From positions 115,405,942-115,469,941 of the forward strand of contig NC_090380.1 in NCBI RefSeq assembly GCF_036365525.1: DNA of 64,000 bases, in the 5' to 3' direction. The notes below the pieces were generated by a model. The model worked only from the letters and a program-made list of their open reading frames with translations. It made no database searches and was not told the origin of the DNA. The position numbers and the translations under genes were made by a program. The stretch's first letter is position 1, and each line of letters starts with the position of its first letter. The DNA comes from Heterodontus francisci (Eukaryota). Below are positions 1 through 64,000 of the stretch, piece by piece.

Positions 1-49
1 TAAAGACACACAGTTGGAGGTCATTCACCTCCTTGAGCCCATAATTGAC

Positions 50-1423
50 CTGGAAATGTTTGATAAGACACTATGGAGAGAGCTTTACTCTGTATCTAAC
101 CCTGTTTTTTTCGACAGTGTAGAGGGAGCTTTACTCTGTATCTAACCCCCGTGCTGTACCTGTCCTGGGGAGTGTTTGATGGGGACAGTGTAGGGGGAGC
201 TTTGCTCTGTATCTAAACCTGTGTTGTACCTGTCCTGGGAGTGTTTGATGGGACAATGCAGAGGGAGCTTTATTCTGTATCTAATCCTGTGCTGTACCTG
301 TCCTGGGAGTGTTTGATGGGACATTGTGGAGGGAACTTTACTCTGTATCTTACCTGTATTCGACTTGCCTTGGGAATGTTTGATGGGACATGTAGAGGAA
401 GCTTTACTCTGTATCTAACCCCATTTTTTTTTAGTGCAGAGGGAGCTTTACTCTGTATCTAACCTGTCTTTTTTCCCTTTTTCTTTTTTTTTTGTACCCG
501 CCCTGGGAGTGTTTGATGGGATAGTGTAGAGGGAGCTTTACTCTGTATCTAACCTGTTTTTTTTTCTTAAGTTCTGAGGGTTGGCTAACAATGCACATTG
601 CTTTGAATCAACCCCAGTACTAATTATAGCACTTTACTATTTGCTTCCTGTAATATCCTGGCAGAAAGGAAAGTAAACTCCCTGATTTTGAGGTGTTTTT
701 GGAATAATGCTCACTAAAGTAAACTATTATTAGTTTATCCCCTGATTGTACTCAACCGAGGAATGTTTGATGGGGACAGTGTAGAGGGAGCTTTACTCTG
801 TATCTAACCCCCTGTTTTTTGGGTTTTTTTCTTTTTGAGTGTTTGATGGGGACAGTGTAGAGGGAGCTTTAATCTGTATCTAACCCCATTTTTTTTTAAC
901 CCCGTTTTTTTTTTTTCTTTCCTTTTCTTTCTGTATCTAACCCCTGTGCTGTACCTGTCCTGGGAGTGTTTGATGGGGACAGTGTAGAGGGAGATTTACT
1001 CTGTATCTAACCCCAGTGCTGTATCTGTCCTGGGAGTGTTTGATGGGACAGTGTAGAGGGAGCTTTACTCTGTATCTAACCCCATTTTTTTTTAACCCCG
1101 TTTTTTTTTTCTTTTCTTTCTGTATCTAACCCCTGTGCTGTACCTGTCCTGGGAGTGTTTGATGGGGACAGTGTAGAGGGAGCTTTACTCCGTATCTAAC
1201 CCCATTTTTTTTAGTGCAGAGGGAGCTTTACTCTGTATCTAACCTGTCTTTTTTCCCTTTTTCTTTTTTTTTTGTACCCGCCCTGGGAGTGTTTGATGGG
1301 ATAGTGTAGAGGGAGCTTTACTCTGTATCTAACCTGTGCTCTACCTGTCCTGGGAGTGTTTGATGGGACAGTGTAGAGGGAGCTTTACTCTGTATCTAAC
1401 CTGCATTGTACTTGTCCTAGGAG
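50..1423. repeat. Degenerate tandem repeat (~60-70 bp unit) interspersed with T-tracts
   Basis: Many copies of GGGAGTGTTTGATGGG(G)ACAGTGTAGAGGGAGCTTTACTCTGTATCTAACC...GTGCTGTACCTGTCCT. Confidence 0.9.
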
Positions 1424-1500
1424 GGAAACCAGCGGCCCGCATGCGCAATGACTCTGTCAAGGGGCTGCAGGGCCTCGAGTGGCACTGTCTGCGGCCAAGG

Positions 1501-1572
1501 ATGGAGTCTGGGATCTTCCTGCACTGTGTGTGGGGCTCAGTAAAAGTTTGTTGTGAAGCATTTTCAGATGCA
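1501..1572 (+). CDS. Putative divergent first exon related to the CC-motif array (MESGIFLHCVWGSVKVCCEAFSDA)
   Basis: ATG in good Kozak context (AGGATGG); VxxCCxxF with CC at residues 17-18 as in several array exons; possible donor GCA|GTAAGA (phase 0) or read-through to TAA at 1590; NRF1-like GCATGCGC at 1439-1446. Confidence 0.4.
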
Positions 1573-1834
1573 GTAAGAGAGCTTTTGTAAAGAGCTGTGA
1601 CCTCTTCGAGATTAAATAAGCCACTAATGAGGTTACTAAAGCAACTGTCAATCAATAATATTTTATGTTTGAAAAAATAGCAACTCATGATTTTTATCAA
1701 AGTGATCACCCAATCTGCATTTTAATTCCTCCCCGTCCTCACCCCCACCCCCAGTGTAGAGACCGCATTGTGATGAGCAAGTGCAGTATACTAACTTGAA
1801 AGAAGTACAATTAAGCTTAAAGGCACTTGTTATA

Positions 1835-3600
1835 TAGAAACACAGAAAACAGGAGCAGGAGTAGGCCATTCGGCCCTTCGGGCCTACTCCGCCATTCAAA
1901 AAAGATCATGTCTGATCGTCTAAGTCAGTACCCTGTTTCTGCTTTCTCCCATATCCCTTGATCCCTTTAGCATTAAGAAATATATCTATCTCCTTCTTGA
2001 ATATATTTAATGACCTGGCCTCCACTGCCTTCTGCAGTAGAGAATTCCACAGAATCATCACCCTTTGAGTGAAGAAATTTCTCCTCATTTCGGTTCTAAA
2101 TGGCATATCCTGTATCCTGAGATTGTGACCCCTGGTTCTGGATCTCCCCAGCCATCAGGAACATCCTCAGTGCATCTTTTTTTTTATTCATTCATGGGAT
2201 GTGGGTGTCGCTGGCCAGGCCAATATTTATTGCCCATCCCTAATTGCCCTTGAGAAGGTGGTGGTGAGCTGCCTTCTTGAACCGCTCCAGTCCATGTGAG
2301 GTAGGTACACCCACAGTGCTGTTAGGAAGGGAGTTCCAGGATTTTGACCCAGCGACAGTGAAGGAATGGTGATATAGTTCCAAGTCAGGATGGAGTGTGA
2401 CCTGTCTAGTCCTGTTAGAATTTTATAGGTTTCTATGAGATCCCCTCTCATTCTTCTAAATTCTAGTGAACATAGGCCTAGTCGACCCAATCTCTTTTCA
2501 TACGTCAATCTTGCCATCCCAGGAATCAGCCTAGTAAATCTTCTTTGCACTCCCTCCATGGCAAGAACATCCTTCCTCAGATAAGGAGACCAAAACTCCA
2601 CAAAATACTCCACCAAGGTCTCACCAAGGCCCTATATAACTGAAGTAAGATATCCTTGCTCATGTACTCAAATCCTCTTGCAATGAAGGCCAACATACCA
2701 TTCGCTTTTCTATCTGCTTCCTGCACCTGAATGCTTGCTTTCAGCGACTGGTGTACAAGGTCACCCAGGTCTCGTTGCACCTCCCCCTTTCCCAATCTAT
2801 CACCATTCAGATAATAATCTGCCTTTCTGTTTTTACAACCAAAGTGGATAACCTCACATTTATCCACATTATACTGCATCTGCCATGCATTTGCCCACTC
2901 ACCCAACTTGTCCAACTCACATTGGAGCCTCTTTGCATCCTCCTCACAGCTCATATTCCCCCCGCCCCGCAAGCTTTGTGTCGTCTGAAAACTTGGAAAT
3001 GTTACATTCAGTTCCTTCACCTAAGTCATTAATATCTATTGTGAATAGTTGGGGCCCAAGCACTGATCCCTGCGGTACCCCACTAGTCACTGCCTGTCAC
3101 CTGGAAAAAGACCCGTTTATTCCTACTCTCTGTTTCCTGTCTGTTAACCAATTCTCAATCCATGCCAGTATATTACCCCCAATCTCATGTGCTTTAATTT
3201 TGCACACTAACCTCTTAAGTGGGACCTTATCAAAAGCCTTTTGAAAATCCAAATACGCCACATCCACTGGTTCTCCCTTATCTATTCTACTAGTTACATC
3301 CTCAAAAAACTCCAATAGATTTGTTAAGCATGATTTCCCTTTCGTAAACTCATGCTGACTTTGCCCAATCCCGTTTATGTTTTCGAGATGTTCTTCTATC
3401 ACATTCTTTATAATAGATATAATATTATATTATAATATAATAACATTTTCCCCACTACTGATGTCAGGCTCACTGGTTTGTAGTTCCCTGTTTTTTTTCT
3501 CTCCCTCCTTTTTTAAATAGTGGGGTTACATTTGCCACCGTCCAATCTGTAGGACCTGCTCCAGAGTCTGTAGAATATTAGATGATGACCACCAATGTAT
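1835..3600 (-). mobile_element. CR1 LINE, 5'-truncated, degenerate ORF2 (RT), interrupted by another LINE tail at ~2190-2400
   Basis: ORFs with KSCLTNLLEFF, YLDFQKAFDKV, QRRFTRLIP, RRNFFTQRV; (ACATAGAA)-type tail. Confidence 0.9.
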
Positions 3601-4147
3601 CCACTATTTCCTTTTGTTGATTTTGAAAATGTTACTAGGCTCAACGCCCATTTGGTTTTGAACTGGCTTTCGTCCAGTTTTAACTAGACTTTTTAAAAAG
3701 TCTTTAGCGTAAACTGAAAAGCAAGCAGACTGACTTCTAAAGTTGAGGGTTCAGGTCTGTAACCCAGCCCTGTCTGGCCTTGGCAAAAGTTGGCACGATT
3801 TAACAGGAAATGAATGGAGCTCAGTGGTTGCTGTTGATAACCTCAAAGGCAGCAATTTGCTTCAGTTTTTGATACCATTGAGTTCAGTGGGCTTGATCTT
3901 TGATTGACCAACTCCGTTAAGTGAGGAGAGGGTGGGAACCTCCGCCTGCCCATTGGGATCGATCAGAGGCCTGATCAGTTTCTCATGGTCCGGCCTTATT
4001 TGCATTTGTCAGCAAGCAACTTGCGCTATTCGGGCCGATTGGAGAGGGACAGAAATTTTGCAGCTCCAGAAGAAGTGCAGTTTCCTGAGAGGAGGGGGGA
4101 GGTGATCCCTACTTTTATATTCCCATTATCAATCCCAGTGTCCTTTA

Positions 4148-4330
4148 GGTGTCAGCCATGGCTCAGTGGGTCAAACTCACACCTGAGTCAGAAGGTTCGA
4201 TCTTCACTCCAGGGTCGCAAGCACAAAGTCCAGGCTGACGCTCATTGCAGTAATGAGGGAGTGCTGCACTGTTGGAGGTGCCATCTTTTGTAAGCGATGT
4301 TGAACCAAGGCCCCATCTTGGTCCAGCTGG
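4148..4330 (+). mobile_element. tRNA-derived SINE
   Basis: GTCAGCCATGGCTCAGTGG A-box-like start and GGTTCGA B-box-like motif; body typical of shark SINEs. Confidence 0.6.
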
Positions 4331-4339
4331 ATGGGACTG

Positions 4340-5240
4340 CACCTGGTTCCATTCTTACTTATCCAGTCGTAGCCATTAATTCACCTGCAATGGCTTCTCT
4401 TCCTGCTCCTGTACTATTACCTCTACTGCTCCCCTTGGATCTATCCTTGGGCCCATTTCTATTTCTCATCTACAAGCTGCTTCTTGGCAACATCATCATT
4501 TCCAGATAATGACACCCAGCTCTACCTAACCAACCTATCTCTCGACCCCTCCACTGTCTCTAAGTTATCAGGACTGCTTGTCCAACATCTAGTTCTGGAT
4601 GAGCAGATATTCCCCCAACTGCATACCGGGAAGACCAAAACCATTGTCTTTGCTCCCCACACAAACTCCATTTCCTAGCTGCTGACTCCATCCCTCTCCC
4701 TGGCAACTGTCTGAGGCTCAATCAGACTGTGTGTAACATTAATATATTTAACCCAGAGATGAGCTTAGAAGGATAGAATGGTTACAACACAGAAAGAGAC
4801 CATTCAGCCCATTGAGCCCAGGCCAGCTCTCTGCAAGAGCAATTTAGCAAATCCCACTCCCTTGCCGTTTCTCCTAGCTCTGCAAATTTGTTTCCTTCAG
4901 GTGGTTATCCAATTCCCTTTTGAAAACTATGATTGAATCTGCCTCCAATACCCTTTCAGGCTGTGCATTCTAGATCCTAACCTTCTGACCACTTATCCAC
5001 ACCTTCCTTAAGGCCACCTATTTCCACCTCCATAATATTACCTGACTGCTTGCCTCAGCTCATTTGCTGCTGACACCCTCATCCATGCCTGTGATGCCTC
5101 TAGACTTGACTATTCCAACACACTCCTGGCTGGCCTCCCACATTCTATCCTCTGTAAACTTGAGGTCATCCAAAAGTCTGCTGCCTGTGTCCTAATTGGC
5201 ACCAAGTCTTGTTCACCCATCATCCCTGTGCTCACCGACC
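4340..5240 (+). mobile_element. L2-type LINE RT fragments
   Basis: DNDTQLY (ADDTQLY-like), KTKTIVF, SRLDYSN-like remnants. Confidence 0.7.
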
Positions 5241-5359
5241 TTTATGACAACCCTGTGGTTACATATTCCTCATTACTGAGGCAAGCTTTTTATTTTAGGT
5301 TTATTTAATGAACTGAATTTAAGTTCCCCAGCTGCTCTGTAGGATTTGAGTTCATGCCT

Positions 5360-6110
5360 AGAAACATAGAAACATAGAAAGTAGGAGCAGGAGTAGGCCA
5401 TTCGGCCCTTCGAGCCTGCTCCGCCATTCATTCTGATCATCCAGCTCAGTAACCTGTTCCGGCTTTCGCCCCATACCTGTTGATCCCTTTCGACCCAAAA
5501 GCTATATCTAACACCTTCTTGAAAACATACAATGTTTTGGCCTGAACTGCTTTCTGTGGTAGTGAATTCCACAGGCTCACCACTCTCTGGGTGAAGAGAT
5601 TTCTCCTCATCTCAGTCCTGAAAGGTTTATCCCGTATCCTTAGACTATGACCCCTGGTTCTGGACTCCCCCACCATCGGGAACATCCTTCCTGCATCAAC
5701 CCTGTCAAGTCCCATTAGAACTTTATAGGTTTCTATGAGATCCCCCTCACTCTTCTGAACTCCAGCAAATATAATCCTAACCGACTCAATCTCTCCTCAT
5801 ATGTCACTTCCGCCATCCCAGGAATCAGTCTGGTATACCTTCGCTGCACTCCCTCTATAGCAAGAAGATCCTTCCTCAGATAAGGAGACCAAAACTGCAC
5901 GCAATATTCCAGGTGTGGCCTCACCAAGGCCCTGTATAATTGCAGCAAGACATCCCTGCTTCTGTACTCGAATCCTCTCGCTGTGAAGGCCAACATACCA
6001 TTTGCCTTTTTTACCGCCTGTTGGACCTGCATGCTTACCTTCAGCGACTGATGTTTGGGAACACCCAGGACTCGCTGCATATTCCCCTCTCTCAGTTTAT
6101 AACCTGTCAG
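5360..6110 (-). mobile_element. CR1 LINE 3' fragment
   Basis: LYRALVRPHLEYCVQFWSP, RRNLFTQRV, AAACATAG tail repeats. Confidence 0.9.
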
Positions 6111-6969
6111 TGATTAGTCTGGGTCTCTGGATTACTAGTCCAGTAGCATAACCACATATTCGGGGTTTTAGAGAATGGACAGACTGAACAATAAGGAGAG
6201 GCGAGTTGAGCATTTAGCAGAGAGTTGGACCGATTGGTAAAAGATTAAAGAGAGTTTGCTAAAGGCTCAATCAAAAATGATGGTTTTGAGGAGGTTTGTT
6301 GAATTAGTGAGGGAAGGAGCGAGATGGAGCAGTTTGGAAGGTGAGAGGATAATTCTAGAGGGCGCGACCAAGGTGACTGAAAGCTCTGCAACAGATGAAC
6401 ACTGATCGGGAGAATGCACAGCATCCCATAGTTAGAGAGCTGGAAGGCATAGGCTGAGAGGCAAAGCTGAGAGAGTTTGTAGAGGCAAGGTGACTCAAGC
6501 TTGGAATGGAATTTTAGATTTGGTGGTTTATAAACAGGAAGCCAGTGGAGATGGGTAACGACGTGGGTTCTGTTGGAGTCTCTGTCGACCTCATACACTT
6601 ATCACTTTCTTTCCCAGCACATCAAAATGATGGAAGTCCTTACAGCCCTCAACTTCCCTTTCCTCCTGCAACCAAAGGCTTTTAAAAACCAATTTTGGCA
6701 ATACCACATCAAACCTTTCTGATTGACCTCATTTTCTCTTTCCAGCTTTGTTAAGGGAGCCATTAGGAGCCCAGGCAGTTTACCTCACAGGAACAAGATG
6801 AGGCCATTCAGCCCCTCAAGTCTGTTCTGCCAGCCAGTTATATCACAACTGACTTGTATCTCAACTCCATTTGCATGCCATGGTTCCGTAGCCATTGTTA
6901 GCCTTGCCTAACAAAATTATAGGTAATGAAAGCTCATGTTTCTCAATGGAAACAAATCGAGTAAAAGTT

Positions 6970-7150
6970 CATTGCACCTGGCTGGTGACGTGCAGCTGAC
7001 TCCCAGGAGAGATAGGGAGCATCAGGAGGATTCCGAGGGAAGCGATTTTCCCAATCTCCAGACTCAGAGGCAGTCGCAGTAAATAGGAACAAACTCACTC
7101 CCACACCAGTCAGCAGCTGAGTGACAGAAACTCTCAGTGAGAAAACTGGA
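6970..7150 (+). promoter_or_regulatory. Orphan copy of the array promoter block with no recognisable exon behind it
   Basis: CACCTG...GATAGGGAG...TTTTCCCAATCTCCAGACTCAGAGGCAGTCGCAGTAAATAGGAACAAAC...CAGAAACTCTCAGTGAGA matches the cassette promoters. Confidence 0.6.
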
Positions 7151-7474
7151 CAGGATCTATAACCGATGGTTTCCCCCACGTGCTAAAGACTTCCCCCCCC
7201 CCCCCACAGGACCATTGCACCCTGCTTTGACCCCACAAACATCTAGCAGGGAAGACCAGCACACAACACAAATCGGACTAAGTTGCCTGAGCTTTGGAAA
7301 CTGCACACCAGGGGCTGGTTGGTGGGCGTGGGGGGGAGTGGGGGGTAGGGGCAGTGGGGCAGGAGTATTTATATCGTCGGGCCACAGGCTGGACACTCCT
7401 GGTCCAGAAACCGAAGGCAAGATTTTAACTTACTCCAACCTTTCACTTATACCAAGTTAAAAATCAGTTCCTAT

Positions 7475-8242
7475 GGCTGGAATTTTACGTTCAGGTGGTG
7501 GTCCCACCCACCAGCTAAAAGGTCGGGTGGCGGGGGGGTGGGTGGTCAGCCCGCCTCCACCAGGCCTGGAAGCCACGCTGTGATTTTGTGTGGCCCAGGC
7601 CCTTAATTGGCTTTGTTCGGGACTTCTGCCCCTCTGAGACAAGAAGTCTCGCCTCCAAAAGCTGCCAGCCAATCAGAGGGCCGGCAGCGCTTCAGCCCCA
7701 GCAGCGCCACCGGGTGCGGTGGCCACGTCCGGGACTGCACCCAGCCAGAACAGGACCATGGATGCAGTCACGGAGCAGCTAAGTGCCGGGGACAATCAGC
7801 TGTGCCCTGGTGAGGAGGATGAGAGTCAGACGGGGCAGGAGGGGTAGTTCTGGCGGGGGGAACCATCCATGGGGCACAGGGTCCCCGATCAGGAGGGCCA
7901 TTCCCTAGCCCACAAGCAGGCTGCCATGTATTATTGGGCAATCTCCTCAGGTGCCTGTGCCCATCCGCTGTTGGTAATATTCCAGTGGAGCTGAGAGGAG
8001 GCTCTTAAGTGGCAATTAAGTGGCCACTTAAGGGCTTCAACTGGCCTGGGGCAGGTGGGCCATTTGCCACCTCCCCTGCTGCTGGTAAAATAGCAGTGGG
8101 GGAGGGTGCCTAGGCGATAGGAACAGCAAATCCCCCCACCCCCCCCCCCCCCCCGCCTCACTCAATATTACACTTCCCCCCCTGTCTCCCAGCCTGCTCC
8201 CGGGGGTGGGGGGGGGTGGGGTGGGTGCGTACAATTCCAGCC
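7475..8242. mobile_element. GC-rich non-autonomous DNA element (MITE-like) with terminal inverted repeats
   Basis: GGCTGGAATT...AATTCCAGCC termini; internal TTAAGTGGC/CCAATCAGAG motifs shared with several copies in the window. Confidence 0.65.
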
Positions 8243-9639
8243 AAATTATTGGGTGGGGTGGGGGGTTACTCATTTGGGCAGTTTTAGGGGAAATATAATA
8301 GTGAATGCTAAACCTATCATCATTTGACATCCACTTAATACACGTTATCCAGCAGGGCCACTGGACACTCGTCTTTAAATCCATCTGTCTATTCCTGTAT
8401 CCTCCTCCAACACCCACGCCTGAATTCTCTCTTCTCTGACTCTAGGCTCCTGTGCATTCCCCACTTTCTTCATCCCACCATTGACGGCCGTGCCTTCAGC
8501 ATCTAGCCCCACACTCTGGAATTGCCTCCCTAAACCTCTGCAATTCAAAGAAAGCTCCATCAAAGAGTTTTTAAGGTATGTCCTAAACAGAGGGGAGAGA
8601 ATTCCAGAAGTTGGGACCTAGACGGCTGATGGCACAGCCAATAAAAAGAAACAAAGGAAGTGAGCAAGAGCTCACAGTTGGAGGAACACAGAGTTCTCGG
8701 AGGTATTGGTCACAAAAATATGAGAGATGGGGTTAAAAGGCCATTTGACTGACAGTCAAGAATCATCCAATCAGATAATGAAGAATCAGCTCGCTATCCA
8801 ATTGGCCAAGGGAAGGTGCAGCACTGCAATGATGGGCGTGTCAGGCGACCAATGGCAGAAGGGTGAGGGGGGGGGGTGGTAAGTTAGAGGTCATGTGATG
8901 AAACTTCCATGAATGCGTCCAAACAGAGTTGGATTCCCCAGTTGTTTGACCAGCTGATTTGAGACAGTTCAAGGTCTGACTTCAACCGGTGGAGTTGCCA
9001 ATTCACAAAATATCAGTCACAACCAATTTAGTCCTTTGAGGAACAGAGGGAAGCAATATTTTATTGGCTCTGTCAGGTTCCTGCTGCTGTGTGTAACAGC
9101 TCACAGTAGGTCATTCATAGAACTTGTAGCACAAAAGGTGGCCATTCAGCCCATCATGTCATTGCTGGTTTCAGCTCTTCATCTGGAGCTAACAACTCTC
9201 ATCCCTTTCTCTAAACCCTTTCCCTGTATCTTTTATCTTCCTTATCAAACCTGTGCAGCTTTCCCTGTTAAATAATATTATAATCCCGTTTCAGCTTTCA
9301 CTTGTGGTTAAACCTTTACCTTGTAAATTCCTGTAAAAATAGGAAGTGCTGGAAACACTCTGCCGGCCAGTCAGCACCTTAAGAGAGAACAGATCAGTTA
9401 ACATTCTGGACTGAGCCCTTAAATGCACAAGCCCTGAAACTTTCACTTGTCCATTCTCCCTAAACATACTGACTGACCTGCTGAGTGTTTGCAGCTTTCT
9501 CTTTTCTTATTTCGATTTCAACATCTGCAGTATTTCATTTTGCATTTTTTGGGTTCTCAAAATTGTCTTGACATTGGGCAGTGTATAAAAGGGGTGGTGC
9601 ATGTGAGCAGCCCATCTTTGGTTCCGTCACCAACGACAT

Positions 9640-10290
9640 CCTGGGGAATATCTGAACTGGACCAGCCATATAAATACAGTAGCTACAGGAGCAGATCAGA
9701 GGCTGGGAATTCTGCAGCGAGTAACTCACCTTCCGACTCCCCAAAGCCTGTCCACCATCTACACGGCACAAGTCAGGAGTGTGATGGAATATTCTGCACT
9801 TCCCTGGATGAGTGCAATTCCAACAACAGTCAAGAAGCGCAACACCATTCTGGACAAAGTAATCCCCTTGATTGGCACCCCATTCACCACCTTAAACAGT
9901 CACTCCCTCCACCACCGACGCACAGTGGCAGCAGTGTGTACCATCTATAAGATGCACTGCAGCAACTCGCCAAGGCTCCTTCAACAGCACCTTCCAAACC
10001 CATGACCTCTATCACCGAGAAGGACAAGGGCAGTAGATGCATGGGAACACCACCACCTGCAAGTTCCCCTCCAAGTCACACACCATCCTGACTTGGAACT
10101 ACATTACTGTTCCTTCACTGTGGCTGGGTCAAAATCAGGAAATCCCTCCCTAACAGTTTGTGTATCTACATCGGATCGACTGCAGTGGTTCAAGAAGGCA
10201 GCTCACCACCACCTTCTCCAGGGCAATTAGGAATGGGCAACAATGCAACGCCAACGATGCCCACATCCCATGAAAGAATTTTTTAAAAAC
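9640..10290 (+). mobile_element. CR1-clade LINE 3' fragment (AQVRSVMEY family)
   Basis: MEYSALPW...HHRRTVAAVCTIYKMHC; same family at ~54780-55330 and ~60880-61640. Confidence 0.8.
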
Positions 10291-10419
10291 TTCAATCAGG
10301 GGAGATGCAACAGGCTGCTGACTTAATGGGCTGGATTTTAACAGCTTTCTCGGGACAGTCTAGGAGGTGGGGGGGCCCATAAAATGGTGAGTGAAGGCAG
10401 GGGGGCAGTGGAGAAACAG

Positions 10420-13400
10420 AGGAACATAGAAAATAGGAGCAGGAGTAGGCCATTCGGCCCTTTGAGCCTGCTCCACAATTCATTATGATCATGGCTGATC
10501 ATCCAACTCAGTAACCTGTTCCCGCTTTCACCCCATATTCTTTGATCCCTTTAGACCCAAGACCTATATCTCCTTCTTGAAAACATACAATGTTTTGGCC
10601 TCAACTGCTTTCTGTGGTAGCGAATTCCACAGGCTCACCACTCACTGGGTGAAGAAATTTCTCCTCATCTCAGTCCTGAAAGGTTTACCCCGTGTCCTTA
10701 GACTATGAGCTCTGTTTCTGGACTCCCCCACCATCGGGAACATCCTTCCTGCATCTACCCTGTCAAGTCCTGTTAGAATTTTATAGGTTTCTATGAGATC
10801 CCCCCTCACTCTTCTGAACTCCAGTGAATATAATCCTAACTGACTCAGTCTCTCCTCATACGTCAGTCCTGCCATCCTAGGAATCAGTTTGGTAAACCTT
10901 TGCTGCACTCCCTCTATAGTAAGAACATCCTTCCTCGGATAAGGAGACCAAAACTGCACACAATATTCCAGGTGTGGCCTCACCAAGGCCCTGTATAATT
11001 GCAGCAAGACATCCCTGCTTCTGTACTCGAATCCTCTCGCTACGAAGGCCAACATACAATTTGCCTATTTTACCGCCAGTTGCACCTGCATGCTTACCTT
11101 CAGCAACTGGTGTACGAGAACACCCAGGTCTCGCTGCATATTCCCCTCTCTCAGTTTATAGCTGTTCAGGCAATAATCTGCCTTCCTGTTTTTGCTACCA
11201 AAGTGGATAACCTTACATTTATCCACATTATACTGCACCTGCCATGCATTTGCCCACTCACTCAACTTGTCCAAATCACCCTGAGGCCTCTCTGCATCCT
11301 CCTCACAACTCACCCTCCCACCCAGTTTTGTGCCATCTGCAAATTTGGAGATATTACATTTAGCTCCCTCATCTAAATCATTAATATATATTGCAAATAG
11401 CTGGGGTCCTAGCACCAATACCTGCGGTACCCCACTAGTCACTGCCTGCCATTCGGAAAAAGACCCATTTCACCCAACTCTTTGTTTCCTGGCTGCCAAC
11501 CAATTTTCTATCCATCGCAATACACTACCCCCAATCCCATGCGCATTAATTTTACACGCTAATCTCTTATGTGGGACTGTCAAAAGCCTTCTGAAAGTCC
11601 AAATAAACCACATCCACTGGCTCCCCCTCATCAATTCTGCTAGTTACATCCTCGAAGAATTCTAATAGATTTGTCAAGCATGATTTCCCTTTCGTAAATC
11701 TATGCTGACTCTGTCCAATTCTACCACTGTTCTCCAAGTGCTCTGCTATAAAATCTTTGATAATGGACTCCAGAATTTTCCCCACTACCGACGTCAGGCT
11801 GACTGATCTATAATTCCCTGCTTTCTCTCTACCTTCCTTTATAAATAGTGGGGTTACATTAGCTACCCTCCAAACTGTAGGAACTGTTCCAGGGTCTATA
11901 GAATCTCGGAAGATGACCACCAATGCATCCACTATTTCTAGGGCCACTTCCTTCAGTACTCTGGGATGCATACCATCAGGCCCTGGGGATTTATCGGCCT
12001 TCAATCCCATCAATTTCCCCAACACCATTTCTCTACTAATACTGATTTACTTCAGTTCCTCTCTCTCACTAAGCCCTGTGTTCCCCAACATTTCTGGTAT
12101 GATATTTGTGTCCTCCTTTGTGAAGACAGAACCAAAGTATGCATTTAGTCGGTCAGCCATTTCTTTGTTCCCCATAATAAATTCCCCTGTTTCTGACTGT
12201 AAGGGACCAACATTTGTCTTCACCAATCTTTTTCTCTTCACATACCTATAGAAACCTTTACAGTCAGTTTTTATGTTCCCCGCAAGCTTGCTCTCGTACT
12301 CTATTTTCCCCTTCTGTAGCATTCACTGTGGTAATGGAGAGGGATAGGTATGTGCAACAGGGCAAGGTTTACAATTGGGGGAAGGGTAGATATGATGCTG
12401 TCAGGCAGGAACTGAGGAGCATAAGTTGGGAGCATATGCTGGCAGGGAAGGGCACGGTCGAAATGTGGAACTTTTTCAAGGAGCAGATAGTAGGGGCCAT
12501 TGATAAGCATGTCCCTGTCAGACAGGGAAGGGATGGTCATGTGAGGGAACCGTGGTTGACAAGAGAGGTTGAGAGTCTTGTTAGGAAGAAGAAGGATGCG
12601 TATATAAAGTTGAGGAAAAAGGGCACAGGCATAGCTCTGGAGGGATACAAGATGGCCAGGAAGGATCTGAAGAAAGGGATTAGGAGAGCTAAGAGAGGGC
12701 ATGAAAAATGCTTGGCGGGTAGGATAAAAGAAAACCCCAAGGCCTTTTACGCGTATGTCAGAAATATGAGGATGACTAGGGGGACCATAGGTCCGGTCAA
12801 GGACAATAGCGGGAGACTGTGTGTTGAGCCGGAAGAGATAAGTGAGGTTTTGAATGAGTACTTCTCTTCGGTATTTACGAATGAGAAGGGGTGTATTACT
12901 GAAGAGGACGGTGTGAAACAGACTGGTAAGCTCGAGGAAGTGCTCGTTAGGAGGGAAGATGTGTTGGGGTTTTTGAATAACTTGAAGATAGACAAGTCTC
13001 CCGGGCCTGACGGGGTATATCCAAGGATGTTATGGGAAGCAAGGGATGAAATTGCAGAGCCGCTGGCAATGATCTTTTCATCTTCTCTGCTGACGGGGGT
13101 GGTACCAGGTGATTGGAGGGTGGCAAATGTTGTGCCCCTGTTCAAGAAAGGGAATAGGAACAACCCTGGGAATTACAGGCCAGTTAGTCTTACTTCGGTG
13201 GTAGGCAAGTTGATGGAAAAGGTGCTGAGGGATAGGATTTCTGAGCATCTGGAAAGACATTGCTTGATTCGGGACAGTCAGCACGGTTTTGTGAGGGGTA
13301 GGTCTTGCCTCACAAGCCTGATTGAATTCTTTGAGCAGGTGACCAAGCAAGTGGATGAGGGTAAACCAGTGGATGTGGTGTACATGGATTTTAGTAAGGC

Positions 13401-15830
13401 ATTTGATAAGGTCCCCCATGGTAGACTTATGGAGAAAGTCAGGAGGCATGGGATAGTGGGGAATGTGGCCAGTTGGATTAAGAATTGGCTAACTGATAGA
13501 AGGCAGAGAGTGGTCTTAGATGGTAAATACTCAGCCTGGAGCCCAGTTACCAGTGGCGTGCCGCAGGGATCAGTTCTGGGTCCTCTCCTGTTTGTGATTT
13601 TTATTAACGACTTGGATGAGGAAGTCGAAGGGTGGGTCAGTAAATTTGCAGATGATACAAAGGTTGGTGGAGTTGTGGATACCGAGGAGGGCTATTGTCG
13701 TCTGCAAAGGGACTTGGATAGGTTGCAGTGCTGGGCTGAAAAGTGGCAGATGGAGTTTAACCCTGAAAAGTGTGAGGTCGTCCATTTTGGAAGGACAAAC
13801 ATGAATGCAAAATACTGGGTTAACGGTAGGGTTCTTGGGCATGTGGAGGAGCAGAGAGACCTTGGGGTCTATGTGCATAGATCATTGAAAGTTGCAACTC
13901 AAGTGGATAGGGCTGTGAAGAAGGCATATGGGGTGTTAGCGTTCATTAGCAGAGGGATTGAATTTAAGAGCCGTGAGGTGATGATGCAGCTGTACAGGAC
14001 CTTGGTAAGGCCTCATTTGGAGTACTGTGTGCAGTTCTGGTCGCCTCATTTTAGGAAGGATGTGGAAGCCTTGGAGAGGGTGCAGAGGAGATTTACCAGG
14101 ATGTTGCCTGGAATGGAGAATAAGTCTTACGAGGAAAGGCTGAACATTCTAGGCCTCTTCTCATTAGAAAGGAGAAGGATGAGGGGTGACATGATAGAGG
14201 TTTATAAGATGATCGGGGAATAGATAGGGTAGACAGTCAGAAACTTTTTCCCCGGGTGGAGCAAAGCGTTACAAGGGGTCATAAATTTAAGGTGAAGGGT
14301 GGGAGATATAAGGGGGATGTCAGGGGAAGGTTCTTTACCCAGAGAGTGGTCGAGGCATGGAATGCCTTGCCCGGGGAAGTTGTTGAGTCAGAAACTTTAG
14401 GGACTTTCAAAAGGCTTTTGGATAGGTATATGGATAAAGGAGAATGATGGGGTATAGATTAAATTGTCCTTGACAGAGGACAAAGGATCGGCACAACATT
14501 GTGGGCCGAAGGGCCTGTTCTGTGCTGTATGTTCTATGTTCTATGTTCTATGTTCTTAATCAATCCCTTGGTCCTCCTTTGCTGAATTCTAAACTGCTCC
14601 CAATCGTCAGGTCTGATGTTTTTTTCTGACAGATTTATATGCCTCTTCCTTGGATCTAATGCTTTCTCTAATTTCCCTTGTAAGCCATGGTTTGGCTACC
14701 TTCCCCATTTTACTTTTACGCCAGACAGGGATAAACAATTGTTGCAGTTCATCCATGCGCTCTTTAAATGTTTGCCATTGCCTATCCACCGTCATCCCTT
14801 TAAGTACTGTCTTTTGTTCTTGTCTTTGATCCCCCCTCTTCTGACTCCTTGCAAAGGTTCCCATCCCCCTGCCATTTTAGTTTAAACCCTCCCCAACCAT
14901 TCCAGCAAATACTACCCCTAGGACATCAGCCCCGGTCCTGCCCAGGTGTAACCCATCCAGTTTGTATTGGTCCCACCTCCCCAGAACCGGTCCCAATGTC
15001 CCAGGAATCTAAAACTCTCCCCCTCACACCATCTCTTCAGCCACGTAATCATCCGATATATCCTGCTATTTCTACTCTGACTAGCACATGGTACTGGTAG
15101 TAATCTGAGATCACTACCTTTGAGGTCCTACTTTTCAACTTACTTCCTAACTCCCTATATTCTGCTTTTAGGACCTCATTTTTTTTTACCTGTGTCGTTT
15201 GTACCAATGTGTACCACGACCACTGGCTGTTCACCCTCCCCCTTCAGAATGTCCTGTAACCGCTCTGAGACATCCTTGACCCAAGCACCAGGGAGGCGAC
15301 ATACCATCCTGAGTCTCGTTTGTGGCCACAGAAACTCCTATCTATTCTCCTTACAATTGAATCCCCGATAACTATTGCATTCCCACACTGTTTACTTCTC
15401 CCCTATGCAGCGGAGCCAACAGTGGTTCAATGAATTGGGCTGTTGCTGTTTTCCCCTGAGAGGCCATTCCCCCCAACAGTATCCAAAGCAGTATATCTGT
15501 TTTGCAAGGGAATAGCCACAGGAGGTTCCTGAACTGCCTGCCTCGTCCTCTTGGTCTGCCTGGTGGTCACTCATTTCCTTCCTGCCTGTGGAGTCTGAGC
15601 CTACAGTGTGACCACCTCTCTATACGTGCTATCCACGATACTCTGCGCCTCGTGGATGCTCCACAGTGTCCCTAGCCTCCGCTCCAGCTCCGAAACCCGG
15701 GCTTCCAGGAACTGTAGCTGGAGACACTTCCTGCACACATGCCGGTCCCGGGCACTGGAAATGTTCCCGGCTTCCGACATGGAGCACGAGGAGCACACCA
15801 CGGCTTTGAGCTCTCCTGCCATGACTTAAC
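10420..15830 (-). mobile_element. Near full-length degenerate CR1 LINE (ORF1 zinc finger/esterase at ~14850-15822, ORF2 RT at 10640-12315), split by a younger CR1
   Basis: MAGELKAVVCSSC...CRKC ORF1 start; KADKSPGPDG, ISKFADGTKL, HLEYCVQFW. Confidence 0.9.
12316..14556 (+). mobile_element. Young 5'-truncated CR1 LINE with a long uninterrupted ORF2 RT segment
   Basis: Open frame to 14223 incl. [34 protein letters not shown]; (CTATGTT)n tail at 14527-14556. Confidence 0.95.
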
Positions 15831-15989
15831 CCTTTAACTTAACCTTTTGGAAGATCTTAATGTCAAATAATATCAGTTACTCTCGGGCCCTTCTTCCCTG
15901 GTCCTCGTTACTTCAGAACTCCCTGAAAAAAAACATTACCTACTATATAGGAAGTGTCATCTTATCACAGCAATGCTATTTTACCAGCG

Positions 15990-16520
15990 GCAAGGGAATC
16001 GAAGGGTCTGTTCCTGCTTCTTCTGGCATTTTGGCCCTCTGCCCTATGAGGAAAGGCCTGATAAATGCTGGTGGGCTCCTTGTGGGTTCATTAAGGGACT
16101 ACTCCTCCTCAGACGCTCTGTGGCCCATGGAGGGGCCCCCAGCCTCTCCCTGTGTCAACCATGGAGGGGCTCCCCACCCCTCCCTCCCCACAAATCCTCA
16201 CCAACACCCCCATGCCGGGGCCTGCCTGACTGGTCACGCCACTCCAAGACCCCCACTTACCCGTTTGGGAGAGCGGCCAGGTCCCACGTCGTCCTTTCTT
16301 CCAGGCGCAGTCCCAGCAATGGCCACTGCTCCCGAGGCAGTGCTGAGCTGCTAGCTCTCCGATTGACTGGCAGCTCCTCGGAGGCAGGGGGACGCGAGCC
16401 CCGACGGCAACTTATTAATTGCCAGACAGCCAGAAACTGCGGACTGGGGTCCCACAAACAGCTCAAGCGTTTGCCCCCAGCTTTCGAGCCCATTGTCAGG
16501 CCCCTGCAAAGCTGATAAAA
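15990..16520. mobile_element. GC-rich MITE-like repeat copy (partial)
   Basis: Shares motifs (GCCACTGCTCC...CTGAGCTGC, TTAATTGCC) with the 7475-8242 family. Confidence 0.5.
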
Positions 16521-16914
16521 TTTGGCTACTATCACTCATTTTGTACCATGGTATCATCAAAATTAATCCCTTAGCGTCTCACAGCACAGAAGGAGTCTAT
16601 TCAGCCCATTGTACCTATGGCAGCTCTTTAAAAGATCTATCCAATTATTCACACCCACCTGAGCTCTTTACCCATCGCTCTGGAAGTATTTTCCTTTCTC
16701 ATTCCCTTTTGAAAGTACCTACTGTATCTATTTCTACCACCCTTTCAGGCAGTACGTTCTGGATCAAGACACCATGCTGTGAAAAAAACACATTTACCCT
16801 CTTATTCTTTTGCCAATGATATTAAATCTGGTCGCCGACCTTCCTGCTTACGGATACAGGTTCTCCTCATTTACCCTTCATGTATAAAAGGTTCTTTCAC
16901 TTTACGCCATGTTC

Positions 16915-18730
16915 TTAGAGTCATAGAGTTATACAGCACAGAAACAGGCCCTTCGGCCCATCGTGTCTGTGTCAGCCATCAAGCACCTATCTATTCTAAT
17001 CCCATTTTCCTGCACTTGGCCTGTAGCCTTGTATGCTATGGCATTTCAAGTGCTCATCTAAATGCTTCTTAAATGTTGTGAGGGTTCCTGCCTCTACCAC
17101 CTCTTCAGGCAGTGCGTTCCAGATTCCAACCACCCTCTGGGTGAAAACATTTTTCCTCAAATCCCCTCTAAACCTCCTGCCCCTTATCCTAAATCTATAC
17201 CCCCTGGTTATTGACCCCTCCGCGAAGGGAAAACGTTTCTTCCTATCTATCCTATCAATGCCGCTCATAATTTTGTATATCTCAATCATGTCCCCCCTCA
17301 GCCTTCTCTGCTCTAAGGAAAACAACCCTAGCCTATCCAGTCTCTCTTCATAGCTGAAATGCTCCAGCCCAGGCAACATCCTGGTGAACCTCCTCTGCAC
17401 CCTCTCCAGTGCAATCACATCCTTCCTATAGTGTGGTGCCCAGAACTGTACACAGTACTCCAGCTGTGGCCTAACTAGCATTTTATACAGATCCATCATC
17501 ACCTCCCTGTTATATTCTATGCCTCAGCTAATAAAGGCAAGAATCCCATATGCCTTCCTTTGCTACCTCTCCTGCTGCCTTCAGTGATCTTTGGACAAGT
17601 ACACCAAGGTCCCTCTGACCCTCTGTACTTCCTAGTATCCTACCATCCATTGTATATTCCCTTGCCTTGTTAGTCCTCCCAAAATGCATCACCTCACACT
17701 TCTCAGGATTAAATTCCATTTGCCACTGCTCTGCCCATCTTACCTGCCCATCTATTTCAAAAGCTTTCCTCCTCACTATTTACGACACCACCAATTTTCG
17801 TGTCATCTGCGAACTTACTGATCATACCTCCTATATTCGCATCTAAATCATTAATGCACACTACAAACAGCAAGGGTCCCAGCACCAGTCCCTGTGGTAC
17901 ACCACTGGTCACAGGCTTCCACTCACAAAAACAACCCTCGACCATCATCCTCTGCCTCCTGCCACTAAGCCAATTTTGGATCCAATTTGCCAAATTGCCC
18001 TGGATCCCATGGGCTCTTACCTTCTTAACCAATCTCCCATGCTGGACCTTATCAAAAGCCTTACTGAAGTCCATGTAGACTACATCGACTGCTTTACCCT
18101 CAACTGCACATCTAGTCACTGCCTCGAAAAACTCAATCAAGTTAGTTAGATACGATCTCCCCCTGACAAAGCCATGCGGACTATCCCTGATTAATCTCTG
18201 CCTCTCCAAGTGGAGATTAATCCTGTCCCTCATAATCTTTTCCAATAGTTTCCCTACCACTGATGTTAGACTCACTGGCCTGTAATTACCTGGTTTATCC
18301 CTGCTACCCTTCTTGAATAATGGTACCACATTCGCTGTCCTCCAGTCCTCTGGTACCTCTGCTCTGGCCAGAGAGGATGTGAAAATTTGTGTCAGAGCCC
18401 CTGCTATCACATCCTTTGCCTCACATGACAGACTGGGAATGCATCAGATACATCTGATCTGGGCCAGGGAATTTATCCACTTTCAAGCCCGCTAAAACAG
18501 TTAATACTTCCTCCCTTTCAATGCTAATTTTTTCAAGTATATCGCAATCCCCCTCCCTGATCTCTACACTTACATCATCCTTCTCCACAGTGAACACAGA
18601 TGAAAAGTCATCATTTAAGACCTCACCCAAGTCCTCCGGCTCCACACACAGATTACCACTTTGTTCCCAAAGGGCGCTACTCTTTCCCTGTCTGTCCTCT
18701 TGCCTTTAATATACTGATAAAACTCCTTGG
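16915..18730 (-). mobile_element. CR1 LINE, 5'-truncated, degenerate
   Basis: ISKFADDTKIGG, QLEYCVQFWAP, NVFTQRVVGIWN. Confidence 0.9.
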
Positions 18731-20475
18731 GCGTGTATCCCGAGCCTTTGTCAATTTGCCAACCAGTGGAACCTATTGTTCTCTTGAAAAACCTTTCGGA
18801 ATTTTGAAGAACTTTGAAAATGTGACCTGCAGAGATCTGAATTCTAATTCCATATGCATTTAACACACTCGTGTTGTGTTAGAAGAACCTAAGTTCTGGA
18901 ATTCGCGCTCTGAACCTCTCCGCCTCTCTACCTCTCTTTCCTCCTTTAAGACGCTCCTTAAAACCTATCTATTGACCAAGCTATTCGTCACCTGCTATAA
19001 TATTGCATTCGGTGGCTTGGTGTCAAATCCATAGCACTCCTGTGAAGTGCCAGTTGTGTTAAAGGTGATATATAAATGCAAGTTCTGCTTATTTAACCCT
19101 TTACCTGAAACAGGCAAAATAGCAGCAGACAGTATTTCCTTTGGAATAGGTAATGTGACACTGCGGGAGCATACAGTAAAAGTGGTGGTTTTTATTTTAA
19201 AGGGGAAAATAGCATGGCTTTTATTGGTGTATGAATTTGCATTCCGAGCACAGAGCTTTAAGTGATGAGTGCTGTTATCAGGAAATTGGGTGTCGGAGGT
19301 CAGCAAACCCTGAATGATTTTCTGCCTGAAAATTAATGGGTAAAAAATTGTGAGGGATGCACTAACATCTGTGCCTGAATTCCTGATGTGTATCCCGTCA
19401 TGTGAGGCTCCGAACTGGAATTGCTAATTTATAAAATCTGTCCCAATGTGCTTTAATAACTGCGAAATCAATCAAGTGGCAGACTGCGAGAACTGCCCAT
19501 ATTCAGCCTCTAAAAAGAAAACCCCTGTGATGAAGGGTGGAAACTGGGACATGGAAACAAATCGATGGTATGATGCTTGGCTCCTGCTGAAGAGAGTGGC
19601 CAGTCTGCGTTAAATTAGATGAGCAGGAGCTCGTTCCCACACTAGAGGTTCAGCAGCAACATCAGATGGGATGCAGGCCTCGGGAGGGAAGCAGGGTGCA
19701 AGTGTGGGAGAGAGTGACAGCACGAGCTGGGAGCAGTGGGAGGTTCCAGTGTGGTGAGAGCAAATGACAGTCCCAGTATGATCTGGCGGCAATGGAAAAG
19801 AGAGTCCCAGCACAGATTTGCCGTAATAGGGATACATATTTTCAGAACAGCAGGAGTCCCAATGTGGACTACCATTCTGGGACGTTTTACAGGCGCTATA
19901 TAAATGCAAGTTCTTGTTTTTGATGATGCAGCATGAATTGGGGGCGGGTGGGGAAAAAAATTGCACTGTGGCATCTGGATAAATAATTTTGAAACAACTA
20001 AACAATCTGAGTTAAGGATCCACATTTGCCCACAATTTCTTCTTGAAAAATGATGGGAAACATCCCTTCATTTTTTTTGTATAATCTTCCGCTGTACAGA
20101 TGATAGAACATTGGGCACAACTCTCAGCGTAACACACCTGCCACTGCACTTTTATAACCACTTGTCGCAGATCAATATTGAGGGCTGTTTTGAACCTGTT
20201 GGCCAGCTTTTGATGGTTGTCTAGGACGGTGTGTTAGGGAATATAGATCTGGGTACAGGGTGGGAACCTGTGACTAGGACTACTGCTCAGCTGGGGCATA
20301 AAAACTAGCATGGACAGGTTGGGCTGAATGGCCTCTTTCCATGCTGTTATTTCTCTGTAATTCTATACATGCATAAAATGTTAACATTCAGTCCAGGGCT
20401 ATTGTACCCCATGAGACTCCTCCATTCAGCTTCTATATCTGGTCGTATCATGAACCTAGCAATTAAGTACTTACT

Positions 20476-20590
20476 GCAGAGAGACTCCTCCCCTGGGCCG
20501 GTGATGACAGGTGAGAGAAGGTTAGGCCGCAGGGTTCTGGGTAAAGCTATTCCCCAACCTACAGACTCCGAGCCGGTTTCAGTAACAAAC
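20476..20590 (+). promoter_or_regulatory. Cassette 1 promoter-like block
   Basis: TCCCCTGGG, CAGGTG, TATTCCCC, CAGTAACAAAC. Confidence 0.55.
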
Positions 20591-20729
20591 ACACTCGCAC
20601 AAACAAGCCAGCATCACAGACAGCAAACAGAACCTCTCTCTCAGGCAGGAACCTGCGACCATCAAAATCTCTTGCTGTCGATTCAGATCTTTTAGAGGGC
20701 GTTTCCATAGCAACACAAAGTGAGGAGCC

Positions 20730-20898
20730 ATGTGGCGGTACAGGGAAGTGTTTCGCACCTACTTCGAGGTGCAGATGTGCTGTGAAATGTTCAAGGTCGC
20801 TCCCCTGGTGCCCGTGAAGCGTCCGGTGCTGAAGCTGAGAGACAGAACGTCTAATTTTGGACCAACAGTCAGCACCGTGTCTCCTTTCAATCATGCAG
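20730..20898 (+). CDS. Variable first exon 1 (MWRYREVFRTYFEVQMCCEMFKVAP...PFNHA-G)
   Basis: GAGCCATG start, VQMCCxxF motif, phase-1 donor AG|GTAAC. Confidence 0.7.
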
Positions 20899-21369
20899 GT
20901 AACTCTTTGTCTCGTGCTCCTGCCTTCCTGTGGTGTAGATGATAGCTGTCCCGTCCAGTCTCCTCTAGCCCTTTTCATTCTTGTCTGTTCACGTTGATGG
21001 GGAAGATTTCACAAAGGGCCTGTGATGATGCCTAACACAAGTCAGCTAATTTTAGTGTCAGGAAGTCACCAAAGAGAGACACAGAGCAGAGCCTGATTAT
21101 TTGTCTCCATCCAGCCTCCATACACGTGCACTGTCAGCAGAGGTCACTGGATGACAATCGGAAGCGGAAACCTTTCGATCTTTTCTCCTTACCTTGCCAG
21201 CACAGCAGGTTCACGTCCAATGTTATTGCCCTGACTCAGATCAGTGAACCCTGGGACCAGACATCGATTCAAAGACCTTTAATACATAGAGTGCTGTTCA
21301 CGACCTCAGGACATCCCAAAGCGCTTTGCAGCCAATGAAGTACTCTTGAAGTGTGGCCAGTGATGTCAT

Positions 21370-21460
21370 GTCGACACTGACCCAGGGGAGCTTCACCTCA
21401 CAGACCGGGTGCCTCTGTACAGTAAACCTATAAAGATTAGCGGAGACAATCGGCTAAACA
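21370..21460 (-). repeat. Inverted, patchwork copy of the cassette 2 promoter/upstream region inserted in a SINE
   Basis: Reverse complement matches 22381-22514 with internal deletions. Confidence 0.8.
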
Positions 21461-22470
21461 TCCCACAATCAGCAATGTGATAAATGACCAATTAAACTGC
21501 TTTAATGATGTTGGTTGAGGCATAAATATTTGCCCTGGGCCATCGGGAATAACTCCCCTGCTCTTCTTTGAATAACGCTGCAGGATCTTTTACATCCAGC
21601 TGAGAGGGCAGACGAGGCCTTGGTTTAACATCTCATCCGAAAGACAGCACCTCTGACAGCACCGTAGTGGGTATAAAATGATGAGGGACCGAGACAGAGT
21701 GGATAGGAAAGGCCTATTTCCTTTAGCAGTGAGATCAATAACCAGGGAACTTAGATTTAAAGTAATTGGTGAAAGGATTGGGGTAAGTTGAGGAGAAACC
21801 TTTGCACCCTGATGCTGGCGGGGGTCTGGAATTCACTGCCTGAAAGGGTGATAGAGGCAGAATCACTCACCACATTTAAAAAGTACTTGGATATCACTTG
21901 AAGATCCCTAACCTGCAGTGTTACAGACCAGAACTGGAAAGTGGGATTAGACTGGAGCTCTTTTTCAGCTGGCACGCACGCGGTGGGCCGAATGGCCTCC
22001 TTCAGTGCCATATATTTTCTATGTTTCAGTGAACCTTTTGGATTTTTATGATAATGCGATAGCTTCATGGGCACTTTTACTGATCATGGCTTTTCATTTC
22101 TAAATTTTTTAAGCTGAATTCAAACTTTCATGGTGGGATTCTGGACTCATGTTGATGACTATTCCAGGTCTCTGGGCTACTGGTACAGTAACATAACTAC
22201 ACTGCATTGGATTCAATGGGGAAGCAAGGTTATTCCTTCTTTCTCATACTTTTAAAGTCTTTACATATTTATTTGTTAACACTGGTATCCTTCAAATAAT
22301 TAAACAATTCCATTGGTGAATCTCATCCTTTGGAGACCTGTCCAAGTAGGCCAAACTTGAGCCTGCTAGAATTTAATTGATGTTTAGCACAGATGTTGTT
22401 CATGCCGATTCTCTCCGCTATTTCCAATCTTTATAGGTTCACAGATTCAATTAAAGGTTTACTGTACAGA

Positions 22471-22600
22471 GGCACCTGGTCTGTGAGGTGAAGCTCCCCT
22501 GGGTCAGTGTCGACAGGTGAGAGAAGGATAGGGAGTGGCAGGAGAGGTTCTGGGTAACGATATTCCCCAGCCAGTCCCAGTTTAGTAAATAGGAACAAAC
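22471..22600 (+). promoter_or_regulatory. Cassette 2 promoter-like block (consensus type)
   Basis: GGCACCTGGTCTGTGAGGTGAAGCTCCCCTGGGTCAGTGTCGACAGGTGAGAGAAGG...TATTCCCCAG...GTAAATAGGAACAAAC. Confidence 0.65.
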
Positions 22601-22773
22601 TCTCTCACCCACACAAGACAGTGTCACAGAGAGTGGCAGAGAATCTCACTGAGAGCGACAGGCAGAGTTCAAACAGTTTGGCTGTGTATCTGAGCCAGAC
22701 GTTTGGAAATCTCTCGCTGTTGTTTGGAAGGACCACTGGGAGAATTTCTACATCAAGGCAAATGAAAGCAGCC

Positions 22774-22948
22774 ATGTTTATGTTTATGTCCATGGGTGTG
22801 ATTCGAACAATGTGGCAGGTGCATTTATGCTGCAAAGAATTCAGTGCCACTCCGTTGATTCCTGATGATCAAGTTGTGGTGAAGCGCAGAGACAGACTGT
22901 CTAATTCTGTGCCCACAGTCAGCACTGTGCCTCTCTTTGATAATGCAG
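22774..22948 (+). CDS. Variable first exon 2 (MFMFMSMGVIRTMWQVHLCCKEFSATP...PLFDNA-G)
   Basis: GCAGCCATG (in-frame ATG also at 22762), CC motif, donor AG|GTAAGT. Confidence 0.75.
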
Positions 22949-24719
22949 GTAAGTGTTGTGTTCTACTCGTGTCTTTCTGTGATGTAGCTGACAGCTGTGC
23001 TGCTGTACTCTGATCTCCACCTGCTTTCCTCAGCTGCCAGTCTTTCCTGACATCAGGAAATGCTTGCTGCCCTTCACTGCCTCCTGGTTTGGCAAGGCCT
23101 CGAGTTTACAATTCTCATCCTTGTTTTCAAATCCTTCCAGGGCCTCGTCTCTCCCTATCCCTGTAATCTCCAGCCCTACTACCTTCTGAGATATCTGCTG
23201 CTCCAATTCTCGCCTCTTGCATGTCCCCAATTTTAATCACTCCACCATTGGCGGCCGTGCCTTCAGCTGCCTGGGCCCTAAGCTCTGGAATTCCCTCCCT
23301 AAACCTCTCTGCCTCTCCATCTCCCTCTCCTCTTTTAAGATGCTGCTTAAAACCTAACTCTTTGACCAAGTTTTTGGTCACGTCCTAATATCTCTTTTAT
23401 GGCTCGGTGTCACATTTTGTTTGATAACACTCCTGTGAAGGGCCTTGGGACGTTTTACGACATTAAAGGTGCTATATAAATGCAAGTAGGTTTTGTTGTT
23501 CGAGTGGATATTCTTAGTGTTGAACTTAGAAGCAAAATACTTCAGATGCTGAAAATATGAAATAAGAAGAGAAACTGCTGGAAACACACAGCAGGTCAAG
23601 GCAGCATCTGTGGAAAGTGAAACAGAGTTAGTGTTTCAGGTCGTTGGCCTTTCGTCAGAACTGTAACAGTCTTGTTGAATGGTTGGGGAGTGTCACAGGT
23701 CTCACACGGTGTCTTTAAACTAAGCACCTTGATGGAATTATCCCCCTTATCCCCTCTCTAGCCTAGATACTAGGGTCATAGAGTCATATTCGATACAGAA
23801 GAAGGCTATTCAGCCCATCAAGTCCATGCCGGCTCTCCACGGAGCTGTGCAGTCTGTCCCACTCCCCGGCTCGATCCCCATAGCCCTGCAAATCTATTTC
23901 TCTCAGGTGACCATCCAACTTCCTCTTGAAGTCATTGATCGTCTCCTCTTCTGCAACCCTTGTGGGCAGCGAGTTCCAGGTCATTACCACCCGCTGGGTT
24001 AAAAAAAAGTGCTTCCTCAGATTCCCCCTGCGTCTTTTGCCCCAAACATTCAATCTGGGTCCCCTCGTCCTTGTACCATTTGTTAACGGGAACTGTATTT
24101 CCTTGTGTAACTTATCGAAGTCAACTCTCCAGAATTTTCAGGACATAGAGGCAAGTTAAGCCAGGAGAAGCATTATTTTGGGTATTGAAAAATTGTGTTG
24201 TAAAAGAAGACTTCTTTAAGCACTTTTGTTTAATGGTTAGACAAATCTTGGAAATGGGCAAAACGGCTGTTTGACCAGACAGAAAGGATATTTGATGAAA
24301 TACATCCAACCAGAGCTGGTGATCTTACAGGTGGTGCAGTCCCACAGCGAATGTGAGGTGTATCTGGATTGAAGCCTTTGCTTTCAGTGGAAGAATAGTG
24401 ATTTCAATGGAGAGAGTGAAAGTACAGATTTTTTTCAAAATATAGGATATGGGAATTCTGTGCATTCAATAGGTTCAACGTGAATGAGACTGTAACGTGA
24501 CACAGTCGCATTAGGAGTGTTGAGAATGGCAACACCATTGGTCTCATTCTGCAGCTGATATTTGATAGATGTCTCTACTAGTGAGAGCTCCCTGGTCTGT
24601 GAAGGAAGGATTCTCTGTGATATTGATAGCAGATGAAGGAAGAAAAGAAAGGACAGGATGAAAAATATGTTATCTTTATTGAGCAAGCCTGATTGTGCCA
24701 TGTGCATACACACTCAAAT

Positions 24720-25484
24720 GGCTGAATTTAATGAGCTCCCCCCCACCCCCTGCCGGTCCTAGAGACAGGCTAGAGGGTAGGGGTCCCATTGCATTGCGAT
24801 GGGAGCTGGAGGGCCCATCGCCTTCTTGTCACACCGGAATTTAGTCAGGGGCAGGATAGGCCAAAGATGACCTCCCCACCCAGAGGCTAATTGAGCCAAA
24901 GAGGCCTATTATCGGTCATTTAACAGCCTCTTCCTGCTGCTGCTGGAATTACGTCAGTGGTGGGGGGGAGGGGGGCGGCTTCCGCCACGTGGAGATGTAG
25001 CCCAGTAGAACGAGGCAACCTCCCTGCACTCCCTGCAGGCTATGGGGGGGGGGCCTTCTCTGTGGGCAATCTGTGGCCGAGGGAGGGCCCCCACCACCCA
25101 TCAACCCACCTCCCTGAACCACCCCCCCCCCCCCCACCCCCACAGCACTCAATGCTCACCCTCCCTCCCATACTGCCAGGATCTGCCGACCTGGCCCTGG
25201 CAACACCACCTCACTTACCTTGGATCCGGGACTCTTGTAGTACCAGCAGTGGTCACCATTCCCAGTGGCACTGCTGGTGGTAGTGAGCTGCCCTCCCTGT
25301 GATGGGCCGGCAGTTGTTGGAGGCGGAATCCCATCTTTCAAGGGATGGGGATCCTAGCAGCGGGCTGCTAATTGGCCTGGCACCATTAAATAGAGGCGGG
25401 GTCGGGGGTGCGGTGAGGGTGGCCTCCGAATGGCCAAGGTGGGTTTCCCATTGTCTTTTCGGCCTGGCTCCACTAAATCCTGCC
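24720..25484. mobile_element. GC-rich MITE-like element
   Basis: GGCTGAATTT...AAATCCTGCC imperfect terminal inverted repeats. Confidence 0.55.
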
Positions 25485-25589
25485 CTCAAACACACGCTCA
25501 AACACAAAAGCACAAACATACACTCAAAGACAAAGTAACGAAGTAAGTAACTAAAAGTAAAGGGAAAGGTCGACAGTTTTTAAAAAAAT

Positions 25590-26060
25590 ATAGAGTCATA
25601 AAGTCGTACAGCATAGAAACAGGCCCTTCGGCCCACCGCGTCCACGCCTACCATAATGCCTATCCATACTAATCCCACCTGCCTGCATTAATTCCATATC
25701 CCTCTATGCCTTGCTCATTCAAGTACCTGTCCAGATGCCTCTTAAATGTTGCTACTGTTCCTGCCTCCACCACCTCCTCTGGCAGCTCATTCCATATACC
25801 CACTATTCTTTGTGTGAAAAATTTACCCCTTTGATCCCCTTTAAACCTCCTCCCTCTCATCTTAAATTTATGCCCTCTCGTTTTAGTCACCCCTGCCATG
25901 GGAAACAGACTCTGGCTATCTACCCTATCTATGCCTCTCATAATTGTATATACCTCTATCATGGTTGGTGGCCTATAGACAACAGCAAGCAACGTAATTG
26001 CCCCTTTTTTGTTCCTTAGCTCTAGCCAAGTAGATTCTGTCCTTGACCCCACAGATATCC
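25590..26060 (-). mobile_element. CR1 fragments (3' end plus endonuclease piece)
   Basis: GKFFTQRIVGIWN; WLELRNKKG...VYRPP. Confidence 0.8.
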
Positions 26061-26099
26061 TCTCTCGCAAGCTCCGTAATGAAACCAAGGACCCTAGTG

Positions 26100-29000
26100 T
26101 AAATAATCTAATTGTTGGGTAATTTAAGGGGATAAATTAAGGGTGAGTCATGGCAGGGCAGCTTGGCATTGTGGAGTGCTCCTCCTGTGCAATGTGGGAA
26201 GTCAGGGACACTTCCAGTGTTCAGGGAAAACACATGTGCAGGAAGTGTCTCCAACTGCAGCGACTCGAAATCCGTGTTTCGGATCTGGAGTGGTGGCTGG
26301 AGACACTGTGGAGCATCCACGAGGCTGAGATCAGCGTGGATAGCACATACAGGGAGGTGGTCACACCGCAGGTAAAGAATGCTCAGGCAGAAAGGGAATG
26401 GTGACCACCAGGCAGAGTAGAAGAACTAGGCAGGTAGTGCAGGAGTCCCATGGGTTCATCTCCCTATCTAACAGATTTTCCACTTTGGAAATTGTTGGGG
26501 GAGATAGCTTCTCAGGGGAATGCAGCAAGAGCCAAGGCTGTGGCACCGCGGGTGGCTCAGCTGCACAAGAGGGGAGGAAAAGGAGTGGGAGAGCTATAGT
26601 AATAGGGGATTCTATCGTAAGGGGTTCAGATAGGCATTTCTGTGGCCGCAAACGTGACTCCAGGATGGTATGTTGCCTCCCTGGTCAAGGATGTCACGGA
26701 ACGGCTGCAGGACATTCTGAAGAGGGAAGGTGAACAGTCAGAGATCGTGGTACACATTGGTACCAACAACATAGGTAGAAAGAGGGATGAGGTCCTGCAA
26801 CAAGAATTTAGGGAGCTAGGTAGCAGATTAAAAAGACAATGTTGTAATCTCTGGATTACTCCCAGTGCCACGTGCTAGTGAGTATAGGAATAGGAGGATA
26901 GAGCGGATGAATGCGTGGCTGAGGAGGTGGTGCAGGGGGAGAGCTTTAGTTTCCTGGATCACTGGGTCTGTTTCTGGCAAAGGTGGGACCTGTACAAGTT
27001 GGACGGGTTGCACCTGAACTGGAACGGGACCAACATCCTTGCTGGGAGATTTGCCAGTGCTTTTGTGTTGGGGGGGGGGGAGGGGTTTAAATTAATTTGA
27101 CAGGGGGATGGGATACAGAGTGGAGGTACAGTAGGAGGTGATGCACAAATATAGAAAAGAAACTGAGTCAGTCTGGAAAGCAGAGCAAATATAGATGTTA
27201 AGGCACAAGTGAAAAATGCAAGGCTGGATTGCATCTATTTTAATGCAAGGAGCCTTACAAGTAAGGCAGATGAATTGAGGGATAAAAGCAAAATACTGCG
27301 GATGCTGGAAATCTGAAACAAAAACAAGAAATGCTGGAATCACTCAGCAGGTCTGGCAGCATCTGTGGAAAGAGAAGCAGAGTTAACGTTTCGGGTCAGA
27401 TGAATTGAGGGTGTTGATTAGCACATGGGATTATGTTATTATTGCTAACACATAGACATGGTTGAGGGAGGGGCAGGACTGGCAGCTCAATATTCCAGGG
27501 TATAGAATCTTCAGGTGTGACAGTGGAGGGGATAAAAGAGGAGGTGGCATTGCACTGTTGATTGATGAGTCAATTACTGCAGTAAGGAGGGATGATATCT
27601 TTGAAGGTTCCTCAAATGAGGCCATATGGGTAGAATGTAAAAACAAAAAGGGGGCAATCACTTGGCTGAGAGTTTACTACAGGCCTCCAAACAGTCAGGG
27701 AGAGATAGAGGAGCAGATACGTACACAAATCTCAGAGAGATGTAAAAATAATAGGGTAATAATAGTAGGGGATTTCAACTTCCCCAATTTCAACTGGGAT
27801 AGTCAGTGCAAAAGGGTTAAAGGGGGCGCAATTCTTAAAATGCATACAGGAGAGCTTTTAGAGCCGGTACGTAGAAAGTCCGACAAGAGAAGGGGCAGTA
27901 CTGGACCTAATCCTAGGGAATGAAGTGGTAGAAGTGTCAGTGGGGGAGCATTTCGGGGATAGTGACCATAACTCTGTAAGATTTAACGTAGTTATGGAAA
28001 AGGACAAAGATGGACCGGAAATAAAGGTACTGAATTGGGGGAAGGCCGATTTCAAGATGATAAAACAGGATCCCGCCAGAGTGGACTGGGAGCAGCTACT
28101 TGTAGGAAAGTCCACATCAGACCAGTGAGAGGCATTCAATGAGGAAATAGTGAGAGCTCAGAGCCAACATGTACCCGTTAAGGTGAACGTTAGGACCAAG
28201 AAGTCCAGGGAACCCTTGGTGTCAAGGGATATAGAGTATTGGATAAGGAAATAAGAGGAGGATTATGGCAGATTCAGAGTGCTGAAAACAGCGGAGGCAG
28301 TAGAGGATCATAGAAAGTGTAGGGGGGGTACTTATAAAAGTAATTAGGAAGAAGAATTAAGAAGAGGGGACATGAAATAACATGGCAGGCAAGATAAAGG
28401 AAAATCTTAAGGCGTGTTATAAGTATATTAAGGGCAAGAGGATAACCAGGGAAATAGTAGGGCCCATTAGGGACCAAAGTGGAATTTGTGTGTGGAACCA
28501 GAGGACGTAGGTGAGGTTTTAAATGATTACCTTTCATCTGTGTTCACTATGGAGAAGGACGATGTAGGTGTAGAGATCAGGGAGGGGGATTGTGATATAC
28601 TTGAACATATTAGCATTGAAAGGGAGGAAGTATTAGTTGTTTTAGTGGGCTTAAAAGTGGATAAATCCCCAGGCCCAGAAGGGCTTTGACACAAATTTTC
28701 AAATCCTCTCTGGCCACAGGAGAGGTACCAGAGGATTGGAGGACAGCGAATGTGGTACCATTATTCAAGAAGGGTAGCAGGGATAAACCAGGTAATTACA
28801 GGCCGGTGAGTCTAACATCAGTGGTAGGGAAACTATTGGAAAAGATTCTGAGGGTCAGGATTAATCTCCACTTGGAGAAGCAGGGATTAATCAGGGATCA
28901 TCAGCATGGCTTTGTCAGGGGGAGATCGTGTCTAACTAACTTGATTGAATTTTTTGAGGCGGCGACTCGATGTGTAGATGAGGGTAAAGCAATTGATGTA

Positions 29001-30160
29001 GTCTACATGGACATCAGTAAGGCTTTTGATAAGGTCCCACGTGGGAGATTGGTTAAGAAGGGATCCAGGGCAATTTGGCAAATTGGATTCAAAATTGGCT
29101 TAGTGGCAGGAAACAGAGGGTAATGTTCGAGGGTTGTTTTTGCAAGTGGAAGCCTATGACCAGTGGTGTACCGCAGGGATTGGTGCTGGGACCCTTGCTG
29201 TTTGTAATGTACATTAATGATTTAGACGTGAATATAGGAGGTATGATCAGTAAGTTCGCAGATGATACGAAAATTGGTGGTGTCGTAAATAGTGAGGAGG
29301 AAAACCTTAGATTACAGGACGAAATAGATAGGCTGGTAAGATGGGCGAAGCAGTGGCAAATGGAATTTAATCCTGAGAAGTGTGAGGTGATGCATTTTGG
29401 GAGGACTAACAAGGCAAGGGAATATGAAATGGATGGTAGAACCCTAGGAAGTACAGAGGGTCAGAGGGACCTTGGTGTACTTGTCCAAAGATCACTGAAG
29501 GCAGCAGCACAGGTAGATAAGGTGGTTAGGAAGGCATATGGGACACTAGCCTTTATTAGCCAAGGCATAGAATGTAAGAACAGGGAGGTTATGATGGAGC
29601 TGTATAAAACGCTAGTTAGGCCACAGCTGGAGTACTGTGTACAGTTCTGGGCACCACGCTATAGGAAAGATGTGATTGCAGTGGAGAGGGTGCAGAGGAG
29701 ATTCACCAGGATGTTGCCTGAGTTGGAGCATTTCAGCTATGAAGAGAGACTGGATAGGCTAGGGTTGTTTTCCTTAGAGCAGAGAAGGCTGAGGGGGGGA
29801 CCTGACTGAGGTAGACAGAATTATGAGGGGCATTGATAGGTTAGATGGGAAGAAACTTTTTCCCTTAGCGGAGCAGCCAATAACCAGGGAGCATGGATTT
29901 AAGCTAAGGGGCAGGAGGTTTAGAGGGGATTTGAGGGAAAAAAAATTTATCCAGAGGGTGGTTGGAATCTGGAACGCACTGCCTGAAGGGGTGGTAGAGG
30001 CAGGAACCCTCACAACATTTAAGAAGTATTTCGTTAAGCACTTGAAACATCATAGCATACAAGGCTACGGGCCAAGTGCTAGAAAATGGGATTAGAATGG
30101 ATAGGTGCTTGATGGCCGGCACAGACACGATGGGCCAAAGGGCCTGTTTCTGTGCTACAT
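26100..30160 (+). mobile_element. Near full-length degenerate CR1 LINE (ORF1 from 26150, APE endonuclease and RT ORF2)
   Basis: MAGQLGIVECSSC...CRKC; IGDSIVR, VHIGTN; YYRPPN, GDFN, SDHN; FADDTK. Confidence 0.9.
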
Positions 30161-30174
30161 CAAACACAAAGTCA

Positions 30175-31830
30175 CGTGTAGCCCCACTATTTAAGAAAGA
30201 GTGGAGAGAGAAAACGGAGAACTACAGACCTGTTAGCTTGACATCAGTAGTAGGGAAAATGTTAGAATCTATTATAAAGGATGTGAAAACTGAACCATTA
30301 GAAAATACTGGTAGGATTGGGCAGAGTCAACATGGATTTATGAAAAGGAAGTTATGTTTGACAAACCTGCTAGAGTATTTTGAGGATGTACTAGCAAAAT
30401 AGATAAAGGAGAATCAGTGGATGTGGTGTATTTGGATTTTCAGAAGGTTTTTGTTAAAGTCTCACACAAGAGGTTAGTAAGCAAAATTAAAGCACATGGG
30501 ATTGGGGGTAATATGCAGATATGGATTGAGAATCGGTTAACGGACAGAAAACAGAGAGTAGGAATAAACTGGTCATTCTCAGGATGGCAGGCTGTTTCTG
30601 GTGGGATACCTCAAGGATCAATGCTGGGGCCCCAGCTGTTCACAATCTCTATCAATGATTTGGATGTGGGGAACAAATGTAATACTTCCATGTTTGCTGA
30701 TGACACAAAACTTGGTGGGAATGTGAGTTGTGAGGAAGATGCAAAAAGGCTTCAAGGGGATTTAAGCAGGCGAAGTGAATGGGCAAGAACATGGCAGATG
30801 GAATATAAGGTGGAAAAGTGTGAAGTTATCCATGTTGGTAGGAAAAGCAGAAATGCAGAGTATTTCTTAAATGGTGAAAGACTGAGAAGTGTTGATGTCT
30901 AAAGGGACCTGGGTGTCCTTGTTCATGAGTCACTGAAAGCTAACATGCAGGTGCAGCAAGAAATTAGGAAGGCAAGTGGTATGTTGGTCTTTATTGCAAG
31001 AGGATTTGAGTACAGGAGTAAAGAAGTCTTGCTGCAATTGTATAGAGCCTTGGTGAGACCGCATCTGGAGTATTGTTTACAGTTTTGGTCCTAAGGAAGG
31101 ATATAGTTGCCCTAGAGGGAGTGCAGCAAAGGCTTACCAGACAAATTTCTGTGATGGTGGGATTATTCAATGAGGAGAGATTGAGGAGACTGTATTCTCT
31201 GGCGTTTAGAAGAATGAGAGGTGATCTCATTGGAACTTACAAAATACTTACAGGGCTCAACAGGGTTGATGCAGGAAGGATGTTTCCCCTGACTGCGGAG
31301 TCTAGAACCAGTGGACACACTCACAATAAAAGATGCACCATTTAGGACTGAGATGAGGAGAAATTTCTTTACTCAGAGGGTGGTGAATCTTTGGAATTCT
31401 CTACCCCAGAGGGCGGTGGAGGCTCAGTCATTGAGTGTGTTCAAGACAAAGATTTTTTATAATTTATTTGTTTGTGGGATGTGGGTGTCGCTGGCTAGGC
31501 CAGCAATGATTGTCATTCCTAATTGTCCTTGAGAAGGTGGTGGTGAGCTGCCTTCTTGAACTGTTGTTGTCCTTGGGTTGTAAATACACCCACAGTGCTG
31601 TTCGGAAGTTCCAGGATTTTGACCCAGCAACAGTGAAGGAACGGCGATACAGTTCCAAGTCAGGATGGTGTGAGGCTTGGAGGGAAACTTGCAGGTGGTG
31701 ATGTTCTAGATATTAGATATCAAGAATTTGGGATTAGTGTGGGAAAATGGTGTGATCTAGTTGAATGGAGGAGCAGGCTCGAGGGGCCGAATGGCCTACT
31801 CCTGCTCCAATTTCTGATGTTCCTATGTTC
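30175..31830 (+). mobile_element. Second CR1 family fragment, with a nested inverted LINE tail at ~31460-31705
   Basis: NYRPVSLTS, MFADDTKL, RRNFFTQRV, (CTATGTT)-like tail. Confidence 0.85.
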
Positions 31831-31869
31831 AAACACACACTCAAACACGAAGACACAATTTGTTTGGTA

Positions 31870-32562
31870 TTTTGTGGAGGTGATGGGGGGCAGGGGCTGG
31901 TGGGCCGCCATGTCATGTGCCAATAAAGCACTTAACAGGGCAGCAGTGAGCCTTCCCTGGGATTAAGGACCAAAGGGGTGGGAAGTCCTGCCCACTGAGA
32001 GTTGCCTGTCGATCAGAGGCCAGCAGCTCTTTTTCTCAGCAGCGCCGCCAGGGAGGCGGTCGCTGCTGCTAGTAATGCACCCACCCGAGTCCTAGGACCA
32101 GGACACTGGTGAGCGATGGAAAGATGGGTTTTGCAGGGTGCAGATCGTGGGGGAGGGGTTGTAGAATAGTCAGCAGCAGGAGTGGGCTCTCAGCAGGGCC
32201 CCTCTACTTCCCGATGCCAGGTTCCTTGATTCGGCACTGAATGCTTGTGAACAAGGAACCACCCAACCCCCCAACCTCAGGAGCTCGCAAGTAACCCCAC
32301 AGAAGTTTACTCATTGTGCTCCCTATGTGACGACAAGCCTGCCTATTGCTGGGCTGATAACAGCGGCGGTGGGAAGAGGCCCTTAATTAAGCATTAATTG
32401 CCCACTTAACGGTCTCAATTGGCCGTCCACGGGCCTTCCCGCTGCGGATTTAATTGGAGTGGAGGTGAGAAGCTGGCAGGGTGCCCACCTGCCACCATTC
32501 TGCCCAACTAAATGCCCTGTCCACCTCCAAACCTGCCACAGGGAGAGCATTAAATCCAGCCC
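31870..32562. mobile_element. GC-rich MITE-like element
   Basis: Ends AAATCCAGCC; internal family motifs. Confidence 0.5.
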
Positions 32563-32669
32563 AAAGACACAAACACACTCAAACACAAAGACAGCCTTCC
32601 CACCCCAGGTCAATTAATGGCCACTTAAGGCCACCTTCACCTCAATTTTTCTGAAGGCGGAGGGGCTTC

Positions 32670-34230
32670 GCACACTGAAACAGACACTCAAACACACTCT
32701 CAAACACAAAAACACAAACACACACTGAAAACAGACACTCAAACACACTCTCAAACACAAAAACACAAACACACACTGAAATCAGACACTCAAACGCACT
32801 CTCAAACACAAAAACACAAACACACACTGAAAACAGACACTCAAACACACTCTCAAACACAAAAACACACTGAAAACAGACACTCAAACACACTCTCAAA
32901 CACAAAAACACAAACACACACTGAAAACAGACACTCAAACACACTCTCAAACACAAAAACACAAACACACACTGAAAACAGATACTCAAACACACTCTCA
33001 AACACAAAAACACAAACACACACTGAAAACAGACACTCAAACACACTCTCAAACACAAAAACACAAACAGACACTCAAACACACTCTCAAAGACAAAAAC
33101 ACAAACACACACTGATAACAGACACTCAAAGACACTCTCAAACACAAAAACACACTGAAAACAGACACTCAAACACACTCTCAAACACAAAAACACAAAC
33201 ACACACTGAAAACAGACACTCAAACACACTCTCAAACACAAAAACACAAACACACACTGAAAACAGATACTCAAACACACTCTCAAACACAAAAACACAA
33301 ACACACACTGAAAACAGACACTCAAACACACTCTCAAACACAAAAACACAAACACACACTGAAAACAGACACTCAAACACACTCTCAAACGCAAAAACAC
33401 AAACACACACTGAAAACAGATACTCAAACACACTCTCAAACACAAAAACACAAACACACACTGAAAACAGATACTCAAACACACTCTCAAACACAAAAAC
33501 ACAAACACATACTGAAAACAGACACTCAAACACACTCTCAAACACAAAAACACAAACACACACTGAAATCAGACACTCAAACGCACTCTCAAACACAAAA
33601 ACACAAACACACACTGAAAACAGACACTCAAACACACTCTCAAACACACACTGAAAACAGATACTCAAACACAAAAACACAAACACACACTGAAAACAGA
33701 TACTCAACCACACTCAAACACAAAAACACAAACACACACTGAAAACAGACACAAACACACTCTCAAACACAAAAACACAAACACACACTGAAAACAGACA
33801 CTCAAACACACTCTCAAACACAAAAACACAAACACACACTGAAAACAGACACAAACACACTCTCAAACACAAAAACACAAACACACACTGAAAACAGACA
33901 CTCAAACATGCTTTCAAACACAAAAACACAAACACACACTGAAAACAGATACTCAAACACAAAAACACAAACACACTGAAAAGAGATACTCAAACACACT
34001 CTCAAACACAAAAACACAAACACACACTAAAAACAGACACTCAAAACACACTCTCAAACACAAAAACACAAGCATACACTGAAAACAGACACTCAAACAC
34101 AAAAGCACAAACACACACTCAAACACAAACACACACTTAAACACAAATACACAAACACAGACTCAAACACAAAGACACAGACACACACATGAACAGACAC
34201 ACACTTAAACGCACATCGCAAAGTCATAAA
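32670..34230. repeat. CA-rich minisatellite, ~51 bp unit
   Basis: ACACACACTGAAAACAGACACTCAAACACACTCTCAAACACAAAAACACAA repeated tandemly, degenerating at the 3' end. Confidence 0.95.
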
Positions 34231-34240
34231 CGCACACTAT

Positions 34241-36430
34241 GGCTGAATTTTGTTCTGAAGATGTGGGTCCCATTGCCGGACTGGAAGGTGGGGAGACCCT
34301 GCCGCAGCCCTCCATCAAACCACCGTAGCTATTTAATGGCGGTTAGGCAATTAACTGCCCGCTGACACTGTCCCTTTAAGGTACGAGCACTCGCCTCCAA
34401 GAACTGCTGGCCAATTGGACGGCCAGCAGCTCCACAGTCCCAGCAGCGCCACTGGGTGTGTGGTCACTGCCAGTACTACAGGAGGCCCTGCAGTGTGAAG
34501 ATGTCTGGAGACCCTGTGACTGGGGTTGGGCTCGTCGGGACCAGTCAGGCAGGCCTTAGTGACAGGGTGTGGGGTGGAGTTAGTGAGGGTCGGGAGGGTC
34601 TTCCCAGGTTGTGGGGGGGGGTGGGGGGTGGGTGGTGATTGTTGTCGTGTGGCGGGGGGGCCTCCAGGAGCCCTGGATTACCCCCAAAGGAGGGACCTCC
34701 CTAACCCCGCCAGGAGGTTGTGAGGTTTTACCTGGCGGTGTCTCCATACGGTGGCAGGCCCCTCCGCCTTCAGCAAAATTGAGGCGAAGGTGGTCTTAAG
34801 TGCCCATTAATTGGCCTGGGGTGGGAAGACTGTCCTTAGCCTTCCCCATCTCAGACTTAAATTGGAGGGTGCCGGGAAGGCAATGGCCACTCCAGTCCCT
34901 GCCTTCCAACGCAATCTTATGGCCCCCCCCCCCCCCCACCTCTGTTTCCATCCCGATGGGACGCAGCCTAAAGATAGAAACACACTCAAACACATATTCA
35001 AGCACAAAGGTGCATTCAAACACAAAAACTGGAATTCAATGGGGCCACAGGGAGCATGCTGGGAGGCAGGGGTGATAAAATCGGGTGTTGGCGTGCCCGT
35101 CGCACTTGCCAACAGTGGGACCTGCTCGGCAATTTTACTGGAATTGGCCTCCTAATTGGCCGCCTCTGGGCCCATTGTCTGATGCTGATAGTCCAATCAC
35201 AGGGCTGGCATCTTTGAAGCCTCATCTGTGCCACTGGAAGAGGTGGACACAACTGAGGTAGGTCAGAGACATCAGGGGCGCCTCAAAATGGCGGTGCCCA
35301 TCGACAGGTAAGCAATAATAAAATACTTAGATTACTGAGGGCAAAAGGCCCCACTGATCATAGGGAAAGCCGCTTTGGATGGCCTATTGGGTCCACAGGG
35401 CTGGCTTTCCCTGCCAGTGGCCCCACTTTGGGGCATGGAGTCTTCAGCGCCAGTGGCCCCCACCCCCGTACAGCCACAGGGAGGCCGCCTCCGTGAAGCT
35501 GGCAGCCTCCCCACGTGGCGGGAGGCCACTGTGCTGCTAGTAAAATGCTGGTGGTCCAGGAAAATTGATCTTAATAGGTCCTTTAATGATATAAATTAGC
35601 TGAATGCATTCATTCGGCATCTGGTCTGGGCGCTGGGAAACCTCTCCGACGGCGGGACTGCATCGAGGAGTTGTCTCGATATGGTTTCCCACTGTTTTCC
35701 CAGGCCCCTGCCTCCCAGCCCATCACGCTGGGGTGGGCAAAATCCTGTCCAAAGACACAAACACACACTCAGGCGGGAAACAGGAGCTGGGTCTGTTTTC
35801 AGGTCAGAAACCTGCCTCTGGCCGGGGAGCTGAGTAAAGTTAAGATTTTCACTTGGGTAAGCCTTTCATTGGCATGGAGATGGGTTTACTGTTTCTTAAA
35901 GAAGGTGGGTGGGCTCTTGAAGCTAGCTGTCCAATCAGACAGTCAGAAGCCTTCCAGCTGCTCTACAAGGTAAGTAACTGAGAGGGCACCTCAACAAAAA
36001 AGATGCCCTCTTGGCACTTTTTAAAATCTTTGTTAAAAAACACATAAAGCAGCCAGACCACCACTGTGGTCGGAGAGGGGGAGCCCCTCTACAGGGTGGT
36101 TTTTGGCTGTAGCTGCACCCAGGCAGGCAGGGAGGGCCTGTAGGCCTTCCAGGAGCACTGGCACCCCAGCTTGCCACTGGGCGCTCCCATCCAGGCAGTT
36201 GACCTGCACCCCTCCGTCGGATCGGGAAACCGAAGGCTGACTGGATAATCCCAGTCGGCCTCCTGAACTTACCTTTAACAAGGCTCTTAATGAGACTAAT
36301 TGTCTGGTTGCCTCATGGGGGCGGGAGTCCTTTCTGGGACCTGAGCTCGTCTCCCCCAAGATGGCCGACATCGGGATCAGCGTCCTGCAACTGATGTGCC
36401 ACCCGATGCCGGTATTTTGGGGGACCCTTC
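34241..36430. mobile_element. Three adjacent GC-rich MITE-like elements separated by CA-rich linkers
   Basis: GGCTGAATTT start at 34241; recurring TTAATTGGCC/CCAAT motifs; linkers at ~34975-35028 and ~35753-35770. Confidence 0.5.
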
Positions 36431-36670
36431 AGTTTCCATTCCCACCTCCAGGGGGACCCCAAAGATTCATCCCAAAGGTGCAAATGCATCCACAAACACG
36501 CACACACTGACAGATAATATGCACTGCAAACACATGCAGAGTAGCGATGCTTGAGGTTCTCAATAGGGTCTTTACTGAATCTCCCTCATGTGCCCACAAG
36601 ACCTTGCTATTCTGGATCAGTGCTTCCCCCTCCTGCCAAACACTGGTATTATTAATCCAGGAATTATAGA

Positions 36671-36788
36671 GGGACACCTGCTGTATGAGGTGAAGCTCCC
36701 CTGGGTCAGTGACAACAGGTAAGAAAAGAATAAGGAGAGGTTCTGGGTAATGATATTCCCCAGCCAGTCTCACTAAATAGAAACAAAC
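36671..36788 (+). promoter_or_regulatory. Cassette 3 promoter-like block
   Basis: CACCTG, TCCCCTGGG, CAGGTA, TATTCCCCAG, TAAATAGAAACAAAC. Confidence 0.6.
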
Positions 36789-36921
36789 ACTCCCACACAC
36801 TCACAGCCCAGTGTCACAGAGAGCAGCAGAAACTCTCATTGTGAGAGACAGGCAGAGTGCTTTTGAGAGAGATCTTCAAAAACTTTCGCTGTTGGTTGGA
36901 AGGACGATTTGGAGAGATTGC

Positions 36922-37099
36922 ATGGCAGCCTGGCTAGGAGGAATGATGCATGAGGAATTGTTTAACGTGATCTGGCAGGTTCAGATGTGCTGCAAAGTAT
37001 TCAATGCCTTGCCACTGAATACCAAGAGTAATGTTGTGCTGAGGCTCAGAGGGAAGGTATCGAACTCCGCACCCACCGAGCCTCCCTTTGACGTCGCAG
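36922..37099 (+). CDS. Variable first exon 3 (MAAWLGGMMHEELFNVIWQVQMCCKVFNALP...PPFDVA-G)
   Basis: ATGs at 36922/36943, CC motif, donor AG|GTAAC. Confidence 0.72.
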
Positions 37100-38190
37100 G
37101 TAACTGTGTTCTACTCGTGTGTTCCTGCAGTGTAACTGGTAACTGTGCTCGTCAGTCTGTTTGATTTATCCCAGATCTTCTGTCTCCCCAGCCCAGCCCC
37201 TCCCTCACCAATATCTGCTCTGCTCTGGTACCTCCCTTAACAGATCATTCTTCATGCTGTCCCGATCAGTTGCCCGCCTTACACCTTCTGTGGACTCAAG
37301 CTCATCCAGATCACTGCTGTCCATATCCTAACTCTCTCCGCGTTGTATTCACCAATCACCTCTCTGATTGTACCTACATTGCACCTGCCCCCTGTACCGA
37401 TATTGACTCCAGGTCCAGAATGCCTCAGTTTTAAAATTCTCAACCTTCTTTTCAAATCCCTCACATGACCCCACCCTTCCGTATCTCTGCGACATCCTCC
37501 ATCCCACAACCCTCGGAGATATCTGCGCTCCTCCAATTTTGGCCTCTTGAAAATCCCCAATTTTCATTGTCCCACAACTGCTAGCTGTGCATTCAGCTGC
37601 CTGGGCCCTAAGCTCTGGAATTCCCTCCCTAAACCTCTCTGCCTCTCTACCTCATTTCCCTCCTTTAAGACGCTCCTTTAAACCTACTTTTTTGGCCAAG
37701 CTTTTGGCCACCTGCCCTAATATCACCTTACGTTGCTCATTGTCTAGTTTTGCTTTACAGAGCTCCTGTGAAGTGCCTTGCACTGTTTTATCACCTTAAA
37801 GGAACTATATAAATACAAGATTTTGTTGTTGATTGATTCCACCACCTTCTTAACCAACATAACTCAATGAAATCGTGTATTTACCAACTGAGCCATGGGG
37901 AGGGTTTCCCGTGATTTTTAAGAAAATAAACGATTTGCTTTTATTCTGACTGACTGGTTTCACTGGAAGAAATTAATGGGGCCAAAAAAGTGAAATTACA
38001 GATTTTCACAAAATGACACTATTAATATATGACTTTGCAGGGTTATAGGAAAGGCTGTGGAATGGATTGGGTTGTTTTTCTACAGTAAAGTTGCTACATA
38101 AATGCAAGTTCTTGTTGTTGTAGCAGACCCACATTGCTTTTTTAAACATCACTATTGATAATTCAACAGTTAAAGGCTGTACTGCACAGA

Positions 38191-38330
38191 GGCAGCTGAG
38201 TTGTGAAGTGGATCTCTCCTGGGTCAGGGATAACAGGTGGCAGAAAGGAACTACAGCAACAAATGGATCTTAGGTGAAGTTATTCCCCAATCTACGATGC
38301 CAGTCCCAGAATGCGTAAATAGGAACAAAC
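38191..38330 (+). promoter_or_regulatory. Cassette 4 promoter-like block
   Basis: CAGCTG, TCTCCTGGG, CAGGTG, TATTCCCC, GTAAATAGGAACAAAC. Confidence 0.6.
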
Positions 38331-38509
38331 ACTCTGGAACAAACACAGACAAGCCAGCAGTGGACAGCGGCAGAAACTCTCACTGAGAGAAGCTGAGTTT
38401 GCAACAGGCAAGGTGCCTGTGTGTGTGAGAGAGAAAGACCTTTCGAGACCTGCCGCTGTTTGGAAGGACTATTTGGAAAGTTCCCACCGCACTGCGAGCA
38501 AGGGGAGCC

Positions 38510-38678
38510 ATGCTTATATACGGGGACCTCATTGAGATGTACTGGCGTGTGCACATGTGCTGTAAACTGTTCAGTGCCACTCCCATGGATCCCAAGGTGG
38601 GTCCTACACTGAGACTGAGAGCGAGAGGGTCTGCTTCTGAAGCTGCAGTCACCAAGGTCCCTCCCTTTGATCAAACAG
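38510..38678 (+). CDS. Variable first exon 4 (MLIYGDLIEMYWRVHMCCKLFSATP...PPFDQT-G)
   Basis: GAGCCATG, CC motif, donor AG|GTAAT. Confidence 0.72.
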
Positions 38679-39456
38679 GTAATGGTTCAGTTCTCCTGTG
38701 CCTTAGGATCATAGAATCACAACACTGAAGGAAGCCATTTGGCCCATCGTGTCTGTGCTGGCTCTTTGAAAGAGCTGTCCAATTAGTCCCTTCTACACCA
38801 CCCACATGCCCCTCCCCCCCAAGTTAGGCTCTTTGCGTATATAAACAACGGAGCGTTACCCCTGCTCCGGGTCCCTGCATAAGAGCCAACCTCCATATTT
38901 AACCCCCTCAATTCTCTTGGAAGGAACCTTTTCTTCTTGAGAATTTTGTCTGGGGAATGGAACAGGAATGCTGTTTAATTAATGCCGAAGGTTGTGTTAG
39001 ATTGCTATCGGGATGCTGTCACTTGATTTCCACTGGGATCCGGACCAAGGTTTGACAGAATGGCCGTTGTGTTTCCTTTGCTTGTGAGATCAGTTGCAGA
39101 GAGTTGCTGACCTTATATTGTTCTGCATTTATTGTAGTGAGGCTGCCCAGGTGCAGGAAGGGCGAGCGTTGGAAAATGTGTTCCCACTTCTGGAAGAAAT
39201 GAATGGGGACAACAGAGTGAAATTACAGATTTTCATAGAAAATTCTATTCATTAAAAAGCCACAAAATGACAATTTTAATGTTGTCCTTATGTACTTTAT
39301 TTTTATAGAACAATTTTTCAAAGAATTAGCACACCCTATCAGGAAAGGAAGCACAGCACAAACGATTCTCAGCCTATCTTAATTCAATGTGTTCAGCCTT
39401 GCCCAGAGACCATTTGTGCAATCGCCAATGTTTTAGTTCAAGGTTTACAGTACAGA

Positions 39457-39587
39457 GGCACCTGGTCTGTGAGGTGAAGCTCCCCTGGGTCAGTGTCGAC
39501 AGGTGAGAGAAGGATAGAGAGCGGCAGGAGGGGCTCTTGGTAAAGATATTCCCCAGTCAGTCCCAGTTTCAGTAAATAGGAACAAAC
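39457..39587 (+). promoter_or_regulatory. Cassette 5 promoter-like block
   Basis: Consensus block, near identical to 51551-51679 and 59332-59460. Confidence 0.65.
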
Positions 39588-39730
39588 ACTCTCACACACA
39601 GACACACATACACAAGCCAGCGTCACAGAGAGCGGCAGGAACATTCACTGACTCAGCAACAGGCGGTTTGCCCATGTAAGACAGCCCTTTTGGAAATCGT
39701 CTGCTACTGGTGGGGAGGACATTCCCTGGC

Positions 39731-39923
39731 ATGGTGTTAATGGGCACAATTATGATGTTCATGTACAGCGAGGCATTTCGTACCCTCTACGAGGTGCACC
39801 TGTGTTGCAAAGTCTTCAATGCCGTGCCCATGATTCCTGATAAACAGCTGGTGGTGAAGCGGAGAGAGAGAGTGTCTAATTCTGGGCCCACAGTCAGCAC
39901 CATGCCTCCCTTTGACAAGACAG
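39731..39923 (+). CDS. Variable first exon 5 (MVLMGTIMMFMYSEAFRTLYEVHLCCKVFNAVP...PPFDKT-G)
   Basis: Several in-frame ATGs (39731, 39752), CC motif, donor AG|GTAAC. Confidence 0.75.
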
Positions 39924-41118
39924 GTAACTACTCCAGTGTGTTGTATCTGATAATTGTGCTGCCGATTCATTTCCTTTCAAAGTTCCAGGCCTTGTTTTCT
40001 TTGCTGAAGCTGAGAGATTAATTCTGTGCTCTCTTCCCTTGGTTTCTGCCCACCCTCCTAATCGGCTAAAAGTATCTGTGTACAAGTTCAGTGAGAAACA
40101 TACCAGACAGGATTTATTCTACACACACACACACACACGCACATCAGTTCCCCCATCAGAGATCACTGGATGATAATCAAGAACAGGAATCCGATGCTTT
40201 CTTGGCAAAAAGGACATTCATCAATTGTAGAGCCCCAATCACAGATCAAGCTGTTCATCAGATAATCTGCATCTTTCCAAATTTAGTTCTGTTTTAAAAT
40301 TCTCATCCTTAATTTCAAACTCCTCCAAGACCCCTCCCGTCCCTATCTCTGTAACTTTTGACAGTTCCATAACCCTCCGAGATCTCTGCGCTCCTCCAAT
40401 TCTGGCATCTCGCACATCACCGATTTTAATCGCTGCTCCATTGGGGGCTGTGCCGTCAGCTGCCTGGGTCCTGAGCTCTGGAATATCCTCCCTCGGCCTC
40501 TCCACCTCTCTATCTCGCTTTCCTTCTTTCAGACACTCCTTAAAACCTGCATCTTTGTCCTAATATCTCCTTATGTGGCTTAGTGTTGAATTTTGATTGA
40601 TGATGCTCTGGTGACCTTGAGACAGTTTTCTATGTTAAAGGCGCTATATAAATTCAAATTGATGTTGCTGCTGCACAGTGTGGTTGGATTTATTTACCAA
40701 GATTGCATGGAGTTATCTGCACTGGTGATTTCTGTTAAAAAAAAAATGGAGATGACAGGGTAATTTGAGGGAAGTGTTTAAAATTATGAAGTAGTTAGTG
40801 ACTGAAGCACAGACAGGGTCAACATTTAAGAAGATGTTAGAGAAGTGTGTGAAGGAATGGGGAAATCAAGAAATGAGATTAGGGTGGGAACGTGGGATTA
40901 GGAATACTGCTCCTGTGGAGGGTAAACACCAATACGAATTGGTTGGGCCAAATTACGTTTCTCAGTTGTGATCTGTGGGTGATTCTCTGAGAGTGAAATT
41001 TGTGTTTGTGAGTTTTATTCTTTGTTTTCAATGAGCAACAACAATCGTGACATTTATAACAGGAGTTTCATTCATTAAATAGGCACAGGTCATACTTTAA
41101 AGAAGAACTTGCATTTAT

Positions 41119-41694
41119 CTCTTAGGCAGTCCCTCGGGAACGAGGATGACTTTCTTCCACTCCAGGATTGTGGGTCCTTAGGTGACTGAATAGTCCAATT
41201 CTGGATCCGCGCACTCTGCCACAGGTGGGACAGGTGGTGTTTGGTGAGGCGAGTGAATGGGATGCTCGAATTTCCAAACGCTCCTTCCGCTGTTTGCACT
41301 TGGTCGCTGCCTGGGCACCTTCGAGGATGTTTCTTCTCCATTTTGGGTGGTCTCGGGCAAGAGATTCCCAGAAATCAGTGGCGATTTGAATGTCTTGTGT
41401 CAGGCATGCAGACGATGTGGCCCACCCAACGTAACTGACTAGCCATGACCAGTGTCTCAATACTGACGATGTTGCCCTGAGAGAGGACACTGATATTGGA
41501 GCACCTGTCCTGCCACTGAATTTGCAGGGTCTTGCAGAGATACCGCTGGTGACAGACAGCAATACTGAAACTCAGCATCACCTCCAGTGAGCCTGCGCAG
41601 TCTTCGTCTGAGGAAAACAGTATTTGACGACAAAGACCTCAAACCTGGCACTAAGCTCATGGTATACAGGGCTGCAGTGTTCCCTGCCCTCCTG
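41119..41694 (-). mobile_element. RTE-clade LINE 3' fragment with 5' inversion, 9-bp TSD TGCATTTAT
   Basis: WESLARDHPKWR...CPTCGR..SRIGLFSHLRTH on minus; VFDDKDLKPGTKLMVYRAAV on plus; TSD at 41110-41118 and 41695-41703. Confidence 0.8.
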
Positions 41695-42060
41695 TGCATT
41701 TATATAGTGCCTATCCTCAGGACATCCCAAAGTGCTTCACCGCAGGGTAACTACTTTGAAATGTAGTAAGGGATGTTATGTTGGGAATGTGACAGCCAAT
41801 TAGTGCACAGCAAGCTCCCACAAACAACAATGTGATAAATGATCAAATAATCAGTTTTAGTGAGGGATAGATATTAGCTCAGGATGCATTGGAGAATTCC
41901 CCCGCTCTACAAATTACTGCCATGGGATCTTTTACATTCACCTGAGAGGGCTGACGGGGTCTCAGTTTAATATCTCATTTCAACTAACACACTGTTGTGT
42001 AACTAATTTCTACAGAATGTCAGAATTATCAATCCAGCAATTAAATGTGTATTATCCTGA

Positions 42061-42199
42061 GGCAGCTGGTCTGTGAGGTGAATCTCCCCTGGGTCAGTGA
42101 CGACAGGTGTGAGAAGGATAGGGAGTGGCAGAAGGATTCTGGGTGATGCTTTTCCCTGATCTACAGACTCAGAGGCAGTTGCAGTAAACAAGAACAAAC
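42061..42199 (+). promoter_or_regulatory. Cassette 6 promoter-like block (subtype A)
   Basis: CAGCTG, TCCCCTGGG, CAGGTG, GTAAACAAGAACAAAC. Confidence 0.65.
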
Positions 42200-42355
42200 T
42201 CACTCTCTCTCACACAAGTGAGCATCACAAGAATTAGCCAGGACATCCAGACTGGTTCTATATTAAGAGGCTCGCTTGAGGCCACCATATTGAAGGATTT
42301 CAGAAAAGTTGGGAGGATTTATACTTTAGATTCCACGTTGGTGTGAAGCAGAGAA

Positions 42356-42530
42356 ATGATGAGGCTTCTGGATCTGCAGTTGCTTTACTTATTCCCGAGG
42401 CTGCAGATGTGCTGTCGCCTTTTCAACTCTGGTCCGATCCTTTCCAATGATCAACTTAGGCAGAGTATCAGAAGCACTGTACGAAAAGCAAAAACCGAGC
42501 TTAGTACAGAGCCTCCTTATGCTGATGCAG
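42356..42530 (+). CDS. Variable first exon 6, subtype A (MMRLLDLQLLYLFPRLQMCCRLFNSGPILS...EPPYADA-G)
   Basis: ATG, CC motif, donor AG|GTAAC. Confidence 0.72.
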
Positions 42531-43066
42531 GTAACTATTGTGTCCACGTGTGCTGTACCTTATCATAATGTTGGGATTCTATTTCCCTCTTGTCTTGTCC
42601 TTCTGCTGAAGGCAGTGACAGTTGGGGGCAGCGTTTCACAGGTACCAGCAGCCCGCTGTTTACCACAAACCAAATTCTCACCTAGACAGTTAACAGCTAT
42701 TCAACCAACTGGAGCATCATAGCAGAACTCAGCACTAACTTTTCCAATGTGCTGACCCTCACAGCAGTCGGAGTTAATGATTGGATCAGCAACTGTGTAT
42801 TTTTATGCTTCCGTGTCGATAGAGAAACTGAGGTTAATGACAGCAACCCTTCCTCCACCTCCCCTCATCAGCACAGATCAGGGACCAAGCCTTGGTCTTG
42901 CTTGTATTGTATAGTTGAGTGTCACAGGGAGCAGTGCATCTACACATTGGGCGTGATCCATGCTGGTGAAGTTTCAGGTTAAATTTGTTGAATGCTTGTT
43001 TCAGATCTATAATCAGTTCCCCTGAAATGCTGGTGAAATTAATCTAATAAAGGTTTACTTTACAGA

Positions 43067-43189
43067 GGCACCTGGTCTGTGAGGTGAAGCTCCCCTGGGT
43101 CAGTGTCAACAGGTGAGAGAAGGATAGATGGAGGGCTCTGGATAAAGATATTCCCCAGTCAGTCCCAGTTTCAGTAAATAGGGACAAAC
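43067..43189 (+). promoter_or_regulatory. Cassette 7 promoter-like block
   Basis: Consensus block. Confidence 0.6.
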
Positions 43190-43374
43190 GCTCTCTCACA
43201 CACACACACACAGGAGCCACAGAGAGTGGCAGAAACTCTCACTGAGAGAGACAGACCGGGTCAGCAACAGGCAGTGTGCTGCTGCCCGTGTCTGTGAGAG
43301 ACTGTGAAAATCTCCCGCTGTTGTTTAGAAGGATGTTTGCGAGAGTTTCCACTGCAGGGTGAATGAGCTGAACC

Positions 43375-43541
43375 ATGTTTGTGTTTGAAGCAGTGATTCA
43401 CACATTGTAGGAAGTGCACGTGTGTTGTAAACTGGTCATTGGATCGTTAGTGATTCCTGATGACCAACTTGTGGGGAAGCTCACAGAGAGTGTCTGATTC
43501 TATACCCACAGTCAGCACCATGCCACCTTTGAACTCAATAG
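43375..43541 (+). pseudogene. Variable exon 7, subtype C, defective
   Basis: MFVFEAVIHTL* (TAG at 43408), later frameshift; donor AG|GTAAT retained. Confidence 0.7.
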
Positions 43542-45123
43542 GTAATTGTTGTGTTTGACTCCTGTGTTCCTGTGTTGTAGCTGAGAGATGAGCAGTATCC
43601 CACAAAATTTCTTGCCTTTTTTGATTGAAGCTGGTGATTTATAAATTCCTCTAGCTCTACAAAGCTCTGTGATTCCGTGCTCTTCCAATTCTGGCCTCTT
43701 GCATTTCCCTGATTTTCATTACTCCAGAATAGACAGTCATATCTTGATCTGCCTGGGCCCTAAGCTCTGGAAATCCCTCCCTAAACCACTCCGCATCACT
43801 ACATCTCTCTCCTGCATTAGGGTTCACCTTAAAACCTACTTTTTTATTACGTTTTTTGCCACCTGTCCTAATATCTCCTCGGTGTCAAATTTTGTTTGAT
43901 AATCTCTCCTGTGAAGCACCTTTGGGCGTTCAAGTATATTAAAGTTGCTACTTGAAAGCAATTGTTGTTGCTGCACAGTGCTGTTGGATTTATTTACCAA
44001 GGTTCTGTGGAATTATCTGCAGTGGTGACTTTTGTTCGAAGAGTTGAAATAGCATGGTGATTTGAGGGAAGTGTTTAAAATTATGAAGTGATTAGTGACT
44101 GAGGCAGAGTCAACATGTAAGAAGGGCTGGAAAGGTATGTGAAAAAATGGGGAATATCAAGATATAGGATCAGGATGGGAACATGGGATTAGGAATACTG
44201 CTCCTGTGGAGGGTAAACACCAACTCGGATTGGTTGGGCCAAACGGCCTTTTTCATTGTTGTAATTTTTAAAAATTCTTTCATGGGATGTGGGCGTCGCA
44301 GGCCAGGCCAGCATGTATTGCCCATTCCCAATTGCCCTTGAACTGAGTGGCTTGCTAGGGCATGTAAGAGTCAACCACATTGCTGTGGATCTGGAGTCAC
44401 ATGTAGGCCAGACCAGGTAAGGACAGCAACAATCGACAATGGTTTCATGGCCATCATTAGACTGGCTTTTAATTCCAGATTTATTAATTGAATTCAAATT
44501 CCACCTTCTGCTGTGGTGGGATTTGAACCCATGTCCCCAGAGCAATACCTGGGTCTCTGGGTTACTAGTCCAGTGACAATACCAGTATGCCACCGCCTCC
44601 CCCTAATTTGTAATTTGCGTGCGATTCTCTGAGAGTGAAATTTGTGTTTGCGAGTTTTATCCTTTGTTTTCAAGAAACAAAAATAATTGTGAAATTTAGA
44701 ACAGAAATTCCATTCATTAAATAAAAAAAGAGCTTGCATTTATATAGCCCCTGTCACAATCACAGGAAGTTTGCTTCTGAAGTAATTTTTGTAACTGTTG
44801 TAATGTAAGAATCGCGCACCTAATTTGGGCACAGCAAGATCCCACAAACAACAGTGTGCCAAATGATCAGATAATCTGTTTTAGTGTTGGCAGATGTGGG
44901 ATAAATATTGGCCAGGTCACCAGAGAGAACTCTCCCGCTCTTCTTCGAAGTAGTGCCATGGGATCTTTTACATCCACCTGAGCGGGCAGACGGGCCATGG
45001 TTTAATGTCTCATCTGAACTTGCCCATTACTGTGCATGTGGGAAATCCTGTCTCAAGCTGTAACTATGGTTTCCATGGTTTGCCTACATCTTTAATCTAG
45101 CAATTAAATGTTTACTATTCAAA

Positions 45124-45207
45124 GGCAGCTGGTGTGTGAGGTGAATTTCCCCTGGGTTAGTGACGACAGGTGAGAGACTCAGGCAGTTGCTGTAAACAGG
45201 AACATAC
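45124..45207 (+). promoter_or_regulatory. Cassette 8 promoter-like block with internal deletion
   Basis: CAGCTG, TCCCCTGGG, CAGGTG, GTAAACAGGAAC; middle TTCCCC segment missing. Confidence 0.55.
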
Positions 45208-45388
45208 TCATTCTCTCTCTCACACACACACAAGTGAACAACACAAGAATTACCCGGGACATCCAGACAAGTTCTGCATCATGAGGCTCGCTTGCTGAAT
45301 ATACATTGAACGACTTCAGAGAAGTTGCATCATTGGTTAGGAGGACGTTATTTTGGAAGGTTTCACAGCAGGAGGAAGGAGAGGAGTG

Positions 45389-45560
45389 ATGAGACTTCTG
45401 TATCTTGAGTTGGGTTACTTGTTCTCCGAACTGCAGATGTGCTGCCAGATGTTTGGCTCCACTCCGATCCTTTCCAGAGATCAAATTAGGCAGAGTATTA
45501 GAAGCACCGTGCCTAAAGCAAAGACCAAGCTCAGTACAGAGGCTCCTTACGACCAGACAG
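45389..45560 (+). CDS. Variable first exon 8, subtype A (MRLLYLELGYLFSELQMCCQMFGSTPILS...EAPYDQT-G)
   Basis: ATG, CC motif, donor AG|GTAAC. Confidence 0.72.
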
Positions 45561-46119
45561 GTAACTGACATGTCCTCGTATGCTCATTATAATACTGGGA
45601 TTCTTTATCCCCCCCCCCCGCCCCCGTCTTATCCTTCTGCTGAAGGCAGTAACAGATGGGGACAGGGTTCCACAGGTGCCAGCAACCCTCTGTTACCCAC
45701 AAACCCAAATCCCATTTCTGCACCTAGACTGTGACCCGGCTGTGCAACTGTGGGGAGCATCACAGTTGAGCTCAACATGTCTTCATCCAATGTGCAAGCT
45801 CTTGCACTTTCCGGCAGGGGCTAGAGGATTAATGATCAGGAGCAGGAACCAGAGAAACATGTCATGCTTATGAGTCAATAGGGAAACTGAGGTTAATGAT
45901 AACAACCCTGCCCCCACCTCCCCTCATCAGCACAGATCAGGGACCAAGCCTCAGACTTGCTTGTATTGTACAGTTGAACGTCACAGGGAGCAGTGCATCT
46001 ACACACTGGGAGAATCCGGGTTGCTGAGGTTTACAGTTAAATTGTTTATTTCAGATCCGTAATCAGATGCATCAAATGCTGGTGATATTGATCTAATAGT
46101 TAAAGGTTTACTGTCCAGG

Positions 46120-46481
46120 GGCACCTGGTCTGTGAGGTGAAGCGCTCCTGGGTCAGTCTCTACAGGTGAGAGAAGGATAGATGGAGGGCTCTGGGTAGGG
46201 CTGGATCCATGGGAAACCCCTCGAACTGTATCGTTAATATTTTCATTTGCTGTAAATGTAAAACTGTAATTGGCGTGACAATTGTGAAATGGAAGGGTTG
46301 TGAAGAAACTCATGATAGTATTGAAGGAAACTGATCTCCCTTGCAATGTTTGTATTTTTTGGTGCTGTTTGAAACTGTTTGGCAATGTAATTTTTGCAGA
46401 TTTTTATGAATAAAGTATATTTTGGAAATAAAAAAAAAGATATTCCCCAGTCAGTCCCAGTTTCAGTAAATTGGAACAAAC
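46120..46481 (+). promoter_or_regulatory. Cassette 9 promoter-like block split by a retroposon tail
   Basis: Consensus halves flank the insert at 46198-46436. Confidence 0.55.
46198..46436 (+). mobile_element. Poly(A)-tailed retroposon 3' end (L1/Tx1-like)
   Basis: AATAAA at 46409 followed by A-tail; absent from paralogous promoters. Confidence 0.65.
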
Positions 46482-46660
46482 TCTCTCACACACATAAGCC
46501 AGTGTCACAGAGAGTGGCAGAAACTCTCAGTGAGAAACAAACAGAATCAGCAACAGGCAGTGGGCTGCTGCCCGTGTCTGTGAGAGACTGTGGAAATCTC
46601 CAGCTATTGTTTAGATTGGCGTTTGCGAGAGTTTCCACTGCAGGGTGAATGAGCTGAGCC

Positions 46661-46811
46661 ATGTTTGTGTTTGAAGCAGTGATCCACACATTGTATGAAG
46701 TGCACATGTGTTGTAAACTGTTCAACGCCTCTTCAGTGATTCCTCACAACCATCTTGTGGGGAAGCACACAGAGACGGTGTCTGACTCTGAGCTATCTAC
46801 TAACCCAACAG
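46661..46811 (+). CDS. Variable first exon 9, subtype C, shortened but in frame (MFVFEAVIHTLYEVHMCCKLFNASS...STNPT-G)
   Basis: GAGCCATG, CC motif, donor AG|GTAAA. Confidence 0.6.
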
Positions 46812-47756
46812 GTAAATGTTGTGCTTTACCCCTGTGTTCCTGTTGTAGTTGAGAGCTGTGCATCCCTCAATTTCTTGCCCATTTTTGTCTGAAATCCTTC
46901 ACATTATCTCCTCCAGCCCTACAACCTTCCAAGATCTCTACACTCCTCCAATACTGGTCTCTTGTACATCCCCCAATTCCTTCACTCCACCACTGGTGAC
47001 CATGATTCCAGCTGCTTGGATCCTAATCTCTGGGAATCCCTTACTAAACCTCTCTCTCCTCCTTTATACTTCATAAAACCTACCTCTTTGACCAGGCTTT
47101 TAGTCACCTTTCGGAATGTCTCCATATGAGACTCAGTTTATCAAATACTGTTTGATAACACTCCCTGTGAAGCACCTTGGGACATTTTACAATGATGAAG
47201 GTGCTATATAAATGCAAATTGTTGTTACTGCTACTGAATTAACACTAATTACAGATCCAAAACTCCACCCAAGTTGGACCCACCAGACGGGGGGTCCAAC
47301 CTGGGATCTTGTTGGATTGCAGAGCTCAGTTGCACACATCCTGTGGTGGATATAATGTTGGAGCTCTTTGCATACAGTGGGTCAGGCTACACAGGGGCCA
47401 TGAATCTGGCCTTCTGTGGGTACATGTGTCAGCTGTAGCTCTGTGGGTAGCGCTTTTGCCTTTGTGTTAGCAGTTTGTGGGTTCAAATCCCATTCCAGTG
47501 ACTTGCATTCTTAGTCCAGGCTGACTCTCCCAGCAAATTCATTTCTGTCGGCTGTAAAGTTGCTGAGCTCAGGGGAGTTGTGAGATAAATGCAAGTTTGT
47601 CCATCCTTTCATGGTGAACAAGACAGCAAACAGGCCGGTGGGATTGTCAGTGAGGGGCTGCACCAGCTGCTTTGTTGTGTACAATGTGTATCTAGACTGG
47701 TTGAAGTTATTTTTAATCAAATTCACTCTCTGGTAATGAAGAGTTTACTGTCTGCA

Positions 47757-47880
47757 GCCACCTGGTCTATGACAGACTCTTTCCCAGGGGCAGTAACAGG
47801 TAAGAGAAGGTGAGGCTGAGGTAGCAGAGTTCTGGGTAAAACTATTCCCCAATCTACATCCTCAAACCCAATTTCAGTGA
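47757..47880 (+). promoter_or_regulatory. Cassette 10 promoter-like block (divergent)
   Basis: CACCTG, TCCCAGGGG, CAGGTA, TATTCCCC. Confidence 0.5.
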
Positions 47881-47971
47881 AGTCAGAGAGCGGCAGGAAC
47901 TCACTGATACAGTAGTGTGTGTGTGGCTGTTTGCAAGCACTAGTTTAGTGCTGTGACCAGTGGGAGCCACG

Positions 47972-48137
47972 ATGATGTACATGCAATTCATCGATATATT
48001 TATCGAGGTCCAGATGTGCTGTGTGCTTTTCAACACCCCTCCAATCCTCTCGGAAAAGCAGCTTGTACAGAGGCTGCGAGAGAAAGTGTCTATTGCTAAA
48101 ACCAGAGGCGGCTCCGCAGATCCTTACGACCGGACAG
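47972..48137 (+). CDS. Variable first exon 10, subtype B (MMYMQFIDIFIEVQMCCVLFNTPPILS...DPYDRT-G)
   Basis: ATG, CC motif, donor AG|GTAAC. Confidence 0.72.
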
Positions 48138-48675
48138 GTAACTCGTGTGCTGCAGCTCATCATAAATGTGGGCTTGTATATCCCTCCTGTCTTGATCTTC
48201 TGCTGAAGGCAGTGATGGATGGGGACAGGGTTCCACAGCTGCCAACATTAGTTACGCGCAAATTCCCATCTCCGCACCTGGACGTGTTTTAACAGGCTAT
48301 TGAACCAAGGGGAGCATCACAGCTGAGCTCAACAGTGTCCTCATTCGATGTTCAAACTCTCGCACTTTCCGGAAGGTATGAAAGGGTTAATGAACAGGAA
48401 CCGTAGAAGATTTTCCTAAGCTTCCGTGACGACAGGGAAAGTGAGGTTAATGATAGCACCCTGCCCCCACCTCACCTCAGCAACACAGATCAGGGACCAA
48501 GCCTCAGCCTTGCTTATATTGTACAGTTGAGTGTCACAGGGAGCACTGCATCTTCACACTGGGAGAATGTGTTACTGAAGATTAGGTGTAAGATACTTGA
48601 GTGTTTGTTTCAGATCTGTAATCAGTTCCCCTGAAATGCTGGTAATATTAATCTAATAAAAGTTTACTGTCCAGG

Positions 48676-48798
48676 GGTACCTGGTCTGTGAGGTGAAGCT
48701 CCCCTGGGTCAGTCTCTACAGGTGAGAGAAGGATAGATAGAGGCCTCTGAGTAAAGATATTCCCCAGTCAGTCCCAGTTTCAGTAAATAGGAACAAAC
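48676..48798 (+). promoter_or_regulatory. Cassette 11 promoter-like block
   Basis: Consensus block. Confidence 0.6.
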
Positions 48799-48979
48799 TC
48801 TCTCACACACACAAGCCAGTGTCACAGAGAGTGGCAGAAACTCTCAGTGAGACAGAGACAGGATCAGCAACAGCCAGTGGGCTGCTGCCCGTGTCTGTGA
48901 GAGAGACTGTGGAAATCTCCCGTTATTATTTCGAAGGGCATTTGCGAGAGTTTCCACTGCAGGGTGAATGAGCTGAGCC

Positions 48980-49064
48980 ATGTTTGTGTTTGAAGCAGTG
49001 CACGTGTGTTGTCAACTGTTCAACGCCTCTTCAATGAGCACCGTGCCACATTTTAACCCAACCA
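48980..49064 (+). pseudogene. Variable exon 11, subtype C, two in-frame deletions (MFVFEAVHVCCQLFNASSMSTVPHFNPT)
   Basis: Aligns to subtype C; donor weakened to CCA|GTAAT but still phase 1. Confidence 0.6.
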
Positions 49065-50509
49065 GTAATTGTTGTGCATTATCCCTGTGTTCCTATTGTA
49101 GCTGAGAGCTGTGCAGGTGATTCCATATCCCTCAGAATTTCTTGCCTCTTTTGACCGACGCTGGTGATTTATAAATTCATCCGGCTCTACAAAGGTCCGG
49201 GACCTTTCCGCTCCTCCAATTCTGGCCTCTTGCACATCCTCAGTTTTCATTATCCCAGAATTGGCAGCCGCATCTTCAGCTGCCTGGGCCCTAAACTCTC
49301 AAATTCACCTCCTGAAACTCTCCGCATCTGTTCTCCTTTGAGACGCTGCTTAAAATCCATCTTTTCACAAAGTTTTTGGTCACCTGCCCTAATATCTACT
49401 TGATGTGGTTCAGTGTTTAATCTTGTTTGATAATCGCTTCCGTGAAGTGCCTTAGCATGTTTCAGTATAATTAAAGGTGCTATATGAATGCAATTGTTGT
49501 TGCACAGTGCTGTTGGATTTGTTTACCAAGGTTGTGTGGAATTATCTGCGCTGGTAACTATTGTTAGAAGAGATGAAATAGCCCGGTGATTTGAGGGAAG
49601 TGTTTAAAATTATGAAGTGACTAGTGACTGAAAGGGTCAACATTTAAAAAGAGGTTGGAGAGGTGTGTGAAGGAATGGGGAATATTGAGATATGGGATCA
49701 GGGTGGGAACATGGGATTAGGAATACTGCTCCTGTGGAGGGTAAACACCAATTCACATTGGTTGGGCCGAACGGCCTTTTTCAGTGAAAGTGAAATTTGC
49801 GTTTGTGAGTTTTATACTTTGCTTTCAAGGAACAAAAACAATTGTGAAATTTACAACTAATTTCATTCATTCAATTGGCAAATTTAAAGCAGAAAAAGAA
49901 AATTGCATTTATATAGCACCATGTCACGCCCTCGGGACGTCTCAAATTGTCTTAGAGGCAAGGAAGTGCTTTTGAAGTTCAGTCACTGTTGTAATGTAGG
50001 GAATCACAGCAGTTAATTTGGCAGGACAAGGTCGCATAAAGAGATAATCTGTTTGAGTGAGGGATAAATATTGGCCAGGATACAAGAGAGAATTCCTGTG
50101 CACTTGTTCAAATTAACATAGGAACACAAGAATTAGGAGCAGGAGTAGGCCATTTAGTCCCTTGAGCTTGCTCTGTCATTCAACTAGATCATGGTTGGTC
50201 TGATTGTGGCCTCCATTGTATTTTCCTGCCTTCTCCCAATAACCATTGTAGATCAAAAATCTGTCCAACTCAGCCTTGAATATATTCAATGACCCACCCT
50301 CCACTGCTCTCTGGGGGAGAGAATTCCAAAGATTGACGACCCTCTGTGGGATCTTTTACATCTACCTGCGAGGACTGATGGGCCTCAGTTGATGCCTCAT
50401 TTGAACTAACACACTATTGTGCTTGGGGGAAAGGCCTCTCTCAAGCTGTAACTAATTTCTACAGAATGCTGACATTATTAATCCAGCAATTAAGGGGTTA
50501 CTATCCTGA

Positions 50510-50646
50510 GGCAGCTGATCTGTGAGGCGAGTCTCCCCTGGGTCAGTGACGACAGGTGTGAGAAGGATAGGGAGTGGCAGGAGGGTTCTGGGTGATGATT
50601 TCTTGATCCACAGACTCAGAGGCAGTTGCAGTAAACAAGAACAAAC
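50510..50646 (+). promoter_or_regulatory. Cassette 12 promoter-like block (subtype A)
   Basis: CAGCTG, TCCCCTGGG, CAGGTG, GTAAACAAGAACAAAC. Confidence 0.6.
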
Positions 50647-50817
50647 TAATTCTCTCTCACACAAGTGAGCATCACAAGAATTACCTGGGACATGCAGACT
50701 GGTTCTGTATCAAGAGGCTAACTTGCTGTCCCTGTATTGAAGGATTTCAGAGAAGTTGTGCATTAATTGGGAAGACATTGTTAGAAAGTTTCCACGTTAG
50801 TGTGAAGGAGAGGAGCG

Positions 50818-50989
50818 ATGAGGCTTCTCGATTTGACACTAGGTTACTTGTTCTCTCAGCTGCAGACGTGCTGTTACTTATTCAACTCTGGTCCGATCCT
50901 TTCCAAGGATCAACTTGGGCAAATTATCAGAAGCACTGTGCGTAAAGCAAAGCCTGAGCTCAGTACAGAGCCTCCTTATGATGATACAG
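50818..50989 (+). CDS. Variable first exon 12, subtype A (MRLLDLTLGYLFSQLQTCCYLFNSGPILS...EPPYDDT-G)
   Basis: ATG, CC motif, donor AG|GTAAC. Confidence 0.72.
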
Positions 50990-51550
50990 GTAACTATTGT
51001 GTCCTCGTGTGCTGTAGCTCATTGTAATGTTGAGATTTTAGATCCCGGGTGTCTTGTGCTTCTGCTGAATGCAGTGGCTGATGGGAACGGCATTTCCCAG
51101 GTACCAGCAGCCCTCTGTTAGCTAAAAACTGAATTCTATCTCCGCAGCTTGACAGTTAACTGGCTATTTAACTAAGGGGATCATCACACCAGAGCTCATT
51201 GCTATCTTCATCCGATGTTCAAACTCTTGCATTTTCCAGAAGGGGTCTAAGGGTTAATGGTTAGGAATAGGAACCATAGAAGATTTTCTTAAGCTTCTGT
51301 GTCGATAGGGAAACTGAGGTTAATGATAGCAACCCCTCTCTCAACTTCTCTCATCAACACAGATCAGTGACCAAGCCTCGGCCTTGCCTGTGTTGTATAG
51401 TTGAATGTCACAGGGAGCAGTGCGTCTACACATTGGGCACAACTTGTTGCTGAAGTTTAGGTTTAAAATATTTGAATGTTGGTTTCAGATTTGTAATCAG
51501 TTCCCCTGAAATGCTGGTAATATTAATCTTGTAAAGGTTTACAGTACAGA

Positions 51551-51679
51551 GGCACCTGGTCTGAGGTGAAGCTCCCCTGGGTCAGTGTCGACAGGTGAGA
51601 GAAGGATAGGGAGCGGCAGGAGGGGCTCTTGGTAAAGATATTCCCCAGTCAGTCCCAGTTTCAGTAAATAGGAACAAAC
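51551..51679 (+). promoter_or_regulatory. Cassette 13 promoter-like block
   Basis: Consensus block. Confidence 0.62.
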
Positions 51680-51838
51680 ACTCTCACACACACAAGCCAG
51701 TGTCACAGAGAGCGGCAGAAACTCTCACTGATACAACAAGTAGTTTGTGGCTGCATGTATCTCTGGTCACAGATTGTCAAAGGCTCCCGGTGTTGGTTGG
51801 ATGGACTTTTGGGGATAGTTTCGAAAGTCTTGTGACGA

Positions 51839-52016
51839 ATGGGAGTCACGATGATGTACATGCAATTCTTTCCCTTATTTTATGAGGTGCAGATGTGCTG
51901 CGTAATTTTCAACACCTCGCCAATCCTCTCCGAAAAGCAGCTTGCACAGAGGCTGCGAGAAAAAGTATCTGTCGCTAAAAGCAGAGGCAACTCCGCAGCT
52001 CCTTACGACCGGACAG
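51839..52016 (+). CDS. Variable first exon 13, subtype B (MGVTMMYMQFFPLFYEVQMCCVIFNTSPILS...APYDRT-G)
   Basis: ATGs at 51839/51851, CC motif, donor AG|GTAAC. Confidence 0.72.
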
Positions 52017-52544
52017 GTAACTCTCGTGTCCTTGTGTGCTGCAGCTCATCGTTGTGTGGGATCCTATATCCCTCCTGTCTTGTCCTTCTGCTGAAGGAAA
52101 TGATGGATTGGGGCAGGGTTCCACAGCTACCAGCAACCCTTTGTTACCCTCAAATCCAATTTCCAGGTATACACTTGGACAGTTAACCTGCAATTCAGCC
52201 AAGGGGAGCATCACAGCTGAGCTCAACACTGTCTTCATCTGATGTCCAAACTTTACAGCAGGATTCAAAGGGTTAATGACCAGAAGCAGAAACTGTAGAA
52301 GATTTTTCTATGCCTGCATTTTGATAGGGAAACCAAGGTTAATGATAGCAGCTTTGCCCCCAGCTTACCTCATTACGTACATCAGGAACTAAACATCAGC
52401 CTTGCTTGTATTGTACAGTTGAGTATCACAGGAAGCAGTGCATCTACACATTGGGGGAGTCTGTGCTGGTGACATTTAGGGTTAAATCAGATCCTATCAA
52501 ATGTTGGTGATATTAATCTAATAGTTAAATGTTTGATATACACG

Positions 52545-52673
52545 GGCACCTGGCCTGTGAGCTGTAGCTCGCTGAATCACTGTCCACAGATTATAGACGG
52601 AGAGGGAGAAGCAGGAAACATTCTGGGAAAAGTTGTTCCTCAGTAAGATCAGTTTCAGTAAATAGGAACAAAC
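52545..52673 (+). promoter_or_regulatory. Cassette 14 promoter-like block (decayed)
   Basis: CACCTG and GTAAATAGGAACAAAC kept; EBF-like and CAGGTG motifs mutated. Confidence 0.45.
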
Positions 52674-52856
52674 TCTCTCACACACACACGAGCCAGTCTG
52701 ACAGAGAGTGGCAGAAACTCTCACTGAGAGAGAGGCAGGGTCAGCAACAGGCAGTGTGCTGCTGCCCGTGTCTGTGAGAGAGACTGTGGAGATCTGCCAC
52801 TGTCTTTTAGAAGGATGTTTGTGAGAGTTTCCACTGTGGGTTGAATGAGCTGAGCT

Positions 52857-53024
52857 ATGTTTGTGTTTGAAGCATTGATTCACACATTGTATGAAGTGCA
52901 TATGTGTTGTCAACTGTTTAACGCCCCTTTCAGTGATTCCCGATGATCAATTTGTGGTGAAGCGCGGAGAAAAAGAGTGTCTAATTCTGCGCTCACAGCA
53001 CAGTGCTACATTTTAACCAAACAG
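52857..53024 (+). pseudogene. Variable exon 14, subtype C, frameshifted
   Basis: MFVFEALIHTLYEVHMCCQLFNAP then +1 shift to TGA; donor AG|GTAAT. Confidence 0.7.
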
Positions 53025-53520
53025 GTAATTGTTCTGCTTTAACTCCTGTGTTCTGTGTTGTAACTGGGAGCTGTGCAGGTAATTCCGTATCCCTCAAAAT
53101 ATTTTGCCCTTATGACTGAAGCCACTGTCTTATAACTCCGTCCAGCTCTACAACCCACAGGATCTCTGCACTCCTCCATTTCAGGCCAATTGTATATCTG
53201 ACACTTCCTTCACCTTACTAATGGCGGGCGGCAACGCTTTCGCTACCTGGGTCCAAAACTCTGAAATGCCCTCCCTAAATCTCTCTGCCTCTCTACCTCT
53301 CTCATCCATTAGGACAAGTACCACTCGCACCACACAGGTGGCAGGCAGTGAGACAATCTAACCACCTCCCACTTACATGTAACTGCATGCCCCCATCATC
53401 AACATCCTGGTGGTTCCCATTGACAAGAAACATAACTGGACCAGTCACATAAATACTGTGGCCAGAAGAGTCAGGCCAGTTGCTGAGAATTCTGTGGCAA
53501 GTAACTCACTTCCTGACACC

Positions 53521-54779
53521 TATTATGATCCTGTTAGAGACCATTAACTTTTAAAAAGAGAAAGTTGAATTCCCAGTTATTACTGAAAGAATTCTCTTCT
53601 TCTTCTTTGGCCTCCTTATCTCGAGAGACAATGGGTAAGCGCCTGGAGGTGGTCAGTGGTGAAAGAATTACTCCACAAGATTTCACGTTTTAAACAAAAA
53701 CTTTAGGAGTTAAACAAAGCAAACCACGACTAACTTAACACTACAATTTGTAAACACTTATACTTTCAACTCAAATTCTTAACACAACATGAAGATGAAT
53801 ATTTTAAACTCTAAATCTCAACAGAACACCCTCACCTGATTGTTACTTCCACCCTGAGTCCCCTGTACTTTACAGGAACTTGATAGTTTCTTCACTTCTC
53901 TTGGGACCAATCCAAAGTGTATCACACCTCTTAAGTACTCACTTCGATTCCTTAGTTTCTCAGCTATCTTTTGAGATATGAGATTTCCTGGGGATTCTCC
54001 CTCTAACTTTGGCTAGGCAAATCCTCCAATTCACCTGCAACACCTCATGAATTTGGACTTCCCAGCTTGAGCATGGACCTACCTCAAAACAGAAACACTT
54101 TGTTTCTCAATGGCCTCTCTGCTCCTGAGTCTAACTGCTTTCAAAGTCAAAAGCTTTCCGAAGGCCAAGTGACTGACTGAATCAGCAAACACCCAAAAAA
54201 AACAGCTGGCCCAAAAAGGCATTTCCCTAGCAACATCTATCTCCAGAGCTTATAGTACATATGGGATGTCCCAGATAGCAATTTAAGCTAATTATTTCTA
54301 ACTCCAAATCTTCTCTTTGATTCCTGATGCACACATGAATAATTGATATTGTTAACAATGACAGAGCAATTTCTTCTAAAACTTTTGGTTGCAAATGCCC
54401 AACGACATGAGGCCACTTGCAGGTTTCTGGCTCTCACCTCTAACTCTGTCTCTGTAAGCACACATGGAGAAATTTTTGAACTTATACTTTCCCAGAACAA
54501 AGAGATTTAATGAATAATTTAAACCTCTGACAGATGTAGCTGCAGACACACCGTCTCCATCAACAAGTTAAGAGGGGTTCCCATTGTATAGAGTCTTTAC
54601 AATTCCCAATATGATCTTACTAAATAAACATCAGCCACCCTTTGATTTGTAACCGCCCTAGGTTTGTTTGCCACTTTCTCAAACCAGGTGTTTTTATTTG
54701 TATTAAAAAAAAATCAATTCCCAACTTAAAATGTACCTCCAGAAAATTAATACAAAGCATGAACCAGGTAGTCATAACA
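53521..54779. mobile_element. Probable solo LTR inserted into a LINE
   Basis: Termini TATTATGA...GTCATAACA (degenerate TGTTATGAC inverted repeat); 4-bp flanks CACC/CTCC; host LINE resumes exactly (CCTGAC|TCCCCAAAGCC). Confidence 0.6.
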
Positions 54780-55335
54780 CTCCCCAAAGCCTGTCCACCA
54801 TCTACAAGGCACAAGTCAGGAGTGTGATGGAATACTCTCCACTAACGTGGATGGGTGCAGCTCCAACAACACTCAAGAAGCTCGACACCATCCAGGACAA
54901 AGCAGCCTGCTTGATTGGCACCCCATCCACAAACATTCACTCCCTGCACCACCGACGCACAGTGGCAGCAGTGTGCACCATCTACAAGACGCACTGTAGC
55001 AATGCACCAAGGTTCCTTCAACAGCACCTCCCAAATCCATGACATCTACCACCGAGAAAAATAAGGGCAGCAGATGCAAGGGAATACCGCCACCTACAAG
55101 TTCCCCTGTAAGCCACACACCTTCCTGACTTGGAACGATATCGCTGTTCCTTCACTGTCGCTGGGTCAAAATCCTGGAACTCCCTCCCTAACAGCACTGT
55201 GGGTGTACCTACACCAGATGGACTGCAGCGGTTCAAGAAGGCGGTTCACCACCACCTTCTCAAGGGCATTTAGGGATGGGCAATAAATGCTGGCCTGGCC
55301 AGCGATGCTCACATCCCATGAGCATTAAAAAAAAA
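54780..55335 (+). mobile_element. CR1-clade LINE 3' part (5' part at ~53315-53520)
   Basis: YKAQVRSVMEYSPLTW...; A-rich end. Confidence 0.8.
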
Positions 55336-55554
55336 TTGTACCTTAAAAAACTACTTTTTGGACCGAGCTTTTGTTTACCTGTCCTAACCTCTCCTTCTGT
55401 GCCTCAGTGTCAAATTTTATTTGATGTCTTTCCTGTGAATTGCCATGGGATGTTTTACTATGTTGATGGTGCTACGTAAGTGCAAGTTGTTGTTGTACAT
55501 GATGGTTGCATGTTCTGACCAAGGTTACAAACATACATAAAAACGAAGGATCAT

Positions 55555-57435
55555 ACAAATTAGGAGCAGGAGTAGGCCACTCGGCCCCTCGAGCCTGCTC
55601 CGCCATTTAATAAGTTCATGGCTGAACTGATTACTCTACATTCCCGCCTACCCCCGATAACCTTTCTCCCCCTTGCTTATCAAGAATCTATCTACCTCTG
55701 CCTTAAAAATATTTAAAGACTCTGCTTCCAACGCCTTTTGAGGAAGAAAATTCCAAAGACTCACGACCCTCTGAGAGAAAAAATTTCTCCTCATCTCTGT
55801 CTTAAATGGGCGACCCCTTATTTTTAAACACTGACCCTTAGTTCTAGATTCTCCCACAAGAGGAAACATCCTTTCCACATCCACCCTGTTAAGATCCTTC
55901 AGGATCTTATATGCTTCAATCAAGTCGCCTTTTACTCTTATAAAGCCCAGCAAATACAAGCCTAGCCTGTCCAACCTTTCCTCATAACAGAACCCACCCA
56001 TCCCAGGTATCAGTCCAGTAAACCTTCTCTCAATTGCATTTACATCCTTCCTTAAATAAGGAGACCAATACTGTACACAGTACTCCAGATGTGGTCTCAC
56101 CAATACCCTGTATAACTGAAGCATAACCTCCCTACTTTTGTATTCAATTCCCCTTGCAATAAACTATAACTTACTATCAGCTTTCCTAATTACTTGCTGT
56201 ACCTGCATACTAACCTTGTGCGATTCATGCACTCGGACACCCAGATCTCTCTACATCTCAGAGCTCTGCAATCTCTCACCATTTAGATAATATGCTTCTT
56301 TTTTATTCTTCCTGCCAAAATGGACAATCTCACATTTTCCCACATTATACTCCATTTGCCAGATCTTTGTCACTCCCTTCTTTGGCCTCCTTGTCTCGAG
56401 AGACAATGGGTAAGCGCCTGAAGGTGGTCAGTAATCACTCCCTTAACCTATCTATATCCCTTTGTAGCCTCCTTATGTCCTCTTCATAACTTACTTTCCT
56501 ACCTATCTTTGTGTCATCAGCAAATTTAGCAACCATACTTTCAGTCCCTTCATCTAATAAGTCATTTATATAAATTGTAAAAAGTTGAGGCCCCAGCACT
56601 GATCCCTGTGGCACACCATTCGTTACACCTTGCCAACCAGAAAATGACCCATTTATGCCTACTCTCTGTTTCCTGTTAGCTAGCCAATCTTCTGTCCATG
56701 CCAATATGTTACCCACATACCACGAGCTTTTATTTTCCCCAATAACCTTTGATGTGGCACCTTATCAAATGCCCTCTGGAAATCCAAGTACAGTACATCC
56801 ACTGGTTCCCCTTTATCCACAGCACATGTTACTTCTTCAAAGAACTCCAATAAATTGGTTAAACATGTTTTCCCTTTCTCAAAATCATGTTGACTCTGCC
56901 TGATAACCTTGAATTTTTCTAAGTGCCCTGCAATAACATCTTTAATAATAGCTTCTAACATTTTCCCTGTGACAGATGTTAAACTAACTGGCTTGTAGTT
57001 TCCTGCTTTCCGTCTCCCTTTTTGAATAAAGGAGATACTTTCGCTATTTTCCAATCTAATGGAACCTTCCCCAAATTTAGGGAATTTTGGAAAATTAAAA
57101 CCAATGCATCAACTTTCCCACTAGCCACTTCTTTTAGGACCCTAAGATGAAATCCATTAGAACCAGGGGACTTGTCAGCCTGCAGCTCCAACAATTTGCT
57201 CAGTACCACTTGCCTGGTGATTGTAATTTTCATGAGTTCCTCCCTCCCTTCCATTTCTTGACTTACAGCTAATTCTGGGATGTTACTTGTATCTTCTATG
57301 GTGAAGACTGATGTACAATATTTGTTCAATTCATCTGCCATCTCCTTATTTTCCCTTATCAATTCTCTAGACTCGCTTTGAATAGGACCAACACTCAGTT
57401 TGTTAACTCTTTTCTTTTTTAAATATCTATCGAAA
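55555..57435 (-). mobile_element. CR1 LINE, 5'-truncated, degenerate
   Basis: [28 protein letters not shown]. Confidence 0.9.
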
Positions 57436-58289
57436 CTATGTGGAACTATCTGGTGACTTTTGAGAAGATTACGCGGAGATCTGAGGGAAGTGTTTAAAAC
57501 TATGAAGCAGTGGGAGAGAGTGATGATAGAATGAGGGTTGTAAATGTAGGAGACTCGGGACAGAGAGCAGGAGAAACAGAAGGTTGTGAAGCTGTGGATT
57601 TCACTGCTGGCGTTAGTGATTGAAGCAGAACCCATGGCCATATTTAAGAAAAGGTGAGAGGGGTGTGTGACAGAATGGGTAATATCGGGATATGGGATCA
57701 GGGTGGGAACATGGGATTAGGAATACTGCTCCTGTGGAGAGTAAACACCGACATGGATTTATTGGGCCAAACAGCCTTTTTTGTGTTGTGTAACGCGTGT
57801 GTGATTCTCTGAGAGTGAAATTTGTGTTTGTGAGTTTTATCCTTTGGTTTCAATGAACAAAAACAATTGTGAAATTTATAACGGGAATTCCATTCATTAA
57901 TAGGCACAGGTCATATTTTGAAAAAGAAGGAACTTGCATTTATATGGCGCCTGTCACAACCTTAGGACCCGCCAAATCGCCTTACAGCCAATGAATTACT
58001 TTCTGAATTTAGTCTCTGTTGTAATGTAGGGAAATGTGGCTGCCAGTTTGTGCACAGCAAGATCGCACAAACAGCATTGTGGTAAGTGACCAAAACATCT
58101 GCTTTAGTGAGGGATAAATTTTGCCAGGGCAGCAAGGACATTTTTTACATTCACCTGAGAGGGCTGACTGGGTCTCGGTTTAATGACTCATCCAAACTAA
58201 CCTATCGGGGGAGGTCTATCTGAAGCTGTAACTAATTTCCATGGAATATCAGCATTTTCAATCCAGCAGTTAAATGTTTACTATCCAGA

Positions 58290-58426
58290 GGCAGCTGGTA
58301 TGTGAGGTGAATCTCCCCTGGGTCAGTGATGACAGGTGTCAGAAGGATAGGGAACGGCAGGAATGTTCTGGGTGATGATTTCTTGATCTACAGACTCAGA
58401 GGCAGTTGCAGTAAACAAGAACAAAC
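58290..58426 (+). promoter_or_regulatory. Cassette 15 promoter-like block (subtype A)
   Basis: CAGCTG, TCCCCTGGG, CAGGTG, GTAAACAAGAACAAAC. Confidence 0.6.
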
Positions 58427-58594
58427 TGTCTCTCACACAAGTGAGCATCACAAGAATTACCCGGGACGTGCAGATTGGTTCTGTGTCAAGATGCTCGCTT
58501 GCTGTCCCTGTATTGAAGGATTTCAGAGAAGTTGTACCACTAATTGAGAAGACATTGTTAGAAGGCTTCCTCATTAGTGTGAAGGAGAGGAGCA

Positions 58595-58766
58595 ATGAGG
58601 CTTCTGGATTTGACACTCGGTTACTTATTCTCTGAGCTGCAGATATGCTGTCGCCTCTTCAATTCCAGTCCAATCCTTTCCAATGATCAACTTAGGCAGA
58701 GTGTCAGAAGCACCGTGCGTAAAGCAAAGACCGAGCCCGGAACAGAGCCTCCTTACGATGAGACAG
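58595..58766 (+). CDS. Variable first exon 15, subtype A (MRLLDLTLGYLFSELQICCRLFNSSPILS...EPPYDET-G)
   Basis: ATG, CC motif, donor AG|GTAAC. Confidence 0.72.
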
Positions 58767-59331
58767 GTAACTGTTGTGTCCTCGTGTGCTGTATCTCACT
58801 GTAATATTGAGATTCCATTTCCCTCTTATTTTATCCTTCTGCTGAAGGCAGTGATTGATGGAGGCAGTGTTCCACAGGTTCCAGCAGAAATCTGTTCCTG
58901 TCACAGACCCAATTTCCATCTCTGCACCTGGACAGTTAACTGGCTGTTGGACTAAGAGGTGTATCACAGCAGAGCTTAGTACTGACTTGTCCAATGTGCA
59001 AATTCTTGCACTTTCCAGCAGGGGTTTAAGGGTTAATGATCAGGAGCAGGAACTGTAGAAGATTTTGTGAAGTTTCCGTGTTGATCGATAAAGTGAGGTT
59101 CATGATAGCAATCCTGCTCTCACTTCCTCTCAGCAGCACAGATCAGGGACCAAGCCTCGGCCTTGCTTGTCTTGTATAGTTGAGAGTTACAGAGAGCAGT
59201 GCATCTACACACTGGACATAACTTGTTGCTGAGGTTTCAGGTTAAATTAGTTGAGTTTGTTTCAGATCTGTAATTAGTTCCTTTGAAATGCAAGTGATAT
59301 TAATCTAATAGTTAAAGGTTTGCTGTACCGA

Positions 59332-59460
59332 GGCACCTGGTCTGAAGTGAAGCTCCCCTGGGTCAGTGTCGACAGGTGAGAGAAGGATGGGGAGCGGCAG
59401 GAGGGGCTGTTGGTAAAGATATTCCCCAGTCAGTCCCAGTTTCAGTAAATAGGAACAAAC
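59332..59460 (+). promoter_or_regulatory. Cassette 16 promoter-like block
   Basis: Consensus block. Confidence 0.62.
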
Positions 59461-59628
59461 ACTCTCACACACACAAGCCAGTGTCACAGAGGATGGCAGA
59501 AACTCTCACTGATACAAGTAGTTTGTGGCTGTATGTGTCTCTGGTAACAGATTGTTGAAGACTCCCAGTGTTGTTTGGAAGGACTTTTGAGGATAGTTTC
59601 AAAGGCTGTGTGACCAGTGGGATCTGCA

Positions 59629-59794
59629 ATGCTGTACATGCAATTCTTTCACTTATTTTACGAGGTGCAGATGTGCTGCGTACTTTTCAAAACCTCTCCA
59701 ATCCTTTCACGTCAGCAGCTTGCACAGAGGCTGCGAGAGAAAGCATCTATCGCTAAAACTAGAGGCAGCTCCGCAGCTCCTTACGACCAGACAG
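59629..59794 (+). CDS. Variable first exon 16, subtype B (MLYMQFFHLFYEVQMCCVLFKTSPILS...APYDQT-G)
   Basis: ATG, CC motif, donor AG|GTAAC. Confidence 0.72.
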
Positions 59795-60356
59795 GTAACT
59801 CCTGTGTCCTTGTGTGCTGTAGCTCATCGTAATGTGGGATCCTATATCCCTCCTGTCTTGTCCTTCTGCCGAAGGCAGTGACCGATGGGGACAGGGTTTC
59901 ACAGGTGCCAGCAGACATCTGCTACCCTCAAATCTAATTTCCGGGTTTGCACGTAGACAGTTAACCTGCAATTCAATCAAGGGATGCATCACAGCTGAGC
60001 TCAACGCTGTCTTCATCTGATGCCCAAACTTTCGCTTGCGGTAGGATTTTAAGGGTCAATGATCAGGAACAGGAACTGTAGAAGATTTTCTTAAGCTTCC
60101 ATGTCGATAGAGAAACTGAGGTTAATGATAGCAATCCTGCTCCCACCTACCCTCATCAGCACAGATCAAGGACCAAGCCTTGGCCTTGCTTGGATTACAC
60201 AGTTGATTGTGACAGGGAGCAGTACGTCTACATATTAGGCATGACTTATTGGTGAAGTTTATGTTTAAAATATTTGAGTATTTGTTTCAAATCTGTAATC
60301 AGTTCCCCTAAAATGTTGGTGATATTAATCTAATAGTTAAAAGGTTACTGTACAGG

Positions 60357-60479
60357 GGCACCTGGTCTGTGAGGTGAAGCTCCCCTGGGTCAGTCTCTAC
60401 AGGTGAGAGAAGGATAGATGGAGGGCTCTGGGTAAAGATATTCCCCAGTCAGTCCCAGTTTCAGTAAATAGGAACAAAC
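60357..60479 (+). promoter_or_regulatory. Cassette 17 promoter-like block
   Basis: Consensus block. Confidence 0.6.
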
Positions 60480-60662
60480 TCTCTCACACACACAAGCCAG
60501 TGTCACAGTGAGTGGCAGAAACTCTCACTGAGAGAGACAGACAGGGTCAGTAACAGGCAATGGGCTGCTGCCTGTGTCTGTGAGAGAGACTGTGAAAATC
60601 TCCCACTGTTGTTTCGAAGGATGTTTCTGAGAGATTCCACTGCAGGGTGAATGAGCTGAGCC

Positions 60663-60813
60663 ATGTTTGTGTTTGAAGCAGTGATTCACACATTGTAGGA
60701 AGTGCATGTGTGTTGTAAACTGGTCAACGCCTCTTCAGTGATTCCTCACGACCAACTTGTGGGGAAGCACACAGAGACGGTGTCTGATTCTGAGCTATCC
60801 ACTAACCCAACAG
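60663..60813 (+). pseudogene. Variable exon 17, subtype C, premature TAG
   Basis: TAG at 60696 (codon 12); otherwise colinear with exon 9; donor AG|GTAAA. Confidence 0.7.
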
Positions 60814-60879
60814 GTAAATGTTGTGCTTTACCCCTGTGTTCCTGTTGAGGCTGAGAGCTGTGCATCCCTCAATTTCTTG

Positions 60880-61640
60880 CCCAAGTACCAGGCATTGACC
60901 ATCCCCAAGAAGAGAGAATCTAACTACCTCTCATTTACATTCAACAGCATTATCATTGCTGAATTCCTCACCATCAACATCCTCGTGGTTCCCATTGATG
61001 AAATACATAACTGGACCAGTAACGTAAATATTGTGGCTACAAGAGCAAGTCACAGGTTGGGAATTCTGTGGCGAGTAACTCACCTCCTGACTCCCCAATG
61101 CCTGTTCCCCATCTACAAGGCACAAGTCAGGAGTGTTTGGAATGCTCTCCACTTGGCTGGGTGAATGTGGCTCCAACAACACTCAAGAATTTTGATTCCT
61201 TCCTGGACAAAGCAGCACACTTGATTGGCACTCCTTAAACATACACTCCCTTTACTACTGCTGCACAGTGGCAGCAGTGTGTACCATCTACAAGATGCAC
61301 TGCAGCAACCCACCAAGGCTGCTTTTGACAGCACCTTCCAAACCCGCGACCTCTACCACCTAGAAGGACAAGGGCAGCAAATGCATGGGAACACCACCAC
61401 CTGCAAGTTCCCCTCCAAGTCACACACCATCCTGACTTGGAACTATATCGCCATTCGGTCATTGTCGCTGGATCAAAATCCTGGAACTTCTATCCTAACA
61501 GAACTGTGGGTGTACCTACCCCACATGGACTGCAGCGGTTCAAGAAGACAGCTCACCACCACCTTCTCAGAAGCAATTAGGGACGGGCAATAAATGCTGG
61601 CCCAGCCAGCACTGTCCAAATCGCATGAACAAATGAAAAA
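60880..61640 (+). mobile_element. CR1-clade LINE 3' fragment
   Basis: RLGILWRV, IYKAQVRSV. Confidence 0.8.
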
Positions 61641-63033
61641 AGATGCTCCTTAAAAACTGACTTATTGACCAAGCTTTTGTTCATCTGTCCTAACGTCGTC
61701 TTCTGTGGCTTCTTTGTTTGATATCTCTCCTGTGAATATCTTGCGATGTTTTATTACATTGAAGGTGTTATATAAGTGCAAGTTGTTGTTTTTGTTGCAC
61801 TGAGTGGTTGAATTTACTGACCAAGGATATGTGGAACTAACTGTGCTGGTGACCTATGAGAAGATTACAGGGTGATTTGAGGGAAGTGTTTAAAACTATG
61901 AAGCAATGGGCAAGAGTTTTTTCAGTGATGATAGAATGAGGGATGTAAATGTAAGAGACTCGGGACAGAGAGGAGGAGAAACTGTTTTACACAGAAGTCT
62001 GTGAAGCTGTGGATTTCACTGCTGGCGTTAGTGATTGAAGCAGAGTCCATGGCCACATTTAAGAAGAGGTTAGAGGGGTGTGTGACGGAATGGGGAATAT
62101 CGAGATATGAGATCAGGGTGAGAACCTGGGATTAGGAATACTGCTCCTGTGGTGAGTAAACACCGACATGGATTTGTGGGGCCGAATGTTGTAATCTGTG
62201 TGTGATTCTCTGTGAGTGAAATTTGTGTTTGAGAGTTTTATTCTTTGTTTTCAATGAACAAAAACAATCGTGAAATTTATAATGGGAATTCCGTTCATTA
62301 AATAGGCACAGGTCATAGTTTAAAAAAGAAGGAACTTTCATCACACCACAGCAGATGGTGAAATTTGAATTCAATTAATAAATCTAGAATTAAAAGCTAG
62401 TCTAATGATGGCCATGAAACCATTGTCGATTGTTGTAAAAACCCGTCTGGTTCACTAATGTCCTTTAGGGAAGGAAATCTGCTGTCCTTACCTGGTCTGG
62501 CCTACATGTGACTCCAGACCCACAGCAATGTGATTGTCTCTTAAAATTCCCTCTGAAATGGCCTAGCAAGCCGCTCAGTTATATCAGACTGTTACCCCCC
62601 AAGGACTGCAGTGGTTCAAGAAGGCAGGTCATCAGCACCTTCTCAAGGGCAATTAGGGATGCGCAATAAGTGCTGAAATGGCCAGTGACACTCACATCCC
62701 ATGAATATAAAAAAAGTTATATTGCACCTGTCAGGACATGCCAAATTGCTTTACAGCCAATGAAGTACTTTTTGAATTGTAGTCTCTGTAGGGAAATGCG
62801 GCTGCAAGTTTGTGCACAGCAAGATCCCACACGGCAATGTGGTAAATGACCAAAACATATGTTTTAGTGAAGGGACAGCACGGACATTTGGTTACATCCA
62901 CCTGAGAGGGCTAACCGGGACTCACCCGAACTAACCCACTATTTTGCATCGGGGGAGGTCTATCTAGAGCTGTAACTAATTTCCTTGGAATGTCAGAATT
63001 ATCAATCCAGCAATTAAATGTGTATTATCCTGA

Positions 63034-63172
63034 GGCAGCTGGTCTGTGAGGTGAATCTCCCCTGGGTCAGCGACGACAGGTGTGAGAAGGATAGGGAGCG
63101 TTAGAAGGATTCTGGCTGATGCTTTTCCCTGATCTACAGACTCAGAGGCAGTTGCAGTAAACAAGAACAAAC
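63034..63172 (+). promoter_or_regulatory. Cassette 18 promoter-like block (subtype A)
   Basis: Near identical to 42061-42199. Confidence 0.62.
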
Positions 63173-63353
63173 TCACTCTCTCTCACACAAGTGAGCATCA
63201 CAAGAATTAGCCAGGACATCCAGACTGGTTCTATATCAGGAGGCTCGCTTGCTGCCCCTGTATTAAAGGATTTCCAAGAAGTTGCATCATTGATTGGGAG
63301 GGCCATTTTGTTTTTTTTAGAAGTTTTCCAAATCAACCTGAACCGGAGGTACG

Positions 63354-63525
63354 ATGTTACTCCTGTACTTGCAGCTGGATTCCTTGTTCTTCGAACTGCA
63401 AATGTGTTGTTACCTCTTTGGCTCCACTCCGATCCTTTCCAATGATCAACTTAGGCAGAGTATCAGAAGCACCGTGCCTAAAGAGAAGTCTGAGCTCAGT
63501 ACAGAGCCTCCTTACGACCGGACAG
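63354..63525 (+). CDS. Variable first exon 18, subtype A (MLLLYLQLDSLFFELQMCCYLFGSTPILS...EPPYDRT-G)
   Basis: ATG, CC motif, donor AG|GTAAT. Confidence 0.72.
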
Positions 63526-63714
63526 GTAATAGTTGTGTCTTCGTGTGCTGTATCTCATTTCAATGTGGAATTCTATTTCCTTCCTGTTTTGTTCTTCTGC
63601 TGAAGGCAGTGACTGATGGGGGCAGGGTTCCATAAGTGCCAGCAACCCTCTGTTAACCAGAAACTTAGCCCGATATCAGCAGCAGACTTGGATCCATTAC
63701 TCTTGATCTCTTAG

Positions 63715-63940
63715 CCTCAGTCGCTAATATAGATTGTAAATAACTGAGGCCCCAGCCCCGATCCTTGCCACACTCCACTCGCTACAGCCTGACAACTTGA
63801 AAATGCCCCATTTATCCTGACTGTCTGCTTCCTGTCCATTAACCAATCCTCTATCCATGCTAATATATAATCCACAAATCTATGAGCCATTATTGTGCGT
63901 ATTAACCTTTTTCTGTGGCACCTTATCAAATGGAAATCCA
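63715..63940 (-). mobile_element. CR1 RT fragment
   Basis: WIEDWLMDRKQ...[14 protein letters not shown]. Confidence 0.8.
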
Positions 63941-64000
63941 GGCCTCAGCCATTTACATTCTATATTAATGGCTCAGACAAAGGGATGGAGAGTAATGTAT

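What the first reader, a model, noticed from the sequence alone, without database searches (positions are those of the whole stretch)
20476..63525. Tandem array of 18 promoter + variable coding-exon cassettes: candidate undescribed 'variable first exon' gene cluster
Seen: 18 same-strand cassettes, each with a conserved upstream block, an ATG and (in the intact ones) a 50-64 codon segment of pattern M-x(~12-20)-[VL]xxCCxxF-xxx-P...K/R-rich...P[FY]D-x-[TA]. The Cys, Phe, Tyr and Asp codons vary synonymously (TGC/TGT, TAT/TAC, GAT/GAC), which supports this reading frame. The terminal G-GTAA is invariant in 17 of 18 copies and always phase 1, and frame conservation breaks down after it. No shared downstream exon lies between cassettes, only SINE/LINE debris. 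Known analogy: clustered protocadherins and UGT1A use arrays of promoter-bearing variable first exons spliced to one constant region, but their exons are far larger. Inference: these are alternative N-termini spliced to a constant region 3' of the window, diversifying one protein by promoter choice. I do not recognise the peptide family.
Basis: partly seen in the sequence, partly recalled or inferred. Interest (0 to 1): 0.92.

Follow-up and report, generated by a model that had tools for sequence, protein, structure and literature searches.

The report
Shark ROBO2 variable exon arrays
The repeated cassettes are alternative start exons of the nerve-wiring receptor gene ROBO2, which in sharks and rays carries two large arrays of swappable exons that could give one receptor hundreds of different front ends, much as protocadherin clusters diversify neurons.

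Summary
The 18 cassettes are real: 14 intact, under purifying selection, and not a dispersed repeat. The missing constant region is ROBO2. The array lies on the ROBO2 strand, between its distal and proximal signal-peptide exons, 434-477 kb before a phase-1 constant exon.

About 25 internal, phase 1-1 exons (21 intact) follow the array. Each encodes a two-cysteine helical module plus a Ser/Thr-rich stalk.

Public ROBO2 models of zebra shark (7 of 11 read) begin with orthologues of these first exons, pass through 1-2 second-tier modules and then enter the constant exon; none joins it directly. Models of two rays carry 3-6 modules. Module order follows genomic order in 29 of 30 adjacent pairs.

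Not shown: transcripts in this species, promoter activity, one-cassette-per-cell choice, and how first-tier N-termini, which lack a classical signal peptide, reach the surface. The public models are automatic predictions. Ten literature searches and three look-ups in this scan's earlier findings showed no description of it. It works like protocadherin or chelicerate sDscam arrays but belongs to neither.

The parts
20433..20898 (+). Cassette 1: upstream block, then ATG 20730 to phase-1 donor; intact; orthologue of the N-terminus of zebra-shark ROBO2 isoform P0030 (75%)
22431..22948 (+). Cassette 2, intact (ATG 22762-22780)
36630..37099 (+). Cassette 3, intact (ATG 36922 or 36943)
38139..38678 (+). 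Cassette 4, intact (ATG 38510)
39421..39923 (+). Cassette 5, intact (ATG 39731-39755); orthologue of the P0022 N-terminus (66%)
42007..42530 (+). Cassette 6, intact (ATG 42356/42359)
43016..43541 (+). Cassette 7, broken (in-frame stop and frameshift)
45070..45560 (+). Cassette 8, intact (ATG 45389); best match of the P0029 N-terminus (73%)
46070..46811 (+). Cassette 9, intact (ATG 46661); an insertion splits the upstream block
47719..48137 (+). Cassette 10, intact (ATG 47972); best match of bamboo-shark P0001 (66%)
48625..49064 (+). Cassette 11, shortened to 28 codons, donor A|GTAATT
50456..50989 (+). Cassette 12, intact (ATG 50818); best match of the P0025 N-terminus (67%)
51500..52016 (+). 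Cassette 13, intact (ATG 51839/51851)
52492..53024 (+). Cassette 14, broken (frameshifts)
58236..58766 (+). Cassette 15, intact (ATG 58595)
59277..59794 (+). Cassette 16, intact (ATG 59629); 65% to the P0028 N-terminus
60302..60813 (+). Cassette 17, broken (in-frame stop)
62980..63525 (+). Cassette 18, intact (ATG 63354). The array, the second-tier exons and the ROBO2 leaders and constant exon continue outside the window (see MAP in the full report)
6964..7163 (+). Upstream-block remnant with no coding exon
21369..21433 (-). Inverted partial copy of the upstream block

Best explanation
The window is the first tier of a two-tier exon array inside the large 5' intron of elasmobranch ROBO2. Shown: each intact cassette is a constrained ATG-to-phase-1-donor coding exon; a second array of phase 1-1 internal exons follows; then the proximal leader and the phase-1 constant Ig1 exon; public isoform models of other sharks and rays chain these parts in genomic order. 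Inferred: a transcript starts at one cassette's own promoter (the conserved block 173-275 nt before the ATG; 496 in the copy with an insertion), picks one or several second-tier exons by skipping, bypasses the proximal leader and enters the constant region. Inferred further: the product is ROBO2 with a variable tip of helical, probably disulfide-bonded modules on O-glycosylated stalks in front of the Slit-binding Ig1 domain, with the first ~20 residues acting as an atypical leader. The likeliest function is to tune or mask Slit binding and Robo-Robo contact by cell type, or to add a recognition code. About 24 intact ATG exons times 21 intact modules allows about 500 one-module forms, and more with several modules (theoretical). 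Confidence: 0.88 in the gene architecture, about 0.55 in the surface-receptor function.
For: A second-tier profile hits only ROBO2 isoforms: 4 proteins at E<=1 among 8000 scored, E 4e-89 to 1e-22. Of 31 ROBO2 N-termini read, 7 of 11 zebra-shark ones start with first-tier orthologues at 64-75% identity, 4 of them with best hit in the window. One-to-one cross-species pairs are starred in the trees, e.g. 20730/P0030 100/99 and 39752/P0022 95/85. 29 of 30 adjacent module pairs are colinear. Both leaders and the constant exon are on the same strand with phase-1 junctions; the constant exon is 100% identical to P0034 over 104 aa. In bamboo shark the cassette-bearing model chiPu_0013437 and the partial ROBO2 model chiPu_0013435 are both listed with a 1,246,095-base contig. 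dN/dS <1 in 79 of 86 usable first-tier pairs, 0.26-0.49 in the 12 closest. An in-frame stop lies within 28 codons before the ATG in 12 of 14 cassettes, and no acceptor is conserved: these are first exons. Second-tier exons have an invariant YAG, lengths divisible by 3 and no shared upstream block among diverged copies: these are internal exons. Devil-ray P0006 puts three modules behind a real signal peptide, so modules can be extracellular.
Against: No transcript from this species was seen. The public isoforms are automatic RefSeq XP models whose read support I could not see; long module chains may be stitched from short-read junctions. The one listed isoform whose leader and Ig1 exon match this genome at 100% (P0034) uses the proximal leader only. 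First-tier N-termini are amphipathic, not classically hydrophobic: maximum 11-residue Kyte-Doolittle 0.99-1.69 in 13 of 14, against 2.19-2.85 for the three canonical leaders. All 15 listed Narcine models start inside a module, so they are 5'-incomplete or lack a leader. No ray isoform read starts with a first-tier exon. Promoter activity is untested.
Confidence: 0.85

Rival explanations
1. Same gene structure, different protein fate. Isoforms that begin with a first-tier exon do not reach the surface as normal receptors: the amphipathic helix and Cys-Cys act as a lipid anchor or retention signal, giving intracellular, mis-oriented or unstable ROBO2 that damps signalling. Only isoforms from the distal leader display modules outside the cell.
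For: Weak hydrophobic core and high hydrophobic moment; the model is a single helix at residues 3-20 ending at the Cys pair, then disorder. Di-cysteine palmitoylation motifs are recalled, not tested.
Against: First-tier exons are followed in frame by modules of the kind that sit behind a true signal peptide in P0006. They carry a Ser/Thr/Pro tail that weakly aligns with the modules' tail (probability 25%). The basic cluster after the transmembrane helix fits an N-out orientation (inference).
Confidence: 0.3
2. The first-tier exons have no promoters of their own. They are alternative second exons spliced from a shared non-coding first exon, or from the donor-like site in each upstream block.
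For: Human ROBO2a has a non-coding first exon (PMC7010700, passages read). A donor-like site (CAG|GT) was found 173-275 nt before the ATG (496 in one) in 17 of 18 window cassettes.
Against: No conserved acceptor precedes the ATG: best scores run from -1.7 to 7.7 at scattered positions. The block accompanies the window's first-tier exons but is absent from internal second-tier exons.
Confidence: 0.1
3. The arrays are a separate small-protein gene nested in the ROBO2 intron, and the public ROBO2 models are read-through chimeras.
For: No direct transcript was seen here. An ab initio bamboo-shark model (P0001) joins a cassette to unrelated downstream sequence.
Against: Three species (two rays, one shark) give in-frame joins to the same constant exon from six different last modules. 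All donors match the constant acceptor's phase. No other terminal exon was found in 400 kb downstream (limited screens).
Confidence: 0.05
4. A decayed transposon or neutral tandem duplication.
For: 4 of 18 copies are broken or shortened, and the array grew by block duplication.
Against: dN/dS <1; orthologues in other sharks; significant matches confined to this locus in own-genome protein searches; no overlap with dispersed repeats in 16 of 18 cassettes.
Confidence: 0.01

Closest known systems
Vertebrate ROBO2 with two leaders, ROBO2a and ROBO2b (PMC7010700, passages read)
   Same: Same gene; distal and proximal signal-peptide exons far apart, both spliced to one constant exon.
   Different: The paper describes two human leaders whose mature proteins differ by four residues. 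Here about 55 extra variable exons (about 45 intact) lie between the leaders and add roughly 130-390 residues in public models.
Chelicerate sDscam 5' cassette arrays (PMC4835542; abstract, outline and section 10 read)
   Same: Ig-superfamily neural receptor diversified by tandem 5' cassettes, with promoter choice plus splicing across cassettes that changes the number of domains.
   Different: sDscam cassettes encode Ig domains and each repeat holds 2-4 exons. Here first exons and internal exons form two separate arrays encoding helical non-Ig modules, in a vertebrate Robo.
Clustered protocadherins and UGT1/GCNT2 variable-first-exon clusters (search listings and abstracts only; rest recalled)
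   Same: Tandem variable first exons, each with a conserved upstream element, and one shared constant region; birth-and-death with pseudo-exons.
   Different: Their variable exons are large and encode whole functional regions, and join the constant exon directly. Here they are 50-64 codons and pass through a second variable tier.
Drosophila Dscam1 exon clusters (abstract in listing)
   Same: Arrays of duplicated, frame-preserving internal exons.
   Different: Dscam1 exons are mutually exclusive. Public ROBO2 models include 1-6 modules at once.
CD45 variable mucin exons (recalled; scan note e1-7942681, not tested)

Membership tests
ROBO2 gene (part of) | Lies on the gene's strand between its known leader exons and before the constant Ig1 exon | tested here: met
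ROBO2 gene (part of) | Splice phase compatible with the constant exon | tested here: met
   G|GT donors; acceptor CAG|GA giving Gly-Ser-Arg
ROBO2 gene (part of) | Orthologous peptides begin annotated ROBO2 isoforms | tested here: met
   7 of 11 zebra-shark isoforms read; automatic models
ROBO2 gene (part of) | Spliced transcripts in this species | tested here: inconclusive
   no usable RNA run
Variable-first-exon cluster (Pcdh/UGT1 type of organisation) | Tandem paralogous ATG exons with one donor phase and a shared constant region | tested here: met
Variable-first-exon cluster (Pcdh/UGT1 type of organisation) | Each exon has its own active promoter | not testable with these tools
   only a conserved upstream block is shown
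Variable-first-exon cluster (Pcdh/UGT1 type of organisation) | First exon joins the constant exon directly | tested here: not met
   0 of 7 public isoforms
Clustered protocadherins | Variable exon encodes cadherin repeats and the transmembrane helix | tested here: not met
   50-64 codons; no Pfam family under E 0.06 in 14 of 14
Clustered protocadherins | CTCF-bound promoter element and stochastic choice per cell | not tested
   no motif library or single-cell data was available
Dscam1 / sDscam | Variable exons encode Ig domains | tested here: not met
   all-helical models; no PDB sequence match under E 0.7
Dscam1 / sDscam | Mutually exclusive inclusion (Dscam1) | tested here: not met
   1-6 modules per public model
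Dscam1 / sDscam | Isoform-specific homophilic binding | not tested
Transposable element | Dispersed copies, neutral decay | tested here: not met
Known fold for the second-tier module | Structural match to a solved domain | tested here: inconclusive
   low-confidence model (pLDDT 65); best Z 4.0, rmsd 5.1 over 58 residues

The most novel reading that the evidence does not exclude
Elasmobranchs evolved a third route to large neuronal surface diversity, besides protocadherins and Dscam: promoter choice among about 24 start exons, multiplied by combinatorial inclusion of about 21 exons encoding an unrecognised disulfide-helical module, puts a cell-specific code on the tip of the Slit receptor ROBO2 and governs axon sorting or self-recognition, for example in olfactory or electrosensory pathways.
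Probability: 0.3. Interest if true: 0.95.

Novelty: new variant of a known kind. Interest (0 to 1): 0.84.

Why it matters
ROBO2 is a conserved, well-studied axon-guidance receptor described with two nearly identical N-termini in humans. A two-tier array of about 45 intact variable exons, with individual exons conserved between sharks and rays, would surprise the Slit-Robo and neuronal-identity fields. It supplies a vertebrate case that combines protocadherin-like promoter arrays with Dscam-like internal exon arrays in one gene. It adds two protein modules with no recognised family, placed next to the Slit-binding domain. One exon (L017) has both an acceptor and the ATG, which suggests how first exons can turn into internal ones. 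All of it is testable with long-read RNA and transfection assays.

Tried and rejected
First-tier profile searches: nothing among 8000 scored longer proteins; only the bamboo-shark ab initio protein P0001 among near-length proteins; among 50% representatives, P0001 plus two repeat-rich proteins taken as chance. These searches miss isoforms hidden behind a ROBO2 cluster representative, as later showed, so they say nothing about absence in bony vertebrates. Pfam, ESM Atlas and PDB sequence searches gave no usable hit. Fold searches found no clear match; this does not show a new fold.

A guess that the constant region was an intracellular FGF was dropped: the only FGF match listed on C10 is 7.6 Mb away. 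ORF, Pfam (136 of 708 plus-strand ORFs) and splice-site screens of 400 kb did not identify the gene. A duplicated acceptor-like stretch in L034/L035 leads into no reading frame and looks like an LTR end.

RNA: no RNA holder was listed. Contigs of X1 and X3 run straight through donor 59794 and the output was swamped by repeats; no evidence either way.

A homodimer prediction for the module was not available. The whole-genome search with full-length ROBO2 gave no answer, so constant exons after Ig1 were not located; none was found up to C10:116.03 Mb. About 10 kb directly after the distal leader was not fetched. The other 240 kb up to the window gave one more cassette.

Resemblances of the upstream block to E-box, EBF and homeodomain sites are recalled and untested.
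Full report
OBSERVATION. A nucleotide profile of the 14 named cassettes finds 18 full copies in the window, all on the + strand. Fourteen have an open frame of 50-64 codons from ATG to a phase-1 G|GTAA donor; four are broken or shortened. The pattern occurs 14 times on the + strand, 0 on the - strand, 0 in 20 shuffles and 2 times in 61 cassette-free loci. Cassettes hardly overlap dispersed repeats (2.7% of bases, against 54% between cassettes). Nei-Gojobori dN/dS is below 1 in 79 of 86 usable pairs (91 pairs in all; median 0.53) and 0.26-0.49 in the 12 closest.

EXTENT. The window is G000:C10:115405942-115469941 in a 6.0-Gb genome. Own-genome protein searches give significant matches only at this locus (counts are lower bounds). 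ATG cassettes continue downstream: four intact CC-type (L001:6058, 7058, 8020; L002:376), two broken, and five divergent ones (L004:5774; L005:2244, 8890; L006:2710, 8929). One divergent cassette lies just upstream of the window. That makes about 24 intact ATG exons.

SECOND TIER. From L007:8006 to L018:8677 lie 25 related exons, 21 intact. They have an invariant YAG acceptor, a phase-1 donor and, in the intact ones, lengths of 201-234 nt divisible by three. Among diverged copies, conservation begins only about 30 nt before the acceptor. They are internal, skippable exons; their acceptors score 0.8-4.4 (11 scored) against 10.9 for the constant exon. Each encodes two invariant cysteines, mostly 20 residues apart, and a tail of 41-68% Ser/Thr/Pro. 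dN/dS is below 1 in 217 of 228 usable pairs, but near or above 1 in some of the youngest pairs (few changes, not tested for significance). One exon has both the acceptor and an ATG where most others have TTG, TTA or ATA. With the shared 3' end (probability only 25%) this suggests that the two tiers share an origin.

THE GENE. A second-tier profile hit four proteins, all named roundabout homolog 2, from Narcine, Stegostoma and Mobula. Cluster look-ups listed 15 of 27 and 15 of 65 members. Of the 31 N-termini read, 7 of 11 zebra-shark isoforms begin with first-tier orthologues (64-75% identity; best hits at window 20733, 39731, 45389, 50818 and at L001/L002), and 4 begin with the divergent L006 exons. 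All 11 pass through 1-4 modules before the constant sequence; the 7 first-tier ones use 1-2, and none joins directly. The 15 Narcine models hold 3-6 modules and start inside a module. The two Mobula models have the distal signal peptide plus three modules. Three models use a canonical leader alone. Mapping each module to its best G000 hit, 29 of 30 distinct adjacent pairs follow genomic order; the exception is a half-module. Trees pair many exons one-to-one across species, shark with ray included, although the alignments are short and many forks are open. Modules diverge faster (47-81%) than the constant ectodomain (90-95%).

MAP IN G000 (contig C10). Distal leader at 115154240 (L061; 87% to P0033); first tier at about 115.405-115.529 Mb; second tier at 115537947-115648618; proximal leader at 115832443-115832494 (L037:2502-2553); constant Ig1 exon from 115903853 (L044:3912) with acceptor CAG|GA, 100% identical to P0034 over 104 residues. 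All are on the + strand and all junctions are phase 1. Human ROBO2 is described with two such leaders more than 1 Mb apart (PMC7010700, passages).

MECHANISM. Shown: exon anatomy, constraint, phase compatibility, and colinear chains in public models. Inferred: each first-tier exon is a first coding exon. Twelve of 14 have an in-frame stop within 28 codons upstream, no acceptor is conserved, and a conserved block lies 173-275 nt before the ATG. That block is the candidate promoter element; it also contains a donor-like site whose use is unknown. Skipping then selects a subset of modules. Models show one helix (residues 3-20) plus disorder for the first tier and three helices of modest confidence for the module; no fold match was found. 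The main gap is topology. First-tier N-termini are less hydrophobic than the true leaders, so they are either atypical leaders or give non-surface forms. The Mobula models show that modules can follow a real signal peptide. The Robo Ig1 domain binds Slit (PMC10084454, passages), so a variable, glycosylated extension directly in front of it would most plausibly alter ligand access or receptor contacts. This step is inference.

LIMITS. No transcript of this species was seen. The public isoforms are automatic models and their read support was not visible. First-tier orthologues were seen only in two carpet sharks, second-tier ones in one shark and two rays. Presence outside elasmobranchs is untested.

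NOVELTY. Ten full-text searches showed no paper on this array; three of them listed only their top rows (20 of 487, 10 of 47, 25 of 236), subscription journals are mostly not covered, and no supplements were read. The scan's earlier findings hold nothing on ROBO2 or this sequence. The isoforms are in RefSeq but unremarked as far as I could find. The organisation works like protocadherin clusters and especially chelicerate sDscam, where promoter choice and cross-cassette splicing vary domain number (PMC4835542, abstract and section 10). It fails membership of both families on domain content. Verdict: a new variant of a known kind of diversification system, in an unexpected gene; interest 0.84.

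Noticed in passing
window 43541, 49064, 53024, 60813; L001:2150: All broken or shortened first-tier copies in the window, and one downstream, belong to one subfamily whose only intact member is 46811.
   Followed up: partly
window 50351-53077 vs 58140-60864: An 81%-identical 2.7-kb block duplication carrying three cassettes; several similar blocks show growth by multi-cassette duplication.
   Followed up: partly
upstream blocks, e.g. window 22496-22530: A donor-like CAG|GT site (mostly GTGAGA) was found in 17 of 18 blocks, with variants (GTAAGA) that keep the donor but break the E-box-like reading; no conserved acceptor follows. It might splice a non-coding exon to second-tier exons.
   Followed up: partly
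window 21369-21433 (-), 6964-7163, 24575-24658; L002:833, L004:294, L007:1609: Orphan copies of the upstream block without an intact coding exon, one of them inverted.
   Followed up: partly
L060:~9300-9460: A divergent, cysteine-free ATG cassette just 5' of the window marks the array's start.
   Followed up: partly
L017:623-841: Internal exon with both an acceptor and an in-frame ATG: a possible intermediate between first and internal exon.
   Followed up: partly
L013:8479 vs L015:4821: A young module pair with 7 non-synonymous against 1 synonymous change; possible diversifying selection, too few changes to tell.
   Followed up: no
window ~30300-34200: Long tandem repeat arrays (51-nt period) in the 14-kb gap between cassettes 2 and 3.
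   Followed up: no
L033:~3700-8500 (-): A long non-LTR retrotransposon with gag-like and endonuclease/reverse-transcriptase-like frames in the ROBO2 intron (identified from recall).
   Followed up: no
P0001 (chiPu_0013437): This public 84-residue protein looks like a gene-prediction artefact: a cassette exon joined to what resembles a translated upstream block.
   Followed up: partly

Follow-up and report, generated by a model that had tools for sequence, protein, structure and literature searches.

A conserved block, probably a shared promoter, in a tandem array of small putative first exons of the shark Heterodontus francisci

Ugt1, Gcnt2 and Ugt2a are described as tandem arrays of homologous first exons, in which each exon has its own promoter and a conserved motif recurs at a comparable place (PMC1885805). 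In the clustered protocadherins (Pcdh), according to the account in PMC7811963, the element that supports stochastic promoter choice combines a CTCF site and a CGCT box. Alternative coding first exons in arrays are rare among vertebrates, and the literature examined offers these four cases, Pcdh, Ugt1, Gcnt2 and Ugt2a.

The known targets of E2A, EBF1 and FOXO1 are single promoters, not an array. Early B-lineage promoters are reportedly co-bound by these three factors (Lin et al. 2010, as cited in PMC6719619). Co-binding of E2A and EBF in B-cell precursors is described in PMC6719619, and EBF sites have been predicted in the CD79a promoter of a dogfish (PMC4034164). Olfactory receptor promoters carry O/E plus homeodomain sites, and the apparent enrichment of Ikaros matches in them probably reflects the similarity of these matches to O/E sites, as discussed in PMC3247239.

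In Heterodontus francisci, a profile search of the window, that is, the whole 64-kb stretch of DNA analysed, recovered 19 copies of a conserved block on the + strand, numbered c1 to c19. An earlier note on this DNA had counted 18 such blocks; they are real and recurrent, and the additional copy is the degenerate c1 (6962..7175, +), behind which there is no coding exon. In the other 18 cassettes, the block is followed by a homologous exon of about 55 codons, in tandem and on the same strand. The array and the homogenisation of its promoters are solid results. The block is real and probably a functional promoter, shared by the small first exons of a shark array that seems not to have been described before. 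The explanation that we favour, with somewhat more confidence than doubt, is that the units are alternative first exons in tandem, each with its copy of the block as proximal promoter and each spliced to common exons that would lie past the end of the window.

The window is vertebrate DNA rich in repeats and contains remnants of LINE reverse transcriptase and endonuclease. It begins with a degenerate tandem repeat region (46-1423) and holds a 680-codon open LINE reverse-transcriptase frame, its longest ORF (12181-14223, +), other LINE fragments at about 2400-3600, 10400-12050, 16900-18700, 25600-31450 and 55500-57250, and a C/A-rich minisatellite with extreme strand skew and long spurious ORFs (32650-34200).

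The layout of a unit is best seen in c3, where motif and conservation analysis places the block, a putative proximal promoter, at 22450..22600 (+). The five motifs that had been reported there are present at their coordinates and in their order: the first E-box CACCTG (22473..22478, +); the EBF/O-E-like site TCCCCTGGG (22495..22504, +); the second E-box CAGGTG, starting at 22514 and equally readable as the donor-like CAG/GTGAGA (22514..22522, +); TATTCCCC (22561..22568, +), either Ikaros-like or a second EBF half-site; and GTAAATAGGAACAAAC, starting at 22585, in what we take to be a forkhead-like core, GTAAA[T/C]A plus ACAAAC, which is TATA-like in its T form (22585..22600, +). An extra core, GTTTAC on the + strand, lies 5' of the first E-box (22457..22462, -) and occurs in 8 of the 19 blocks; presumably also forkhead-like, it was absent from the earlier note. 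Behind the block come a putative 5' UTR (22601..22761, +), with no strong conserved acceptor ahead of the ATG, and a coding part (22762..22948, +) with several in-frame ATGs from 22762 and a phase-1 donor CAG/GTAAGT at its end. The proposed shared element at a near-constant distance 5' of each coding exon is borne out, the interval from forkhead site to ATG being 170-201 nt in 11/11 measured cassettes. Only 5/16 copies have an Inr-like heptamer, placed 17-18 nt past the forkhead core, and it therefore does not fix the position of the transcription start.

Across the array, the sites are present, ordered and beyond chance, but the fixed five-motif grammar proposed for the cassettes is complete in only 6 of the 19 aligned blocks (c3, c6, c8, c14, c17 and c18). 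The first E-box is kept in 17/19, with the CAGCTG form in 6 copies, CAGGT[G/A] in 17/19 (15 with G, 2 with A), the forkhead core GTAAA[T/C]A in 15/19, TCCCCTGGG in 14/19 (15/19 if the c11 variant TCCCAGGGG is counted) and TATTCCCC in 12/19, having been lost in seven. Sites are frequently lost even where the exon frame is open, and the open-frame cassettes c2, c9, c11, c13 and c16 all miss some of the supposed core sites. The two E-boxes stand 41 nt apart in 13/16 copies, and between 25 and 81 nt separate the second of them from the forkhead core. The five-site combination was found in 0/20000 dinucleotide shuffles of the c3 block and 0/393 background tiles, a 22-nt core pattern gave 16 matches against 0.00 expected, and E-box, EBF-type and forkhead cores, strongly over-represented in the blocks, occurred jointly in 4/20000 shuffles scanned with general consensus cores; most of the motif strings used here are of that kind. 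The 22-nt block core has no exact match in metagenome contigs, and metagenome and viral contigs yielded no confirmed relative among 122 and 97 candidate stretches.

As to factor names, those for the E-box, EBF and forkhead sites are plausible on the motif matches, and the Ikaros name is weak: its site is lost in 7/19 and fits O/E equally well. In c3, TATTCCCC lies outside the two best matches to V$IKRS and, like the EBF site, agrees with the V$NOLF (O/E) consensus printed in PMC3247239 at 12 of 17 informative positions; the EBF site lacks the final A, and this imperfect fit (12/17) counts against the array model. The T/C toggle in the last site favours forkhead over TATA. In three B-type blocks (42104-42112, 50553-50561 and 63077-63085), the second E-box is extended to AGGTGTGA, a putative T-box-like site.

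The second E-box admits another reading. In 12/17 copies it runs CAG/GTGAGA or CAG/GTAAGA, a form that scores 7.5-8 of 9 in a simple U1-pairing count, a level reached by about 1% of the GT sites in the window. It could thus be a splice donor. Transcripts would then begin within or ahead of the 5' half of the block, and this half would serve as a short first exon without coding sequence, joined either to an acceptor in the 3' half or directly to exons downstream. A donor would tolerate either letter of the G/A toggle, the block stays conserved ahead of dead exons, and an inverted 65-nt fragment of the block 5' half (21369..21433, -), 97% identical to c3, mutated in its first E-box and lying inside an apparent SINE-type repeat, stops one base short of the donor-like junction. 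Against this, the candidate acceptors are T-poor, the introns would measure about 58-70 nt in full-length blocks and would be shorter or absent in the deletion-bearing blocks c4, c8, c9, c12 and c18, and 5/17 copies keep CAGGTG yet have weaker +4/+5 positions; the G/A toggle would also suit ZEB-type binding. On account of the weak acceptors and introns of about 58-70 nt or less, we rank the donor reading as a rival, and a rather unlikely one.

The exons behind the blocks form open frames of about 50-60 codons in 14 of 18 cases. All units lie on the + strand. Open exons follow a block lacking the first E-box and forkhead core in c2 (20442..20898, exon 20730-20898), a block in c4 (36643..37099) and c6 (39418..39923), a divergent block in c5 (38149..38678), a divergent block without the forkhead part in c11 (47729..48137, C-type exon), and B-type blocks in c7 (42019..42530), c9 (45087..45560, middle of the block deleted), c13 (50469..50989), c16 (58249..58766) and c19 (62992..63525, sharing a 120-nt exact run with c7). 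In c10 (46079..46811), the exon is open but shortened, and the block is split by an insertion of about 238 nt with a poly(A) signal and A-tail (46198-46435), probably a truncated LINE end. The four broken exons are those of c8 (43029..43541, in-frame stop and frameshift behind an intact block) and c18 (60315..60813, in-frame stop behind an intact block), which have a stop in common, c12 (48638..49063, deletions, donor lost) and c15 (52503..53024, frameshift behind a degraded block). Every copy in the trailing A-type clade, c8, c10, c12, c15 and c18, is broken or damaged. Between 42000 and 64000, the cassettes fall into higher-order units of two to three (B-type, sometimes C-type, then A-type), with 70-80% identity across 1-2.7 kb.

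Judged by omega, the 14 open-frame exons are under purifying selection: pooled omega is 0.29, 0.37 and 0.54 in three exon groups, with only 1/28 pairs above 1, which indicates that the exons encode a selected protein. The C, C and F of a CCxxF motif are invariant across all 14. The phase-1 donor CAG/GTAA is likewise kept in 14/14, and the two fourfold-degenerate positions at the junction do not vary, against 2/55 invariant third positions in the exon. At codon 38 of the exon alignment (e.g. 42359-42529), the third base is invariant in 14/14, with Arg in 13, and may mark a splicing enhancer or another DNA-level constraint.

Behind the donor, indels are frequent in 7/7 B/C units, and in 10 A units the similarity fades out within about 90 columns. 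Alignments within the window gave no conserved local second exon behind the cassette donors, and only 5/14 open exons have a poly(A) hexamer in the 700 nt behind the donor. A Pfam scan of 172 + strand ORFs of at least 65 aa, from which the minisatellite and 167 minus-strand ORFs were left out, found a non-LINE domain in 0/172. Given the constancy of the donor, the lack of a local second exon and the few poly(A) hexamers, alternative first exons are the simplest reading, and the shared partner exon that it calls for would lie beyond 64000. Three read runs covering 36500-53300, all of one sample, guessed to be RNA and amounting to 3-4% of words, cover mostly repeats; their depth is below 2 in several block and exon bins, and no cassette donor appears among the joints listed.

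Alternatively, each cassette could be a small gene of its own, encoding either a cysteine-rich microprotein of 60-110 residues by read-through of the donor, CaaX-like in some units, or a product completed by a private exon. Read-through ends in a CaaX-like C-x-x-x-stop in 4/8 B/C exons, namely c7 (42531-42568), c13 (50990-51027), c16 (58767-58804) and c17 (59795-59832), and their small size would account for the lack of such products in protein databases. The added length varies from 2 to 56 residues, however, the read-through is disrupted in c9, c11, c14 and c19 although their exons are intact, the donor letters are invariant at silent positions, and neither a common poly(A) signal nor a conserved local exon is present in the window, so that we consider a set of separate small genes unlikely.

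We return to the promoter block and to why its copies are so alike. In a comparison of 16 cassettes (120 pairs, with c5 truncated in its block), mean pairwise identity falls from 0.80 in the blocks to 0.68 in the UTRs, 0.66 in the first 130 bases of the intron, 0.62 in the coding parts and 0.61 upstream, with 0.56 for shuffled blocks, the upstream flank being near alignment noise. The block is thus more conserved than the exons, as had been claimed, in 115/120 pairs, or 90/120 with a gap penalty. The accompanying claim that many substitutions stay within motif consensus was overstated: the toggling positions amount to 2, 4 and 2 parsimony changes, and some substitutions break the consensus. 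Parsimony steps per column are 0.95 in motifs vs 2.07 in spacers, a difference reached by 0/129 circular shifts, which points to selection on the sites, an argument that is partly circular as the motifs were chosen post hoc.

Exchange between cassettes has left its own traces. The block tree and the exon tree conflict, with c14 (51513..52016) and c17 (59293..59794, open exon), both chimeric, placed beside c6 in the first and beside c11 in the second. In c14, the informative sites favour c6 by 52:13 and then run 20:88, switching near 51745 (max-chi 63.1, 0/2000 permutations). Its block matches that of c6 at 128/129 bases, against 61-68% identity in the other four regions, 64% for the exon among them, and over the whole array the longest exact run falls in the block for 97/136 pairs. 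In the dead pair c8/c18, the block has 5/123 differences vs 35/331 in UTR and exon (p 0.04), which argues that block conservation is independent of a live exon; the low CpG content of the block may contribute to this difference. Block-limited conversion is, on these patterns, probably a cause of part of the conservation, and very strong selection on every base of the block is a less likely alternative. Under either, the 19 copies are not independent, and the within-consensus substitutions represent few events.

In a rival reading, block conservation would mainly be a side effect of gene conversion, occurring repeatedly, and of recent duplication, and the grammar would be read by chance into a homogenised sequence. 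Conversion-like tracts, spacers conserved as well and the reduction of 19 non-independent copies to few events all fit such an origin, as does the fact that c3, with five different motifs of the panel, is not exceptional (P 0.068). The slower change of the motif columns, half that of the spacers, speaks against it, and so do the match between tract edges and the motif-bearing region and the result that only 0.06% of 5000 shuffles contain the full motif set of any of 12 lineages, a panel chosen post hoc with the finding already known. We regard a mere by-product as very improbable. Weaker still, to the point where we give it almost no weight, is the proposal that the block is a dispersed repeat, a mobile-element fragment or a structured RNA: one inverted fragment and one degenerate copy are exon-less, but 19 full copies share one strand, 18 of them before the same exon family at a similar distance, the long LINE/SINE-filled stretches of the window hold no copy, and structured RNA was rejected, with no Rfam match and four RNAalifold pairs of which none is compensatory.

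The encoded module belongs to no known family in the searches made. Exon peptides matched no Pfam family at E <=0.001 (best E 0.06) and no PDB sequence at E <=10; a modest AlphaFold model of two helices (pLDDT 67, pTM 0.30) found no Foldseek match, and the ESM Atlas held nothing for c19. The N-terminal helix is only weakly amphipathic (hydrophobic moment 0.11-0.33), and a helix with a cysteine pair and a basic stretch is reminiscent of the S-acylated anchors at the N-termini of proteins like ARL13B and G-alpha-q. A HMMER search of 1.84 billion representatives returned three matches, one of them credible, chiPu_0013437 (GCC34960.1) of the bamboo shark Chiloscyllium punctatum, in which the C-type exon is thus present; of the others, one had no passing stretch and one was a tandem-repeat protein. 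Residues 1-55 of this 84-residue ab initio hypothetical protein, a single cluster member with no function assigned, match the exon family (E 9.5e-14) and are 64-67% identical to c11, c14 and c17. The alignment ends at the exon boundary, and the remaining 29 residues match nothing in the aligned exon peptides. A DUF772 assignment for it (ESM Atlas, 0.90) had no Pfam support and was dropped. Among proteins of 27-147 residues it was alone in 452 candidates, and two weak searches, one crowded with 7998 candidates and one with 12, gave no longer protein with this N-terminus. Annotated shark isoforms might be expected if the array were expressed in commonly sampled tissues, and clustering could hide them. 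Neither the array nor chiPu_0013437 is described in the literature searched, mostly papers available without subscription and without their supplements.

In the alternative-first-exon reading, bHLH, EBF/O-E family and forkhead factors would bind the block, transcription would start just behind it in one cell lineage, and each transcript would be spliced from its cassette donor to exons used in common, located 3' of the window. One protein core would thereby gain a choice of N-termini of about 55 residues with an invariant CCxxF, a module that is probably an S-acylated membrane anchor or a partner-binding one. Selection and gene conversion would keep the promoters alike, and the exons would undergo birth and death.

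For the lineage, B-lymphoid use is the leading candidate, at something short of an even chance, with olfactory or other neuronal use and any other use each possible to an equal and lesser degree; the sequence fits B-lineage and olfactory use alike. The stochastic promoter choice suggested earlier finds no support here: the promoters are near-identical, and no CTCF-like site occurs in the 19 blocks, where the best stretches have 3-4 mismatches of 13 to a general CTCF core, at varying places. CGCT is missing from both strands of the c3 block. Co-expression is the simpler prediction from near-identical promoters, and co-expression or graded competition is likelier than one choice per cell. A shark diversity system, in which at least 13 live, selected N-terminal modules would serve one shared protein from conversion-homogenised EBF/bHLH/forkhead promoters without CTCF sites, each B cell or olfactory neuron using one or a few, is a speculation that we judge improbable.

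Set beside described single promoters, the block resembles those of E2A/EBF1/FOXO1 B-lineage targets in its predicted E-box, EBF-type and forkhead cores within 130 nt, and differs from early B-lineage promoters in that octamer and Runx cores occur in 0/19 blocks and an Ets core in only 4. With the olfactory receptor promoters of PMC3247239 it shares O/E-like sites, one or two in number, TAAT/AATT cores that many blocks have upstream, and a seeming Ikaros site that could instead be O/E; TAATTR is found in 6/19 blocks, and matches to published homeodomain strings are weak. Here, however, the exon is not a receptor, and the main text of that paper does not mention forkhead. Antigen-receptor segments were considered and rejected, since the window holds six weak RSS-like hits, one in the c3 exon and none recurring across cassettes; the scanned + strand ORFs contain no Ig Pfam domain. 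This compact promoter exists in 19 natural versions that differ by lost and exchanged sites, and these offer a test set for EBF/bHLH/forkhead logic in a cartilaginous fish.

Among arrays, the locus shows the marks of variable first exons, with tandem homologous exons, a common donor phase and a conserved element at a similar distance. As in Pcdh (PMC7811963), this element stands at about the same distance before the start codon of each variable exon and conversion probably acts within the array, but there is no CTCF-like site, the exons are tiny and no cadherin domain is encoded (no Pfam match at E <=0.001), and a Pcdh-type system was rejected on the missing site and domain. As in Ugt1, Gcnt2 and Ugt2a in the account of PMC1885805, tandem first exons in one reading frame each follow their own, here putative, promoter, accompanied by pseudogenes, relics and duplication of multi-exon units. 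Theirs, however, are unusually large, with a signal peptide and a known domain, and lead to shared exons that are only inferred here, whereas the exons of this apparently unannotated array, under purifying selection and with a bamboo-shark relative, hold about 170 nt of coding sequence for an N-terminal module of no known family. Little conversion is reported for Ugt1 in the same source, unlike the apparent exchange of promoter blocks here, and where Pcdh homogenises its exons (PMC7811963), this array seemingly does the reverse, homogenising its promoters while its exons diversify.
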